Source: a virus
Virus record (IMG/VR): IMGVR_UViG_3300043313_000168
Coordinates: 2,978 to 66,977 of that record
Strand: one strand, 5' to 3'
DNA length: 64,000 bases
The notes under the pieces were generated by a model that saw only the letters and a list, made by a program, of their open reading frames with translations, made no database searches and was not told where the DNA came from. Of this stretch, positions 1 through 64,000 are shown piece by piece; the stretch's first letter is position 1; each line of letters opens with the position of its first letter. The position numbers and the translations under genes were made by a program.

Positions 1-431
1 CACTCTCGGCTCTTGCGACCGTTCACTTCCTTCCACTCATTGCGCGGGCAGATCGCACACGCTTGCGCCTGCGGCTGAGCGACGTCGTGGTCGGGGTTGA
101 CGCCATCAAGGGCGGCGCACACCGGGCGCTGACCGGCGCTGGTGTCGTCGTTGAAGCTGTCCTTCGGGTAGTAGCTCTTCGACTTGTAGCTCGCTGCGCG
201 CAGGACGATCACATCGAGGAACGCTGCCGGTGATCCGTCGTCGGGCCGCGTGAACGTGTAGGTCTCGCCGCGCAGCCGCAGCGTCCACACTTTACCTTTG
301 TAGCCTACGACGCCGTAGGATGAGCCGATGCCGTCAGCAAGGCTCTCGTTGGCCGGGTTCAACCCGGCGAACGCCGCGCTCGGTACGACGTTATCAAACG
401 CCGACACGTTCATTAAGTCAGTCGAGGTCAT
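1..431 (-). CDS. Phage replication-module protein, possibly ssDNA-binding (3' end truncated by window)
   Basis: Hand translation MTSTDLMNVSAFDNVVP...SKSYYPK...CAALDGVNPD...CAICPRNEWKEVNGRKSRE; AGGAG RBS at about 441-445; not in the ORF track because it is truncated. Confidence 0.6.
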   Translation of the reverse strand, partial: MTSTDLMNVSAFDNVVPSAAFAGLNPANESLADGIGSSYGVVGYKGKVWTLRLRGETYTFTRPDDGSPAAFLDVIVLRAASYKSKSYYPKDSFNDDTSAGQRPVCAALDGVNPDHDVAQPQAQACAICPRNEWKEVNGRKSRE

Positions 432-452
432 GGGGTAGGTCTCCTGTTTCGA

Positions 453-467
453 TTACCGTCGCGGTAA
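453..467. repeat. Dispersed palindrome TTACCGYNRCGGTAA copy 1 (intergenic)
   Basis: TTACCG TCG CGGTAA. Confidence 0.95.
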
Positions 468-468
468 A

Positions 469-873
469 TCAAGCATCGCCGGCGCGACGGACGCCGATGG
501 TGCGTAGGGCTGAGAGTTTGACGCCCGGGGGTTCGACCTTCTTCTCCGCGATGTAGTCGCGGACCGCGGTGGCGTTGGCCTTGCGGTCAAGAAGGTCCCA
601 GAGGCTGTTGGCGATAACGAACTTCATGAAGTCCTGCGGGTCGGACAATGACGCGGAGTATCGAACAGAGGAGTAGACCGTACCCCCCGATGTCTTAATA
701 CTTTGCGCACCCGATGTGTCGAGCGTCTCCTGCAGCTTCGTGGTGAGCTCGTTCTGCATATCGGTAAAGGGTTGCAGTTCCTCTTCGTGCCGCGTCTTGA
801 TCGCCTTGATCTTGTCGCGCAGGGCGACATAGTTCTTGACGTGGTTGTCGACGCGGGCCGCGTGGTCGGTCAT
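469..873 (-). CDS. Conserved phage coiled-coil protein of the replication module
   Basis: MTDHAARVDNHVKNYVALRDKIK...; GAGG RBS; ATGA overlap with the upstream stop. Confidence 0.7.
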   Translation of the reverse strand: MTDHAARVDNHVKNYVALRDKIKAIKTRHEEELQPFTDMQNELTTKLQETLDTSGAQSIKTSGGTVYSSVRYSASLSDPQDFMKFVIANSLWDLLDRKANATAVRDYIAEKKVEPPGVKLSALRTIGVRRAGDA

Positions 874-1147
874 GTGATTTCCTCTATGGTTATGCGGCAA
901 CGCACCGGGGTCGGTACGCGCCAGCCGTGGGGGTAGGTCCTCAAATCGGGTCGGTTACGAATGTAGCCGTAGTGCTTTTCGATCCACTCTTTGCACTCGC
1001 GGCGGGTACGGAAGCCCGCCAGCGTCGCACCATCGCAGCCACTGTCCCTAGAGGGTGGAATTGAAGGCGCACATACGTCCCGTCGAGGCCTCTCACAGAG
1101 CGCCACTTCACGTACCAGCGTGCCTCGACCAGTGTGGGGACGATCAC
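870..1147 (-). pseudogene. Small phage gene split by a -1 frameshift near 1030-1065
   Basis: N-terminal half (W.VKWRS..GLDG) lies in ORF 941..1147 and C-terminal half (FRTRRECKEWIEKHYGYIRNRPDLR.YPHGW) in ORF 870..1283. The outer ends make GTGA and ATGA overlaps with the neighbouring genes. Confidence 0.55.
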
Positions 1148-1473
1148 TTTTTCTTGTTCCCGAACAGGTTGCGAAGCATGTTCGCGCCGTCGGTGTCGTC
1201 GGCGCCGAGAGCTTTGCGCTCAGCCTCGCACGCCTCGCAATGGCATTCAGGGTTGACGGCGACCTTGGCGGCGGTGCTGTCATAGGTGAGGGCGATGCCG
1301 CGGCAGATCATCTCGCGGACTTCGTCGGGCTGGTTAAAGCCGGGGGCGAACATCGCCATCGGGGCAGCGTCCTCGTTGAACAGGATCACAACTGCGCCGT
1401 GGGCAGAGGGGACACGCTCCTTAAAGAACTCAACCATGTCTCTCTGGAATTGGACTGGGTCCTGATTTTTCAT
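1144..1473 (-). CDS. Hypothetical protein with a CxCxxC motif
   Basis: ORF coupled to the helicase stop (ATGA); CHCEAC. Confidence 0.65.
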   Translation of the reverse strand: MKNQDPVQFQRDMVEFFKERVPSAHGAVVILFNEDAAPMAMFAPGFNQPDEVREMICRGIALTYDSTAAKVAVNPECHCEACEAERKALGADDTDGANMLRNLFGNKKK

Positions 1474-3056
1474 GCTGCTGCCTGCGTTGCGTTAGAGAGC
1501 ATTTCCAGTAGGGCTTCCTGCACTGACTGCTTAGCCCTTAACATTGTGTAAATTTTCCGTTCAACAGAAGTTGATTGGAGGTGGATGATTTGCTGCTTGT
1601 GTTTCTGCCCGACCCTGGTGATGCGGGCATTGGCTTGGTCATAGATGTCCAGTGAAGTGATCGGCATATACCAGATGATGGTGTCGGCGGCGGTGAGTGT
1701 GATGCCGTGGGCCAGACACGCCGGGTGCGCGAGCAGCACCTTGTACTTGTCAGTGTTCTGGAAGGCGTTAAAAATCCGCGAACGCTCGCCTTGGCTCACT
1801 TGTCCGTGAACGGTGGCGAACTCGATGCCTGCCCCGGTGAGCACGTCCGCCACGCCCCCCAGTGTGTGGATGAAGGGCACGAACACCAGCACCTTGCGCT
1901 CGTTCTCGGCGATCAGGTCGACCATCACGTCATGGCGGGGTTTCGCGTCTGTCGGGATCGCGATGGTCGAGCCGTTGGCGTCCTTGCCGCCATAGACCCA
2001 GCCGCCGCTGACCTGCAGGAGCTTGCCCATGGCGACCGCCGCGTTCACCGCTGTCACCTTCTGGCCGGCGATGTCCGCTTGGAACAGCTTCGCCAACTGC
2101 GTGTAGATTTTGTTCTGCGTCGGGGTGACAGGCACGTCGATCGTGCGGCTGACCACCTCCGGCAACTCCACGACCGCGTCGAGTGAATAGCGCACGTTCG
2201 GCTGCAACATCCTGAAAGCGGTCTCGATGGCGTCGTCCTTGGGAACCCACTTGAAGTTGTTCACCTTGCGCATCAGCATTTCCTGCGCCTGCCGGAAATA
2301 CTTCGGGACGGTGTGGGGAGTGACAATCTTGGCCTGCGCCCACACGTCTGTCGGGTCATTGGGCATGGGGCGGCCAGTCATCCCCCAGCACACTTTAAAG
2401 CGTTCGCTGAACTTGCGCATCGCCTTGGAGCGGTCGGAGTTGTTGCGGTAGACGGCTAGCTCGTCGAGGACCAGCACGTCGATGTCTGTGCGCAAGAGCA
2501 GTTCTGCGGCGACGGTCTTGAGCCCGTCATGGTTGATCACGAATATCTCGGCGTCACCCCTTAACCTTTCGAGGCGCTTCTGCTTCGAGCCGTGGAGCAC
2601 TGCCACCTTGCGGTGCGGCAGGGTCGCGAACACCTCGGCGGCCCACACAAAGTCGAGTGTGCTCAGGGTCGCGACCACCAGCAGCTTGCCGACCAGCCCC
2701 TCGGTGTGGAGATAATCCCACGCCCACAGCGCCGCCTTCGTCTTGCCGGTGCCCATGGAGTTCAAGATGTAGGCGCGCTGCGCTGTCGTCATCAAGTCGC
2801 AGGTCGAGCGCTGCACGGCGAACGGCTTGCCGCCGCGCCAGTCGTAATAGCAGAGCATCGGGTTCGGTAGCTCGTAGCCCAGATGCCTCAGCGCGATGGT
2901 CGAGTGCAGGTCGTGCGGCACCACCAGTTGCTGTTCGCCAAGGTGCGCCAGATTGTGCGCTCCTGGAAACATGGTGATGGTCCCGCCCGTCCGCGGCACG
3001 ACCAGTGCGCGGTTCGCTCGGGAGACAATCACATGACCCTTGGTGTTAGCTAACAT
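1470..3056 (-). CDS. SNF2-like (superfamily 2) DNA helicase
   Basis: Motif I MGTGKT, motif II VLDEL, motif III MTGRP, C-terminal HGITL and QANARITRVGQ. Confidence 0.92.
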   Translation of the reverse strand: MLANTKGHVIVSRANRALVVPRTGGTITMFPGAHNLAHLGEQQLVVPHDLHSTIALRHLGYELPNPMLCYYDWRGGKPFAVQRSTCDLMTTAQRAYILNSMGTGKTKAALWAWDYLHTEGLVGKLLVVATLSTLDFVWAAEVFATLPHRKVAVLHGSKQKRLERLRGDAEIFVINHDGLKTVAAELLLRTDIDVLVLDELAVYRNNSDRSKAMRKFSERFKVCWGMTGRPMPNDPTDVWAQAKIVTPHTVPKYFRQAQEMLMRKVNNFKWVPKDDAIETAFRMLQPNVRYSLDAVVELPEVVSRTIDVPVTPTQNKIYTQLAKLFQADIAGQKVTAVNAAVAMGKLLQVSGGWVYGGKDANGSTIAIPTDAKPRHDVMVDLIAENERKVLVFVPFIHTLGGVADVLTGAGIEFATVHGQVSQGERSRIFNAFQNTDKYKVLLAHPACLAHGITLTAADTIIWYMPITSLDIYDQANARITRVGQKHKQQIIHLQSTSVERKIYTMLRAKQSVQEALLEMLSNATQAAA

Positions 3057-3479
3057 CGAACTTCTCTCTCAAAACCATCCGGGCTCGTTCCTCGTCGGTC
3101 GCGTATTCCACTCGATAGTAGTCGCTGTCGACGGCTCGCGAGAGGCGCCGCCACTGACACGCGTTAGTGCGCCAGTGCCACCACCGATGCTTGCGCTGTC
3201 GGTAGAGCGGGTTGCGTTCCCATTCGCCCCAGTCTACGGGCAGACCGACGCCGTAAAGGAGGACGCCCATTACCGTGACAGTAAATCTTTGATGGTCGCT
3301 ACGCGCTGTCGCGAGAGCGCGTCGTTCGGGTGCGCTTCCAAGTGCGCCATGATCCCGGCGAGTTGCTTCGTCAGCCGCTTCTCCTTGCTACTCGGCGCGC
3401 AGGTGTTGTTGCCGGTGCGGACGCGTCGCTGGGCGGGGGCTGCTGGGCGCTCATCGTCAGTCTTGCTCGAAGTCGACAT
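3046..3479 (-). CDS. Two small hypothetical proteins (3046-3270 and 3270-3479)
   Basis: Tightly packed ORFs in the operon with coupled start/stop codons. Confidence 0.5.
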
Positions 3480-3786
3480 GATAAAACCTTCTGTGCACGT
3501 GAATAAGGGCGATGGCCTTCTCGCAGCTTTCCTCGTCGTGAACCCGGAGGACCAGCCCGCCAGCGACCGCGATGGCCGCAGCGGTACTCTCTTGCGTGGG
3601 CGTTAATTTTTCCTTCCCGCTGGCCTTCGTCTCGATGGTGACGAACATGCCGTCGATGCAGAGGATAAAGTCGAGGGCCGGGGCGCCATAGCCGGACTGC
3701 ACCGGCATGAATGTCCACGCCTTCGGAAAGTGAAGCTTGATCTTCTTCTTCAGCATGGCTTTGATCCGGCCCTCGGGAGTGCTCAT
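3457..3786 (-). CDS. VRR-NUC domain nuclease
   Basis: PEGRIKA...GYGAPALDFI...IETKA...LTPTQ pattern, adjacent to SNF2 helicase. Confidence 0.85.
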   Translation of the reverse strand: MSTPEGRIKAMLKKKIKLHFPKAWTFMPVQSGYGAPALDFILCIDGMFVTIETKASGKEKLTPTQESTAAAIAVAGGLVLRVHDEESCEKAIALIHVHRRFYHVDFEQD

Positions 3787-4109
3787 GTCGGCCAGCCACC
3801 GTCCTCACCGCCATCATCATCATCATCGTCCACCACTGTGGGGTTCGGGTTGACGACCAGCTTGTAGCTGTAGAGCCCGTTGCCGAGGAAAAAGCGCAAG
3901 ACCGTGTGTGAGCCGAAGCGCTTCTTCCGCATGTGCCGTAACTGCGCACTGACAGACGCGGGCGGGGCATTAGTGGCCGCCGAAATCTCGGGCAGCGTGC
4001 GCGACACGCCGTCCTTCATCAGGTCGAAGATGCGCCGGTATTGAACGCTCAGACGGGAGTGATCCCGTTGAGTGACATATTCCGGTCCGTTGAAGTGTGG
4101 TGTGCTCAT
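3783..4109 (-). CDS. Winged helix-turn-helix DNA-binding protein
   Basis: RIFDLMKDGVSRTLPEISAATNAPPASVSAQLRHMRK followed by a beta-hairpin GNGLYSYKL; acidic tail. Confidence 0.7.
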   Translation of the reverse strand: MSTPHFNGPEYVTQRDHSRLSVQYRRIFDLMKDGVSRTLPEISAATNAPPASVSAQLRHMRKKRFGSHTVLRFFLGNGLYSYKLVVNPNPTVVDDDDDDGGEDGGWPT

Positions 4110-4936
4110 GTCCACCTCGTGAAATCTGGGGGCTCGGGTTGCCCGGCCAAATCGCTCGGCTCGGGATTTTCGTTTACCGTCGCGGTAACTTCGCGCTCGG
4201 GCCGGGATTTTGGGGTCCGCCGGCGGACGGGCGAGGCTGCCAGCGCCTTTTCAATCGCCGCAACTGGATCGTTGCCGTCCACTCCGACGGCGTAGCCCCC
4301 CTGGGGAGACGCGGCTGCGAAGTTGCAATGGAACGCGTCGTTCTTGAACGCGACGGAGAGGTGGACGAACTCGCCCTTCTTGGCGAGAGCACGCAGGCGT
4401 TCTTCAAGCGTCGGCACGGAGAGCCTCCTTGTTGGCTTTGGCGATCTGGGCGCGAGCACCGCCACGAACGGCGGGTCGCGTGTAGGGGTGCGGCACGATG
4501 ATGAAGCCGTGTCGCTCCATGTGCTCAACGATGCGCCGCCCGTCGAGGCCGTGCTTCATGATGGCATTGGCGAGCGCCGCCCTCGCTTGGTCGCCAGTGT
4601 GTGATCGGTTGCTAGGTCCGGCCATAACGATCCTCCAATGCTTCGCGCGCCACTCGGGTCGCGCGCTTGTACTCGTATTTGAACGGGCCGATGCTCTGGT
4701 CGAGGCGGAAATGCCAGCTTTCACGTCGCAGGTTCTGTCCGATCCAGCGCCGCCAATGCCACCACGGTGTCAGCATCCACGGTCGCCGCGTCGGGGCCGC
4801 CTGTGCTACTCCTGCGGGTCGGGCCATTTCTACCGGGTCCGTATATTTGTAGCCTTCGATCTGCTGGCTCGTAGCAACCACAGGCCACGGGTGCTTGAAC
4901 TCTATCCCCTCGGCCCCTTGCCGTGGAACGGGCATG
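4106..4936 (-). CDS. Three hypothetical proteins (4106-4417, 4404-4625, 4612-~4936)
   Basis: Overlapping ORFs; GGAGG RBS before 4417 and 4625; start of the third uncertain. Confidence 0.5.
4174..4188. repeat. Dispersed palindrome copy 2 (in CDS, about 65 bp upstream of the wHTH gene)
   Basis: TTACCG TCG CGGTAA. Confidence 0.95.
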
Positions 4937-5612
4937 ACTGCACCACGCAATGGCGCTTGCACAGGCCGCTCGGTTTGGGGGGGAACGCCTGTGCCTTTGT
5001 TGCTGTCTCCAAAGCGGTTACCCGCGGCAATAAGCTCACCCATTGATCCGCTACCTCTTGTCTGTCGAACACTTCGGGGGTCGTGCACTCTTCCTTCAGC
5101 CAAACGAACTCGCTGCGCACCTTCTTCACATTCGGAAAGTGCGAGAACAGACACTGGGCCATCAGCATCAGCTGGACGCTGTCCTCTAAAATCTTGCCAG
5201 TTTTCCAGTCGAGGATCAGCGCCACGTCATCCCAGATACGCACGACGTCGCCGATGCCGCGGTACCATACGTTGCGGGCGAAATAGGTCGTAGCTTGGAA
5301 GTCGCGCGTGATGGCGTACTTCTGCTCAACAAAAAGCTGGCCGGGGCCAGCCTTCACGCGATCCACCCACGTCTGGAACGTCGCCATGTCTGCTGGCAGC
5401 GGCGCGGCGCCAGAGATGGCCTTCGCCAGCGCGGCGTGCACGGCGTTGCCCCAGTCGAGCGGCCCACCCGGGACGTTCTCTTCGGCATAGGTCTTGGCGA
5501 GGTCGATCTCGTAATGCCGCTTCGGGCACACGTCGAAGTTCTTGAGCTTCGAGTAGGACCACGACCATTCTTTCGCCGGCTGTGGAACGCCGATACCTGC
5601 TACTTTGGCCAT
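4902..5612 (-). CDS. PD-(D/E)XK / Cas4-like exonuclease
   Basis: WSYSKL..F..CP, GNAVH, VE, IGD, LDWKTGK, QL, C-terminal LC..HC...SCPF cysteines. Confidence 0.88.
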   Translation of the reverse strand: MAKVAGIGVPQPAKEWSWSYSKLKNFDVCPKRHYEIDLAKTYAEENVPGGPLDWGNAVHAALAKAISGAAPLPADMATFQTWVDRVKAGPGQLFVEQKYAITRDFQATTYFARNVWYRGIGDVVRIWDDVALILDWKTGKILEDSVQLMLMAQCLFSHFPNVKKVRSEFVWLKEECTTPEVFDRQEVADQWVSLLPRVTALETATKAQAFPPKPSGLCKRHCVVQSCPFHGKGPRG

Positions 5613-6238
5613 GTCGCCCCCTTCTGTCGCCCGTCGAGCAGGTCGAGCGGGTCGCCCTGAACGTGCGTCGTGCGCCGATTCAATATCTGGGCGATCTCGT
5701 TGACGGTCATGTCGAGGCCCCCAACGATCAGTGTCTTTCCGGGCTCGGCAGCGAGAAGCGCGTCGACGGCGACGCTCACGTGGGCGTAGGTTCTCATCTG
5801 CTCACCCGTGCCCCGCACTTCGGCGATGGCTGCGGCTCCGAACTTGTCGACCACGCTGTGTCCGCCCGCGCCAAAGACGTTGGGGAAGCGGACGATAGCC
5901 GCACCCACGTGGGCGGCGTAGTCCTCTGCCGCGCGCTTGGAAATTGCATACGGGGTGTGGGGGTAGTTGACCATCGAGGACGACGCGAGCACGAGGCGGT
6001 TACCGTAACGGTAAAGAAGCCGCAGCGTGCCCATGATGTTCACTTCGGCGCTACGGACGAACTCGGGGTCAGCGGCCGCGGTGTTGGCGGCCAGATGGTA
6101 GACGCGATCCGCATCCGGCAGGTCGCAGGTGAGGATGTCCTTGCCCTGCCTGAGGTCAATGCCGATGTAGTTGCCGTCGAGGCGGCGGCCCAGATGTCTG
6201 CCGATGAAGCCCATGTCACCAGTGATAATCGCTACCAT
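5600..6238 (-). CDS. NAD-dependent epimerase/dehydratase (NDP-sugar, extended SDR)
   Basis: ITGDMGFIG Rossmann motif, HLAA, NIMGT, ASSS, catalytic YAISK, RFPNVFG. Confidence 0.88.
   Translation of the reverse strand: MVAIITGDMGFIGRHLGRRLDGNYIGIDLRQGKDILTCDLPDADRVYHLAANTAAADPEFVRSAEVNIMGTLRLLYRYGNRLVLASSSMVNYPHTPYAISKRAAEDYAAHVGAAIVRFPNVFGAGGHSVVDKFGAAAIAEVRGTGEQMRTYAHVSVAVDALLAAEPGKTLIVGGLDMTVNEIAQILNRRTTHVQGDPLDLLDGRQKGATWPK
6000..6014. repeat. Dispersed palindrome copy 3 (in epimerase CDS)
   Basis: TTACCG TAA CGGTAA. Confidence 0.9.
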
Positions 6239-6651
6239 TTCACGTCTCCCGCCTTGCGTTCGGCCAGCGAGAGGCGCCTGACGTTGTTGTGGGCGGTCTC
6301 TTCAAGTTCAAGCTCGCTTATCATTTTGTGGGTACGGGGGTCGAACCGGGCTAGGTCCTGCTCATCGAAGTCGTCAATCTTGAACGCGTCGGGGCTGAAC
6401 TTCGCAGCGTCCACCGCCAGCGCGATGTTCGCGACCAGCTGGGTGCTGGGGTACTGCTCGCGTAGATCAGTGAAGTCGACGCCGCCCACGCGCAGTGTCA
6501 CCTTTTCAGGGTCGTTGGTGTTGACGATCTCCACAGCATGGCCCGCGATCAGCTTGGCCATGGTCTGAACCCTAGCCTGCGCCTCTCGCACCATCCACGC
6601 GTTCTTGTCTGCGTGCTCGGGGCTGTCGCCTATTCCGATAGGTGTTTTCAT
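6232..6651 (-). CDS. Hypothetical protein, paralog of 6648-7064
   Basis: EQYPSTQLVANIALAV motif. Confidence 0.65.
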   Translation of the reverse strand: MKTPIGIGDSPEHADKNAWMVREAQARVQTMAKLIAGHAVEIVNTNDPEKVTLRVGGVDFTDLREQYPSTQLVANIALAVDAAKFSPDAFKIDDFDEQDLARFDPRTHKMISELELEETAHNNVRRLSLAERKAGDVKW

Positions 6652-7064
6652 TTGTCATCCCAAAATGAGGGCGGGGTTAAGTGCTTGCGGTACTCGGCAC
6701 GGCTGCGCTGCTCTGCCGCTTCCTTCTCTTGTTCGGCAGTCATTCCCTTCACGCCGTTGAAGCTGTCGAGGGCTCCGATGGCGAGGCCGATGTTAGCGAT
6801 CAGTTGCTCGCTCGGCCATGTGTCACAATAGGTCTCGATCCAGCGGACGTGACGATCGGCAATGAGGACCACCACGCGATCGCGGCGCTTGTCTTTCTCG
6901 GCCCAAGTCAATCTCACCTTTTGCGCTTCGGCCCACCGTTCGAGGAGCTCCCGACGGGTTTGCACCTCTGCCGCGCATCCGTACTTTGAGTAATACTCGC
7001 GCTCCCCGTTCATCGCTGCGATGTAGGCGCCTTGGCGCATCTCCAACTCGGTTTTGGTCGGCAC
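6648..7064 (-). CDS. Hypothetical protein, paralog of 6232-6651
   Basis: DTWPSEQLIANIGLAI motif; AGGAG RBS. Confidence 0.65.
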   Translation of the reverse strand: MPTKTELEMRQGAYIAAMNGEREYYSKYGCAAEVQTRRELLERWAEAQKVRLTWAEKDKRRDRVVVLIADRHVRWIETYCDTWPSEQLIANIGLAIGALDSFNGVKGMTAEQEKEAAEQRSRAEYRKHLTPPSFWDDK

Positions 7065-7095
7065 GGCCGGCGATCTCCTGGTTGGCGCGGCTCTG

Positions 7096-7110
7096 TTACC
7101 GCCGCGGTAA
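7096..7110. repeat. Dispersed palindrome copy 4 (intergenic)
   Basis: TTACCG CCG CGGTAA. Confidence 0.95.
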
Positions 7111-7112
7111 AT

Positions 7113-7631
7113 CTAAAGACGTGCAGCGCGCGGCAGCGGCAGACCCAACTCGTCTTCGAGTTCTTGCTGCAGCAGCGCCATCGCGCGCCACGCCAATGCG
7201 GCGGTGTGGCGAATGCGATATTCGGTGCCGTCCACGACAACGATGTCGTAGCCACCGCGTTCCGTCAGATGTCGCGCGATGCAGTCAGCGTGATCCATCG
7301 ACTTGCCGCGCGCATGGTGCATCGGCTCGCCGGGATTATGCTTCATGTTGCCGATGCAAGAGACGTTCGCCACGGCGGCGCACGCGTCGGGGAAGTAGTC
7401 GATCAGGCCGGTGCACATGGGCAGCGTCTTGCGATACGCGCTGTCGCCAGTGATCAGGCGGGCCACGTTGGGATTGGAGCGCTTGCTCCCCACCTTGCCC
7501 TCCGCCACCCTCTTGATCAGGTGGTAGGCATCGCCAGCGGCGTCGTTGCCGGTCGGCGGCGCGGCCATCGCCGCGATTTCGGCGGCGGCGACACTTTTAT
7601 TATTACGCGCGCGTTGTGGCTTATGCTGCAT
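7113..7631 (-). CDS. dATP/dGTP diphosphohydrolase-like protein (DUF5664-type)
   Basis: YFPDACAAVANVSCIGNMKHNP...DCIARHL...HTAALAWRAMALLQ. Confidence 0.75.
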   Translation of the reverse strand: MQHKPQRARNNKSVAAAEIAAMAAPPTGNDAAGDAYHLIKRVAEGKVGSKRSNPNVARLITGDSAYRKTLPMCTGLIDYFPDACAAVANVSCIGNMKHNPGEPMHHARGKSMDHADCIARHLTERGGYDIVVVDGTEYRIRHTAALAWRAMALLQQELEDELGLPLPRAARL

Positions 7632-8070
7632 CTGCCTGCTCCCTGTTGGCGTAGGCGAGCTTCATAAGCTCCACGATCTCTGCGGACAGATAGAGGATTT
7701 CCATCCCCTCGCTCTGCAGCGCTACAGCCGTGCGGTGCTCGGCCTGCGCGCCGTTGGACTTCTCCCAACCCGGCAGGAGAACAATCATGTCCGCGTGCAG
7801 GCAGATGAAGTCCATGTCCTCGGAGAGTGCTTGTCGGAGAGAGAAGCCGTGCTTGGCCTTGGCTTCTGCGATTGATCCAGCGGCGTTGCCTGCTGAGATG
7901 TTGACGCCGCCGTGGCGCTCGATGTCCTTCTCGGCGGGGTTGAACACCGTGTGGCCGTTCTGGCGAAGGACGTGGGCGACGGCGTGGAATGTGGGGAAGT
8001 TGAACTCTGGGTAGCCCTGCATGGGGCCGGCGAGATAGATGTCACGTGGCTTCGTTGGCTGCGGGATCAT
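7621..8070 (-). CDS. DUF4406 / nucleoside 2-deoxyribosyltransferase-like protein
   Basis: IYLAGPMQGYPEFNFP.F...VFNPAE...D...LLPGWEKSNGAQAE. Confidence 0.85.
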   Translation of the reverse strand: MIPQPTKPRDIYLAGPMQGYPEFNFPTFHAVAHVLRQNGHTVFNPAEKDIERHGGVNISAGNAAGSIAEAKAKHGFSLRQALSEDMDFICLHADMIVLLPGWEKSNGAQAEHRTAVALQSEGMEILYLSAEIVELMKLAYANREQADAA

Positions 8071-10127
8071 TTCGCTTCTCCATATGACTGACCGGTGCCG
8101 ATGTCGGCGGTCAGCGGGATGTCCTTGCCCCATGACGGAGGGCGAACCATTTCCGAATGTATCAGTTGCTTGGCGAAGTCAAGTTCACTGTTCGGGACGA
8201 TAAACACAAGTTCGTCATGCGCCTGCAAAACAAAGCGGTACGCCTCGGGATGCGGTCGCAGCTTCCCCCTATCGCGTATGCGCAGCGCGGCGTTCATGAC
8301 GATGATGCGCGCCAGCGCTTGCACGATGTTCTCTAGCATCTTCGCACCATACATGCGGTGCCAGAACTTGCCGTAGCGATACTTAAACTCTTGCCGCCAC
8401 TGTTCGCGGCCGTTCTTGTCTGTCGTCTTGATGTTGTGTGACTGAGGCTCCGCGTACTCCATGGTCATCCCACTGGGCAGGAGTATCTTGCCGAAGCTGA
8501 TGGTGACAGGACCGAAGTGCACAGGCGGCATGTGTTGCGTCGACCACTGCGTGGCCACGATCTGGTTCAGTCTGTTCCAGCCAGCGGGTATCTGGAAGTA
8601 GCGCTTTCGATATGCGTCCACGCCTTTGTCGCCGATGGCGCGCGTGTAGATTTGACTGATGTCCACCTGCTGGGCGCGTGCGCTCCTGACCACCATGGTG
8701 TCGAAGTTGTCCTTGCCGCAGCCATAGCCAAGGCCCAAAATCCCGGTCTTGCCGATAAAGCCCATGATCTCGTCGACCGTGCCCGTGAGCTTGCGGTTGA
8801 CGGGTCGACCGAAGATGTCGCCAGCGAGTTTGTTGTAAGGGTCCAGCTTCTTGCCGAACTCCTCCATGAGCGCCGTGCAGCCGCATATCCATCCGACCAG
8901 TCGCGCCTCGATCTGTCCCAAGTCGCACGTGACGACGGTGTGGCCGGGCGGCGCCTTCAGTGACAGGCGCAGCTTGCTCTTGCCCTTCGATCCGCGGACC
9001 GTGGGCATGTTCTGCATGTTCATCTTCCAGTCGCCGCTCAGACGGTGCGTGTGAGCTCCGCCGTAGCGCAACGGGATCGGCATCAGGGAGAACAATTTAC
9101 CGGGACGGTAATTCGGGTCGAAGGCGCGCGCCATTTCCTCCTGTGCGATCTGGCGCAGCATGGGACGATAGGCGGCGAAGCTGTATACCTTCTTCCAGTT
9201 CAACTCGCCGATGGCCATCAGGGTCTTGGAGCGTGTCTCTTCAAGCGTGCTCTTGAGACCGATGCGCGCTGCCGCGAGTGCTGCCACTGCCGGGTCGTCG
9301 CTGTCGATCAGGCTCGCCATGAACTCGTCGGTCTTGGAGAACGCTGGCGTCTGCTTCGGGTTGCCGTCCGCGTCCTTGGCTGTCGGGCTGTCCTTTAGCT
9401 CCACTTCCACGCCAAGCGCTTCCAGCGCCGCCTTGAACTTCGCTGTCGACATGATCACGGACTTGTCCACACTGCCGGCGTCCACGATCAGCTGCTCTTT
9501 CGCAGCGACCACGTCAGCGATGTGCGCACGCAGCAACTCAGTATCCACCTGAAAGCGCGGTTCCACGCAACACCGGAGGACAAGGTCCATCAGGCGGCGC
9601 TCACTCCACGGCATGCGGGGGTAGAGGTGCTTGAACACGCCTTCGCAGAGACGGTTGTCCTGCAGCGAGTATTCTTGATAGCTCGCCCACAGGTCAGGGT
9701 TGGACTTGATGGTGGCGCGCGTCATCCCTATGACGTTGTTGATGGCGTCTCCTTTGCGGCCCAGGTTGAGGTGGTCAGCTATGCTGGCGAGGTTGAAGCG
9801 CACCAGTTCATGCCCCATGAGGGCGCGCGCCATCGCCATCGCGTCAAGCATGGTGTCGGGCACAAAGCCGTAGACCCATGAGAGGATGGCGTTGTCGAAC
9901 AGGGCGTTGAATGTGACGGTGGTTGTGGTCTCGGGCTTGAAGCCGGAAATGAACTTGGCGAAGTCTGGTCCGTCAACGATAAAGTGATCACCAAAATTGA
10001 CCTGCGCAGCGCAGAGGATCGTCTCGTATCGTGGGTCCAGAATGTATTGGGCAGGCGTCATCTTTCGCAGGGAATAGTCCTGCGAGTAAAACGTCTCGAA
10101 GTCGAGGATGAGAACGTCGTTGGACAT
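8067..10127 (-). CDS. DNA polymerase family A with 3'-5' exonuclease domain
   Basis: Exo I LDFET, Exo II NALFD, motif A DLGQIEAR, motif B GKTGILGLGYG, motif C QAHDEL. Confidence 0.95.
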   Translation of the reverse strand: MSNDVLILDFETFYSQDYSLRKMTPAQYILDPRYETILCAAQVNFGDHFIVDGPDFAKFISGFKPETTTTVTFNALFDNAILSWVYGFVPDTMLDAMAMARALMGHELVRFNLASIADHLNLGRKGDAINNVIGMTRATIKSNPDLWASYQEYSLQDNRLCEGVFKHLYPRMPWSERRLMDLVLRCCVEPRFQVDTELLRAHIADVVAAKEQLIVDAGSVDKSVIMSTAKFKAALEALGVEVELKDSPTAKDADGNPKQTPAFSKTDEFMASLIDSDDPAVAALAAARIGLKSTLEETRSKTLMAIGELNWKKVYSFAAYRPMLRQIAQEEMARAFDPNYRPGKLFSLMPIPLRYGGAHTHRLSGDWKMNMQNMPTVRGSKGKSKLRLSLKAPPGHTVVTCDLGQIEARLVGWICGCTALMEEFGKKLDPYNKLAGDIFGRPVNRKLTGTVDEIMGFIGKTGILGLGYGCGKDNFDTMVVRSARAQQVDISQIYTRAIGDKGVDAYRKRYFQIPAGWNRLNQIVATQWSTQHMPPVHFGPVTISFGKILLPSGMTMEYAEPQSHNIKTTDKNGREQWRQEFKYRYGKFWHRMYGAKMLENIVQALARIIVMNAALRIRDRGKLRPHPEAYRFVLQAHDELVFIVPNSELDFAKQLIHSEMVRPPSWGKDIPLTADIGTGQSYGEAK

Positions 10128-10134
10128 CAAGGCT

Positions 10135-10160
10135 CCGGGGGAGGGGCTTGCCCTCCCCGG
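10135..10160. other. GC-rich stem-loop (GAGGG/CCCTC family) directly upstream of the polymerase gene
   Basis: CCGGGGGAGGG-GCTTG-CCCTCCCCGG. Confidence 0.55.
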
Positions 10161-10167
10161 TTAGCGT

Positions 10168-10890
10168 TCAGAGGTTAACAATCTGTTTATCGAGAGCGAC
10201 CTTGATACCTTCCCACACGTGCGGCCGCTCGTTCAGGATCAGTCGCATGTTGTTGTAGGGCCGGTCAGGCACGTCAGCCGGCACCAGCTGCATCGCAGCC
10301 ACTGTCCCTGCCGTCTCCCGGATCAGCGGCAGCATCTCACCTATCCCTGCCGGTGTGTTATAGCGCACCGGCGCTACCGTCATCTGGGCGACGCTGCTAT
10401 TGGGGCACAGCGACATGGCAGCGGGCCAGTAGTTGCGCACCGCGCCCTCGGTGGCGTTCATGTTGAACCAGCGCAGCAGGTGTTTCACCCGGCCGTATTT
10501 CTCGTGGATCGCCTGCATGCTGGCGATGGTGGTCAGCAGTGGCTCGGCCCACGAACTAATCTGCAGCATGCAAGGCTCGATGGCAGGGACGGAGGCGTTG
10601 TCATTCTTATAGGTCTTGTACTCCATCACGATGTCGCACACGCCATCGTCGATGGGGTAGACTTTGTTGGCGTCGGTGCTCACCATACCCTTGACCGCCC
10701 GCAGCTTGGCAAGAGTGTCCTCGCTAAACAGCCACGGCAGCACCGCTTCGCGGTGGAAACGCTGCGGCACGAACATGCTGATCTCGTTGTAGCAGGTCTT
10801 ATCCAGCGTGCCGATCGCCGTCTCCATGTCGCTACCGGTGAACACGCCGCGCGGCTCGGTCGGCCTGTTTCGTCTGCTATTCCATCCCAT
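10168..10890 (-). CDS. Hypothetical protein
   Basis: 240-aa ORF with GAGGAG RBS. Confidence 0.75.
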   Translation of the reverse strand: MGWNSRRNRPTEPRGVFTGSDMETAIGTLDKTCYNEISMFVPQRFHREAVLPWLFSEDTLAKLRAVKGMVSTDANKVYPIDDGVCDIVMEYKTYKNDNASVPAIEPCMLQISSWAEPLLTTIASMQAIHEKYGRVKHLLRWFNMNATEGAVRNYWPAAMSLCPNSSVAQMTVAPVRYNTPAGIGEMLPLIRETAGTVAAMQLVPADVPDRPYNNMRLILNERPHVWEGIKVALDKQIVNL

Positions 10891-10933
10891 GATTGCTCCT
10901 CTTGACAGTGGTTAAATTGAGCGGTACGCCCGG

Positions 10934-11307
10934 CTAAGCGCTTGGGCTGGCCGGGCCGTTACCGCGGCGGTAAAACTCGGACTGACGGGGGTGTGTCCCC
11001 ATCAGCAGCTGGTCTCGCTCGTGCCGCAAGTTGTCGAGCCACAAGGCTTCCCACTCGCGCAGTCGCTCCCGAGCACTCCATCGCGGGAGTGTAGCGCTGT
11101 TATATGCGATGCCGATGGTCATGCGCTCCATCGTCACCCGATAGCGCTTCATGGCCCTCGCGTAGGCTCGGTTGAGCATGGTCGTGGCGCTGTCGCCTGT
11201 CACCGGATGCCCAGAACCCATAGCAGGCCCCCAATGATCACCACCCACATCGCTGCGCTCAGCACGACGCTGGCCAGCGAGGGGCGGTAGACGGGTTTGT
11301 CGTCCAT
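10934..11307 (-). CDS. Two small ORFs: 10934-11203 and a 35-aa membrane peptide 11200-11307
   Basis: MDDKPVYRPSLASVVLSAAMWVVIIGGLLWVLGIR, GTGA-coupled to the next ORF. Confidence 0.5.
10959..10973. repeat. Dispersed palindrome copy 5
   Basis: TTACCG CGG CGGTAA. Confidence 0.95.
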
Positions 11308-12632
11308 CAGTCGCGATCCGGGTTGATCTCGACCACGTCACCCCACGGATAGCCTTCCGGCCCCTTGGCGGTGCTGGCCCAGATGCAGACGTAGTCGGGC
11401 TGCGTGGCGGGGAAGTCGACGTAGCCATCGGTGAAGCCGATGAACACCTCGGGCTTCTCACCTTGCTCCCTGATCCAGTCGAACACCGGATGAACTGACG
11501 TGCCACCGCCGCCCTTCACGCCATCCTTGGCGATCTTGGCCTGCATGTGCTGCATGTCGCTCACGTCGGTGATCTCGTCGATGCCGTCCTCGTAGATGCC
11601 GTCGTCGCACCACACGATGGTGAGGCGCTGCGGGCAGCAATCCTCCACGATCGAGCCAAGCTCGGCCATGTACTGACAGAGCTCCTTCTCGCCGATGGAG
11701 CCGGACGTGTCGCCCCACACCACCACCCACCCGGCACCGTTACCGGAGCGGGACGGCATGTAGAGGTCACGCGTGATGAAGCGACGGTCAGGCCGGCGCC
11801 AGTTGTAGCTGCCGCTGCCGACCTTGCGGTTGAAGATGCCGCGGATCATGTCGGTCCACAGCACCTTCGGGTTTAGCACCGTCTCGAACATGCGGGCCAG
11901 TGCACCCTGCATCTTGCCCTGCGCCTTCATGGCTTCCAGTGTCTGCGCCGCCTTGATCTCGACGCCCCACTGCTGCGGGTTCTGCTGTGCCGACTGCGGG
12001 TTCTGGCCGGTGCTGGCGCCGGGAGCGAGGATCACGTCGAAGCCGTTGCCCGGCAGGTCGCCGTTGGCCTCATGGTCCTCGTACAGCTTCTTGTAGATGC
12101 TGGTGACGCCATCCTCGGCCTTGGCGATCTCGTCGTCGAGCAGACAGTCCTTCGGGGGTGAGCCGATGCGGCTGTCGCGGAGCAGCGCGTTGATGCGGTA
12201 GTCCATCGCGTGCTGCATCACCTTGTTGTTGAACGGCTTGGTCGTGCCGTCGTCCATGGGCACGACGCCACTGGTCATGCAGCGGTGCAGGAACGGCACG
12301 TCCATGTAGACGTTGTGCACCACTTCGTGGCCGATGATGAACACGCGTTCCTTAAGGTCGTACTTGAAGAAGGTGTCGGGGTTTATAAGGATGTTTCGCG
12401 CGTCCGTCGCGGCCACTGGTACGCTTCGCGTCGCGACGCAGGCGTGCTTGCCCTTGTGGTTGACCAGCAGCTTGTAGAAGAGATGCCTGAACCCGGGACA
12501 GGTCCACGCCATCAGGGACATTGTATCTTGCCACATCGTCTGCTGCTGTGGCGTGAGCCCACAGTCGGTCAATTGCTCGGGACCTAGTTCGCTTACTCCT
12601 GGCAGTGCCAGTGTCTCGGCCGTAGTTGTCAT
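11307..12632 (-). CDS. Metallopeptidase (HExxH) plus vWA domain protein (DUF2201-like)
   Basis: AATD, GHEVVH, AMDYRIN, W.RPDRR, MIDAS DTSGS, GGGGT, FTDG. Confidence 0.9.
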   Translation of the reverse strand: MTTTAETLALPGVSELGPEQLTDCGLTPQQQTMWQDTMSLMAWTCPGFRHLFYKLLVNHKGKHACVATRSVPVAATDARNILINPDTFFKYDLKERVFIIGHEVVHNVYMDVPFLHRCMTSGVVPMDDGTTKPFNNKVMQHAMDYRINALLRDSRIGSPPKDCLLDDEIAKAEDGVTSIYKKLYEDHEANGDLPGNGFDVILAPGASTGQNPQSAQQNPQQWGVEIKAAQTLEAMKAQGKMQGALARMFETVLNPKVLWTDMIRGIFNRKVGSGSYNWRRPDRRFITRDLYMPSRSGNGAGWVVVWGDTSGSIGEKELCQYMAELGSIVEDCCPQRLTIVWCDDGIYEDGIDEITDVSDMQHMQAKIAKDGVKGGGGTSVHPVFDWIREQGEKPEVFIGFTDGYVDFPATQPDYVCIWASTAKGPEGYPWGDVVEINPDRD

Positions 12633-12815
12633 AGAGCTTGCTCCTCTCCTGTTTCCAGTATTCGATCCGGGCCTGTAGCCAGTCCCGGTAGGCTTCAAAC
12701 TCGGCGCTCGAAGCGCCAACGCACCAGCCCCGTCGGAGCCCCTCATGTGCAGAGGCCTGAGCCCGTGCGATGGCGCCCGTGAACAGCTTGCGCAGGACCA
12801 CGCGGGGCTGGTGCT

Positions 12816-13407
12816 TCACGTGTCGTCCTTCACTGTGCGGCCCACTTCCTTGATCATGTTGTAGGCGGTCTTGGCTCGCATCGCCGCCATCCACGCGTCC
12901 TCGTCCTCGTGGCCCGGCCTGAACGTGGAGGCCCGCTCGATCACGTACCGCTCAGCGAACGAGCGGTAACGCGTGTTGCTTGGCACCTTGTTAGGCTCGG
13001 CCGTCGCCGCCATCGGAGCCTGCACCGGCAGTGGAGGCGGGATCGGCGTTTGCATGTTGGTCAAGGTGCCAACCCTGCCGCCATGCGCCATTTTGTAACC
13101 TTTACTACTTGGCAGTGGCATTACTGTCCCTCATGGCGCCCATCAACTCGCTGCTGATGGTATCGTCTCCGGTGCTCTCCGTCTCGTCAAGCCCCTGCTG
13201 GATCACATCATCGAGCAGCTTGATCTCTTCGTGGCCGGAGAAGAAGTCGTCGCTGAACACTGCGACCTGTGGCTTGATGCCATCGGCAAGGAGGACCGCG
13301 GTGGCGTAGACGTGCCGGGCTGCATGCTGCAGCGCTGCACGCATCACCTCGTTCTTCTCGTTGTCCGCATAGTCGACCCGAAGCTCGACTGTGAACTGTC
13401 TCTGCAT
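12816..13407 (-). CDS. Two hypothetical proteins (12816-13121, 13105-13407)
   Basis: Packed ORFs; GAGGAG RBS before 13407. Confidence 0.55.
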
Positions 13408-13570
13408 GTGTGCTCCTCTCGTTAGTGCCGTCAGCTTCTGCTTACGCATCTGCCGGGGCGAGTTCAACTTCCAATCCAACAGCCTCACGAAGTTGTCGGG
13501 GTTGGTGGTAGCGTCGATGTTCATGATCACGTCGTCGTACTGATCGGTCGGCACTATCAGCAACTCCGAT

Positions 13571-13585
13571 TTACCGCGGCGGTAA
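13571..13585. repeat. Dispersed palindrome copy 6
   Basis: TTACCG CGG CGGTAA. Confidence 0.95.
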
Positions 13586-13686
13586 GCGCCTCTGGCGCAC
13601 GCTCTCTTCGTTGACCCCTGTCATGTGTCCGGTCAGTCCGGCTGAGTAGGTTGTGTCCGAGAGTGTGGCCAGAGCGCATACGGGCT

Positions 13687-14835
13687 CTAGTTCGACAGGG
13701 ATGCGATGATCGAGACCAGCGCCGCGTTCTTGTTGATCCACGCCTGCATCGCAGGCTGCGAGATCATGCCTTTGTAGTCCCGACGAAGCAAGGCGGAGAT
13801 GAACGTCACCCCCATGTCCTTCGGGAACATCTGCATGTAGGTGATCAGCGCCGACAGGTCCTGCGGCTGCGCGTGGCCAGCAAGCTGGTAGGCCATGAGC
13901 ATCTGCAGGTCAGCACGTCCGGGCACCAGCGACTTGTCACTGGGCTTGGCGACCACGTCCGCGTAGCTCGGCAGTTCGAGCAAGAACTGCATGTGCGACG
14001 CGTAGCTGGTAGTGGCGGGCATGCCGATCGTGCCGGCCAGCACCTCCATCATCTCAGGAGTGACTTCCTGATTGTTGTTGGCAGCGAAGGCGACCTGCAG
14101 ATAGCGATCAGCAGCGAACAGTTGGCGCGGACTGCACCACGGTCCCTGCTGCTGCGGCTCGTCCTCGAACACCACGGCGGGGTTGGCAGCACCCCACGCC
14201 TTCGTCACCGGCATCACGGTCCACGACTTGCCCTGATGCTGGTAAGGCTTGTCGGCGTAGGTCAGGAGGCCATCAATGTCCGGCGTGATGTTGATCTGTG
14301 AGCGCCGGGCAATGCAGAAGTCGAAGTCCTTGGAGACGCCGTAGCGTGCACCTTCGTTGGTGAGGCCGATGCGCACACTGCCCGGGGGCAGGTACCACGG
14401 CGACGTGCCGCCATTGAGGAAGATTTCAGCAATGGCACGTTTGACGTCGCCCTCACCCTGACCGTATTCGTCGATGATCAGGAAGAACTTGTCATAGCAG
14501 AACGCTGGCTTGCCCTCGGTCGAGATATACCAGAGAGGGCACGATGGGTCCGTGACGCTGATGCGCTTGGTGACGGGCTTGCCGTCCTCCATGCCCACGA
14601 CAACGTCGCGCTCGCCCTTGAACTGGTAGCCGATAAGGTCGGGCGGGGTCTGCGTGGCAGCGAAGATCACGCCGATGCCCCACTTCTCGCCACGCGTGGC
14701 GCCCTCGGCCTTGAGGTCCTCGGCCAGTTGATATGCGACCTGGGACTTGCCCATGCCGGACTTGCTCGACCACAGCACAGCCTGCCCGGATGTGAACAGC
14801 TGCTTGGTCACCTGCTTCGCTTGGTTGATGTTCAT
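13687..14835 (-). CDS. MoxR-like AAA+ ATPase
   Basis: Walker A SKSGMGKS, PPDLIG, Walker B IIDE, sensor N, SPR motif; GAGGAG RBS; near the vWA partner gene. Confidence 0.85.
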   Translation of the reverse strand: MNINQAKQVTKQLFTSGQAVLWSSKSGMGKSQVAYQLAEDLKAEGATRGEKWGIGVIFAATQTPPDLIGYQFKGERDVVVGMEDGKPVTKRISVTDPSCPLWYISTEGKPAFCYDKFFLIIDEYGQGEGDVKRAIAEIFLNGGTSPWYLPPGSVRIGLTNEGARYGVSKDFDFCIARRSQINITPDIDGLLTYADKPYQHQGKSWTVMPVTKAWGAANPAVVFEDEPQQQGPWCSPRQLFAADRYLQVAFAANNNQEVTPEMMEVLAGTIGMPATTSYASHMQFLLELPSYADVVAKPSDKSLVPGRADLQMLMAYQLAGHAQPQDLSALITYMQMFPKDMGVTFISALLRRDYKGMISQPAMQAWINKNAALVSIIASLSN

Positions 14836-14869
14836 GTAGTCTCCTCAGTTTGGGGTTGAGATAGAAAGT

Positions 14870-14898
14870 CCCGGCGAGGGCTGACCTCCCTCGCCGGG
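14870..14898. other. Perfect 11-bp stem-loop upstream of the AAA+ gene
   Basis: CCCGGCGAGGG-CTGACCT-CCCTCGCCGGG. Confidence 0.6.
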
Positions 14899-15248
14899 TA
14901 TCGACGCGTCTTAGCGCCACCGCTCGGTGCATGCTTTCCCTACGGCTCGGGAGCGTGCGTCTAGCACCTTCGCACTCCTTGCTCCTCACTCGTTGATATG
15001 TGCGGACGTGGCGCTGAGGAGCAGCCACCACGTCCGCCTCGCAGGCTAGCCCTCGTGATACCCCCCGAAAGAGGCGTTGGGCTCAGCGCAGCGAAACTAG
15101 TCACGCCCCATAGGGACGCGGTAACGGGGTTTCTCGCGAACTGGGGTGTAGCCCAGTTTGCGCAGCCAGAGCTCGAACACTATGACCGGCCCTTCGGTCT
15201 CGCTCTCGATCTTGTAGGAAGGTGCTTGCAGGGCGAACCCTGTGTACC

Positions 15249-15956
15249 TCACGGCTGGGGCTTGGCTGACTTCGCGATCTCGGTGAGCCGATCAGTGAGC
15301 GCACGATAGGCGTCCTTGACCAGCTTCGAGTTGTCCTGCGCGGTCTTGCCGGCAGCATCGCCGTCGATCAGCTTCTTGATCTGGTTGCGCAGCGCCTCGA
15401 CACACTCGGTTGCCGTGGCCGGGTCCTTGGACTTCTTGAACAGGAAGTCGTTGAACTCCTTCGCCTCGATCAGCTGGTCACGCTTCATCTGCGCACGAGC
15501 AAATCGCAGGAACGTGTTGGCGGCGTCGTCGAGCTTCTTGCATAGCGCAGGGTCTTTACGGACCTTGCTGCGCTCAGTCAACAGGGCATTGACTGTGGCG
15601 AGGGGCTCGCCATTGCCGCCCTTCGGCCACTGACCGAACTTGATGGAGGTGCGCAGGGTGCTGATCAGCTTGCGCTGGTTCATCGCCTTGGCATCGAACA
15701 CGATGTTGCCGGCCTGCGCCTTGACGTAGGTCTCGGCGAGCAGCGTGGCGTCGTCACGATCGGCACCATGCTTGCTGCTGGCGAGGTCGACGGCGCCGTG
15801 GTAACCGCCTTCGAGACAGGACAGCAGGAACTTGACCTGCGTGTCCTTGCCCTTGCCGCTCTGCTCGCCAAGCTCGTTGGCTTTCGCCTTGAGCGTGTCG
15901 AGCGTCATCTTGTTACCCGCCGTCACAGATGGCGGAGGTGGGATATGCTGGTTCAT
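15249..15956 (-). CDS. Basic helical hypothetical protein
   Basis: 235-aa ORF with GAGGAG RBS; a 51-aa ORF (15097-15252) is coupled downstream. Confidence 0.75.
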   Translation of the reverse strand: MNQHIPPPPSVTAGNKMTLDTLKAKANELGEQSGKGKDTQVKFLLSCLEGGYHGAVDLASSKHGADRDDATLLAETYVKAQAGNIVFDAKAMNQRKLISTLRTSIKFGQWPKGGNGEPLATVNALLTERSKVRKDPALCKKLDDAANTFLRFARAQMKRDQLIEAKEFNDFLFKKSKDPATATECVEALRNQIKKLIDGDAAGKTAQDNSKLVKDAYRALTDRLTEIAKSAKPQP

Positions 15957-18900
15957 TGGTCAACTCCTCAGTTGGGTTTGGTGGAGGCGGCGCGGCCGCC
16001 GTAGTCGCCGCGTCGCGGCCCCCCATAGACGAGGGGTCGAAAAGCGGAATGGGGGAACGTAACTGCAGATAGAACTGCTCGGCTCGATCAGTGTGAGCGT
16101 AGTAAAGCCCGGGCTGATCCGGGCCGACCGGCACAGCAGTGACGAAGTAGTCAGCGTTGGTCGGGCTGATCCCGATCAGGAACTCACCCCTGTCGATCGT
16201 ATCTCGCCAACCGGCAGCACCTTTTCTGCCGTAGTGGTAGTCACCTCTGCGCAGCAGCTTGATCATGTGTCACCTATCGCTGATGCGTCGAGCGGCCAGC
16301 CCTGCCGCTTGGCGAACTCAAGCGCGGCCTCTGCTGCCGCGTTCTCGATCAACTCCTCCACGCTACAGCCGGCCTCAGCCGCAATGCGCTTGAGGCGTCC
16401 ATCGGTGACAAGGTCAATGGACACACGGTAAAGGCTCATGGCTGGCCTCCGTATTCGGTGACAGGGCTCGGGCGCAGGCCGCCTGCAACGACGCCAACAC
16501 ACAATGCGGTGAGGATGATCAGGATCAGCACCTTCATGCCTTGGTACCTTTACAGGCTGCAGCGAACACGAAGCTGTCAAAGTTCTTGTTGTCCTCGGCA
16601 AGCATCAGGCCGATGCGGGCAATGACGATCTCGATGGCTACGTCAACCACAGCGCCGTGCGCTAGGGTAGGCGACGCCTCCATGCCCTTGCGCATCTCGC
16701 GCACCGTTGCAGCGAGCTTCTGGTAGTCCTTCTTAGTCATTTGCTGCAGCCCCGGCTCCGGCTCGAACTCCATCATGTGCTGCGTCATCGACTTCAGCAT
16801 GGCGAGCATATTCGGATCGACCGGCGGTGGCTTCTTTACCGTGATGTTCAGCGTGCCCCCAACCGCTCTCATAATACCACTTGCCATCTGCCCGAGTGGG
16901 TCGTCCTGCGATGGAGCCGAGATGATAGGTGGAGTTCTTGGGCGTCTGGTCATCTCTCACCTTTCCAGTCATTACCTTGATGGCGTGGCTCACCGCCTCG
17001 TACCGGTGCTTGAACGCAACGCGCACCGGTGCCCGGTAGGGGCTGGGCATATGCGTGATGATGTAGCGCGTCTCATCGAACGCGAACCCGCTCGTCTTGT
17101 AGATCACGACGCCAGCCAACGTCACAGCAGCGTAGTCATCCCTGCGTCGCGTCCGTGTGGTCATTGCTCGTTACCCTCCGTCAATTTGAACGCCACATCC
17201 TCTGTCGGCCGAACGTAGTCCAGCACGGCGAGGCAGGCCAGCGCTGCCGCGTACACATCCTCGTAACCACCCGGATAGCGCTTCAACGGGCTCCCGTCAG
17301 GTAGGAATGCGTAATACGTTGTCGTCGGCACCCATGCTCCCTTGGCACCGCTGCCACGGCTGCCACCGATGCGGCGCTGGTGCGGCTTGGCCTCGAAGCG
17401 GCAGCCGGCCAGCGTTGCCCTCGCGATCACCTCGCGTTGGAACGGGAACATCGCCTCGATCTCATCTTCAATCTTCATCAGCCACCCTTCGCGGGGCGAG
17501 CATGCTCGCTCTCCACCCACAGGAACGCTTCGATGTCGGCACAGGCGTTCAGCCACTCATCGTCGCCGATCACACCACACTCTTCGGCCTCACGTGCCTT
17601 GGAGAAGTACATCGCTGCCGTAGCGAGCGAAGGGCTCGCGTCAAACGCTGCCTTCGCCGCTGTAACTGCTTCTGCGTCAATCATTGTCGCCCTCCCGCTT
17701 CCCCTCGTGCCGTGCACCGGGGCGCTTCGCCTTCGGAAGCCCGATCATGGTCCATGCTTCTGTCGGAATGAAGGCGCAGCGACGCTTGCAGATGTCGTCG
17801 GCAAGCTCAGGCGGGGTGATGATGCGCCGGATCGCCTCTTCGGTGACCACGCACCAATTACCGTCACGGTAAGGGTTCACGGTGTCGCCGTTGCTGCGCG
17901 CCTCGTCGACGCCGATGCAGATGATGCCCTGATCCATGAACGCACGGCACTTGTCGCACGGCTCGTGGTCGAGGCACACCTGTGAGGGCGCTTCGCGGTC
18001 CACAAGCCCCTTGAGCTTGCCGAACAGGATCACTCCCTTGCCCTCGCCGCAATAGAAGCAAATCTCCACGCTTGGATTGACCCCGTACTTAGGGCTTAGG
18101 CTGATGCTTCCCATACAATCTCTCCTCGTTGTGGACCATCGCTGCAGCGATGCAGCTGTTCAGATAGACTTGCAGGCTGTCGACCGTCTTGTTGTCCGGG
18201 GATAGGCAGCGCCAATAGAACGTCCCCCGATGGAATTTGTAGCCGGCCAGCGCCAGTGTCGCCATGGCCTCGCGTTGTTCGTGTGTGAGCGCAGCTACTG
18301 CGTCTGTCACTACGTCGTTCGGTGGCGCCTTCTTCTGGTCAGTCTCGCTCAGCACGTGCTTCATCGCGTCACTGACCAGATGTGGCTTAGCGTCCACTTT
18401 CCTGATCTCGTCAGCGAACAGGTTCGCCACGCGGACGTCACCGGTGCGCACCATGATCTCGTGGATGTCGTCGGCTGTTGGCTTGATTGGCATCAGTTAA
18501 ATCCCGGTATGTCGCCGGTCATGGCGACGTAGAACAGAAAGAGCATGCTGGTCCCCGCCGTGAGCAGGGCCAGCACAACGTCCCACGTGATGGTAGGGCG
18601 CTCAGATGTCGTCATTCGTGATCTCCAACCAGTGCCCGGGTGCGAACACGGCAACCACGTGAGGGTAGCCGCAGGAATTGGTGTTGCGAAACGTGAGGAC
18701 GCCAGTGTCCACACGATAGTAGTCAGCCAGCACCTTGCGATGCCGGCTGTGCTTGGCGAGCTTCACCACCCAATGGATACGGCGGTCGTGGACTGGCTCG
18801 CATGGCGGATCGTAGCTCATTTGCCCTCCTTGATAAGATACACCATCGCCAGCGCCACCCAGTTGCCGTAGGTCACGTCGAATATGCTGACGTTGTGAGC

Positions 18901-20075
18901 CCACGGCAGGGAGAACGTGACGTAGTTGACCAGCGCCGACCACGCGCCCAGTGCGAGCAGTTGCTTGCCTGTGATCATTTGCCCTCCTCGTTGTTGTCGA
19001 GCACCGGCCGTCCCAGTCTGGCGACGTGCGACCTTCCCAACCAAGGCGAAGGTCTACCGGTGAAGAGAGAGTGCAGTCGTTCGTGCTCCTCGATGAACGC
19101 ACGATTGGCGGGACTGAGCTCTGGTGGATGGTCGCCCACGCCACGCTGTCCGGGCGTTACCTTCATGAGGCCCCCTTCAAGAGCCACTGGGCTAGCGCCA
19201 TCTTGCTACGCTGCTCGCGCACAGCCCGGGCGTGGTGGAGGGCGGTGAAGGCGCGCTGTAGCGCCACCTGTTCAGCTTCGAGCACCCGCTGACGCAGGTG
19301 CAGAAGCTCTTCATAACGCTGCTCGATGTCGTTCATCGGCGCAACCCATGGTAGATGCCGTGATCCGCACCAAGCTCGATCACGGTGCGAGTGCGTGCCG
19401 TGGGCTCAAGCGTGACTGCCCAGGGTGCATAGCCCCAACGCAACGGGGAGCTATAACGCTCACAGTGCCCTGAGCGTGGGCAGGGCTCGTCAGGGCCACA
19501 GCCACGGCAACGAGCGTCCTCCATGACGAAGCCCTCGCTGTCGAGATGTGGGTTCACTGTGAATTTGGTCTTGTCCATCAGAGGTCCTCCCTGATGATCT
19601 TCGCGATCTCGGCGAAGGTGTGCGGCTTCACGCTGAAGAACGCACCCGCTTCCTGTATCAGTGCCGACGCGGAGTGCGTGGGCTTGAGCACTTTCGTGGC
19701 GTGCTTCTCATACAGGTGATAGAGCGGGTCCTCGTTCCGGATCAGCACCTCGTGCGTGCCGTCGTTCATCGTGCTCAGGAACGCTTGCACGTTACTGGTG
19801 AGCCCGAACTGCTCAGCAAAGCCGAGATCGAGCGTCTCGTTGTTGTTGAGGTCGACGCCGGCGAGGTCGCAGATGAACTCGGTCTTGCCGGTGATGCTGG
19901 CGGCCTCGTCGTCGTCGTCGGCCTCGAAGAAGCTGGCACCCTTGGCTCGGGCGAACACGCCCAGGCAGCAGTAGCCGTAGCCATCGTAGAGTGCGTGGGT
20001 GGCCTGTGGCAGCGTGCCACCTTCCAACTGTGGCAACCAGAGCTCTTTGGCTTCTGGCGTGATCTTGTGGTCCAT
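15913..20075 (-). CDS. Early cluster of about 14 small hypothetical ORFs (15913-16266, 16534-16953, 16733-17164, 17161-17478, 17478-17684, 17677-18114, 18089-18493, 18493-18615, 18602-18820, 18817-18978, 18975-19166, 19163-19336, 19333-19578, 19578-20075)
   Basis: Head-to-tail ORFs with ATGA/TGATG couplings and GGAGG-type RBSs. Includes Cys-rich 17677-18114 (CFYC, CDKC) and 19578-20075 (W...L..G...Q...YCCLGV). Confidence 0.6.
16263..16439 (-). CDS. Small ribbon-helix-helix-like DNA-binding protein
   Basis: MSLYRVSIDLVTDGRLKRIAAEAGCSVEELIENAA (beta strand, helix, GxS turn, helix); GGAGG RBS. Confidence 0.55.
   Translation of the reverse strand: MSLYRVSIDLVTDGRLKRIAAEAGCSVEELIENAAAEAALEFAKRQGWPLDASAIGDT
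17858..17872. repeat. Dispersed palindrome copy 7
   Basis: TTACCG TCA CGGTAA. Confidence 0.95.
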
Positions 20076-20190
20076 GTGCTCGCTCCTCAGCGTTGCAGTG
20101 GGGATGGAACTTGCCGCTACACAGCGCGGCATTGAGAGAGGGGAACTGGCGATGCTCGCTTGCGCTCGCATCGCCTCAAGGTAGCCACGA

Positions 20191-20221
20191 TTAGGGCTTT
20201 ACCGTGGCGGTAATGCCCTAA
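20191..20221. repeat. Dispersed palindrome copy 8 (20199-20213) inside an extended inverted repeat
   Basis: TTAGGGC-T-TTACCGTGGCGGTAA-T-GCCCTAA. Confidence 0.95.
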
Positions 20222-20611
20222 TTGCGTCGGGGCCTAGTAGCGCTCGCGGCACAGAGTGCAGTTGTGGGCGAGCAGCCCGTTGTCCTCGCAGAAGCGCTGG
20301 TTGAGGGGACAATTGGACCTCTTCGTGGGCGGGGTCTCCCGCTTGCCGAACGAGGTGTTGAGCTTGCGGAACCCACTGTCGAACTGGGCGAGGGTCACGT
20401 GCTTGCCGTAGGCAAGGCGGTGCTCGAACTGCTGAGCCTTGTGGAACTCCTCGGCTGCGACGGGGTCGGCTGCGTACAACTTACGGGTGAAGGATGTCAT
20501 TTGGCTGCTCCTCAGCTGGCCGTTGAAATGCCCACGTCCCAGAGCGGGGCGCGGCGCAAAATCGCCGCGTCGCGGCGCCCCATGAGCGTGGGAAGGAGGA
20601 GCGAATTTCAC

Positions 20612-20985
20612 CTTATTAGACGTGGCTGGGTAATTAGCTTGTTCCCTGTAATTAGACATATTAGCTGTTATTAGCTGTATTAACTGTGGATTTTAGCGAG
20701 GCTTTCCACCTCGTTCATAATGGAACTCGTTGTAGGGTTAAGGAAGCGTTAACACGCAATATAATTTCGCAAACCTTTCCACCTTCAGAGCTTTTCAGGC
20801 TCGTTCTTGTTTTGTTCGGTATATGTAGTTGCGAGAAAACCGGTCTCCCGTGCCGACCCGAATTGCAGCTAATCACGGAAAGGTGACAAGGTCGAGCGAA
20901 TATGAACAAGGTCGCCACTGACGTGCAGCAACCACAGCTAATACAGCTAATAGCAGCTAATTAAGCCCATCATGTCTAATAACCG
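20612..20985. repeat. Iteron-like TTAGCTG repeats forming a long imperfect inverted repeat around an AT-rich core (candidate origin or control region)
   Basis: 20661-20689 ttagctgttattagctgtattaactgtgg versus 20932-20960 ccacagctaatacagctaatagcagctaa (27/29 reverse-complement match), plus attagac/gtctaat flanks. Confidence 0.8.
20738..20752. promoter_or_regulatory. CtrA-type box TTAA-N7-TTAA (perfect)
   Basis: TTAA GGAAGCG TTAA C in the divergent control region. Confidence 0.7.
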
Positions 20986-21194
20986 CCCAATCTGGTAAGG
21001 TGATACCTTGGTTTATAGCTACGGCTCTAGCTATCACGAACCCGTGATAAGGTGGTGTCTTTGTACCTTTCCACATCCACATGATCGCACTTCCCAGGCC
21101 GCCTCACGTGCAGGCAACGCGGGCGCGAGGGCCGCCCCGATGCGGCGGTTGCATCGGCCAAATCGGTCGACAACCCCAAGCTGAGGAGCTTACC

Positions 21195-21368
21195 ATGAAC
21201 GTCAAAGGCGAAGTCAAAGGCGATACGCTGGTTCTGACCATCGACATCTCGAAGGCAGCGCGAGACGCCGCCAAGGACAGCAAGTCTGGCAAGTCCAAGA
21301 TACTGGCCACGACATCGGGCTTCACTGGGTTCGGTGATGTCAAGGTCAGCCTGAACGCCACGATCTAG
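21195..21368 (+). CDS. Small basic phage protein
   Basis: MNVKGEVKGDTLVLTIDIS...SKSGKSKILATTSGF; GAGGAG RBS. Confidence 0.75.
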   Translation: MNVKGEVKGDTLVLTIDISKAARDAAKDSKSGKSKILATTSGFTGFGDVKVSLNATI

Positions 21369-21376
21369 GCCCCGAC

Positions 21377-21402
21377 GGGGCGAGGGTAACACCCCTCGCC
21401 CC
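21377..21402 (+). terminator. Stem-loop after the 21195-21368 gene
   Basis: GGGGCGAGGG-TAACAC-CCCTCGCCCC; no U-tract. Confidence 0.5.
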
Positions 21403-21514
21403 GACTACCTGTCGCGCGCGCCCGTGTTCCCCCCACCGGGGGGCATGGACAGGCGCCCCCGTCTCGCCTTCGGCGAGACCCCCCTTGAAAATATGTAGCC
21501 CCTAAAAAGGTAAA

Positions 21515-21529
21515 TTCATACATTCTTAA
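21515..21529. promoter_or_regulatory. CtrA-type box (1 mismatch)
   Basis: TTCA TACATTC TTAA C in an AT-rich intergenic gap. Confidence 0.5.
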
Positions 21530-21579
21530 CGAACTTAACTTCTCCTGTGGTTCCACACCCCCCACGGGAACACGCCCAC

Positions 21580-22349
21580 ATGCGGATCACGGATGAACTG
21601 AACGCAGGTGAGCGCGTTACCCCCCGGGCTGAGGCTGGCCCGGGCACCAGCGAATACATTGCCCTCGGACTGGTGCTCGGGCTAGTTGCCGCCGGCGCGA
21701 TCACCGGTTCCCTCCACTATTCCGCTGTCCGTGCCGAGTATGCGGCCGCGATCACCCACACCTCGAACTCCATCACCCGGGAGAGCAAGCATGAACGACG
21801 TCAGCCTCATCAAGGAAGCGCGCGAGATTGTCCGGTGCCAGCCGCCGAGTAAAAAGGTGGAGCACCTTCGATCGTGGGCCGATGCGCTCGATGAAGCGTG
21901 GCGAGGTGTCACCTTGTCACCTTCTCGCGGTAACATCGTTCGTATGTGCCAGTGCTCGACCAAGGTCATCCGCGCGATCGAGGACATCACGGCAGCGGAA
22001 CCGCCCCCGCACTTGGGGGGAGCGATCCGGCCGAACGAGATGCAGCGCGTCGCTTAACCGATCATATACGCTCCGACGCTAGGGTGACGTCATGTTCGAT
22101 TTTCTGTTCAGACGTCGACGCGAAACCCAGGACCTCGTGGTCCTGATACAACTCATGAAGGGGATACGGGCCATGGCACTTGACCTATCAAAACTGAACG
22201 CCGCTGTCGCGCGTAACACCGCGGCCGTCGACGCACTCGTCGCGTCACACTCCGACCCGGCCGCCCAGGCTGCCGTCGACGAGGCCGCCGCCGCTGTTGA
22301 CAAGAACAGCGAAAAGGCGGAAGCTGCAGTCGCGCCCCCGGTCGCCTGA
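21580..22349 (+). CDS. Three small hypothetical proteins (21580-21852 with one TM segment, 21791-22057, 22092-22349)
   Basis: ORF track; hydrophobic YIALGLVLGLVAAGAI. Confidence 0.5.
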
Positions 22350-22380
22350 CTACGGACGCACCATCCACCACCCGCGCAAG

Positions 22381-22410
22381 AAGGCCGCACCTGTAATGGG
22401 GTGCGGCCTT
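22381..22410 (+). terminator. Probable intrinsic terminator hairpin
   Basis: AAGGCCGCACC-TGTAATGG-GGTGCGGCCTT. Confidence 0.55.
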
Positions 22411-22552
22411 CGGCGCATTCGCACTTCGTTAACGCACCTCACGCATTCTCCGCCCCGGGCCCGCTGGTCCACGGAACGCACGGTAAATCCGGCGGGCCAC
22501 GTTGGGGGTGAGATCGGCGGGCCTACCACTCATCCCCGTGGGGTAGGTCATA

Positions 22553-23068
22553 ATGCGCATCCGACATTTTCTCGAAGAGTATCTCGACTGGTTCACGTTC
22601 CCAGCGCTTGCGGTCTGGCTGCTTTACGCGTCGTGGTCGGCACTGAGCATGAAGTGGCTGGCGTACGCGGTGGTCGGATGGTTCGTCGGCACGTTCGCCG
22701 AGTACGTGATCCACCGCTGGGTGTTGCACGGACCATGGTGGATGAGCATCCATCAGCGGCACCACAAGGCGCCGCTGGAGAACACGCGCTTCCCGCTCTG
22801 GCAAATCCCGACCTACTTCCTGATTATCTACTTCCTCTGCTACATGCTCACGCACCCGCTCGACTTCGCGTTCTTCGAGGGCTGGGTCGTCTGGTACATC
22901 TCGTTCTTCAGCGTGCACTGGATGCAGCACCACGCGCCGTGGGTCTTCCCCGCGTTCGCGATCCGGCACAACGCTCACCACAAAGTGACCGTGTGCAACT
23001 ACGGCGTTACGCTCGATTTGTGGGATCGCGTGTTCGGTACGTACCGCGCAGCTAATTATCGCCGTTGA
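22553..23068 (+). CDS. Fatty acid hydroxylase / sterol desaturase family membrane di-metal enzyme
   Basis: EYVIHRWVLH, HQRHH, HWMQHH, HNAHH, NYGVT..LWDRVFGT; several TM segments. Confidence 0.9.
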   Translation: MRIRHFLEEYLDWFTFPALAVWLLYASWSALSMKWLAYAVVGWFVGTFAEYVIHRWVLHGPWWMSIHQRHHKAPLENTRFPLWQIPTYFLIIYFLCYMLTHPLDFAFFEGWVVWYISFFSVHWMQHHAPWVFPAFAIRHNAHHKVTVCNYGVTLDLWDRVFGTYRAANYRR

Positions 23069-23074
23069 CAGGTG

Positions 23075-23100
23075 TGAAGGTTTCATAAAGGTTCCGCTAA
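23075..23100. promoter_or_regulatory. Three degenerate CtrA-type half-sites at 11-bp period upstream of the CtrA-like gene
   Basis: TGAA-N7-TAAA-N7-CTAA, preceded by TTGACA at 23065. Confidence 0.45.
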
Positions 23101-23125
23101 CAAATTTCCGCCAGGGGAGCGTCGC

Positions 23126-23695
23126 ATGAATGCCATCGCACAGATCGAAGCGGTCCACCCAGCCCGTCTCGCTGCCGACATCGCAGTGTCCCTCGCGGAC
23201 GAAGGTGTACCGGTGCGGGCGATCGCGCGAAGTATTCGTCTCCCAGGTGAGGACGTCTACGAGCTCCTGAAAGCAGCGATCGACGCCGGGCGCCTGATCG
23301 AACTTCCAAAGGACGACTGGCCACCAGGAGCGCGCAACAACCGCTCACAAGCCGAGAAGAGAGTTCTCTCCTACTCCGACGAAACACTTCACCTAGCCTG
23401 TGCCAACCGTTTTAAGCTGACACGCCTCCAAGCCGTAGTGTTCGTAGCGATGCTCCGCCGCGGCGAGGCCTCCAAGACCTACCTACACAACGCCATCGAG
23501 AATAACCGCGACGACAACGCGGACCCCACCGACCAGAAGATGGTCGACGTCGTGGTCTGCCACATCCGCCGCAAGCTCAAAGACAACAACGTCAATATCG
23601 ACACGATCTGGGGCGTGGGATACGCCATGAGGGTTGACGCGCGCAATCACGCGCTCGCCGTCATGGCCGACCACATCGCAGGCACAGGTGTTTGA
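23126..23695 (+). CDS. Transcription regulator: N-terminal HTH plus C-terminal OmpR/CtrA-type winged helix, no receiver domain
   Basis: KMVDVVVCHIRRKL...IDTIWGVGYAMR resembles CtrA KIIDVFICKLRKKL...IETVWGRGYVLR; N-terminal EGVPVRAIARSIRLPGEDVYELL is HTH-like. Confidence 0.85.
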   Translation: MNAIAQIEAVHPARLAADIAVSLADEGVPVRAIARSIRLPGEDVYELLKAAIDAGRLIELPKDDWPPGARNNRSQAEKRVLSYSDETLHLACANRFKLTRLQAVVFVAMLRRGEASKTYLHNAIENNRDDNADPTDQKMVDVVVCHIRRKLKDNNVNIDTIWGVGYAMRVDARNHALAVMADHIAGTGV

Positions 23696-24065
23696 CATGG
23701 TCTCTCCGATCATCGACGAAGAGAAGATGCTGAAGTTCTTCGACGCCAAGGTCTCCGCGGCCGGCGCGATGGACATCCAGTCGGGGGCTTTCCTCCTGCT
23801 CGCTGACGCATTCGACCGCAGGGTGACACGCGAGGACCTCAAGACGTACCTGTCGGCAGCTTTGCAGGTTTATGACACGGTCGGTCGGCTTTCGATCGTC
23901 TCGAACATGCGCATGTTCCTGCGCGAGAAGGGCGAGATCAGCGACGCCGACCTGATGGTCACCGAGCAGAGCCTGACGCGCATGGTCACTGGCCACGTCG
24001 CCGACTGCATCAAGCTCGCCGAGGTGCTGCGCCAGTGCGCCACGGACGAGGACAAAATCCAATGA
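23688..24065 (+). CDS. Hypothetical protein
   Basis: Helical ORF coupled to both neighbours. Confidence 0.65.
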   Translation: MFDMVSPIIDEEKMLKFFDAKVSAAGAMDIQSGAFLLLADAFDRRVTREDLKTYLSAALQVYDTVGRLSIVSNMRMFLREKGEISDADLMVTEQSLTRMVTGHVADCIKLAEVLRQCATDEDKIQ

Positions 24066-24793
24066 GCGACGAGCACGTCGAGACAGGGCTCCTCGAAGCT
24101 GCGGCGGAGATTACCGCCGCGGTAAACGACGAGCCCGTCGGCCTGACCAAGGACGGCATCGACGCGCTGAAGGCGATGGTCGCCCTCCCTGCCGACTTCG
24201 GGCCGCCGCAGATGGTGGCGCTCGCGCGTGACGTCGGCATGAACATCTACCCGCTGGGTACAGTGCTCTCCAACCACAGGCTGACGAATGCGCAATACGA
24301 GTTCCTCCAAACGTACAACGAGTTCTTCCGCAACTCGGTCATCCAGCAAGCCAACGAGTGGCAAGGTCTCAAGAGCACGCAAGACAGGCTCCGCGCCGAA
24401 GCCGCCGCCGCGCTCGAAGAGAAGCTCCCTATCCTCGCAAGTCGCATGGGCAACCAAGGCGAAAAACTCGCTGACGCTGTTGAAGCAGCTAAACTTTTTG
24501 CAAAGATCGCTGGCGTTGACGGAGATGCCCCCGGGGTTAGGCGCGGAGGCGAGGGCTTTACGATTACTATTGATCTTGGCGCCGACACGCGTGTTGTCGT
24601 CGGAACTGCGCCGGCTCCGGCGTCGAGCGCAGATGCGGATCATCAGCGCCCGCTACGGACGGTCGGCGAAGGGCAAGGCCAACAATCGCCGCTACCACAG
24701 CAGCCCGAAGGGCAAGTGGTCGGCCGAGAAGTACGACAAGTCGCCCCTCGGCAGATCGCGGCGCCGACGGGCATCGCAATCCCCGAAGGGTAA
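24062..24793 (+). CDS. Possible terminase small subunit
   Basis: Helical protein followed by a beta segment (GFTITIDLG), two genes upstream of TerL; positional inference. Confidence 0.45.
   Translation: MSDEHVETGLLEAAAEITAAVNDEPVGLTKDGIDALKAMVALPADFGPPQMVALARDVGMNIYPLGTVLSNHRLTNAQYEFLQTYNEFFRNSVIQQANEWQGLKSTQDRLRAEAAAALEEKLPILASRMGNQGEKLADAVEAAKLFAKIAGVDGDAPGVRRGGEGFTITIDLGADTRVVVGTAPAPASSADADHQRPLRTVGEGQGQQSPLPQQPEGQVVGREVRQVAPRQIAAPTGIAIPEG
24111..24125. repeat. Dispersed palindrome copy 9 (encodes ITAAVN)
   Basis: TTACCG CCG CGGTAA. Confidence 0.95.
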
Positions 24794-24977
24794 GTTAAGG
24801 CATTTCCTGTATAGACGTTCGCCGAAGGGCATCGAAACAAATTGGAGACACGACAATGGGCCAACCCGCAAAAACTCCCGAAGACAAGCTCTCGGACGCA
24901 AACGAGATCATCAAGCAGAAGAACGCCGAAATTCTGCAGCAGCGGAAGCAAATCGTCGCTTTGACCAAATCGGATGA
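24633..24977 (+). CDS. Overprinted basic protein with six 13-aa Y..SPKGK repeats
   Basis: YGRSAKGKANNRR / YHSSPKGKWSAEK / YDKSPLGRSRRRR / ASQSPKGKLRHFL / YRRSPKGIETNWR / HDNGPTRKNSRRQ. Confidence 0.6.
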   Translation: MRIISARYGRSAKGKANNRRYHSSPKGKWSAEKYDKSPLGRSRRRRASQSPKGKLRHFLYRRSPKGIETNWRHDNGPTRKNSRRQALGRKRDHQAEERRNSAAAEANRRFDQIG

Positions 24978-25965
24978 AACTGCGCGCACCGTGCGCGAGA
25001 ACATCTACGGGATCGCGGGCTACGACCCAGAACCACCTGAGTGGCTCGTGAAGGAAGGCATCACGGGTCACCGAGGCACGCCTGCCACCATCTGGTCCGA
25101 CTGGCACTACGGCGAGGTTGTCCGCAAGTCGGAAGTCGGTGGCGTCAACGAGTTCTCCAAAGACATCGCCGCGCGCCGCGTCAAGAAGCTGGTGACCACC
25201 ACCATCGACCTCGCGCACAACCACATGGGTAAGGCCAAGGTGAAATACCCGGGGGTTGTGGTTGCGCTCGGGGGCGACATGCTCGGCGGCGACATCCACG
25301 AAGAGTTGATGAAGACCAACGATCGCACCACGCAGCAGTCGATCGAGGACCTGATCGACCTGATCGCCGGCGGGCTCGACACCATGGCCACCCACTTCGG
25401 CAACGTGTTCGTGCCGTGCGTCGTCGGCAACCACGGCCGCTCCACCAAGAAGATGCAGATGAAGCAGCGCGTGCACACCTCGCACGAGTGGAACGTCTAC
25501 TGCGGCGTGGCGCGCTACTTCAAAAAGAACAAGCACATCCAGTTCTCAATCCCGGAGGAAGCCGATGCACAGTTCAATATCTACGGTCATCGCTATATGC
25601 TCACTCACGGTGACAGCCTGGGCGTCAAGGGTGGCGATGGCATCATTGGTGCTCTCGGCCCGATCATGCGAGGCACTCTCAAGACGCATAGATCGGAGGC
25701 TCAGATCGACCGTGAGTTCGACACACTTCTTATCGGACACTGGCACCAGTACCTCACGCTCCCCGGCCTCATCTGCAACAACAGCCTTAAGGGCTATGAT
25801 GAGTACGCGCGTCTGGTCCTCCGAGCACCATTTTCTCGCCCTTCGCAAGCTCTCTGGTTTACCCACCCGGAGCACGGCATCACTGCACATTGGCAAGTGT
25901 ATCTCGAAGGCCAACTTGATCGTAAAAAGCTCGACAAGTCGCAGTGGGTTAGCTTCCCCCAATGA
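24856..25965 (+). CDS. Calcineurin-like metallophosphoesterase
   Basis: SDWHYG, GGD, GNHG, THGD, GHWH motifs; GGAG RBS. Confidence 0.9.
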   Translation: MGQPAKTPEDKLSDANEIIKQKNAEILQQRKQIVALTKSDETARTVRENIYGIAGYDPEPPEWLVKEGITGHRGTPATIWSDWHYGEVVRKSEVGGVNEFSKDIAARRVKKLVTTTIDLAHNHMGKAKVKYPGVVVALGGDMLGGDIHEELMKTNDRTTQQSIEDLIDLIAGGLDTMATHFGNVFVPCVVGNHGRSTKKMQMKQRVHTSHEWNVYCGVARYFKKNKHIQFSIPEEADAQFNIYGHRYMLTHGDSLGVKGGDGIIGALGPIMRGTLKTHRSEAQIDREFDTLLIGHWHQYLTLPGLICNNSLKGYDEYARLVLRAPFSRPSQALWFTHPEHGITAHWQVYLEGQLDRKKLDKSQWVSFPQ

Positions 25966-27419
25966 GCAAGCTCCACTACGCAGCACCCCCTACGTGTGCC
26001 CGCTTCATGAAGAGCGAGGCGTTTGGTCGGCTGATCGCTGGTCCAGTCGGTAGCGGCAAGACCACCGCTGCCGTCATCGAGCTCCTGCGCCGCTCGTGCG
26101 CGCAGGCCCGCGGCACCGACGGCGTGCGGCATACCCGCCACGCCATCGTCCGGCAGACGCTGAAGCAGCTGAAGGACACCGTGCTGAAGGACTGTCAGAA
26201 CTGGCTGAAGGGCCTCGGGCAGTGGAAGGTGTCGGAGAACACGTTCATCGTCGACTTCGACGACGTGCGCTCCGAATGGATTTTCATCCCGCTCGAAAAC
26301 GAAGAGGACCAAGCGCGGCTGCTGTCGATGCAGCTGACCGGCGCGTGGCTGTCGGAGTGCATCGAGATGGACATCAGCGTCCTTGCGCCGCTCACCGGCC
26401 GTCTCGGCCGTTACCCGTCCGGCGTCGAGGGCGTCTGCACCTGGAACGGCTGGATCGCCGACACCAACTTCCCCACCGAGATGACGCCGTGGCACTCGTT
26501 CATGGAGACGCCGCCGCCCGAGGTGCAGATATTCAAGCAGCCGTCGGGCATGGCCGATAACGCCGAGAACCTGAACTGGCTGCGCCAGAACGAGACCACC
26601 ATCGCCTTGCCGATCGACCACCCCGCGCGCGTCGCGCAGGGGCGGAAGTATTACGAGCGCTTCGTCGAGATGTACGGCGAGGAGAGCGACTGGGTGAAGC
26701 GCTACGTCTACGCGCAGTACGGCGACGACCCGTCCGGCGCCGCGGTGTTCAAGAACTCATTCAAGTCCAACTTCCACATCGTGCCCGACACCATGCTGAT
26801 CCCGGGCTACCCGCTGCTGATCGGCCAGGACTTCGGGCGCAACCCATGGAGCCTGATCTGTCAGATGGATCATATGGGCCGGCTGCTCGTGCACCAGGAA
26901 GTGCCGGCGACGAACGTCGGCTTGGAGAAGCACGTCAACGAGAAGCTCAAGCCGCTGCTGATGTCCGACCGCTATCTCGGCTACAAGGTGTGTGCCATCG
27001 GCGACCCGAGTGGTGTGGCGAAAGGTAACATCGCCGAGGAGAGTTGCTTCGACGCGCTCTCACGCCTCGGCATCCCGAACTTCCCGGCCCCGACCAACGA
27101 CATCGAGCCACGCCTGCGCGCGGTCGAGAGCCTGCTCGGGCAGCAGACCAACGGCGGGCCGGCGCTGATGATCTCCGCCAAGGGCTGTCCGTGGCTGTGC
27201 CGCGCCATGAGCGGCGGCTATCGCTTCATGAAGATGAAAACCGGCGCGCTGAAGGTGGTGCCCGACAAAACCGACAAAGAAGGGTTCTCGCATGTCGCCG
27301 ACGATCTTCAGTACGTGGCTCTGGTTGTCCACGGTGGCGTCGTTCCAGAGATCAGCCGTCGCCTACGCCCACGCGTTAAGCGTAGCGGTTCGAGCGTCTC
27401 TGCCGCGGGGTGGACTTAA
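25962..27419 (+). CDS. terL: Terminase large subunit
   Basis: Walker A GPVGSGKT, Walker B-like WLSE, DTN, nuclease GQDFG and SHVADDLQY. Confidence 0.9.
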   Translation: MSKLHYAAPPTCARFMKSEAFGRLIAGPVGSGKTTAAVIELLRRSCAQARGTDGVRHTRHAIVRQTLKQLKDTVLKDCQNWLKGLGQWKVSENTFIVDFDDVRSEWIFIPLENEEDQARLLSMQLTGAWLSECIEMDISVLAPLTGRLGRYPSGVEGVCTWNGWIADTNFPTEMTPWHSFMETPPPEVQIFKQPSGMADNAENLNWLRQNETTIALPIDHPARVAQGRKYYERFVEMYGEESDWVKRYVYAQYGDDPSGAAVFKNSFKSNFHIVPDTMLIPGYPLLIGQDFGRNPWSLICQMDHMGRLLVHQEVPATNVGLEKHVNEKLKPLLMSDRYLGYKVCAIGDPSGVAKGNIAEESCFDALSRLGIPNFPAPTNDIEPRLRAVESLLGQQTNGGPALMISAKGCPWLCRAMSGGYRFMKMKTGALKVVPDKTDKEGFSHVADDLQYVALVVHGGVVPEISRRLRPRVKRSGSSVSAAGWT

Positions 27420-27685
27420 CCATTATCCGGGCCGCCCATTTCTGGGGGCATCGGCAGCAGTTTGGCTTCCGCCATCATCACGGCGGCCTTCATTCTGGCT
27501 AATCGCCTCTGCTGGCGAGTGGCGAGCCATCGCTGAACCGTCTTGCTCTCGTAAATCTGAACCAGATACCAGACGATCGCCACGAGCGCGGCGAGCGGCG
27601 GCAGCGCGGCGGCTACGGTCGCAACAAGCACGCCGGGTGCTACAACATACGAAATGATCGTGTTCATGCGCTCGTGGATGTCCAT
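27416..27685 (-). CDS. Small membrane protein (holin/antiholin-like), antisense within the late arm
   Basis: Hydrophobic VVAPGVLVATVAAALPPLAALVAIVWYLVQIYE followed by a basic tail. Confidence 0.6.
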   Translation of the reverse strand: MDIHERMNTIISYVVAPGVLVATVAAALPPLAALVAIVWYLVQIYESKTVQRWLATRQQRRLARMKAAVMMAEAKLLPMPPEMGGPDNG

Positions 27686-27747
27686 AGTGTTACCTGTTCC
27701 GTTGGCTCGTCTACAGGTAGCTGACCGGCGTTAACAAATTCGGCGCG

Positions 27748-27762
27748 TTAAGGGATCGTTTA
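27748..27762. promoter_or_regulatory. CtrA-type box (1 mismatch) upstream of portal
   Basis: TTAA GGGATCG TTTA, with an extra TTAAC at 27731. Confidence 0.6.
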
Positions 27763-27806
27763 GGGGTGCATGGTCAGGGTCCACAATCAAAAGCGTGGAA
27801 CCTCAC

Positions 27807-30104
27807 ATGGCAGGTATCGGTCAAGACGGCGTACTGCAGGTCATCCCTCCTGCCGAACTAGAGCGCCAGCTAGCACAGCAGGCAACCGACAAAGCAGCAG
27901 CGCTGCAGCCGGCGGCGCCGTCGTATCCCGAGCTCGCGGGCTATGTGAAAACGCAGTTCGAGATTTTTCGTAATCACCGCAATACGAACGCTGGGTGGTC
28001 TGACCGCATGCTGGCGGCGCTGCGCACGTTCAACGGCCAGTACGACCCGACTAAGCTCACCGAGATCACGAAGTACGGCGGCTCGCAGGTCTACGCCCGC
28101 CTGATCGCTCAGAAGTGCCGCGCTGCCGCCTCGCTGCTCCGGGACATCTATCTCGGCCAGGACATCCCGTGGGCGCTCGAACCGCCGGAGAACCCGGAGG
28201 TCCCGCCCGAGATCAAGCAGGCGATTGACCAGCTGATGCAGCAGGAAGCCGCGAAGGTGCAGCAGGCCCTCGGCCAGCCGCCGGACCCGGCCGATCTGCA
28301 GAACCGCCGCGAGGCGCTGTTGGAACAAGCCACCGAGGCCGCCAAGAAGAAGGCGGCCAAACAGTGCAAGATCGCCGGCGACAAAATTCAGGACATGCTC
28401 AAGCAGGGCGGCTTCTACCACGCGCTCGCGGAGTTCATCGTCGACCTGCCGATCTTCCCGTTCGCCTGCATCAAGGGCCCGGTCGTCAAGATCATGCCCA
28501 AGGTCACATGGCCCAAGGGCGGCGGCAAGCCGACCATCCAGCAGGTGCCAGTGCTGACCTGGAACCGGGTCTCCCCGTTTGACATCTGGTTTACGCCGGG
28601 CGTCGCCGACATCGCCAATGCCAACGTCATCGAGAAGCTGCGCGTCACACGCGCTGAACTCAACGACCTGCTCGACTTGCCCGGCTACGACACCGCCGAG
28701 ATCAGGGCGGTGCTGGACGAGTATGGCCGCGGCGGCCTCTACGACAACTGGGACACCACGGACGCCGAGCGCAGTGTGCTTGAGAACCGCGAGAACCCCG
28801 CGTGGAACAGGTCAGCGATGATCTCCATGATGGAGTTCAACGGCAACGTCCAGGGGCGCATCCTTCAGGACTACGGCCTCGCGGTCGAGGACGAGCTCCG
28901 CGACTACCATGTCAACGTCTGGGTCATCGGCTCCCACGTCATCAAGGCGCACCTGTCGCCGAGCCCGCGCCAGCGTCACCCCTACTTCATCACCTCGTTC
29001 GAGAAGGTCCCCGGCACCCCGGTCGGCAACGGCCTAACGGACCTGCTGTCCGATCTGCAGGAGGCGGCCAATGCCACCCTGCGTTCGCTGATCAACAACC
29101 TGTCGATCGCCTCCGGACCGCAGGTGGTGGTCAACGACGACATGCTGTCGCCGGAAGAGAACGGCGAGGATATGTACCCGTGGAAGCGCTGGCACGTCCG
29201 CAACGATCCTGTGGGCAACAACTCGCGCCAGCCGATCAGCTTCTTCATGCCGGCCAACAACTCCCAGGCGCTGATCCAGTGCTTCCAGGAGTTCGTCTCG
29301 ATCTCGGACGATGTGTCCGCGATCCCGAAATATGTGGGCGGTCAGGCGGGCGGCGGCGCCGGGCGCACCGCGTCGGGCCTCGCCATGCTCATGGGCAACG
29401 CCTCGAAGATTTTGCAGACCGTGTCCGCCAACATTGACCGCGACGTCATGGAAGAGGGGCTGTTGCAGCTGCTCGACCTGCTCCTGCTCACCGACACCAC
29501 CGGCATGCTGACCGGCGAAGAGAAGGTGACGGTCACCGGCGTGTCGGTCGCGATCCAGCGCGAGACCCTGCGCCAGCGCCAGATCGAGTACCTGACGGCG
29601 ACGAACAACCCGACCGACATGAAGATCATGGGCATCAAGGGCCGCGCGACGGTGTTGCGCTCCGTATCCCAGACCATCGGCATGGACGGCGAGATGATCG
29701 TGCCGAACGAGACCATCCTCGACAAGATGGAGAAGGAACAGCAGAAGCAGCAGGCCAGCGGCGGCATCGACCAGATGATTACCGCGGCGGTAAATAAGGG
29801 CGTCGAAGCAGGCGTGAAGCGCATCTCGACCGAGCTCACCTCGGGCGTGCTGGCCTCGCGCGCCCAGATGCCGGAAGGTCCGGCGACGCACATCGGGACG
29901 CCCGGCCAGTTCGAGCAGCCACAGTCACAAATGAGTGATCCGGGTATGGACGCCTCGCATGGCGGCCCGCCCAACGCGGCTGATGCCGCGCATGCGCAAG
30001 GTACGAAGCCACAAGCGCTGTCGCAGTCGATGGGGCCGCAGACACATCTGCAGGGCACCGGTCAGCCGCGCCCCGGCGGTAAAGTATCGGGAGGCGTCGG
30101 CTAA
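27807..30104 (+). CDS. Portal protein
   Basis: About 765 aa directly after TerL; podovirus portal-like segments (RVSPFDIW, GNGLTDLLSDLQ, RTASGLAML). Confidence 0.88.
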   Translation: MAGIGQDGVLQVIPPAELERQLAQQATDKAAALQPAAPSYPELAGYVKTQFEIFRNHRNTNAGWSDRMLAALRTFNGQYDPTKLTEITKYGGSQVYARLIAQKCRAAASLLRDIYLGQDIPWALEPPENPEVPPEIKQAIDQLMQQEAAKVQQALGQPPDPADLQNRREALLEQATEAAKKKAAKQCKIAGDKIQDMLKQGGFYHALAEFIVDLPIFPFACIKGPVVKIMPKVTWPKGGGKPTIQQVPVLTWNRVSPFDIWFTPGVADIANANVIEKLRVTRAELNDLLDLPGYDTAEIRAVLDEYGRGGLYDNWDTTDAERSVLENRENPAWNRSAMISMMEFNGNVQGRILQDYGLAVEDELRDYHVNVWVIGSHVIKAHLSPSPRQRHPYFITSFEKVPGTPVGNGLTDLLSDLQEAANATLRSLINNLSIASGPQVVVNDDMLSPEENGEDMYPWKRWHVRNDPVGNNSRQPISFFMPANNSQALIQCFQEFVSISDDVSAIPKYVGGQAGGGAGRTASGLAMLMGNASKILQTVSANIDRDVMEEGLLQLLDLLLLTDTTGMLTGEEKVTVTGVSVAIQRETLRQRQIEYLTATNNPTDMKIMGIKGRATVLRSVSQTIGMDGEMIVPNETILDKMEKEQQKQQASGGIDQMITAAVNKGVEAGVKRISTELTSGVLASRAQMPEGPATHIGTPGQFEQPQSQMSDPGMDASHGGPPNAADAAHAQGTKPQALSQSMGPQTHLQGTGQPRPGGKVSGGVG
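29779..29793. repeat. Dispersed palindrome copy 10 (ITAAVN in portal)
   Basis: TTACCG CGG CGGTAA. Confidence 0.95.
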
Positions 30105-30355
30105 TGGCTCTCCGCACAGTCGTAGTCGTAGCAGTGCCAACGGGCCCCACGGGCACGTATGAGCGCGTCAACATTTATGCCGGCTTCACCGGACCGACTG
30201 GACCGACCGGCGCCAGCGCATTCGAGACCTGCCTCCAAGCCACCGGCAACACCGGCGTGCACGGTCAGTTTCAGCGGGTCTATCCGTCCGGGGGTCCGAC
30301 CGCCGGAGTTCGCAACATAATCATCAGTGGGTACGTCGGAGCGACGGGCACTTAA
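30104..30355 (+). CDS. Small GPT-containing protein
   Basis: PTGPTG and [10 protein letters not shown] segments; TAATG-coupled to portal. Confidence 0.65.
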   Translation: MALRTVVVVAVPTGPTGTYERVNIYAGFTGPTGPTGASAFETCLQATGNTGVHGQFQRVYPSGGPTAGVRNIIISGYVGATGT

Positions 30356-30415
30356 CGGAAACGCAACACTCGGGGAATATCCCCGACATGAAGGCACATC
30401 GCCAAGGGGTCAGCT

Positions 30416-30931
30416 ATGCCAATCCTTTCATCCCGCAGCTACGATCGCAACACGATCGGCAACATCCTCAAGCAGGTTGTCGACGTCATCAACACTGGCA
30501 GCGTGGGTGGGCCGACTGGCTACACCGGTGCCACGGGCTTCACTGGTCCGCAGGGCGCCAGCACCGGCGCGACGGGTAACACCGGCGCAACCGGGCCGAC
30601 TGGTCCCACAGGTTCAATTTTTGGTTCGCAGGGTGCTCCTGGTCCGCAGGGTGCGCAGGGCTTGACCGGACCGACTGGTCCGACTGGTCCGGGTGCAACC
30701 GGTCCGCAAGGTCCGTTCGGCGCCACCGGCCCGAGCCCGGGAGCCACCGGCCCGACCGGAGCCACCGGCACGGGCATCACTGGTCCGACGGGTCCCGGCT
30801 TCACCGGTCCGACGGGTGCAACCGGTCCGACGGGCACCACGGCGCTCATCATCATCCCGCCCGCGGCCGATCCGCATGTGGTCGGGCAGGTCTGGAATAA
30901 CGCCGGCGTGCTCACCGTCTCCGCTGGTTAA
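30416..30931 (+). CDS. Collagen-like (GxT) protein
   Basis: Long GPT/GAT repeats; C-terminal [16 protein letters not shown]. Confidence 0.85.
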
Positions 30932-30942
30932 GGGAGGCATAC

Positions 30943-31539
30943 ATGCCCGCAGCCTGGAACAGTTACCAGCTTCTTCGCCCACGTTTGCCGGGCACCTATG
31001 ACGACGAGCTTATTCCGATCGTTCTCAAGCTCGTCGTCGACCTCATCGAGACCCACGACATCCTTGGACCCACCGGCCCGCGCGGCCTCACGGGACCCAC
31101 GGGTGCGTCTGTGGGTGCGGGTGGACCGAACACCGGCCCGACTGGCTCTGGCCAGCGCACGGGTCCGACCGGTCCTTCGTACTGGGGCACGGGACCGACG
31201 GGCGGCACAGGTTACACCGGCTTGCCGGGCTTCACCGGCAACACCGGAACGACCGGCGCCACCGGCGCCACCGGCGGCACGGGACCGACAGGCGGCTCGA
31301 CCGGCCCTCAGGGCAGGACGGGACCGAACTCGGCTACCGGCGCAACCGGACCGACGGGACGCCTCTTCCGATCCGGCGGCCAGATCGGCACCGGACCCAC
31401 CGGCCCCTACGGCCGCGTGGTCACCGTGAAGTGGATACCGCCGTCAACCGACCCGTATATCGCGGGCGCGGTGTGGAACCCCGGTGGTCAGACTGGTGTC
31501 GGCAAGCTCCGTATCTCCTCAGGAGGAAGCGTCCAGTAA
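30943..31539 (+). CDS. Collagen-like (GxT) protein, paralog of 30416-30931
   Basis: Shared N-terminal I(L/V)K.VVD.I and C-terminal PP..DP...G.VWN segments. Confidence 0.85.
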
Positions 31540-31572
31540 TCGCGACCTGTCCCCAACCAGGAAAGCATCCCC

Positions 31573-33549
31573 ATGCTCTGTCTGAATATGATCGTGAAGA
31601 ACGAGAGCGCGCGCATACTGCGAGCTCTCGACGCCGCCAAGCCATTCATCTCCACCTACGCCATCCTCGATACGGGCTCGACCGATAACACGGTCGAGCT
31701 CATTCGTGCGTGGGGCGTGGCCAACGACATCAAGGGCACCGTCGGGGCCGGCGAGTTCAAGGACTTCTCCCAGGCCCGCAATGACGCGATCGACCTCGCG
31801 AAGCGCTGGTGCTGTGAGCACCACTTCACGCACCTGCTCCTGCAGGATGCCGACATGCAGATCGTCGGCGATCCGAAGGCGTTCAACGGCTTGCAGGGTG
31901 AATGTTATGAGATGCTGCAGACCGGCGGCTCGGTGACCTATAGCAACGCCCGCGTGCTCGCGATCTGGTCGCTCGCCCGGTACGTCGGCAGCACGCACGA
32001 GTATCTTGACGTCGCACCCACCGCGATGATCGAAGGCGCCCGGTTCGACGACCATGCCGACGGCGCCAATCGGGTCAACAAGTTCGAGCGTGACGTCGAA
32101 CTGTTACTGGGTGACGTTGCAAAGGACCCGAACAACCCGCGCGCCTACTTCTACCTCGGCAACAGCTATCGCGACGCCGGCCAGCCGGCGAAAGCGGAAG
32201 AGGCCTACCGCAAGCGTATGGCGCTCGGCGGCTGGGATGAAGAGCTCTACGCCACCCAGTGCAGCATCGCCACCTGCCGCAAGGACCAGGGCGACGACGC
32301 CGGTTTCGTTGTTGAGATGTTGAAGGCCCACGAGCTCCGCCCGCAGCGCGCGGAGCCACTCTACGATCTCGCTCATCACTTTCGCGAGAGGGGACAGAAC
32401 CACAGTGCGATCGTGTTCGCTGAACGCGGTCTCGCGATACCACGACCAGACGACCGCCTCTTTGTGAACGACTATGTCTACAGCCACGGGCTGCGCGAGG
32501 AGATGTCGATAGCCGGCTACTATAGTGAGAGCACGCGAGAGAAAGCCTTCAAGCTCACCAATGCTTTAGCGCTCGACCGCAAGTACGATGGTCCACGTAA
32601 TCTCGCGCGCGCCAACATGGTCTACTATCTGCAGCCCCTTGATCGCTTCGCCCCGTCGGTTGTCCACAGCCGAATTGCAATCGAAGACCGTATCAATACG
32701 GGATACGTTGCAATGAACCCGTCAGTGTGCGAGACACCGTCTGGTTCTCTTGAGTGCCTAGTGCGGACGGTCAACTACAAGATCAACGAGCACGGTCAGT
32801 ACATGATCGGCCCGTTGGGATGTCAGGACGCTCCCATCATCACCGAAAACCATCTTGTGCGGCTGTCGCCGCTGCTTCGCATTGACGAAGCCATCCCTGT
32901 CAAGTGGGATCGCCCGCCGGCGCAATTCCCGCTGGTGATCGGCCTCGAAGACATGCGCCTGTTCTGGAAGAAGGGCGAGCGCCGCTTTGTGGCATGTGTG
33001 CGCGAGCAGAGCGTGCGCGGCGCTCCTGAACAGTGGGAAGGTGTCCTCAATCGACGCATGCTCGACGGTGTCGTCGCTATCGTGGAGAACGCTGTTCGGA
33101 TCAGCGATCCCGACGCGCACTGCGAGAAGAACTGGGCGCCGATCCGGATCGGCCCCGATTACAAATACGTCTATCGCCTCGACGTCATGCGCACGCTCAA
33201 CGGTAACCTCGTGAAGACTGAGCGCGACTTCGAGTGCGGCACCATCAGCGGCAGCAGTCAGTGGATCGAGTTTCAAGGCGGCTATCTCGCGGTGGTCCAT
33301 GAAGCTGTCGGCCACCCGGTCACCGGCAAGCGCATCTACCAGCACCGCTTTGCATGGACGACGGCGGGCTTCGGCGACATGAAGCTGACCCTGCCGTTCA
33401 CGTTCCAGGATACGCAGATCGAGTTCTGCGCTGGCCTCGCGCGGCACGGCTACTCCAAACTGATTATGTCCTACGGCGTACGCGACGAGGAGGCGTGGCT
33501 CGCCACGATCTCCCACGCTGACGTCGCCGCAATGCTGAGGCTTAAGTGA
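31573..33549 (+). CDS. GT2 glycosyltransferase with TPR repeats and a C-terminal beta-rich domain
   Basis: LCLNMIVKNE, DTGSTDNT, DFSQARN, QDAD, YVGSTHE; TPR RAYFYLGNSY; C-terminal GLEDMRL / EKNW. Confidence 0.9.
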   Translation: MLCLNMIVKNESARILRALDAAKPFISTYAILDTGSTDNTVELIRAWGVANDIKGTVGAGEFKDFSQARNDAIDLAKRWCCEHHFTHLLLQDADMQIVGDPKAFNGLQGECYEMLQTGGSVTYSNARVLAIWSLARYVGSTHEYLDVAPTAMIEGARFDDHADGANRVNKFERDVELLLGDVAKDPNNPRAYFYLGNSYRDAGQPAKAEEAYRKRMALGGWDEELYATQCSIATCRKDQGDDAGFVVEMLKAHELRPQRAEPLYDLAHHFRERGQNHSAIVFAERGLAIPRPDDRLFVNDYVYSHGLREEMSIAGYYSESTREKAFKLTNALALDRKYDGPRNLARANMVYYLQPLDRFAPSVVHSRIAIEDRINTGYVAMNPSVCETPSGSLECLVRTVNYKINEHGQYMIGPLGCQDAPIITENHLVRLSPLLRIDEAIPVKWDRPPAQFPLVIGLEDMRLFWKKGERRFVACVREQSVRGAPEQWEGVLNRRMLDGVVAIVENAVRISDPDAHCEKNWAPIRIGPDYKYVYRLDVMRTLNGNLVKTERDFECGTISGSSQWIEFQGGYLAVVHEAVGHPVTGKRIYQHRFAWTTAGFGDMKLTLPFTFQDTQIEFCAGLARHGYSKLIMSYGVRDEEAWLATISHADVAAMLRLK

Positions 33550-34235
33550 TGAAGGTCAAGCTCGTCACCGGCTACGTGCCGATCCCAAACCATCCGCGAT
33601 CCGCGGCTGTGTATGGTGCGCTGGGAGAGAAGCTCGGCGGCGTCCCCGTTCCGAAGAAGGCCTACTACGATCAGCTGCAGAACCTCTGGCTCTACAAGCG
33701 CGTGAAGGCGATGGACTTCATCCCCGCGATCTCCGAGGGCGACAATCCGGCGAAGAACACGCTGGCCTATCACGCTGTCAACCACGAGAAGACAACGTGG
33801 CTTGCGCAGGCGGCGGCCGACGATCCCGTGCCGGATGTCTTCGTCTGGGTCGACTACGGCATTTTCAATCTGCCGGGCGTCAATAACAAAGCGATCTTCG
33901 AGTTCATGTCGAGCCTCGACGATAGGGCGATCTACGCGCCCGGCTGTTGGGACCCGGCCCCCGTCGAAGCCAGCTATCCGTGCTGGCGCTTCTGCGGCTC
34001 TGTCCTTGCTGTCCCCCGCCGGTTCATCACTGAGCTCGATCACGCTGTGCGTGAGGAGGCCCGCCGCCACATCAGCGCGACGAAGAACGTCGAGTGGGAA
34101 GTCAACACGTGGGCGCGCGTCGAAGCCCGCCGTAAATGGAAGATGCCGTGGTGCTGGTACAAGGCGGATCACAACGTCTCCATGTTCACCAACGTCCCCA
34201 CGTTAGGAAACGCAAATGCTGTTCTCGCAGTTTAA
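33549..34235 (+). CDS. HtrL/YibB (WlaTC)-like glycosyltransferase
   Basis: LVTGY, K..WL, FVWVDYGIF, WRFCGS, WEVN. Confidence 0.7.
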   Translation: MKVKLVTGYVPIPNHPRSAAVYGALGEKLGGVPVPKKAYYDQLQNLWLYKRVKAMDFIPAISEGDNPAKNTLAYHAVNHEKTTWLAQAAADDPVPDVFVWVDYGIFNLPGVNNKAIFEFMSSLDDRAIYAPGCWDPAPVEASYPCWRFCGSVLAVPRRFITELDHAVREEARRHISATKNVEWEVNTWARVEARRKWKMPWCWYKADHNVSMFTNVPTLGNANAVLAV

Positions 34236-34767
34236 GGCCAACCGCCTCGCGGAGTTGCACAACGAACAGTGGGGTAGCGAACGCCTGCCCGACTTGATTG
34301 AAGTGTTCTCTGTCGCCCGCCCCAGGAGAGTGTTGGAGATCGGTTGCTACCGCGGTGTCTCGACGGAGTTCTGGGCGCTGACTTGTGCGCGCGTGGTTGC
34401 CATTGATCCGTGGGACAGCTTTCTTAGCGGCCACAACATGGACGCCGTCTGGCGCGAGTTTCAAGCGCGGCTGGTACACTACCCGCACGTTGAGGTTATC
34501 CCGGGCCTCGCCCTCTCTGCCGAGATACCCGCGCCGGCGACATTCGATCTCGTCTATCTCGACGGCGATCACTCCTGCGATGCTGTGAAGCGAGAGATTG
34601 AGCGCTTCCTCCCGATGGTGGTGCCCGGCGGATATATCGGCGGCCACGACTACACCGAGACCCCCACGCCAGGCGACGGCGTCAAGGCGGCGGTCGATCA
34701 GAGTTTTGGAAAACCGGCGGTCCGCACATTCAGTAATGGGTCGTGGCTGGTTCAAAAAGGAGAGTGA
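34216..34767 (+). CDS. Class I SAM methyltransferase (Methyltransf_24-like)
   Basis: VLEIGCYRGVS, AIDPW, FDLVYLDGDH, PGGYIGGHDY. Confidence 0.9.
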   Translation: MLFSQFKANRLAELHNEQWGSERLPDLIEVFSVARPRRVLEIGCYRGVSTEFWALTCARVVAIDPWDSFLSGHNMDAVWREFQARLVHYPHVEVIPGLALSAEIPAPATFDLVYLDGDHSCDAVKREIERFLPMVVPGGYIGGHDYTETPTPGDGVKAAVDQSFGKPAVRTFSNGSWLVQKGE

Positions 34768-34769
34768 CG

Positions 34770-35366
34770 ATGACAGCATTGTGTGATCTGGCGAAGAAGT
34801 ACGGCACCGACAAGGGTGCGCAGGAGAACGGCGGCTGGGGCTACACGCCGGCCTACCAGCAAGTCCTCGACAACATGGGGCCCGATCAGGTTCGCAACGT
34901 GTTGGAGATTGGCATCTGCGGCTATCGCGACATTCCGAACAACGTCGTCGGCGCGTCGCTATTCATGTGGAAGGACTACTTCCCGAAAGCCACCATCCAC
35001 GGCATCGACAACGACGGTCGCTTCATCTTCAACGATCAGGCCCGCATCAAGACTGCGCTGTGCGATGCCTACAACCCGATCGAGCTCGGCCGCGCGTTGA
35101 AGGACTGGGGAACGCCCCGGTTCGAGTTCATCTGCGACGACGCGATCCACGAGCCCATGGAGCAAGTGCATCTCGCACTGACGTTGTGGCCCTTCCTCGT
35201 GCCGGGTGGTGTCTATGCGATCGAGGACGTGTGCCCGGTGAAGATGGCCGGCGGCGACATGAACCACATGATCCAGCCGCTGCTGATGGCGTGCCCAGAC
35301 ATGGTGCAGGTGCGCGAGATCACCACGCACAAAGCCGAGCGGCTCCTGCTGCTCTTCAAGGCTTAG
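34770..35366 (+). CDS. Class I SAM methyltransferase (sugar O-methyltransferase-like)
   Basis: KYGTDK, Y..Y, VLEIG, GASL.MWKDYFP.A.IHGID, ICDDAIH, PGGVYAIED. Confidence 0.85.
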   Translation: MTALCDLAKKYGTDKGAQENGGWGYTPAYQQVLDNMGPDQVRNVLEIGICGYRDIPNNVVGASLFMWKDYFPKATIHGIDNDGRFIFNDQARIKTALCDAYNPIELGRALKDWGTPRFEFICDDAIHEPMEQVHLALTLWPFLVPGGVYAIEDVCPVKMAGGDMNHMIQPLLMACPDMVQVREITTHKAERLLLLFKA

Positions 35367-35377
35367 CACTTTCTTAA
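35363..35377. promoter_or_regulatory. CtrA-type box (1 mismatch) upstream of the head operon
   Basis: TTAG CACTTTC TTAA, then GCTACGGT about 10 bp downstream. Confidence 0.6.
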
Positions 35378-35422
35378 TGCGCCCGTAGCTACGGTCTCCT
35401 GGATCATAACTCCCAGGAGACT

Positions 35423-36307
35423 ATGGCTATGGCCAATTTCACCAAGAAGTCCGAGCACAACGTCGAGTTCGCCAAGGGCGGCAAGACCCATATGTTCGGT
35501 GAGCAGGCCGCGGACCCGCAGAAGCCGGCCACGACCAGCCCGACCGAGAGCCCGGCTCCCGGCGCCAAGTTCGCCTCGGGCGGCTCTCACAAGATGTTTG
35601 GGTACGCAGGCTCTCAGCCGGCCGAGGCCGGTAAGACCAGCGCACGCTGATGTTTCGCAAAACCGGAAATTCGCAAGGGCCGGGGGCACCATCAAAGGTG
35701 CCCTCGACTGGTGCTGTGTCCTCGCTAGGACCCAAGCCCGCGAAGCTCCGGCCGCCGAAGCAGCCCCGCGCACCCAACACCCGAGACTACGGGAAGAAGC
35801 CGCCGGCTCCCGTGCCGCAGCCCAGCCCGTTCGGCCCGGAGGGGTTCTGATGTTCAAGAAGGACATGACCCCCCTACGCCCCCATTCACGAGACGGTGAT
35901 AAACACGTGTCCGTGAACAAGGCATCACGCGCTCGTGATCTACCGAGCGCGGCCACCGGAGGCGGTCCAGCCTCCTTCCAGTCATACGCGAAAGCCACCC
36001 CCATGGCCCAGCCCTCGGCGTCACCCGCCGGTCAAGGTCTTGGTTCCGGGGCTTTCCCCGGGAACCCCATCGGATGACCACAGTCGACCTCATGAAAGAC
36101 CGGCTCCGGCGCCTGCGCTCCGCAGAGCCCGAAGCCTATGCCGAGTTCCTGCAGGCGTTCGACCTCTACACGATCGAGATCATGCAGGCGATGGCCCAGG
36201 CGCCCCAGGACGCCGTCCTCAACACGCAAGGCCGGGCACAGCAGTGTCAGGCGCTCATGCGCACCTTCACCGAACTCACCCCCCGAGCAACCCCCCCGGC
36301 CCCTTGA
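35423..36307 (+). CDS. Four small head-operon proteins (35423-35650, 35650-35850, 35850-36077, 36074-36307)
   Basis: Coupled by TGATG/ATGA; AGGAG RBS before the first, which has a duplicated FA.GG...MFG motif. Confidence 0.65.
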
Positions 36308-36334
36308 TAGGCGCCAAAAGGAAAGACCAAACCA

Positions 36335-37456
36335 ATGGTAGATACAATCGAAGTCACGCGCGACCAGCGCCCCATGGACCACAATCCCGTCGACACCAGT
36401 GTCGCCCTCCCGAAGCACGTGCAGGAAGCTGCGCGCGCCGCCGAGGCGTTGCATGGCCGACTGTATCCAGCTGAGGCCGAGCCAGAGCCGGCGCCAGACA
36501 AAACACAAGCTGCGCAAGCGGAGCCAGAGCCGGCTCAGCAGCACCCTGCCCAGGGGGATCAGCAGGTCCAGCCACAAATTACCGCCACGGTAAATCAAAA
36601 CACCGATCCGTTCGTCGAAGCGGCCACTCCGTCCGAGTTGAAGGACAGCGTCTGGGCCCAGCGCTATAACTCGATGCGCGGTCGCTGGGAGGCACAGTCC
36701 CGAGAAATTGGGCAACTTCAACAGCTTGTCAACGATCTCGGGCAGGAACTGCGCGCCACCCAGCAGGCCATTGCGGCTCCGCAGGCTCAGGCCCAGACCC
36801 CCCGCGATCACGAAAAGTTGATCACCGATAAGGACCGGGAGACCTTTGGCGACGACCTGATCGACGTTGCCCGCAAGGCCGCGCGCGAGGCGATTGCCCC
36901 CGATCTGGACGCCCTCCGCAACGAGAACGCAAACCTGAATAAGCGAGTAACTACAACGGCTCAGGGGGAGTTGCGCGCCTCGCTCGCCGCTGCCGTGCCG
37001 AACTGGATCAACATCAATCGCGACGCTCGTTTCCACGGATGGCTGCGTTTACGAAATCCTTACACTGGTCAGGTACGAGGAGAACTGTTGAACGCCGCAT
37101 ACCGGGCAGCGAACGCTCCCCAGGTGATCGCGACGTTCAAGGACTTCCTTAGTGAGGTCCGGGCCACGGGCGGAGAAGTCCCGGGTCAAAGGCAAGAGCA
37201 GCAGCAGGCCCCCGCGGGTCAGCAAGCTCCTCATGAGCCGGCGATCCAGTTGGACACTCTCGCTGCTCCTGGAAGGGCAAGGCCGGCAGGTGGCGACAGC
37301 CAAGTGCCCGCAGACAAGCCGATCTACAGCCGCGCTCAAATCTCGAACTTCTATCGCGATGTGCGTCGAAACGCTTACGCCGGCCGAGAGGCCGACAAGA
37401 ACCGGATCGAGGCAGACATCATCGCAGCGCAGTCCGAGGGACGGGTCCGCGGTTAA
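36335..37456 (+). CDS. Capsid scaffolding protein
   Basis: Gln/Ala-rich coiled coil immediately upstream of MCP; C-terminal IIAAQSEGRV. Confidence 0.75.
   Translation: MVDTIEVTRDQRPMDHNPVDTSVALPKHVQEAARAAEALHGRLYPAEAEPEPAPDKTQAAQAEPEPAQQHPAQGDQQVQPQITATVNQNTDPFVEAATPSELKDSVWAQRYNSMRGRWEAQSREIGQLQQLVNDLGQELRATQQAIAAPQAQAQTPRDHEKLITDKDRETFGDDLIDVARKAAREAIAPDLDALRNENANLNKRVTTTAQGELRASLAAAVPNWININRDARFHGWLRLRNPYTGQVRGELLNAAYRAANAPQVIATFKDFLSEVRATGGEVPGQRQEQQQAPAGQQAPHEPAIQLDTLAAPGRARPAGGDSQVPADKPIYSRAQISNFYRDVRRNAYAGREADKNRIEADIIAAQSEGRVRG
36579..36593. repeat. Dispersed palindrome copy 11 (ITATVN)
   Basis: TTACCG CCA CGGTAA. Confidence 0.95.
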
Positions 37457-37523
37457 CCGGGGGTCTGCATTCGCCAGTAACGGAGAGACCCCTTCCAGAA
37501 GCAACAAGTAAGGGGTCTCAGCC

Positions 37524-38534
37524 ATGTCCATTCCCAGTTCAGGTTTTCCGGGCGCAACGTCCGGCTCCACGCCAGCAATCTACCCTACCGGCTCTTCGAC
37601 GAACGGCCTGCAGTCCACCGGGTTCATCCCCGAGATTTGGTCTGGCAAGCTGGTCGAGAAGTTCTACGCGTCCACCGTCCTCGCGGCGATCTCGAACACC
37701 GACTACGAAGGTGAGATCAAGAACAAGGGCGACCGCGTCAAAATCCGCACCAAGCCCACCATCACGATCCGCGACTACAAGTCCGACGGCTTGCTTGGCC
37801 TTGACCGCCCGACCGGCGGCAGCGTCGAGCTCTACATCGGCAACGGCAAGTACTTCTCGCTGATCCTCGATGACGTCATGGAAATTCAGAGCGATCTGAA
37901 CAACCTGTCGATGTGGTCGGACGACGCTGCTCAGCAGCTGAAGATTACCGTCGACACGGACGTGCTCGGCGGCATCGTCAACCAGATGGCTGCTGCCAAC
38001 CGTGGTATCGCGGCCGGCGTCATCACCGGCGCCATCAACCTCGGCATCAAGAGCACGCCCCTCTCGGTCGTGTCCAAGAACCCGGGCGTGGGTGACGTCG
38101 AACTCCTGGACGTGTTGATGCGCATGGGTCAGGTGCTCGACGAGCAGAACATTCCGGAAGTCGGCCGCTGGGTCGTCATGCCGGCGTGGGCTGGCCGTAT
38201 GATCAAGCAGTCGGAGCTCCGTCAGGCTTACCTGTCCGGTGACAGCGTCTCGATGCTGCGCAACGGCCGGCTCGGCATGGTGGATCGGTTCACGATCTAC
38301 ATCTCGAACCTCCTGCCGAACAACAGCACCGACAGCACCAACTTCGCTGCGGGCGAGTGGCCGATCTATGCGGGCCATGCGCACGGTCTGACGTTCGCGT
38401 CGCAGATCAGCAAGGTCGAGACCCTGCGGTCGGAACTGACCTTCGGCCAAATCCTGCGCGGTCTGCAGGTCTACGGCTATCAGGTCGTCGACGGTAAGGC
38501 CCTGGTCCAGGCTCAGGTCACGCCGAACAGCTAA
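37524..38534 (+). CDS. Major capsid protein
   Basis: FIPEIWSGKL..KFY...NTDYEGEI...GD.V.I; RGLQVYGY.VV; followed by a terminator. Confidence 0.9.
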   Translation: MSIPSSGFPGATSGSTPAIYPTGSSTNGLQSTGFIPEIWSGKLVEKFYASTVLAAISNTDYEGEIKNKGDRVKIRTKPTITIRDYKSDGLLGLDRPTGGSVELYIGNGKYFSLILDDVMEIQSDLNNLSMWSDDAAQQLKITVDTDVLGGIVNQMAAANRGIAAGVITGAINLGIKSTPLSVVSKNPGVGDVELLDVLMRMGQVLDEQNIPEVGRWVVMPAWAGRMIKQSELRQAYLSGDSVSMLRNGRLGMVDRFTIYISNLLPNNSTDSTNFAAGEWPIYAGHAHGLTFASQISKVETLRSELTFGQILRGLQVYGYQVVDGKALVQAQVTPNS

Positions 38535-38543
38535 CCGCTGCTC

Positions 38544-38558
38544 TAAACGAATGCTTAA
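38544..38558. promoter_or_regulatory. CtrA-type box (1 mismatch) upstream of the neck/tail genes
   Basis: TAAA CGAATGC TTAA. Confidence 0.6.
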
Positions 38559-38588
38559 GACCCCGGTGGCAATGCTGCCGGGGTCTTT
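38557..38588 (+). terminator. Intrinsic terminator after MCP
   Basis: AAGACCCCGGTGGC-AAT-GCTGCCGGGGTCTTT. Confidence 0.75.
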
Positions 38589-38593
38589 CGTTT

Positions 38594-39653
38594 ATGGAGC
38601 CCCTGATGGCTGTCGCACCGCAATCAACGCTCGAAACGGTCGCTGACTACATCAGTGACGCGCGCACGTTGCTGCTCGATAAGATCAGCCCGTACCGCTA
38701 CGACGACGCCAGCCTCTGCGTGGCGCTCAACGTGACGCTGCTCGAAGCGCGCCGCGTGCGCCCCGATCTGTTCGTGTTCTGCAGCCCGGTGGTCCAGCAC
38801 TTTGAGGAGCAGGACATCGAGGCTCTGACCCTCGTCAAAATGGAAGAGCAATTCCGCCTCGCGATCCTGCACGGCCTCGTTGGCCATGCGATCGAGCGGG
38901 ATCAGGAAGACATTCAAGATAGCCGCGCGACCGCGTTCCTCACCATCATGTCGAACATCCTGATCGGCAAGGTGATGGTGGCCACCGCGCCGCCGGCAGC
39001 GAAGGGTGAAACATAATGCTCGCCAAGGCAGACATCACACAGCTGATGAACCAGCTTCGCGTCGAGTTGATCGGCGCGTCGGATGCGCAGCTTCGCGCGC
39101 GCATGTTCGACACCATGACCGAGTTCTTCAACGACAGTTCGTCTTGGACCGAGATCATCGACCTCACGGTGGTTCCAGATACGAACGAGTACGACATCGC
39201 GCCGACCGAGGGGCAGATCATTCGCCTCGCCGGCGTCATCGACAGCCAGTCGTGCGGCATCGCCGCCCTCATGCCGACGATCGGCACTCTCCTCCTGCGC
39301 TCGGCGCCGAACACCGCGCAGACCTATCAGGTCAAAGTGGTGAACAACGTCTCGCTGCCGACGACGAAGGATGACTATCCGATCGCGCCCGAGTGGGTCC
39401 TCAAGCAGTGGCATACCGCCATCAAGGAGGGGATGCTCGGCAACATGATGAACGAGAAGAACAAGAGCTACAGCGATCCGAAGGGCGCGCTATATCACTT
39501 GTCTCGCTTCCGCAAAGGCATCACCGACGCGCGCATCGCGACGTTGAAGGCGAACACCAATGGCGCCCAGGCGTGGCGCTTCCCGCAGAGCTTCCGGGCC
39601 AACACGCAGCAGGGCGGCGTCCCGTCCTTCGGCGGCAGCGATAGGACATTCTG

Positions 39654-39654
<1 letters not shown>
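38594..39654 (+). CDS. Two head-tail adaptor-like proteins (38594-39016, 39016-39654)
   Basis: Position after MCP; LLD....RY.D..L...LN and RPDLF pattern typical of adaptors. Confidence 0.65.
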
Positions 39655-42657
<3,003 letters not shown>

Positions 42658-42661
<4 letters not shown>

Positions 42662-43347
42662 TCCCCGGGCAACTCCTCGTGACGTACAAAAGAACGGCCG
42701 TCGTGCCGCTCGTAACGACGTTCGACACGGGGTCCGGCAACTTTACTGTGCCTGCCTACAACACGCTGACGATCGAGTTGTGGGGCGGTGGCGGTGCGGG
42801 AACAGGTATGGCCACGCCGACGACCGTCACGACCGCGCAGAGCGGTGTCGCGGCCGGTTCGACCACTTCCACAACCTATAGCTTGACCGCAGGCGGCGGC
42901 TTCGGCGGTACGGGTGATGCCGCGGGACCTGTCGCGGGTAAAGCCGGCGGCCTTGGCGGCACTGCCACCGGCGGCAACACCACGAATACGAACGGCAATC
43001 AGGGCGGCATCTCTGGCACGAGCGGGCCGGCGGTCAACGGCTTCGGTGCAGGCTCGCCGAATGGCGGCGGTAACGTGCAGAACACGAACGGCGCCAATCT
43101 AACCCCAGGCACAACCGGAAGCATTCCCGGCGGCGGTGGCTCGGGTGCTCGCTCGAACGGCGTCGGCATCGTCCCTGGTGGTGGCTCGGGTGCCTACGTC
43201 AAGCACGTCTTCACGTTTGGTGCCGGCGGCGCCCCCGCGATTGGGGCGCTAATTGCTTACGCCGTCGGCGCCGCGCAGGCTGGGTCTGGCGCCTCTGCCG
43301 CAGGTGGGTCGGGCCGCATAGGCCGGGCCCGGTTCACCGTGGCGTAA
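42658..43347 (+). CDS. Glycine-rich virion protein
   Basis: [24 protein letters not shown] motifs. Confidence 0.75.
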
Positions 43348-43358
43348 CCAATCCTTAA
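43344..43358. promoter_or_regulatory. CtrA-type box (1 mismatch)
   Basis: GTAA CCAATCC TTAA. Confidence 0.55.
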
Positions 43359-43397
43359 TCGTCTCGGCCTAAACGAGGAACAACGGAGAACACGATC

Positions 43398-43868
43398 ATG
43401 GCAGGCACAGTTAAACGTACATTCGGTCCGGTGGCGCTCTCGAACACGCTCACCACGAACGTCTACAACAACACCTCGGCGCTGATCTACGACGTGATCA
43501 AGCACATCCACATCGCGAACAAGACCGCGGGTGCTGTGACGTTCTCGCTGTGGCTGGGTGCTACTGGCGCGAACGCGGCCGGCACCGAGTTGTTTACTGC
43601 GGTCTCGATCCCCGCCAACAGCTACTTCGACTGGTATGGCAACCTCAAGATGACCAGCACGGACTTCCTCGTTGGCGGCGCCAGCGCGGCGACCTCGCTG
43701 ACCATCACCGGTGAGGGTGAACAGTTCGTCGTGTAATCGAGGGTCGATATGAAGCAGGCCCCGATTATCAAACGACCTATCCAGCGGGTCATCTCCAAGC
43801 CGCCCCTCAACCGGCGGCTTGTGAAGCCGGAGATCAACCGCGTCATCGTGCGCGACCCGAGGAAATAA
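43398..43868 (+). CDS. Small beta-rich virion protein (43398-43736) and a 39-aa basic ORF (43749-43868)
   Basis: GGAG and GAGG RBSs. Confidence 0.6.
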
Positions 43869-45029
43869 ATGTCCCTGCTGGGTCGCAACATCATCCAGGT
43901 CGTCGAGCGCAAGCGATACTATGTCGACTGCGACGTCTGGCTTGCCGAAGGGGAAGTCCTCGTCGGGATCGCGGCAACCGTCGACAGCGGCGACGCTATC
44001 TGCGACGGCGTCAAGATCGACCAAACCAACCGCGGCTTCTACTATTACGTCAGCAACGCCAGCATCAACGATCTCTTCAACATCATCTTCGAGCAGACGA
44101 CGTCGTTCGGCCAGCGCCAATTTGACCACGTCCAATTCCAAGTGGGCACCAACGGGGGCTTCACTTCCGACGCTGACACGTCCGAGATCATGCTCTCGAT
44201 CGTCGGTCCAACTGGCGCGGGCGCGACTGGTCCGACCGGCGCGGGCGCGACTGGCCCGACCGGACCCGCCGCCGGACCGACTGGCGCGACCGGATCGACT
44301 GGCGCGACCGGACCGACGGGCTTAGGCGCGACAGGTGCGATCGGCCCAGCGGGCGTCACAGGCCCGACCGGGTTCAGCTTGCAGACGATCCTTACAATTC
44401 CAGGTAACGACGGCGATGACGGCGAGCGCGGCTTCCCAGGCCCGGCCGGCGCAACTGGTCCGCTTGGTCCGACCGGGTTCAGCGCGCAGGTTCTTGTCCG
44501 CATGGATGGCAACGATGGCGAGGACGGTCCCCAAGGCTTCCCCGGACCGGCCGGCGCAACTGGTTCGCTTGGTCCAACCGGCGCGACGGGTCCAGCCTCC
44601 GCGGTTGGCTTGTTCAGCGTAGATCGCAACGGCACGAACCAGACCGGACTGACGTCAGGCATCTACAATAAAATCTCCTTCACCAACGAAGTGAAGGACG
44701 CGAACAACTGGTTCGATAACGCGACGAACTTCCGATACACCCCGCAACAAGCAGGCACATACCTGATTGTCCTGAGTGTAGCCGCTAACACCGGGACCGG
44801 CGGAGAAACGGCTCAGGCTGCCATCTACAAGAACGGCAGCGTGGCCAAACTATCCAACTACATGAACATAACCGGAGCGGGGGGTTGGGTTACTGAGGTT
44901 GTCGCGTACATCACTCTCAACGGCACCACCGATTTTATCGAGGGGTTTGTTTGGATGCCTGCCGCCGTCACCACGCTATTGGGCACAACAACAAACACGT
45001 TCATGGGCGGCCACCGAGTGGGCGACTAA
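43869..45029 (+). CDS. Fibre: adaptor N-domain, collagen tract and C1q-like C-terminal head
   Basis: [13 protein letters not shown]-domain; GPT repeats; F...D....FD....[16 protein letters not shown]. Confidence 0.8.
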
Positions 45030-45041
45030 ACCATTCCTTAA
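45027..45041. promoter_or_regulatory. CtrA-type box (1 mismatch) upstream of the lysis operon
   Basis: TAAA CCATTCC TTAA. Confidence 0.6.
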
Positions 45042-45064
45042 TGCGTTTCGCGGGATAACGGGCT

Positions 45065-45364
45065 ATGAAGCTCGCCCGCAAGCCACACACCGCCGGCGCC
45101 AAAACCCGGTACGAAGTCGACTACAGCAACTGGCTTGCTGAGGGCGACACGTTGGTGGCTGCCAGCTGCACGGCCGTCGTCACGTCCTCGTCGGAAGACC
45201 CCACCGATGCCGTTGTCGAGGACGTCCTGGTCATGTCGCAGCATCTTTACTTTTCCGTGAGCGGCGGGGTCCTTAGCGAAGTCTTTACCGTGACGGTAAC
45301 AATCGTGGACACGCGCGACGAGCTTGAGACCGACACGGTCGAGTTCTTCGTTATCGCCCCCTAA
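45065..45364 (+). CDS. Fibre adaptor protein, paralog of the N-domain of 43869-45029
   Basis: RYEVDYSNWLAEGDTLV. Confidence 0.7.
   Translation: MKLARKPHTAGAKTRYEVDYSNWLAEGDTLVAASCTAVVTSSSEDPTDAVVEDVLVMSQHLYFSVSGGVLSEVFTVTVTIVDTRDELETDTVEFFVIAP
45285..45299. repeat. Dispersed palindrome copy 12 (FTVTVT)
   Basis: TTACCG TGA CGGTAA. Confidence 0.95.
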
Positions 45365-45376
45365 AAGGAACACACC

Positions 45377-46081
45377 ATGGCCCCATGGGAACCAGCAGCA
45401 ATTCGCCACAAGAACCCCGGCGCGATGTGGCCCGGCAGGATCGCCACAAAGTGGGGGTCGAAGAAGTGGGTCTATCTCAACGACGGCACCGGTCAGGGCG
45501 GCGGCGGTCACGGCAACAAGATCGCCACGTTCGAGAACTGGAACGACGGCATCTGCGCGCAGCTTGATCTGTGGCGCAACTCAGTCAATTACAAAAACCA
45601 GCGCTTCGCCGACGCCATCGCCGTCTGGTGCGGCCACAACCATGTGGGCGAGTATATCGCGCACGTGAAGCGTCTCATCCCCGGGATGAACGAGAACACG
45701 ATCATGAACGATGCGTTCTGGCGTGGTCCGAACGGGCTTCGGTTCCTGCAGGTCCAGGCCGCGCACGAAGCCGGCAAGACCATGCCCGTGCCGCAGGACG
45801 TATGGGTCGCCGCACAGAAGCGTGCGCTGTCTGGCGTTCCGACTGCGAACACTGTCATCAAGGGCGCTGGCTCCGTTGTCACCGGCACCGTCACCGGCAC
45901 GCTTACCGGCGTGCAGGGCGGCCTCAGTCTGGGCACTGCGCTCGTCATCGGTCTCGTTGTCGCTGTCGTCGTGTTCCTCGTTTGGAAGTTCCGGCCCGAG
46001 AAGGCTGAGAAGCAGCTGCCGGCGACCCCCGTGTCGCCGACGCCTGTCATCGTCGGAACGTCCGAGGAGAAACCAGAATGA
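45377..46081 (+). CDS. Probable endolysin (lysozyme-like) with C-terminal transmembrane segment
   Basis: RHKNPGAM, ATF....GI.A, AI..W, Y...V, AAHE; C-terminal ALVIGLVVAVVVFLVWKFR. Confidence 0.65.
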   Translation: MAPWEPAAIRHKNPGAMWPGRIATKWGSKKWVYLNDGTGQGGGGHGNKIATFENWNDGICAQLDLWRNSVNYKNQRFADAIAVWCGHNHVGEYIAHVKRLIPGMNENTIMNDAFWRGPNGLRFLQVQAAHEAGKTMPVPQDVWVAAQKRALSGVPTANTVIKGAGSVVTGTVTGTLTGVQGGLSLGTALVIGLVVAVVVFLVWKFRPEKAEKQLPATPVSPTPVIVGTSEEKPE

Positions 46082-47069
46082 GCACCCCCGTCTTCCTCGC
46101 GCTGACGGTCCCGGGTTTTCTCGTGACGTACTGGCTGTTCATCCGGCCGGTGCTCAAGGCGATGCCCGCGTTCAAGTCTTTCTACGACACCGCCGAGGGC
46201 TTCTGGCAAAAGGTGTGGGCAGTGTGCGGCAACTCCGCCGTGCTCGCGTTCCACTACTTTATTCAGGTGCTCAGCTGGTGCCTGCAGTGGATCGACCCGA
46301 TCGCCACGTTCTTCGGCGATCCCGATCTGCGCGCGCAGCTTGAAGTGACACTTAAGGCGGACCCGAAAATCCTCGGCTACGTGCTGATGGCGATCTCCGC
46401 CATCACGATCGCCGCGCGCGTCCGCACCCTCCTGCCGAAGGATGATGACTGATGTTTGGGCTCGCAGGGATCATTGCCGCCATTATGCCGCTCGTCACAG
46501 CGGGCATCACCGCGTACACGAAGTCGAAGGACGTTGCCATCAGCGCTATCCAGGCGTCAGGCACAATCGCGGCTGCGCAAGCGCAGGCAATGTCGCTGTG
46601 GATCGGGCACCCGCTCTCTCCGCCCTCGATCATGTGCTACGCGATCGCGTTCCACTTTACCAAGGCGCTTGTTTGGGACCCGCACCTTTCGCTGTTGATA
46701 TATGGCGTGACAGGGTTCACGCCGCATCTCATCGGAGGCACGCAGGAGATCGCCATGATCGTCGTGTCTGGCATGTTCTTCGCCGGTATCGCCAACATCA
46801 TCAGACGCTAGGGGGCTACCATGTTCAAGCTGGTCGCAATCATCTTCGTCCTCTCCGCCGGCGCTCCCGAAGAGACCGGCACCACCATGATCCACAAGAC
46901 GAAGTTCGACACTGAGGCGGCCTGTCAGGCCTATAAGACCTCGGACGCCGGCCTCAAGTCACAAGCTGTCATCAGCTTCCTGCTCGCGCGCGAGAGCGCG
47001 AACGAGGGCCAGTTGCTCGCCGCGCGCTATGAGTGCCAGCCGGTGACGGCTGAAGACGGCGCCATATGA
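46078..47069 (+). CDS. Lysis-cassette membrane proteins (46078-46452, holin-like 46452-46811, exported 46821-47069)
   Basis: Multiple TM segments directly after the endolysin. Confidence 0.6.
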
Positions 47070-47074
47070 GCAGA

Positions 47075-47089
47075 TTAACGAACCGTAAA
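47075..47089. promoter_or_regulatory. CtrA-type box (1 mismatch)
   Basis: TTAA CGAACCG TAAA, then GATACGGT about 10 bp downstream. Confidence 0.6.
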
Positions 47090-47198
47090 GAACCCACGGA
47101 TACGGTCCCCTTCACCGAGGGCCGTTCTAAGCGTGCCGACCATGGCGCGCATCCAGCCGCGTCAGGTGGCGCACAGAAAGCCTATGAAGGAGAAGACA

Positions 47199-47762
47199 AT
47201 GGAAGCACCCCAGCAGGAAGTAACGGAGAAGACCGAGCAGATGGATGACGACGCCGACGCCGTCATGGAAGCTGCGATGTCCAAAGTAGCCGAGAACCAG
47301 GGTAGCGTGCGCGCTGCCGCCGACGCCGAAGAGCGAGCCATGGCTGAACGTGTGCAAGGCGCGAGAGCCGCCGAGCGCGCAGCCGAGCAGATGGAAGCAG
47401 CCCAACGCCCTGAGGTAGTCGAGGAAGAGCCGCAGGACATCGCCAGCATCGCTGCGCGGGGTCGTGAGTATCTGATGGACCGCATGCGCCAGCATCAAGA
47501 AGAGCAGACCGCTCGCGAGGTTGGCTACGTGCCGCCGCCCATGTCAGCTGGCATGCGCGACCGCATCAACGAAGAACTTGAAGCGGGTCGCAAGACCCAG
47601 GCCAAGCACGAAGCGCAGAAGGCCAACCGGCCGGCGCCCGACATCAACGAGAACGAGCGCAAGGCTGAAGGCAGCAACGCCCCGGTCATGCGCCCAGGCA
47701 ACATGGTGACCGACCCCCGAGCCCCGTCGGGTAAAGAAGGTCTGCGAGCGCAACGCCAGTGA
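47199..47762 (+). CDS. Acidic coiled-coil hypothetical protein
   Basis: AGGAG upstream; Glu/Ala-rich. Confidence 0.65.
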   Translation: MEAPQQEVTEKTEQMDDDADAVMEAAMSKVAENQGSVRAAADAEERAMAERVQGARAAERAAEQMEAAQRPEVVEEEPQDIASIAARGREYLMDRMRQHQEEQTAREVGYVPPPMSAGMRDRINEELEAGRKTQAKHEAQKANRPAPDINENERKAEGSNAPVMRPGNMVTDPRAPSGKEGLRAQRQ

Positions 47763-47769
47763 GGACTAG

Positions 47770-50412
47770 ATGGCCGGGGGTAACGACAGCTTCGCATTGC
47801 ACCGCTTTGGCGGCATGTTTCCGGCGATGGATGATCTCCTTCTGCCGGACGGTCAGGCTGCCAGTTCGACTAACGGGTACCTGTTCTCAGGTGCCTTAGA
47901 GCCGTGGCGCAAGGCGAAGCTCCTCCGGGAAACTACCCTGACCTCGCCGGGCTTCGTGTACCGGCTCCCGCGCAAGTCGGACAGCGTAGCGACGGCAACG
48001 ATCTACATCGCCTCGCTGCCGCCTGAGGGTGCGCAACTCGTCCTTGGCGAAGAGACCTACACTTTTACCGCCACGGTAAATGATCCCTACAGCGTCAAGA
48101 TCGGCGCCACTCGCGCCGCTTGCGCCACCAACCTGCACGCCGCCTTCACCTACGACGACGGCGCCGGAACCAACAATGGAGTTCTATACGGTGATGGCAC
48201 ATTGGCGAACCCCGCAATCGACGAAGTCGCCGATCTGGCGACGGATGATCCCCGCGTCACTGTGTACGCTCCGGAGGCAGGTGCTGCGTATAACACGACG
48301 AATGTTTCCTCGACCGACGCCAGTCTGGTCTGGAAGTACGGATCAAATGTCACCACTACCCTCCTCGGCGGAGCCAACATCTCCCTCGAAACCGACATCA
48401 CCGGTGACAGCACATGGTTGGAATTTGCTGACCCCTATACTGATGTTATCCGAAGTCCAGTTGTGGATGATCAGTTCGACCGCTTCTACTATGCGAGCTC
48501 TTCTGAGCCCCCCAAGTACAACACCAGGGAGCGCATCGAAGCGGGCGAACACCCATGGCTCCTCGGCGTCCCCGCCCCCGGCTGCGAACCCGCCGTTGAA
48601 GTAAGCGGCGGCGGCGACACCGCGACGATCGGCTTCCCGACCAGCATCACGACTGCGACGGGCAACCCCGGCTCGAACGTGCTCTACCTGATCCCGATCC
48701 GGCCGGCCGGCGCGCAAATCCTGAATGACGTGACGGCTCTCGCTGCCGGCGACTTCCTCACCGCGCGCTTCACGGCTGTGCTCTATGACGATCTCGCCGG
48801 CGTCCCGCATACGCTGCTCAACGTCGGCACGCAGGTAGAGAGCATCGTCACTGGGCAGGAAGTCGCCTCGCTCTTCACCAACCCCACCGGGTTGCTGATG
48901 AACGTGCAGTACTGGATCGGCTTCATGGTCGACACCGCGGTCGAGTGGCAGAAGGCCAATAATACCGGCTCGACTGGCGGCGTCAGCTTGAACACCTACT
49001 CGAACGGCCCGCCCCCGATCATCCAGAACTTCATCGCCGGCTTCCCTGAGCTTCAGGTGTGGGGCAATCTCACGACGTCGAGCGTGCTCAGCGCGCGCAG
49101 CTACGTCTACACCTACGTGTCTGAGTACGGCGAGGAAGGCCCGCCGTCCCCAGCGACCGTGATCGACGGCTGGTCGAACGGCACGTGGACCGTGGGCCTG
49201 TTTCAGCCGCCGCCGGATCAGTTGGGGGTCACCCGCAACCTGAAGAAAATCCACCTCTACCGTACCGTCACCGCGCAGACAGGCGCGACGACGTATTACT
49301 TCGTTGCAGAACTCGACATCACCACTGATGTTTACACGGACATCATCACGGATGACGTAGTGGTCACGAACAATCAACTTCTCAGCCAGCTATGGACACC
49401 GCCCCCTGAGACGTTGCAGGGTTTCGTCGTCCTGCCAAATGGTATCCTTGCCGGATGGAAGGGGAACGAGCTCTGGTTCAGCGAGCCGTACCGGCCGCAC
49501 GCGTGGCCGCCCAGCTACGTCCTCACGACGGAGTACCCGATCGTGGGCCTTGGCGTGTCCGGCAACTCCGTGATCGCGGGTACCAATGGCGCCCCCTACA
49601 TCGCCAGTGGCGTCTCGCCCGGCGTGATGACGGCGACCAAGGTCGAGAACAGCGAGCCGTGCCACTCGCGCAACTCGATCATCGGTAACAACGACGGCGT
49701 CTACTATACCTCGCCGAACGGCCTGATCCTCGTCACCCAGTACGGCGAGGTGAAGAACGCGACCGAGCGCTGGATCACCCGTGAGAGGTGGCAGCAGCTT
49801 ACGCCGCAGTCCGACGTCGGCGCGGCGTTCATGAACGGCCAGTACTACGCGTGGCAGATGGGCGGCGGTGACGCTGGGTTCACGATCGAGCTTACGCCGG
49901 GGGACAAGACGCCGGCGGGGCTGGGCTTCCAGCTGCTTGACAACGAGCTTGAGACGGGGATCGTCAACGTCATCGTGGACCCGTGGTCGTCGGTCACGAT
50001 GCTGCTCACCGATGGCGAGGTCAACTATCTCGACTTCACGGACCAGGAGCCCGAGCTCTGCGTGGTTGACTGGTCCTCGAAGATTTTCCAGCGCAAGTAC
50101 AAGCAGAACTTCGAGGCGATGCGCATCCTGTTCCAGGTGCCCCCGAACACGCCGACGCGCAACACCACGCGGCTCGAAGCTGACCTCGACGACCCGGTGT
50201 GGCTCGAACCCCTGCCGGAGGATCGCTACGGCTACATCCTCGTCTACGCCGCCAACGAGCTCGTCACCGCGCGCGAGATCAGGCAGAACCAGGAAATTCT
50301 GCGGATCACCTCGGACTTCAAGCACGAGAGTTGGCAGTGGCGGATCATCACACGGCTGCGCATCCGCACGCTGCAGGTGGGCACAAGCGTGAAGGGGCTG
50401 GCCAATGTCTAA
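47770..50412 (+). CDS. Tail nozzle / stabilization protein (podovirus tail tubular B-like)
   Basis: 880 aa; RSYVYTYVSEYGEEGPPS, LPNGILAG, LWFSEPYRPHAWP, VYYTSPNGL. Confidence 0.75.
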   Translation: MAGGNDSFALHRFGGMFPAMDDLLLPDGQAASSTNGYLFSGALEPWRKAKLLRETTLTSPGFVYRLPRKSDSVATATIYIASLPPEGAQLVLGEETYTFTATVNDPYSVKIGATRAACATNLHAAFTYDDGAGTNNGVLYGDGTLANPAIDEVADLATDDPRVTVYAPEAGAAYNTTNVSSTDASLVWKYGSNVTTTLLGGANISLETDITGDSTWLEFADPYTDVIRSPVVDDQFDRFYYASSSEPPKYNTRERIEAGEHPWLLGVPAPGCEPAVEVSGGGDTATIGFPTSITTATGNPGSNVLYLIPIRPAGAQILNDVTALAAGDFLTARFTAVLYDDLAGVPHTLLNVGTQVESIVTGQEVASLFTNPTGLLMNVQYWIGFMVDTAVEWQKANNTGSTGGVSLNTYSNGPPPIIQNFIAGFPELQVWGNLTTSSVLSARSYVYTYVSEYGEEGPPSPATVIDGWSNGTWTVGLFQPPPDQLGVTRNLKKIHLYRTVTAQTGATTYYFVAELDITTDVYTDIITDDVVVTNNQLLSQLWTPPPETLQGFVVLPNGILAGWKGNELWFSEPYRPHAWPPSYVLTTEYPIVGLGVSGNSVIAGTNGAPYIASGVSPGVMTATKVENSEPCHSRNSIIGNNDGVYYTSPNGLILVTQYGEVKNATERWITRERWQQLTPQSDVGAAFMNGQYYAWQMGGGDAGFTIELTPGDKTPAGLGFQLLDNELETGIVNVIVDPWSSVTMLLTDGEVNYLDFTDQEPELCVVDWSSKIFQRKYKQNFEAMRILFQVPPNTPTRNTTRLEADLDDPVWLEPLPEDRYGYILVYAANELVTAREIRQNQEILRITSDFKHESWQWRIITRLRIRTLQVGTSVKGLANV
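48065..48079. repeat. Dispersed palindrome copy 13 (FTATVN)
   Basis: TTACCG CCA CGGTAA. Confidence 0.95.
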
Positions 50413-51498
50413 TCAGGGCCCCGTCTGCCATGTGCCGTCAGTCAACCAGCCGGCGACCCCGCAGACCCACGACCTACCGGGCCTCGGCGGGCCGCCACAA
50501 CCGACGATCCAGTCGCTGATGCGCGCGGTCATCGACCTGCAGCGCGTCGTCCGCTCGCTGTCTGGGCAGCAACAGACCACGCGCCCGTCCAGCGACAAGA
50601 CCGGCTCGAACGGCTTCAAGACCAAAGAAGATAAAAAGAAAGAGGAGCGGTGGACCGAAGAGGCGCGCGTGGTCGAGAAGGTCCGCGTCTTCCAGAACAA
50701 CGACAAGACCAGCGACAACTGGGTCGACGTGGAGCAGATCAACCAGCTGAAGATGCGCGACAAGGTAACAGGCGAGCGTTGGGCTTGGGATCGAGAACGT
50801 AAGTAATGGCGGAAGACGCCCCATACAAAACGGATTTCTTCTCCGAGATCGTGGACGTCCACTTCGGCGGCGACGGACCGTATCTGTTCCTGTGGGCTGA
50901 GAAGCTGCACTTTGCTGGCCCTGCGTTCTCGCCCGCTACCACCGTACGCATCGAGAACAGCAGCGGCTTCACTGTGCCGAGCCGCACGCTGATCTCTCCG
51001 TCCCTGACCATCCAGGCCGCGGCCGGTGGCCCGGGTGGCACGACACGCATCAGCAACACGTTCACCCGCGACATGCAGCGCAACTACGACACATGGATGG
51101 GCGCTAACGCGATCTACGCGGACGCCGGCGCCCCCGCCGACAAAGACATGCACTCCTACATTGCGTTCAACATCGGACGCCACTCGAAGACGCAGGTCCG
51201 GTTCAACCTCCGCTACGTCTCGACCGCGGAGAATGGCGAGTTCATTTTCTGTGTTGGAACATTCCGTAAGGCCTTCGGGGTTGCCTATGCGCACGGGACC
51301 GGCGTGGGGACTTCTGAAGACGGCCTGAACGTCATCGTCGACAAGCACGGGACGCGCGATCTGATGGGTAATCAGTTCGTTGACCCCGCCTACGCCGTCG
51401 GCTTCCAGCGCCGCCAGTTCGCCGGCGGCATCGCCAATCAGGTCTACAACATCACCGCGGACCCCAAGACCCTGGCCCTGTCGGTTTCCCCGTCTTAA
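50405..51498 (+). CDS. Two tail-associated hypothetical proteins (50405-50806, 50806-51498)
   Basis: Coupled ORFs after the nozzle gene. Confidence 0.65.
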
Positions 51499-51509
51499 CG
51501 GCTCCTTAA
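51495..51509. promoter_or_regulatory. CtrA-type box (perfect) upstream of the ejection-protein operon
   Basis: TTAA CGGCTCC TTAA. Confidence 0.7.
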
Positions 51510-51551
51510 GGGGGTCAGCGGTAGCCCTAGAGCACCTATTGGGGATTGACC

Positions 51552-53249
51552 ATGTCCACTTCCACCTCCTCGGGCTCTAGCTTTAGCAACAGCGAACCGA
51601 CGTTCCTCGAAACGCCGGAGAATGCCCTGATCAACCAGCTGTCTGGCGTGGCCGCGGGCCTCGCGCAGCAGATGAACCAGTGGGCACAGGCGCAGTTTGC
51701 GAAGACCTCGCAAGTGACGGACCAGACGGTCGGAAACTTTTTTCAAGTTTCGCAAAAGATGTTGGGCTTCTCGAATGGCCTGACTGACCAGTATAACAAC
51801 CTCTTCGCCCCCGAGAACGCGCAGCTGATCGCTGACGCCAACAGCTATGCCTCGCCCGAACGCATGGCCGTCAACATGGGTATGGCGGGCGCGACGCAGG
51901 CTCAAGCCGGCGAAGCCGCGCTGCGCAACAGCGAGCGCGATCTCCTTTCGTACGGCATCGACCCCTCATCCGGCCGCTATGCGGCTCTGGACAAGGCGGG
52001 AGAAATTCAGAACGCGGCGAACATCGCCGGCGCCGAGAACATGCAGCGCAACGCGGACGTCGCCACCGGGCAGCGCCTGCGCAGCGAGGCGGTCCAGGTC
52101 GGCGCCCAACTCCCTGCCGCGATCGCGAACACCGCGAACACCGCGATCCAGGCCAACACCGGTGCTAGCAATGCTAGCTTGGCGAACGCCAACACCGGCG
52201 CGAACATGAACCGGCTGGCCAACGAATATATGAAGACGGCGATGGATATTAAGTTGCCCCCCACCGGTCAGCGCTCGACGGGCGGGTCCAACCAGTCCGG
52301 AAGCTCGCACTCCCCCGATCGAAACAGTGATGGCAGCGGTGGCAGCGGCGGGCGCGGTCAAGGTGGCCAGCAGCCCGGCGGTGGCGGCGGCTACGGCAGC
52401 GGTGGCGGCAGTCCTGCGTGGATGCCGCAGCATGGCAACGGTTACGGCAACACCAGCGGTGGCGGCGGGCGCGGCACATACAACACTGGACCCGGCTCGC
52501 GCTTCATGCAGTTCGGCGACGGCCAGCCGGATAGCGCCGGCTACGGCATGGAGCCCTACGGCAACCCGGATATGTTCGACTATCTCGACCACGAGTATGG
52601 CTTCGGCGACATCAGCGGTGGCTACGGCTCCGTCGGCCAGCAGCAGTACGATCCGTTCGAGTACGGCGGCTCCAATCCGTTCTCTGACAGCGGCTTCGGC
52701 CAAGAGTACGACTACGGCGGGGCGAACCAGACGTTCAACGGGATCGGCGACGACTACAACAACATGGGGATGGGCAACCTCAGCTACGATCCGCAGGCGA
52801 ACGCGGTCGACACGGGCTGGGACCAGACCTACAACGACGTGCCCGCCTGGGGCGGCAACACATCGAGCTACCAGTCCTATGACAACTATGGCGGTGGCGG
52901 CGACCTCTTCGGCGCCAACTACGGTGACGGTGGTGGCTACGACAGCTATTCGAGCGAGAACTATTATGCTGCCGGCGGCCAAGTGCAGCCGCAGGCGCCG
53001 CAGTCTCCCCGCATGGTCCCGCCGCAAGCCTCGCCCTCGGGCGGGATGCGTCAAGACGACGTGCGCGCGAACGTCGGCGTCGGTGAGTTCATCGTTCCGG
53101 AAGACGTCGCTCGATGGAAGGGCGCGGAGTTCTTCCACAACCTGATCGCCAAGTCGCGCAAGACGCGCGCGACCTCCGGCATCGGGGGTAAACCCATGCC
53201 TGCCGGTGATCCGCGCAGCAAGGGTCCGCCCACGTTCTCGACGAGGTAA
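51552..53249 (+). CDS. Internal virion / ejection protein with a Gly-Tyr-Asp low-complexity region
   Basis: Ala/Gln helical N-half (GIDPSSGRY), GY-rich linker, YAAGG and DDV.A....GEFIVP C-domain. Confidence 0.7.
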   Translation: MSTSTSSGSSFSNSEPTFLETPENALINQLSGVAAGLAQQMNQWAQAQFAKTSQVTDQTVGNFFQVSQKMLGFSNGLTDQYNNLFAPENAQLIADANSYASPERMAVNMGMAGATQAQAGEAALRNSERDLLSYGIDPSSGRYAALDKAGEIQNAANIAGAENMQRNADVATGQRLRSEAVQVGAQLPAAIANTANTAIQANTGASNASLANANTGANMNRLANEYMKTAMDIKLPPTGQRSTGGSNQSGSSHSPDRNSDGSGGSGGRGQGGQQPGGGGGYGSGGGSPAWMPQHGNGYGNTSGGGGRGTYNTGPGSRFMQFGDGQPDSAGYGMEPYGNPDMFDYLDHEYGFGDISGGYGSVGQQQYDPFEYGGSNPFSDSGFGQEYDYGGANQTFNGIGDDYNNMGMGNLSYDPQANAVDTGWDQTYNDVPAWGGNTSSYQSYDNYGGGGDLFGANYGDGGGYDSYSSENYYAAGGQVQPQAPQSPRMVPPQASPSGGMRQDDVRANVGVGEFIVPEDVARWKGAEFFHNLIAKSRKTRATSGIGGKPMPAGDPRSKGPPTFSTR

Positions 53250-53251
53250 CC

Positions 53252-54094
53252 ATGCCCAAGAGCTTTCAAGAGGACGGCGCAGCAGGTGCTGGCGACAGCG
53301 GAGGCGGGTACAACCCGAACCCCACCGGTGGCGGCTTCAATGGCGGCCGCACGGTCTCTGCCCCCCTGGCTCCACAGCCTGAGGAAGCAAACGGTCGGGC
53401 GATCTACACCGATCCGTTCCGTCACGACAGCGGCTTCCTGAACACGGGTCCCCTGCCGCGTGGCTCCGGGTTCGCTGACACGCCGGAGCAGATGGCCGGC
53501 TTGATCCAGACCGGCCCGCTTCCGCCCGGCGCCGGTGCGCCCGACACGCCGGAGCAGATGGCCGGCCATTGGGGCACGGGGCTTCCGCCCGGCGCTGGTG
53601 CTGGCTTCATGTTCGCTGCCGGCGGCGAGGTAGGCGCCAACGAACAGTTCGGCTTCGATCCCATGGCTGCGCAGGGTGACCTGATCGAGCGGCTCGCTGC
53701 AGCGCGCGCGACCGTCACGCAGGCCCTTCAATTCGGCCGCAAGCAGAACGGCCTCGAACAACTCGCAGGCCTCAACCGCATGCCGACCGCCCCGGGCAAC
53801 CAGTCCGAGAGCGGCGCCCCGCGCGAGCGTCCTTTCCCCCGGCTTGAGCCCACCCAGAACCCGTTCGGTAAGCGGGCTGAAGGAGCGATCCCGGATGAGG
53901 ATGACGCTGATGAGCCTGTGGGCTTCAATCCGTCCCAGAGCGAGAGCGGTGCTCCGCGCCCTCCGCCCGGCCCCGGCACTCTCCCGCCTGCGCCTGTCCC
54001 GTTTGGCAAGCGTCGTCAGTTCGGCGCCGCGGAAGCGCCGGTCGAGGAAGAGGTAGCATCGGCGATCCCCGAGGAAGATGAGGAGGTCGCGTAA
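53252..54094 (+). CDS. Pro/Gly-rich internal virion protein with internal repeats
   Basis: TGPLP.G.G..DTPEQMAG x2, QSESGAPR...PFGKR x2, FAAGGEV. Confidence 0.65.
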   Translation: MPKSFQEDGAAGAGDSGGGYNPNPTGGGFNGGRTVSAPLAPQPEEANGRAIYTDPFRHDSGFLNTGPLPRGSGFADTPEQMAGLIQTGPLPPGAGAPDTPEQMAGHWGTGLPPGAGAGFMFAAGGEVGANEQFGFDPMAAQGDLIERLAAARATVTQALQFGRKQNGLEQLAGLNRMPTAPGNQSESGAPRERPFPRLEPTQNPFGKRAEGAIPDEDDADEPVGFNPSQSESGAPRPPPGPGTLPPAPVPFGKRRQFGAAEAPVEEEVASAIPEEDEEVA

Positions 54095-55602
54095 TGGCCG
54101 GCAACTATGAAGGCCTCGATTACGAGGACACCGAACTCAACCCCGCCATGGGCGCCATCCCGGAGCCGGTGGATGAGCCTGCGATCCCGGAAGGTGACGC
54201 GCCGACAGGTGCTGCGCCGGCTATCCCTGACGGGCTGGACGAGAGCGCGGGCCTCGACATGCGCAAGCGCCGCGACCCCAACGCCACGCCGACGTCAGGC
54301 CTCCTCGCCGACGCCGAGAACACCGCGCCCGTGCAGGGCATCCGCAAGCTGGTGAGCTATCTCATGGGAGGCGGCTCCGCTCCGCCACAGGAGGCGCAAC
54401 GTGCTGTCGCTGAAATTAAGCAGACTAATCCCGGCATTAGTGACGACGATGCTAATCTGCTGGCTGTCCATCAGGCTGGTCAAATGGGCGGTCCGGGCGC
54501 TGCCTGGGGAATGGTCCAGTATAACCGCACAGCTTACAACGCAAAGCAGAGCTTCGCTAAGGCGGCTCTCAACGGCATTGACGGCAAGGCTGGCGATTTG
54601 GCTGCCGCCGCTGACGCCGCAACCAAGGCTGGCGCGCACGTCATTGATGGGTCGACTGCGGTCTTCTCTGCCGGACCGGGCGGAATTACCGCCACGGTAA
54701 CGGACCCGCAGACCCGCGAGCGGCAGCAGTATAACCTCACGCCGCAGCAGTTCAGCGAGTACCTCGACGTCGGCAAGGTCGGCCAGTGGGACAAGGTCAT
54801 GGCGCAGGGCATCGGCCCGACGCTGACCGGCATCACCAAGAGCACTGGACCACAAATGGGACAAATCGGCAATTTGTCCGCGCCAACTCAACCTGAGCAA
54901 TCCAATTTCGGAACGACGCCGTCGACGCTCGACCTCTCGGGGGCCCCCAAGGGTGATCTCCGCGGGTACAAGCCGCTCGACTACAGCGCGATCGACGACC
55001 CGAAGTCGTCGCTGATTGCGCGCGCCAACCAACTGTTCCCGTCCGTGTCGCAGCAGGAGCAGCGCACCGCGTGGATCGCTGCGCAGTCCGAGCGCGAGGA
55101 CGAGCGCGAGAACAAGCTCGGCGTCGCCAAGGCTGGACAGGAGGGTCGCCTTCAGGTCGCCCGGGAGACCGGCACGCATCGGGAGAACGCTGCGCAGACC
55201 CGCGCCACCGGAGAGGTCGCCAAGCAGACCATCCGCAGCGAGGGCAATCTCGCAGTCGCCGACAAACAGGCGGAAGCCCGTGCGAAATCCGACCAGCAGA
55301 AGGCCGCGCAGTTCGCCGCCAAGCTGGAACAGCAGGGGCGCACCGCCGATGAGCGCGAGCGGGGCAAGATGGCTCGTGCCGAGATCATGAACCCGAACTT
55401 CCTCCTGCAGTCGGATGAGCAGCGGAACGCGGTGCTGAAGAAGTACGGCATCGGCACGAACACGCCGCAGGCACCGACGCCGGGAGCAGCCCCGCAAGGT
55501 GGCAGCGCCGGGCCGGTAAAGGTTTCTTCACCTAGTGAGGCTAACAAGTTGCAGCCGGGCACCGTGTACGTCACGCCGGACGGTCGAAAGTTTACGCGCT
55601 AA
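54094..55602 (+). CDS. Internal virion / ejection protein
   Basis: 502 aa, helical; C-terminal L.PGT.Y.TPDG module; in the ejection operon. Confidence 0.65.
   Translation: MAGNYEGLDYEDTELNPAMGAIPEPVDEPAIPEGDAPTGAAPAIPDGLDESAGLDMRKRRDPNATPTSGLLADAENTAPVQGIRKLVSYLMGGGSAPPQEAQRAVAEIKQTNPGISDDDANLLAVHQAGQMGGPGAAWGMVQYNRTAYNAKQSFAKAALNGIDGKAGDLAAAADAATKAGAHVIDGSTAVFSAGPGGITATVTDPQTRERQQYNLTPQQFSEYLDVGKVGQWDKVMAQGIGPTLTGITKSTGPQMGQIGNLSAPTQPEQSNFGTTPSTLDLSGAPKGDLRGYKPLDYSAIDDPKSSLIARANQLFPSVSQQEQRTAWIAAQSEREDERENKLGVAKAGQEGRLQVARETGTHRENAAQTRATGEVAKQTIRSEGNLAVADKQAEARAKSDQQKAAQFAAKLEQQGRTADERERGKMARAEIMNPNFLLQSDEQRNAVLKKYGIGTNTPQAPTPGAAPQGGSAGPVKVSSPSEANKLQPGTVYVTPDGRKFTR
54686..54700. repeat. Dispersed palindrome copy 14 (ITATVT)
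   Basis: TTACCG CCA CGGTAA. Confidence 0.95.
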
Positions 55603-55614
55603 CAGAGGTCCGAG

Positions 55615-58600
55615 ATGGACGAGGAATGGCCGGGCGAAGCATGGCCGGGCGAAGAGGCTCCTGTAGCAGAGCCCACCCCAGCCCCGACGCAAGCGCAGGC
55701 AGCGCCGGCGAACGAGGAGCAATGGCCGGGCGAGCAGTGGCCCGGTAAAGAACAGCCCAAAGCAGAGAGCCTTCCAGGTACGTTCACGCGCGAGGCGCTT
55801 CACAGTGCTGTCCCTGCCGCCGGCGGCATGCTGACGGCTGGTGCGGCCGGTGCGCTGGCAGGCACGTTGGGCGCAGGCCCAGTCGGTACGTTCCTCGGCG
55901 GCCTTGCCGGCATGATCGTCGGCAGCATGGCTACGGACAAAGTCCAGGAATACGCTCTCGACCAGATCGGCTTCGACGACGCCGAGCAGCGCGCGGCCAA
56001 TATGGCCGAGAACCCCAAGACCTCGTTCGCGGGCGGGCTCGCTCCTGCGCTGGCAACCATGTCGCCCGTCAAGGGCGTGCAGCTTGCGCAGCGCGGCATC
56101 GGCGGCGGACTGATGGGCGGCTTCGAGGCAGGACAGGAGTTACTCCATGACGACCATGTCGACCCGTTTAAGGTTGGTGCGTCTATCGTCGCGGGAGCCG
56201 CACTTCCAAAGGCAAATCGCGTTGGTGAGGCCTTGCTTAACACTGGCGCAAAGGCTGCGAACCGGATCGTACCCGGTCGGCCCGGTCAGCAAGCGAACCC
56301 TGCTGCAGTACCTGCGCAGGATGAAGCTGCCGCCTCGCAGCAACAGACGGTCACCGGGGAGGCTTCGCTCGCTCAAGACCCACCTCCCGTATCTGGTGAG
56401 ACGACCGGCAATCCGCAGTCGGCTCCTTCGCGATCCGCGCGGACGTACCCTAAGGGCGATGTCGCAGAAACTCCGCGTGGGGATATTCTCTCTCAAGGAG
56501 ACCTCCCGCCTGACGTTGCCCAGGCTCTACAAGCCTCTCTGGACAGCAATGCGCTCAAGCCCGAAACGCTGCCGGACCTCCCCCCTCAGCCGGACCCGTC
56601 GCTTCGCCAAGGGCTGAACCCCGGCGAAACGCTGCCGATCGAAACTGGAATTACAGAAGCTGCGTCCCAGCCGCAACAGGCGGTTAAATTACCCCGTGTT
56701 CGTCGGAATAAACCCCCTATCGAAACAGGCCTAGAAGAGGCAGCCGCGGCAAACGCTGGCGAGGCGCCGGCGATCGTGGGTGAGTTCACGACGTCGAAGG
56801 GCTCCACCTATCAGGTCCATCCGGACGGCACGACCACGCGCACCAAGGCTGCACGGCCCGATCCCGGCCACGAAGGGGATGAGGGTCTGAAGCCGAAGTC
56901 GGAGAAGACCTTCTACCTGACGAAGGAGCAGGCCGACGCGCTAGCTCCGCCGCAGGACAGCCGCTTCATGGTCATTGATAACGGCGACGGCTTCCTGTCG
57001 CTCGCCACGCCGGGCCAGGATGGCAAGTGGGGTATCGCACCGTCCCAGCGCATGGTGGGCCCGACCCACCCTGAGCCGGTCGAGGGTGCACACCCGCTCG
57101 AACTGTGGGGTCGCGGTAAGTCCGAGAAGACTGGCACCGTCGGCTATAGCGCGCTCCACTTCGGCAACAAGATCGAGTACCTCGGACAGAACAAGCCGAA
57201 GGACATGCGCGCACGGGCTGAGCCCACCGGTGAGTGGCGCAACCTCAGCCCGGACCAGCCTGCGCACCCGGTGCACGAGAAGATCAACACCGCCGCTGCC
57301 GATGTTCACCCCGATCCTACCCCCGGGCAAGGTGAGGCTGGCAACTATAAGAAGGGTCACCCGGGCCGCGTGTTCGGCCGCGAGTTCTCGATCGAGACCG
57401 CAAAGGGTGGCACGCGCAAGGACCTGAAGAACGACCCGCCGCAGTGGGAGGTCAAGGACTATCCGACGCATTACGGCGAGTTGCTGGGCACCAAGGGCGC
57501 GGACGGCGACCGGCTGGATTACCACCACGTCGGCACTGGCGATCGTCACTTCATCATCGACCAGCGCGATCTCGGAACGCGCAAGTTCGATGAACACAAG
57601 ATCATGGGTTACGCCAAAGACGTCCACGATGCCGCGGACCACTACCAGCGCGGCTTCAATGACGGCAAGGGCGGAGACCGGCTGGGCTCGATCAAGGAGG
57701 TCAGCGAGGACGACCTGAAGGCATGGCTCGCCAAGCCCGGCAAGAAGAAAGACCCCTACGATCCTAACTTCAAACACCCTGAAGGCAGCGAGCCAGTCGC
57801 CACCGAGGGCGTCAAGCCCCTGCCGAAGGTCGTTACCGCCGCGGTAAATGAGCTTAAGGCCAAGGGCAACCACGAGGCCGCAGCCAAGCTCGAAGCCATG
57901 GAGCCGACCGAGCGCCTGAAGGTGGCGTCGCAGTTCGTCAACAAGACTGGGACCGAGCTCGCTCGACCGGATCGTATCCGCACGCCGGCGCCAACCGTCG
58001 AGGGCATCCTCAACGACCAGGGGCAGCCCGTCACTGCAAACTCAAAAGCATCTGCAGCGGCGAAGAGCGCCGACGTCAAGGTGATGAACGACGCATTCGC
58101 CAAGCACTTGCCCGAGGACATCAAGGTCCCGACCACGCCCGAGGAGAAGGCCGCGTTGCGGCAGCAGGCGCAGGACTTCCTCGACGCCACCAAGGACGTC
58201 ACGTATCGGCCCGCGCTGAAGCACGCGCCCTACCTCTATGCTCGCGCGGCGAAGAAGCTCCTGACGGCGAAGAACCCGGCCGACAAGTCATGGCAGGAGT
58301 TCGTCGAGATCGCGCACCAGTTGAAGAACGGTGGCGAGACGGACGTGCGTCAGGGCCAGCGGATCAACGCCGACATCGAGCGCAGCCGTCGTAGTGGTGA
58401 GGATGCCCTCGCCGACGCTGAAAAGAGAAGCGCGAGTACCAACACTGTCGAAGATGAGATGATCGCCAATCTGGACGCGAAGCGCGCCGGCAAGGATCAG
58501 GGCTATCTCGACGTGCCGCACGAAGAGGCGGAGGGGATGGTCAAGCCGCAGGCCGTCACCGCCGAGAACGTCGAAAAGTTCGAGACCAAGACCGGCAAGC

Positions 58601-61575
58601 TCGATCTGGCGAAGCCCGCCGATCGTATGAAGCTGCAGAGCGACAGTGCTCAGCTGGCAGCGAACCTTGTCAAGGAAGCCAAGCGCGCGCCGCCGGTGAA
58701 GGAGAGCGAAGGTGGCGCCTCGCCGGTGCGCAAGATCAGTGTTGCCGGCGTCGATGTCGACGCGATTTTGGCGCGTGCTAAGAAGGCGGAAACGAAAAAC
58801 AAAACCAGTGAGCATGCGGTCCGTGAGGATGAGCTTGGCGGTATCCACAGCGACAAGACTGCGCCGCGCGATAAGCTCGCCGAGTTCTGGAACAATGAGA
58901 GCGGTTCGCTCGACTATAAGAAGCTGACGCAGTCGTTCCGTTCCTGGGCCAAGCCGATCAACGAGTTCTACACCAAGACCTTCGGAGGCTTGACCAACGA
59001 TCGCCAGTTGCGCCTAGACCCGATCCTCGCGCGGGCGCTCTCGCACGAGAGCTCGCAGATGGCTGAGAAGGCGCGGGCGCTGTACGACACGCGCTACTAT
59101 CAGTGGCTCGACAACACCAGCGGCAAGGGTGAGCGGCTCGCCTACATTAAGACCATCGAGAAGCCCGAGCACGACACGCCGGCGAAACTCAAGCAGGCGT
59201 TCACCGACGCCGGCATCCCTGCCAAGAACATCGACTGGATGGTCGACGAGGCTATGTTCCATCGCAAGCTGATGGATGAGGTCTGGCGGCAGGACGCTGC
59301 GCACGGCTCCGACGCCGGCTACATCAAGAACTACGTCGCCCACATCTTCGACAACGCCAAGGTCGGCGGACAGACGGCTGACCAGTTCATCCACAACCGC
59401 GTACAGAGCCTGGGCCCGACGTGGTACCAGAAGGAGCGCGTGTTCGATCTGATGGAGGCGGCTATCAAGGCCGGCTTCAAGCCCAAGTTCGACAACCCGG
59501 TCGACATCCTCAACGCGCGCTGGACCGCCTCGATCCGTGCCAACACCATCGTGGCTGCGGCGCGCAATCTGCACGAGGCCGGGCTGGCGTTCCCGATCAA
59601 GGACCTGCCCGAGACCCACAAGGGTCTATTGAACGCGTGGACCTATAAGCGCCAGCTACCCGATCGCCAGCAGTGGGTGTTCTCGCCCGACGCTGCGCTG
59701 CTCTGGGAGAACTCCATTGAGCCGCACGGTCTGTCCGAGAACAAGTACAAGCCGGGCTCGGTCTACCGCGCGTGGATGCAGGTCAAGAACTTCATGGTGC
59801 CGGTACAGCTGATGCTGTCGCAGTTCCACGCCTTCCACGTCGTGGCCAACATCATGCCTGCGCAGGCGCTTTACAACGCGATGGAGCGCAGCCGCGGCGA
59901 CGGCAAGTGGTTCAAGAATTTCGGGCAGGCGGCGAAGGAGATCGCCAGCGATGGCGCGTTCGCCGTGCCCATGTCCGTGCCTGTGCTCGGCAACTTCCTC
60001 CACGCCAAGGGCTATGGCGACAAGCACATCGGCCGCGGCATCCAGGAAATCTGGCGCATCCCCGATGCCGAACTCAGCGGCAACGAGGTGATGGTCAAGA
60101 ATATGTTCAAGGAGGCGGGAGCGTCACCTTACCAGTCACACGAGGACGTCATCGGTGCCAAGCGCAAGTTCGCTGAGGCGGTGAACAAGATGTCCGAGGA
60201 CCCGGGCCTGCTCGCTGCCGGCAAGGTCGCGATCAAGGGACTTCAGCGGGGCATGGAGCTCCTGCAGGAGCCGCTGTTCAAGCACACGATCCCGGCGCTG
60301 AAGAACGCCGCGTTGCTGCGTAGCTTCCAGACTGCGCTCACCAAGGACCCCACGCTGGCGTCGAACCCGACGATGCGCCAGACGGTGTTCCGTGAGCTCG
60401 CCAAGGACATCGACGATCGCTTCGGTGAGATGTTCTACAAGGGTTTGTTCTGGGACAAGACGCTCAAGGACGTCGGCATCGGCTCGATGCTGTCGTTGTC
60501 GTGGAACCTGGGTCAGGTGCGTCAGGTCGCCGGCGCCGCCGCGCAAGGTACGCGCATGGTCAGGAACGCCCTTGGCATCAACGACGGCTCGAACCTGCGC
60601 AAGGCGCGCGAGGAGGCCTCGAACAAGATCGGCTTCGTCTCGCTCTATGCTGGGCTCTCCATGGTTACCGCCGGCGCCATCACCTGGGCGCTCACTGGCG
60701 AGCGACCGAAAGAACTCACCGACTATGTGTTTCCGCGATCTGGTCACATCGACCCGGAGACAGGCCATCCGCATCGCCTGACCTCGCCGTTCAACACGCG
60801 CGAAGTCATCATGCTGAAGGCGCACGCTGACGAGCACAACTCCTGGGTCGGCGGAGCGATGCAGCTGCTGTGGAATAAGATGATCCTGCAGCCGGTCACC
60901 GAGCTCTGGACCAACCGCGACTTCTTCGGGCGCGCGCTCTACGACACCAACGCCCCGGCATGGAAGGCGACGCTGCAGGGTATCGACAGCGTCCTCGGCC
61001 GCTCGCTCTCGCCCATCTCGATCAGTGGCGCCGACCGTGCCAAGCAGCAAGGTCTCGGTGTGAAGGGGCAGGCGCTCTCCTACCTCGGCTTCGGCCCGGG
61101 TCCCAAGTACGTCAACGAGACGCCGTTGGAGCGCCGCATCAACCACCTCTCGCACACCTACGCGCCGCAGCACCGGCCGTATGAGTACGGTGAGAAGACC
61201 GGCGCGGGCCGTGGGCTCGTGCAGGGGGCAGTCCGCTACTTCGCCGAGGATGAGACCAAGAGCGAAGCACGGACGTCCGCACGCAACGCCCTGAACCAAG
61301 CGCGCACCGCCGGCGACAGCGAGGCCGAGTTGGAGGCCCGCCGCAAGATGGTCACCAAGGGGGAACTGTCCTCGCGCATCGTGAGCAAGATGGTTCCCGG
61401 CCGGCAGTTCGAGGGTGAGTTCGGGCGGCTCCCCAAGGAGGAGCAGCTGGCGGTCGCTAAGACTATGTCAAACGAGGAGTTTCAGCGCTTCGTCATGACC
61501 AATAAGGACGTACCGCGGGCCAACCGTCTGGCGCTGATGCAACAGTGGGCCGCGCAACGGAATGTTAAGCCTTAA
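55615..61575 (+). CDS. Large polyvalent internal virion protein with an inorganic-pyrophosphatase-like domain
   Basis: 1986 aa; GNYKKGH...SIET.KG..R...HYG...GT.GADGD.LD...IDQ....KFDEHK at about 57340-57660; C-terminal LPD38-like region (EL.TNRDFFGR). Confidence 0.8.
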   Translation: MDEEWPGEAWPGEEAPVAEPTPAPTQAQAAPANEEQWPGEQWPGKEQPKAESLPGTFTREALHSAVPAAGGMLTAGAAGALAGTLGAGPVGTFLGGLAGMIVGSMATDKVQEYALDQIGFDDAEQRAANMAENPKTSFAGGLAPALATMSPVKGVQLAQRGIGGGLMGGFEAGQELLHDDHVDPFKVGASIVAGAALPKANRVGEALLNTGAKAANRIVPGRPGQQANPAAVPAQDEAAASQQQTVTGEASLAQDPPPVSGETTGNPQSAPSRSARTYPKGDVAETPRGDILSQGDLPPDVAQALQASLDSNALKPETLPDLPPQPDPSLRQGLNPGETLPIETGITEAASQPQQAVKLPRVRRNKPPIETGLEEAAAANAGEAPAIVGEFTTSKGSTYQVHPDGTTTRTKAARPDPGHEGDEGLKPKSEKTFYLTKEQADALAPPQDSRFMVIDNGDGFLSLATPGQDGKWGIAPSQRMVGPTHPEPVEGAHPLELWGRGKSEKTGTVGYSALHFGNKIEYLGQNKPKDMRARAEPTGEWRNLSPDQPAHPVHEKINTAAADVHPDPTPGQGEAGNYKKGHPGRVFGREFSIETAKGGTRKDLKNDPPQWEVKDYPTHYGELLGTKGADGDRLDYHHVGTGDRHFIIDQRDLGTRKFDEHKIMGYAKDVHDAADHYQRGFNDGKGGDRLGSIKEVSEDDLKAWLAKPGKKKDPYDPNFKHPEGSEPVATEGVKPLPKVVTAAVNELKAKGNHEAAAKLEAMEPTERLKVASQFVNKTGTELARPDRIRTPAPTVEGILNDQGQPVTANSKASAAAKSADVKVMNDAFAKHLPEDIKVPTTPEEKAALRQQAQDFLDATKDVTYRPALKHAPYLYARAAKKLLTAKNPADKSWQEFVEIAHQLKNGGETDVRQGQRINADIERSRRSGEDALADAEKRSASTNTVEDEMIANLDAKRAGKDQGYLDVPHEEAEGMVKPQAVTAENVEKFETKTGKLDLAKPADRMKLQSDSAQLAANLVKEAKRAPPVKESEGGASPVRKISVAGVDVDAILARAKKAETKNKTSEHAVREDELGGIHSDKTAPRDKLAEFWNNESGSLDYKKLTQSFRSWAKPINEFYTKTFGGLTNDRQLRLDPILARALSHESSQMAEKARALYDTRYYQWLDNTSGKGERLAYIKTIEKPEHDTPAKLKQAFTDAGIPAKNIDWMVDEAMFHRKLMDEVWRQDAAHGSDAGYIKNYVAHIFDNAKVGGQTADQFIHNRVQSLGPTWYQKERVFDLMEAAIKAGFKPKFDNPVDILNARWTASIRANTIVAAARNLHEAGLAFPIKDLPETHKGLLNAWTYKRQLPDRQQWVFSPDAALLWENSIEPHGLSENKYKPGSVYRAWMQVKNFMVPVQLMLSQFHAFHVVANIMPAQALYNAMERSRGDGKWFKNFGQAAKEIASDGAFAVPMSVPVLGNFLHAKGYGDKHIGRGIQEIWRIPDAELSGNEVMVKNMFKEAGASPYQSHEDVIGAKRKFAEAVNKMSEDPGLLAAGKVAIKGLQRGMELLQEPLFKHTIPALKNAALLRSFQTALTKDPTLASNPTMRQTVFRELAKDIDDRFGEMFYKGLFWDKTLKDVGIGSMLSLSWNLGQVRQVAGAAAQGTRMVRNALGINDGSNLRKAREEASNKIGFVSLYAGLSMVTAGAITWALTGERPKELTDYVFPRSGHIDPETGHPHRLTSPFNTREVIMLKAHADEHNSWVGGAMQLLWNKMILQPVTELWTNRDFFGRALYDTNAPAWKATLQGIDSVLGRSLSPISISGADRAKQQGLGVKGQALSYLGFGPGPKYVNETPLERRINHLSHTYAPQHRPYEYGEKTGAGRGLVQGAVRYFAEDETKSEARTSARNALNQARTAGDSEAELEARRKMVTKGELSSRIVSKMVPGRQFEGEFGRLPKEEQLAVAKTMSNEEFQRFVMTNKDVPRANRLALMQQWAAQRNVKP
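57833..57847. repeat. Dispersed palindrome copy 15 (VTAAVN)
   Basis: TTACCG CCG CGGTAA. Confidence 0.95.
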
Positions 61576-61609
61576 GGGGTCATCGTTCCCTTCGGACAAG
61601 GAGAAAATC

Positions 61610-61816
61610 ATGGCTGGTTATTCAAAGGGCGAGAAGCCCCGTAATCTCGAAGCGGCGTGCGGTGGGGGCGTTCTCGGGCGCGTCCGGTCCTTCATCAAGG
61701 ACCACCCGGAAGTGGGCCAGATAGGCCCGGAGAACCCGCAGGACTACTCCGCAAAGGATGCGCACACCAAGCGCACCGGCGACAAGAGCCTGCCCGCGAT
61801 CAAGCCACGGTCGTAA
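61610..61816 (+). CDS. Small basic hypothetical protein
   Basis: AAGGAG RBS; TTAA-rich upstream region (61554-61575). Confidence 0.65.
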   Translation: MAGYSKGEKPRNLEAACGGGVLGRVRSFIKDHPEVGQIGPENPQDYSAKDAHTKRTGDKSLPAIKPRS

Positions 61817-61831
61817 TTACCGTGGCGGTAA
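61817..61831. repeat. Dispersed palindrome copy 16 (immediately after a stop codon)
   Basis: TTACCG TGG CGGTAA. Confidence 0.95.
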
Positions 61832-61897
61832 ACGAACAAGATTGCCCCCACAACTTGCCGGATTTTCTGTGTCGGCGCTGCCACCCGGAGCTTGCGA

Positions 61898-62395
61898 ATG
61901 ACCACCATCGCGTACAAGGACGGGATCATGGCGTGCGACAGCTGCTGGTCGGAGAACAAGGCGGTGGACACGCTGCAGACAAAGATCGAGCGGCTCCCAT
62001 CGGGGGCGCTGCTGGGCTCGGCGGGTGACAACGACAACCGCCAGATGAAGCGCCTGTTCGTCAACGTGAAGACCCCCGCCGCCCTCCCAGACAAAGCCGC
62101 CATCCTCGCCATTCGCTGCGAGTACGCCGGCATCCTCGTCCTCCCCAAAGGGCGTGTGTTCAAAATCTCAGCCACCCATATGAGCGAGGCCCACTGGGGC
62201 GCCGACTTCGCCGACGACGTCGGCCTGTGGGAGATCAGCGGACCGTTCTGTGCGATCGGTACCGGCAAGGAGTTCGCGCTGGGCGCCATGGCGGCCGGCA
62301 AGGACGCGGTCGAGGCGGTTCGCATCGCCTGCCGTTTCGACATTAACTCCCGCCCGCCTGTCCATCAGGTGGCGCTGAAGAGGAGTGCAAAATGA
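61898..62395 (+). CDS. Ntn-hydrolase, proteasome beta / HslV-like peptidase
   Basis: MTTIAY..G.MACDS, KI, GSAG, AIGTG..FALGAM, AV.IA..FD. Confidence 0.8.
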   Translation: MTTIAYKDGIMACDSCWSENKAVDTLQTKIERLPSGALLGSAGDNDNRQMKRLFVNVKTPAALPDKAAILAIRCEYAGILVLPKGRVFKISATHMSEAHWGADFADDVGLWEISGPFCAIGTGKEFALGAMAAGKDAVEAVRIACRFDINSRPPVHQVALKRSAK

Positions 62396-62816
62396 CCCGT
62401 GTCATGCCGTGGCTCGCACCGCTCCTGGTGCTGCTCTCACTCAGTGCTTCCTTCGGAAACGTGCGGCCCTACGCCAGCGGAAACGTATCCACTGAGTGTG
62501 GACCCAACCGATGAACCTCTGGTGTCTTGCTTTCGCGCTGATGTTCGCGCTCGACATCGTGTGGGCTCTCTACACGCAATCAATGGTGGCGGGGCAGGCG
62601 GTGCGGGCGTCGTCATATGCCGCGGCGATCCAGTTGTTCACCGGGGCTCTGGTGCTTGAATACACCAAAGACCCGATGCTGTTGATCCCGGCTGGACTGG
62701 GGGCGTTCGCCGGGACCTACGTGGTTATAGCTGACCCGTTTCGACCAGCGCGCGAATGGCTGAGGGCTCGCCTTTCGGGTGGTCACAAAGCTCCACCAGA
62801 AAACGTGCAGCCATAG
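62392..62816 (+). CDS. Small signal-peptide ORF (62392-62514) and a membrane protein (62511-62816)
   Basis: ATGA couplings; hydrophobic segments; GAFAGTY. Confidence 0.55.
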
Positions 62817-63030
62817 CGCCGGTCTGCACTGCTTCCTTGAGACCGGCCCCGGTGTAGGCTGTGTCTGCCTTCACACAATCCCAGAGCTCGTCGGCCTCCT
62901 CCTGTAGCACCGCGTAGCCCTCATGTGCGTTGTTGAACGTACCGGGGTGCTTCATCCACGCGCGAACTACTTCCTCTTCAATGAGCCGCATTGCTCGCTG
63001 CAACCGCACTATCTTCAATTGGACGTCCAT
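62725..63030 (-). CDS. MazG-like NTP pyrophosphohydrolase
   Basis: FNNAHEGYAVLQEEADELWD...KEAVQTGAMAARF. Confidence 0.75.
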   Translation of the reverse strand: MDVQLKIVRLQRAMRLIEEEVVRAWMKHPGTFNNAHEGYAVLQEEADELWDCVKADTAYTGAGLKEAVQTGAMAARFLVELCDHPKGEPSAIRALVETGQL

Positions 63031-64000
63031 GCTCTTCACCTTCTGGGGTTAGCCCGGTATCGACGGCTGACGCGCTCATGCCGACGCTCGCACCGAGGTC
63101 TCGGTTGTTGACAGACTGCGAGTTCATCATGTCGGTCAGGTCCTGATGGCCCGCGACATTGATCGTGTAGACGTACTCCTGACCGCCGCCCAGCTGCGTG
63201 CCGGCGCTGAGTGTCTTGCGTTCGAGGACCATCTTGTAGAGCTTCTTGAAGGACTGCATGACCGACGTCGCCGAGACAGGCGGCGTCTGCCGGTCACACC
63301 ACCTCTTGAACGACTTCACTGACATCCGCAGGGTCTTGTCGCCGGTGTCCCAACGCACCTCGATGCCGTGCGGCAGGGGGGCGTTCGCCCACGGGCGGAT
63401 GTAGGGGATGTGGGTGGCCTTGCCGGCACCGGGGGGCGAGCTCTCGCACCAGATGGTGGACATCGTGTGGTCCTTGAGGAACCCCGTCAGGTAGTCCTCG
63501 GCGTAGGTGATGGCGTTGGGGGAGACGTTGGCGTCGACGCGGCCCGTCTTGTTCTGCTGGTAGACGTCGAACAGGAAGGCCTGCATGGCGGGGAGATCGA
63601 ACCCGACGTTGAGCTTGTTGGCGAGTTCCGCGCCGACGAGGAGGGCGCCGACGATCCCGATCCAGAAGCGATCTTCTTCAGTGGGGAGCAGCTTGGCTTC
63701 AAGGTCTTGGAGGACCACGTTCATCCGCTGCTGAACAGCGACATGGTTCTGACCGAGCATCTTCGCGTATTCTAATCCGACATTGCCAAAGTTGTGGTGG
63801 AGATCGAGCAGAGCCTGGGAGGCGGTGGATGGCGACACACGGCCGACTGGGTTGGCGACTGGGTTGATCTGGTATTCCAAGACGCGGTTGAGGCCAGCGG
63901 TGTGGGTCTGCTGCTGCTTAGCGACATACTCTTTGAAGCAGAGGTTGGAGTTGATCGAGATCAACGTCGACCACGTGCCCTTTTCGCGCCGGTCGGTGTT
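62978..64000 (-). CDS. C-terminal part of a primase/helicase-like (DUF927-type) replication protein, truncated by window
   Basis: Frame open to the window end; W.T..ISINSN...RVLE...NFG.VG..Y, RFW. Confidence 0.6.
   Translation of the reverse strand, partial: NTDRREKGTWSTLISINSNLCFKEYVAKQQQTHTAGLNRVLEYQINPVANPVGRVSPSTASQALLDLHHNFGNVGLEYAKMLGQNHVAVQQRMNVVLQDLEAKLLPTEEDRFWIGIVGALLVGAELANKLNVGFDLPAMQAFLFDVYQQNKTGRVDANVSPNAITYAEDYLTGFLKDHTMSTIWCESSPPGAGKATHIPYIRPWANAPLPHGIEVRWDTGDKTLRMSVKSFKRWCDRQTPPVSATSVMQSFKKLYKMVLERKTLSAGTQLGGGQEYVYTINVAGHQDLTDMMNSQSVNNRDLGASVGMSASAVDTGLTPEGEEHGRPIEDSAVAASNAAH

Follow-up and report, generated by a model that had tools for sequence, protein, structure and literature searches.

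Dispersed, lineage-specific 15-bp palindromes in the genomes of a group of soil phages

The phage record IMGVR_UViG_3300043313_000168 carries a 15-bp palindrome written many times into both genome arms, for the most part inside genes. What keeps such a site in place, and what reads it? The window analysed here is the 64,000-nt stretch from position 2,978 to position 66,977 of the record, and coordinates refer to it unless stated otherwise. The palindrome TTACCGYNRCGGTAA was found in 16 exact copies in this 64-kb window and in none of 100 dinucleotide-preserving shuffles. All 16 coordinates listed by the initial annotation matched it exactly, and the one-mismatch copy reported there was recovered at 3270–3284, with a G to A change in the right arm. 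A further site, at 9097–9111, had been overlooked. Its spacer is GGA/TCC, and the rule that the spacer is always Y-N-R therefore stands for 16 of the 17 window sites. The whole 66,977-bp record contains 18 copies with exact arms, the eighteenth lying outside the window at genome position 953, within the primase-helicase ORF. The sites consist of the arms TTACCG and CGGTAA around a 3-bp spacer, with a weak preference for G/C at the flanking positions (40–44%), in a sequence whose GC content, judged by eye to be about 63%, was computed as 62.3%.

Distribution of the sites along the genome

According to crude gene calls, six of the 17 window sites are intergenic, ten lie within well-supported genes and one falls in a weak ORF, so that the eleven intragenic copies first counted were about right. 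Among the intergenic sites, 453–467 (spacer TCG) lies 1 nt past the stop of the gene 469–873(-) and 21 nt before the start of an SSB-like gene, and 7096–7110 (CCG) lies 2 nt past the stop of 7113–7631(-) and 31 nt before the start of 6648–7064(-). The sites 10959–10973 and 13571–13585 (both CGG) precede the starts of the genes 10168–10890(-) and 13105–13554(-) by 68 and 16 nt, respectively. The site 20199–20213 (TGG), 20 nt past the stop of the first leftward gene, 20234–20500(-), forms the centre of a 33-bp near-perfect palindrome; a longer palindrome around the site was seen at 1 of 146 sites. The last intergenic site, 61817–61831 (TGG), immediately follows the stop of 61610–61816(+) and ends 66 nt before the next gene.

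Three intragenic sites are read in frame 2: 6000–6014 (TAA) in the epimerase-like gene 5600–6238(-), 9097–9111 in the DNA polymerase gene 8067–10127(-), and 17858–17872 (TCA) in the ORF 17677–18114(-). The others are read in frame 1. They correspond to 24111–24125 (CCG), 49 nt into the terS-like gene 24062–24793(+); 29779–29793 (CGG) in the portal gene 27807–30104(+); 36579–36593 (CCA) in the gene 36335–37456(+); 45285–45299 (TGA) in the fibre-tail adaptor-like gene 45065–45364(+); 48065–48079 (CCA), 295 nt into the internal virion protein gene 47770–50412(+); 54686–54700 (CCA) in the gene 54094–55602(+); and 57833–57847 (CCG) in the gene 55615–61575(+), which encodes a 1,986-aa virion protein. 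The site 4174–4188 (TCG) falls in frame 1 of the weak ORF 4106–4417(-), or else upstream of 3783–4109(-).

Neighbouring sites on the circular genome were 1,096–8,706 bp apart, 3,721 bp on average, a wider range than the 3–7 kb initially given for most intervals. Eleven sites, including that at genome position 953, occupy the replication arm of about 23 kb and seven the late arm of about 41 kb, the density being higher in the early arm. The minimum spacing was 526–1,675 bp across six genomes. The earlier picture of a tiled genome holds insofar as close pairs were avoided (P = 0.002–0.075 per genome), but not for the largest gaps, which were not significantly short. Nor are the sites indifferent to gene structure: in eight genomes, 51 of 146 site centres were non-coding where 17 were expected, 26% of the sites stood within 30 nt of a gene boundary (11% at random), and many followed a stop codon and preceded the next ribosome-binding site. 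A promoter and terminator scan showed no association with the sites, that in the DNA polymerase gene being the only one flagged as terminator-like, and a sigma-70-type scan of positions 1–20000 returned 1 promoter-like site against 4.0 expected. Promoters for a phage RNA polymerase were dropped as a candidate, none being encoded and the site being palindromic. Chi-like sites were also set aside, known Chi sites being short and asymmetric. In-frame placement and conserved positions speak against MITE/REP-like mobile repeats, and arms of this length are too short for cruciforms.

Inside genes, the palindrome encodes I/V/F-T-A/V-A/T-V-N/T in frame 1 and Y-R-x-G-N/K in frame 2, the two frames already described; the third is impossible because it contains TAA. 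The suspicion that rare codons are used at the sites was borne out by the codon usage (GTA, 5% of Val; ATT, 12% of Ile; TTT, 14% of Phe; GTT, 10% of Val). Synonymous-codon shuffles gave an expectation of 0.07–0.27 intragenic sites against 8–15 observed in six genomes, the present phage having 11 where 0.07 were expected. At seven of the eight orthologous positions compared, the 12 arm bases were invariant and the flanks diverged; the eighth position lies in conserved coding sequence of the helicase gene. Selection is thus exerted on the DNA rather than on the encoded protein, as first proposed.

The exact sites of six genomes amounted to 95, with 38 one-mismatch copies (0.65 expected) and 13 two-mismatch copies (11.45 expected). 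Mismatches fell mainly at positions 6/10, 5/11 and 1/15 and left the core TACC/GGTA almost untouched; hybrid sites with one altered arm exist. In the 51 intergenic sites no orientation bias was detected (oriented spacer pairs 21 vs 19), and the spacer had Y at position 7 in 49, S at the centre in 48 and R at position 9 in 49. This symmetry agrees with the dimeric-protein-type target initially suggested, and the palindromes are very probably read by a protein dimer.

Conservation and switching of the palindrome in related phages

Ten related IMG/VR records contained 7–21 copies each (the pattern of the collection scan had 14 bases) and reversed-pattern controls gave 0; across the motif classes, genomes had 13–23 copies. 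The relatives with conserved sites show about 70% nucleotide identity, in BLAST alignments covering 7–41% of the genome, and their GC content is 49–63%. By portal protein, the nearest GenBank phages were Rhizobium phages (56% identity), with no mycobacteriophage among the matches listed, and megablast of window positions 1–20000 against GenBank phages gave no match. The cultured phage RHph_TM27A of Rhizobium phaseoli carries the palindrome system, in the form TTACC-N6-GGTAA (26 copies, plus 8 with N5). Public runs were compared as Logan contigs; those listed comprised 22 soil or sediment metagenome runs, the best of which held 0.35 of the sampled words, and no RNA run.

In two relatives the whole set had switched symmetrically. 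Genome G011 possesses 18 TTACGG..CCGTAA sites and G012 possesses 15 TACTG..CAGTA sites, at the same orthologous positions as the TTACCG sites of their relatives. At one switched site, 19 of 19 upstream flank bases were identical to those of the relative, and the C-to-G/T change in one arm was always matched in the opposite arm. The G011 record was the only one with multiple copies among the 120 TTACGG-pattern stretches listed. The position of site 13571 illustrates the switch, being occupied also in G005, G006, G011 (CGG type) and G012 (CTG type). Five of the six genomes of the TTACCG class have a site at the junction of 453, and five, together with G011, have one in the terS-like gene, within its poorly conserved 5' part. 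Four of the six have a site 283–352 nt into the internal virion protein gene, where the flanks have diverged, and four in the counterpart of the gene 54094–55602. Sites at positions similar to 9097 were observed in the DNA polymerase genes of G002, G008 and RHph_TM27A. In place of site 61817, relatives have a site just upstream of the equivalent of the small gene 61610–61816. The sites are real, selected at the DNA level, symmetric, family-wide and lineage-specific. Their symmetric switching in place points to a co-evolving, phage-encoded reader of two-fold symmetry; taken by itself, the phage origin of the reader is probable. The rewriting of the set in sister lineages hints at competition between co-infecting relatives.

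A hairpin in RNA or single-stranded DNA (for processing, stability, antitermination or priming), such as a nut/boxB-like or REP-like element, would also keep its pairing when an arm change is matched in the opposite arm; many sites lie just 5' of ribosome-binding sites, and the pairs at the ends of the would-be stem are those most often mismatched. However, each genome uses one shared sequence with no site-by-site co-variation, hybrids altered in one arm occur, and the loop rule is symmetric and orientation-free at intergenic sites. Folding of six sites gave −4.9 to −8.2 kcal/mol with z-scores from −2.74 to +0.59, the weak hairpin was not the minimum-energy fold at one of the six, and Rfam returned no match. 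A site for a host factor is at odds with the different specificities of close relatives having near-identical flanks. In addition, the search of bacterial genomes for the motif returned only isolated copies, one site in each of the 80 stretches listed of at least 120, and among these stretches the palindrome is not a host regulon or prophage signal. Even taken together, the hairpin and the host factor are very improbable.

Palindromes are present in each of the nine full genomes with the shared replication arm: six with TTACCG, G011, G012 and RHph_TM27A. The dispersed palindromes are absent from G013–G015, which have portal, terminase, the terS-like gene, capsid and the regulator-like protein gp43, and no left-arm genes except for a helicase of 28% identity in G014. 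This natural module swap links the sites to the replication/early arm, where the gene of the reader most likely resides.

Candidate readers and the replication machinery

The 189-aa protein gp43, encoded at 23126–23695(+), has an OmpR/PhoB-type winged helix, the only clear domain for sequence-specific DNA binding that is conserved along with the motif. The Pfam domain Trans_reg_C was detected at 31.3 bits (cut-off 26.2). The AF2 model had a pLDDT of 86 and OmpR/PhoB DNA-binding domains as top fold matches, with a Foldseek probability of 1.00 to those of AdeR, ArlR and ToxR. The family comprises at least 137 clusters, on contigs of this phage group, and a weak homologue exists in RHph_TM27A (E = 1.5e-4). 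OmpR-family hexamers are half-sites one helical turn apart, a likeness that also counts for gp43. Of the four ORFs proposed at first as binders, this one does have a DNA-binding domain; the others (3783–4109, 16263–16439 and 24633–24977) gave no Pfam hit. Yet gp43 did not co-vary with the motif: none of its 24 columns invariant in the TTACCG class had changed in G011 despite the TTACGG motif, and the recognition helix was the same as in G006. Homologues (31–38% identity) are present in the palindrome-less G013–G015. OmpR-family domains usually bind direct repeats, and the 9–10-bp direct repeats of the inter-arm region are a likelier target for gp43. Its homodimer prediction, which scored 0.20 and 0.18 where the mark was 0.42, counts neither way. 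We therefore disfavour gp43 as the reader, and it is very doubtful that the palindromes are its operators.

A screen of 38 + 7 orthologous families for class-specific substitutions yielded many scattered candidates and no clear reader. No DNA-binding hit was obtained with Pfam and PHROGs for ten + six small early ORFs, and PDB sequence and profile searches with the SSB-like, gene-5, terS-like and gene-23 families gave nothing meaningful. In the ESM Atlas, the genes 15249–15956 and 10168–10890 led to unnamed viral clusters only or to no usable hit. Among the 53 of 86 gene calls of this genome scanned with Pfam or PHROGs, we detected no integrase, repressor, parAB, ParB-like or RHH protein; Pfam covered 39 proteins, and most right-arm genes were scanned with PHROGs alone or unscanned. 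The "integrase" label in RHph_TM27A sits on the orthologue of the DUF927 primase-helicase.

The near all-or-none recognition of the core bases would suit a strict enzyme (a nickase, a methyltransferase or the terminase small subunit) for which the palindromes would be programmed nick sites of the T5/phiKMV type, or cleavage, modification or packaging sites. A 5+5 palindrome interrupted by N5 is a typical target of a type II enzyme, the scan and the RHph_TM27A annotation indicate that the phage encodes PD-(D/E)XK and VRR-NUC nucleases, and the 5' part of the terS-like gene itself contains a site in most genomes of the class, as described above. Against this, the known nick consensi of phages lack symmetry and are specific to one strand, nicking at a symmetric site would break the genome, and enzymes normally exert no selection to retain their own targets. 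The terS-like gene is retained in G013–G015, where the palindromes are missing, and no methyltransferase was found among the genes scanned. Such an enzymatic role is very unlikely.

The primase-helicase is another candidate reader, through a possible C-terminal winged helix. Its gene, of about 1,046 aa, runs across the contig junction, with the 3' third at 62978–64000(-). A DUF927 hit was obtained on the G006 orthologue (E = 2.8e-15). The AF2 model of the C-terminus, of low confidence (mean pLDDT 50.9), has a predicted beta-beta-alpha-alpha-beta-beta unit at residues 203–269, and its best Foldseek hits, both weak, were the SCCmec Cch helicase (E = 2.6e-3) and SaPIbov1 Rep. In the putative wing, an otherwise invariant G-T is replaced by G-W in G011 alone. 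This change is not special because 24 other invariant columns also changed in G011.

It is possible that the primase-helicase, or another protein of the replication arm, binds the palindromes as a dimer and that these are replication-linked landmarks, although this appears rather unlikely to us. Scattered over the genome and specific to the lineage, they would serve for loading or licensing, as extra origins, as priming sites or as places where the replisome reloads, and the machinery would act on its own genome only. The palindromes accompany the replication arm in all nine genomes and are missing from G013–G015, a symmetric site suits head-to-head loading, and sites within long late genes fit a need for coverage. 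DUF927, the weak Cch and SaPIbov1 Rep fold hits and the altered wing point the same way. Initiator-origin pairs are known to diversify in specificity, which is also the case of the SaPI Rep and SCCmec Cch initiators of related elements. Like these, the phage has a primase-helicase with DUF927, and they are the best fold hits of its modelled C-terminus. However, the C-terminal model is poor and the wing change is one among many. Origins are normally made of clustered iterons beside an AT-rich stretch, as are the iterons of SaPI Rep and Cch at a single origin, whereas the palindromes are single and dispersed and their flanks are slightly AT-richer, no more. A separate iteron-like block, made of a different 9-bp repeat, is located beside the AT-rich stretch of the inter-arm region, and G014 has a classical iteron block. 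To our knowledge, no phage is on record with about 18 origins each made of a single palindrome.

A bolder version, less likely still, is a "self code" in which a replication-arm protein, possibly the primase-helicase, would license replication, recombination or some other DNA transaction only on DNA bearing about 18 of its own palindromes. Sister phages would then escape each other's machinery by a one-base-pair switch per half-site, made genome-wide, from which the TTACCG, TTACGG and TACTG classes would result. If true, virulent phages would possess a specificity system resembling incompatibility or immunity, encoded in part within essential genes.

Possible roles and comparison with known systems

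The initial annotation recognised no known consensus in the palindrome. We likewise found no match to a characterised one, and a literature search, with supplementary motif tables outside its scope, found no paper on the TTACCG/CGGTAA motif, the papers listed concerning CRISPR or primers by their titles, and none that names the Rhizobium phages. As a kind of feature it is not without precedent. Cluster O mycobacteriophages (Corndog and relatives) have more than 30 copies of a 7+3+7 palindrome, the 17-bp dyad repeat TGTTCGG-N3-CCGAACA (34 copies and 3 one-mismatch copies in Corndog), for which the authors predicted a dimeric binder and left the role unexplained in 2015 (PMC4351075). This repeat is the closest analogue. 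As far as the passages of that paper on the repeat go, both systems consist of two invariant inverted arms exactly 3 bp apart, in tens of copies on a genome of about 70 kb. Both combine copies between genes with copies close to the 5' end of a gene or in its middle, the early arm is denser, no link to predicted promoters or meaningful orientation is seen, and the phages are not evidently temperate. The spacer differs (Y-S-R here, mostly TTT/AAA in Corndog), the copies are fewer here (13–23 against 34), and those passages carry no report of the deep positional conservation and in-place specificity switch observed here. A siphovirus of Actinobacteria is compared with a podovirus-like relative of a Rhizobium phage; since sequence, phage lineage and host phylum differ, the Cluster O repeat is an analogue and not a homologue. 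A Cluster O-type design is thereby seen in an unrelated, widespread group of soil phages, and the papers found do not explain such palindromes. What is added here is the strong DNA-level selection on sites at orthologous positions across relatives, the symmetric rewriting of the entire set in sister lineages and the link to the replication/early arm.

We propose that one phage-encoded, sequence-specific DNA-binding protein of two-fold symmetry docks on the duplex palindromes. The half-site would be (G)TTACCG with the core TACC, two half-sites lying one helical turn apart around a Y-S-R centre. Selection would maintain about one exact site per 1–9 kb, never in close pairs, preferably in the cheapest or most effective places, that is gene junctions and loosely constrained gene ends. 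The reader and the entire site set would co-evolve, giving the TTACCG, TTACGG and T/xTACTG sets of sister lineages. Docking sites for a dimeric phage protein with a stoperator-like role are the best overall explanation, held tentatively, and that the reader blocks transcription is a still more tentative element of it. Bound to its sites, the protein would be a dispersed roadblock or insulator to RNA polymerase, acting along the two arms of a virulent phage. Read-through from one gene to the next would be gated or shut down, and the protein would not serve as an operator at the main early promoters. We favour such stoperator-like roadblocks over replication-linked loading sites.

Roadblocks are supported by the excess of sites in non-coding DNA and at gene boundaries, by the many sites that follow a stop codon and precede the next ribosome-binding site, and by the denser early arm, although the non-coding excess may just as well reflect tolerance as function. 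Precedents are the Cluster O repeats (PMC4351075) and the dispersed stoperators of Cluster A phages such as L5 and Bxb1, described as dozens of near-identical short sites on both arms, enriched between genes, with motifs differing between heteroimmune relatives (PMC6550527); there, the motif changes together with its reader (PMC6550527, PMC9283540). In the passages concerned, Cluster A stoperators are asymmetric 13-mers oriented with transcription (PMC4351075, PMC6550527) and are read by the monomeric immunity repressor of temperate phages (PMC9283540). The sites described here are, in contrast, palindromic and orientation-free. No integrase or repressor was present among the 53 of 86 calls scanned, and therefore there would be no lysogenic state to silence. 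The AT-rich inter-arm early control region, 20510–21195, has no copy, the nearest being at 20199 and 24111. In Cluster A phages, by contrast, a single motif serves the repressor both as operator and as stoperator. Other points are awkward for roadblocks: gp43, the sole clear DNA-binding candidate, is unchanged when the motif changes and is also present in motif-less relatives, conserved sites lie inside long essential late genes, and the palindromes go together with the replication module, a pattern that fits a role in replication at least as well.

The palindromes may also be chromosome-organising or self-marking sites, analogues of matS, Noc or KorB O_B sites, but we consider this distinctly unlikely. 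An anchored phage protein would compact, bridge, protect or label phage versus host DNA, and neither transcription nor replication would be its direct target. The information content of the site (12 invariant + 3 constrained bases) is far above the need of a 67-kb genome, about 0.3 chance sites being expected in a host-sized genome of similar GC by a rough base-composition estimate. Each site stands alone, close pairs being avoided, and sites are found on both arms and within genes; the Cluster O authors came to a similar "not initiation control" conclusion in the passages on their repeat (PMC4351075). However, the largest gaps are unconstrained, and the scanned calls (53 of 86) included no ParB-like, RHH or other such protein. 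The KorB O_B sites of plasmid RK2 and the dispersed SopB centromere sites of phage N15 are a handful to a dozen exact palindromes over about 50–60 kb, some far from promoters or intragenic, and are read by a dimeric ParB-family protein. Here the sequence is unrelated, plasmid-prophage features are absent and the scanned proteins showed no ParB-like domain.

If the palindromes serve replication licensing or self-marking, they would represent a new layer of phage genome biology; if they are roadblocks, they would extend the stoperator logic to virulent phages of Proteobacteria. For the recoding of such genomes and for synthetic phage design, "synonymous" changes would destroy the sites. A last likeness is with papillomavirus E2, a dimer that reads ACCG-N4-CGGT at several places in the genome and acts in transcription, replication and segregation. 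Both targets are short palindromes containing ACCG/CGGT. E2 belongs to a eukaryotic virus, its spacer is N4 and not N3, and with no evolutionary link the resemblance offers a functional picture only.

Copy number, anatomy and selection of the palindromic sites

The initial annotation had listed 16 copies of the 15-bp palindrome TTACCG-N3-CGGTAA, and all 16 coordinates matched TTACCGYNRCGGTAA exactly within the window, as compared to none in 100 dinucleotide-preserving shuffles. The one-mismatch copy reported at 3270 was recovered once mismatches were allowed, and relaxing the spacer disclosed a 17th copy at 9097–9111 (spacer GGA), which the list had missed. Three strings with two mismatches were present, about the background level (1.13). 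The whole 66,977 bp IMG/VR record, rated complete and represented by the window from base 2978 to base 66977, contained 18 copies and none of the reversed-pattern control, and of its 27 TTACCG hexamers, 18 were located within full sites. The record ends shared a 53-bp overlap with one mismatch, indicating that the assembly is circular or permuted.

Searches against PHROGs and Pfam showed a two-armed phage. Genes of the leftward arm specify an SSB-like protein, a helicase of SNF2 type, a DNA polymerase of family A, a PD-(D/E)XK nuclease and a MoxR-like ATPase partnered by a VWA/metallopeptidase protein. In the same arm, the gene for a DUF927-containing primase-helicase, about 1,046 aa long, crosses the contig junction. 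In the rightward arm, terS-like, exonuclease and large terminase genes are accompanied by those for the portal, the major capsid protein, collagen-like fibres and internal virion proteins, one of which has 1,986 residues. The genome gave no tRNA and no Rfam family, and the 53 gene calls scanned, out of 86, included no phage RNA polymerase, integrase or repressor. In GenBank, the Rhizobium phages RHph_TM27A/B, TM29 and TM3_14A came closest (56% portal identity across 84% of the protein), with no match at the nucleotide level.

Selection acts on the DNA, as the initial annotation had suggested. When synonymous codons were shuffled among all called genes, keeping proteins and codon usage, 0.07–0.27 intragenic sites per genome were expected and 8–15 were observed in the six genomes of the TTACCG class (the present one, G000, and five relatives). 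Intragenic sites lie in two frames only because the third contains TAA. The codons suspected to be rare are indeed so: frame-1 sites require GTA, which makes up 5% of Val codons, together with an xTT codon (10–14% of the codons of the amino acid). At orthologous positions in the relatives the arm bases were identical and the flanks largely differed at seven of eight, the eighth lying in a conserved helicase motif.

A consensus was drawn from 112 sites, the arms being fixed by the search definition. Position 6 was G in 89% and position 10 was C in 96%, and the spacer read Y (94%), S (92%), R (94%). The base next to each arm tended towards G at one end and C at the opposite end (40–44%), with no further conservation within 20 bp. 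The 51 intergenic sites of eight genomes kept the spacer (Y in 49, S in 48, R in 49) and were not oriented with respect to transcription (21 vs. 19), so that the bias of intragenic sites (50 vs. 22) is a coding effect. The six genomes contained 95 exact sites, 38 sites with one mismatch (0.65 expected) and 13 with two (11.45 expected). Single mismatches fell mainly at positions 6/10 (17), 5/11 (8) and 1/15 (7), the core TACC/GGTA was nearly free of them, and every one-mismatch site retained one perfect arm. Such a pattern would be the behaviour of the half-sites of a dimer. The RNA hairpin that a site could form, on which a minor reading of the sites depends, was weak (−4.9 to −8.2 kcal/mol) and in one of six was not the best fold.

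Distribution and lineage-specific classes of sites

In a collection scan, many viral contigs matched one spacer class, ten of them with 3–5 copies in the stretch fetched. Ten whole records of 31–67 kb contained 7–21 copies each, and the controls 0. Five of these relatives, fetched whole (GC 49 to 63%), with approximately 70% nucleotide identity to G000 in BLAST alignments covering 7–41% of it, had 13–23 copies of TTACC-N5-GGTAA. The cultured phage RHph_TM27A, at a protein identity of 37–56%, showed 26 copies of TTACC-N6-GGTAA and eight of the N5 form, with a fuller half-site GTTACC(T); in its helicase and polymerase genes, some sites occupied the same places as in the TTACCG genomes.

The minimum spacing between sites in the six genomes was 526–1,675 bp (probability of a minimum at least as large, 0.002–0.075 per genome), and the coefficient of variation of the spacing was 0.53–0.79, compared to about 0.92 under random placement. 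The largest gaps, tested for shortness, were not significantly short. The 34 sites of RHph_TM27A were spaced like random points. In eight genomes, 51 of 146 site centres were non-coding (17 expected, P = 1.6e-13), and 26% of the sites were within 30 nt of a gene boundary versus 11% at random, many being 0–2 nt past a stop codon and 12–31 nt ahead of the next start. Several neighbourhoods recurred when the six TTACCG genomes were compared. A site was present upstream of the SSB-like gene in five genomes and in its 3' end in four, upstream of gene 13105–13554 in five as assigned by neighbours, in the terS-like gene's variable 5' portion in five, with differing codons, and early in an internal virion protein gene in four. 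The primase-helicase gene had a called site in four, in addition to the G000 copy at genome position 953, which arithmetic places in the junction-crossing ORF. Shared sites were sometimes displaced by tens to hundreds of bases; each region retains a site, though the codon it occupies may differ. The palindrome at 20199, just past the first leftward gene, lies at the middle of a near-perfect 33-bp palindrome (20188–20222), the only such extension among the 146 sites of eight genomes.

A search of viral contigs with the family of gp43, a 189-aa winged-helix protein (23126–23695(+)), returned 51 loci. Those with the closer homologues had TTACC-type sites, and some had altered palindromes. The complete 68.6 kb record G011 contained 18 copies of TTACGG-N3-CCGTAA and one hybrid, and the 66 kb genome G012 had 15 copies of TACTG-N3-CAGTA, the outer T/A being present in six. 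The TACTG class was found in at least three contigs, the TTACGG class in one record among the matches listed. These sites occupied the same orthologous positions as the TTACCG sites of relatives (upstream of gene 23, at the 3' end of the SSB-like gene, and within the primase-helicase and the gene-58 family), and at one switched site 19 upstream bases were identical, the difference being confined to two symmetric positions. Such a symmetric rewriting in place of the whole site set would require a reader that changed with it, which makes a host factor unlikely. Changes of specificity across a whole set are known from repressor–stoperator, initiator–origin and ParB–parS pairs.

Candidate readers of the sites

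The only clear sequence-specific DNA-binding domain conserved across the TTACCG genomes was that of gp43, which scored above the Pfam cut-off for Trans_reg_C and whose AF2 model (pLDDT 86) matched OmpR/PhoB DNA-binding domains in fold. As a reader of the palindrome it is disfavoured: its recognition helix and all 24 class-invariant columns were unchanged in G011, and homologues were present in three relatives devoid of dispersed palindromes, G013–G015. The protein is made of an N-terminal four-helix HTH-like domain, an invariant linker (LPKDDWPPG-like) of low confidence in the model, and the OmpR-type winged helix. Its family comprises at least 137 clusters, all metagenomic.

G013–G015 had in common with the window the late module, the terS-like gene and gp43; no left-arm gene was shared, except for a helicase at 28% identity in G014. 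Lacking both the left arm and the palindromes, they indicate that the palindromes travel with the early/replication arm, which is also common to RHph_TM27A. G014, a more distant relative, has a different replication module and, instead of dispersed palindromes, a 570-bp non-coding block (54340–54906) in which nine CTGCCGTGCC-like tandem iterons of 9–10 bp form a classical cluster.

Within the early/replication arm, a plausible sequence-reading part was recognised in the primase-helicase alone. The C-terminal third of this protein gave a poor model (pLDDT 50.9) with a beta-beta-alpha-alpha-beta-beta unit, the best fold matches being the SCCmec Cch helicase and SaPIbov1 Rep. The left-arm proteins of unassigned function 13105–13554, 15249–15956 and 10168–10890 had no informative match in Pfam, PHROGs, PDB or Atlas searches, and a screen for class-specific substitutions singled out no reader. 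The "putative integrase" of RHph_TM27A (1,027 aa, MN988461 42248–45331) is an orthologue of the DUF927 primase-helicase, and the attL/attR of that record are 14-bp strings in or near genes; its temperate annotation looks doubtful. The motif (V/I)(D/E)TG(F/L), conserved in relatives, occurs three times: in the C-terminal tail of the SSB-like protein, at the very end of the primase-helicase C-terminus (62978–63964(−)) and at the N-terminus of the terS-like protein (24062–24793(+)). It may serve all three as a docking peptide for a common partner, for example the polymerase.

Possible roles, precedents and other features

There is good support for the sites being docking sites of a phage-encoded symmetric protein. 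We tentatively rank first the possibility that the bound protein would act as a stoperator-like roadblock or insulator, because the sites are placed at gene junctions and are denser in the early arm, and because a precedent exists. Counting against it, the inter-arm control region has no copy, no sign of lysogeny was seen in the 53 of 86 gene calls scanned, and long late genes contain conserved sites. A role linked to replication is somewhat less probable: it fits the symmetry of the sites and their association with the replication module, but the palindromes have neither clustered iterons nor an AT-rich partner, and the inter-arm block competes as origin. The remaining probability is shared by genome organisation or self-marking, enzymatic nick, modification or packaging sites, gp43 operators, and a hairpin or host factor.

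The inter-arm region (20510–21195), which separates the divergent arms, is AT-rich, non-coding and free of TTACC palindromes. A ATTAGCTGT-like repeat of 9–10 bp is present three times at 20659–20687 and three times inverted at 20934–20961, the two sets being 242 bp apart, with further loose copies. This region is likely an origin and/or an early promoter-operator block, and it could be what gp43 or the primase-helicase really binds.

Among known features, the 17-bp (7+3+7) repeat of Cluster O mycobacteriophages comes closest. Its 34 invariant copies, a third of which are intragenic, are denser in the early arm and unlinked to promoters in a non-temperate phage, their function being left unexplained (PMC4351075). 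The stoperators of Cluster A resemble the present palindromes in their dispersal and co-varying motif but are asymmetric, oriented and tied to the immunity repressor. A literature search, supplements being outside its reach, turned up nothing published on the motif or on the Rhizobium phages concerned. The palindromes belong to a kind already known yet unexplained; new here are the in-place switching of specificity and the tie to the replication module, and the cultured relative RHph_TM27A makes the system testable.

The adjacent genes 7113–7631(−) and 7621–8070(−) carry, one, PF18909 (E = 1.8e-8), the N-terminal domain of dATP/dGTP diphosphohydrolases, and the other, DUF4406 (E = 7.3e-19). 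Their pairing suggests that the nucleotide pool is manipulated or that a base is modified; the genes scanned included none resembling PurZ. Long coding repeats of the collagen-like G-X-Y type, including tandem units of 105–123 bp, were observed in several tail-fibre-like genes (30179–31300, 40119–42336 and 44205–44578). Auxiliary-looking genes encode an NAD-dependent epimerase/dehydratase (5600–6238(−)), a member of the fatty-acid hydroxylase family (22553–23068(+)) and a glycosyltransferase (31573–33549(+)), the last located within the structural module.
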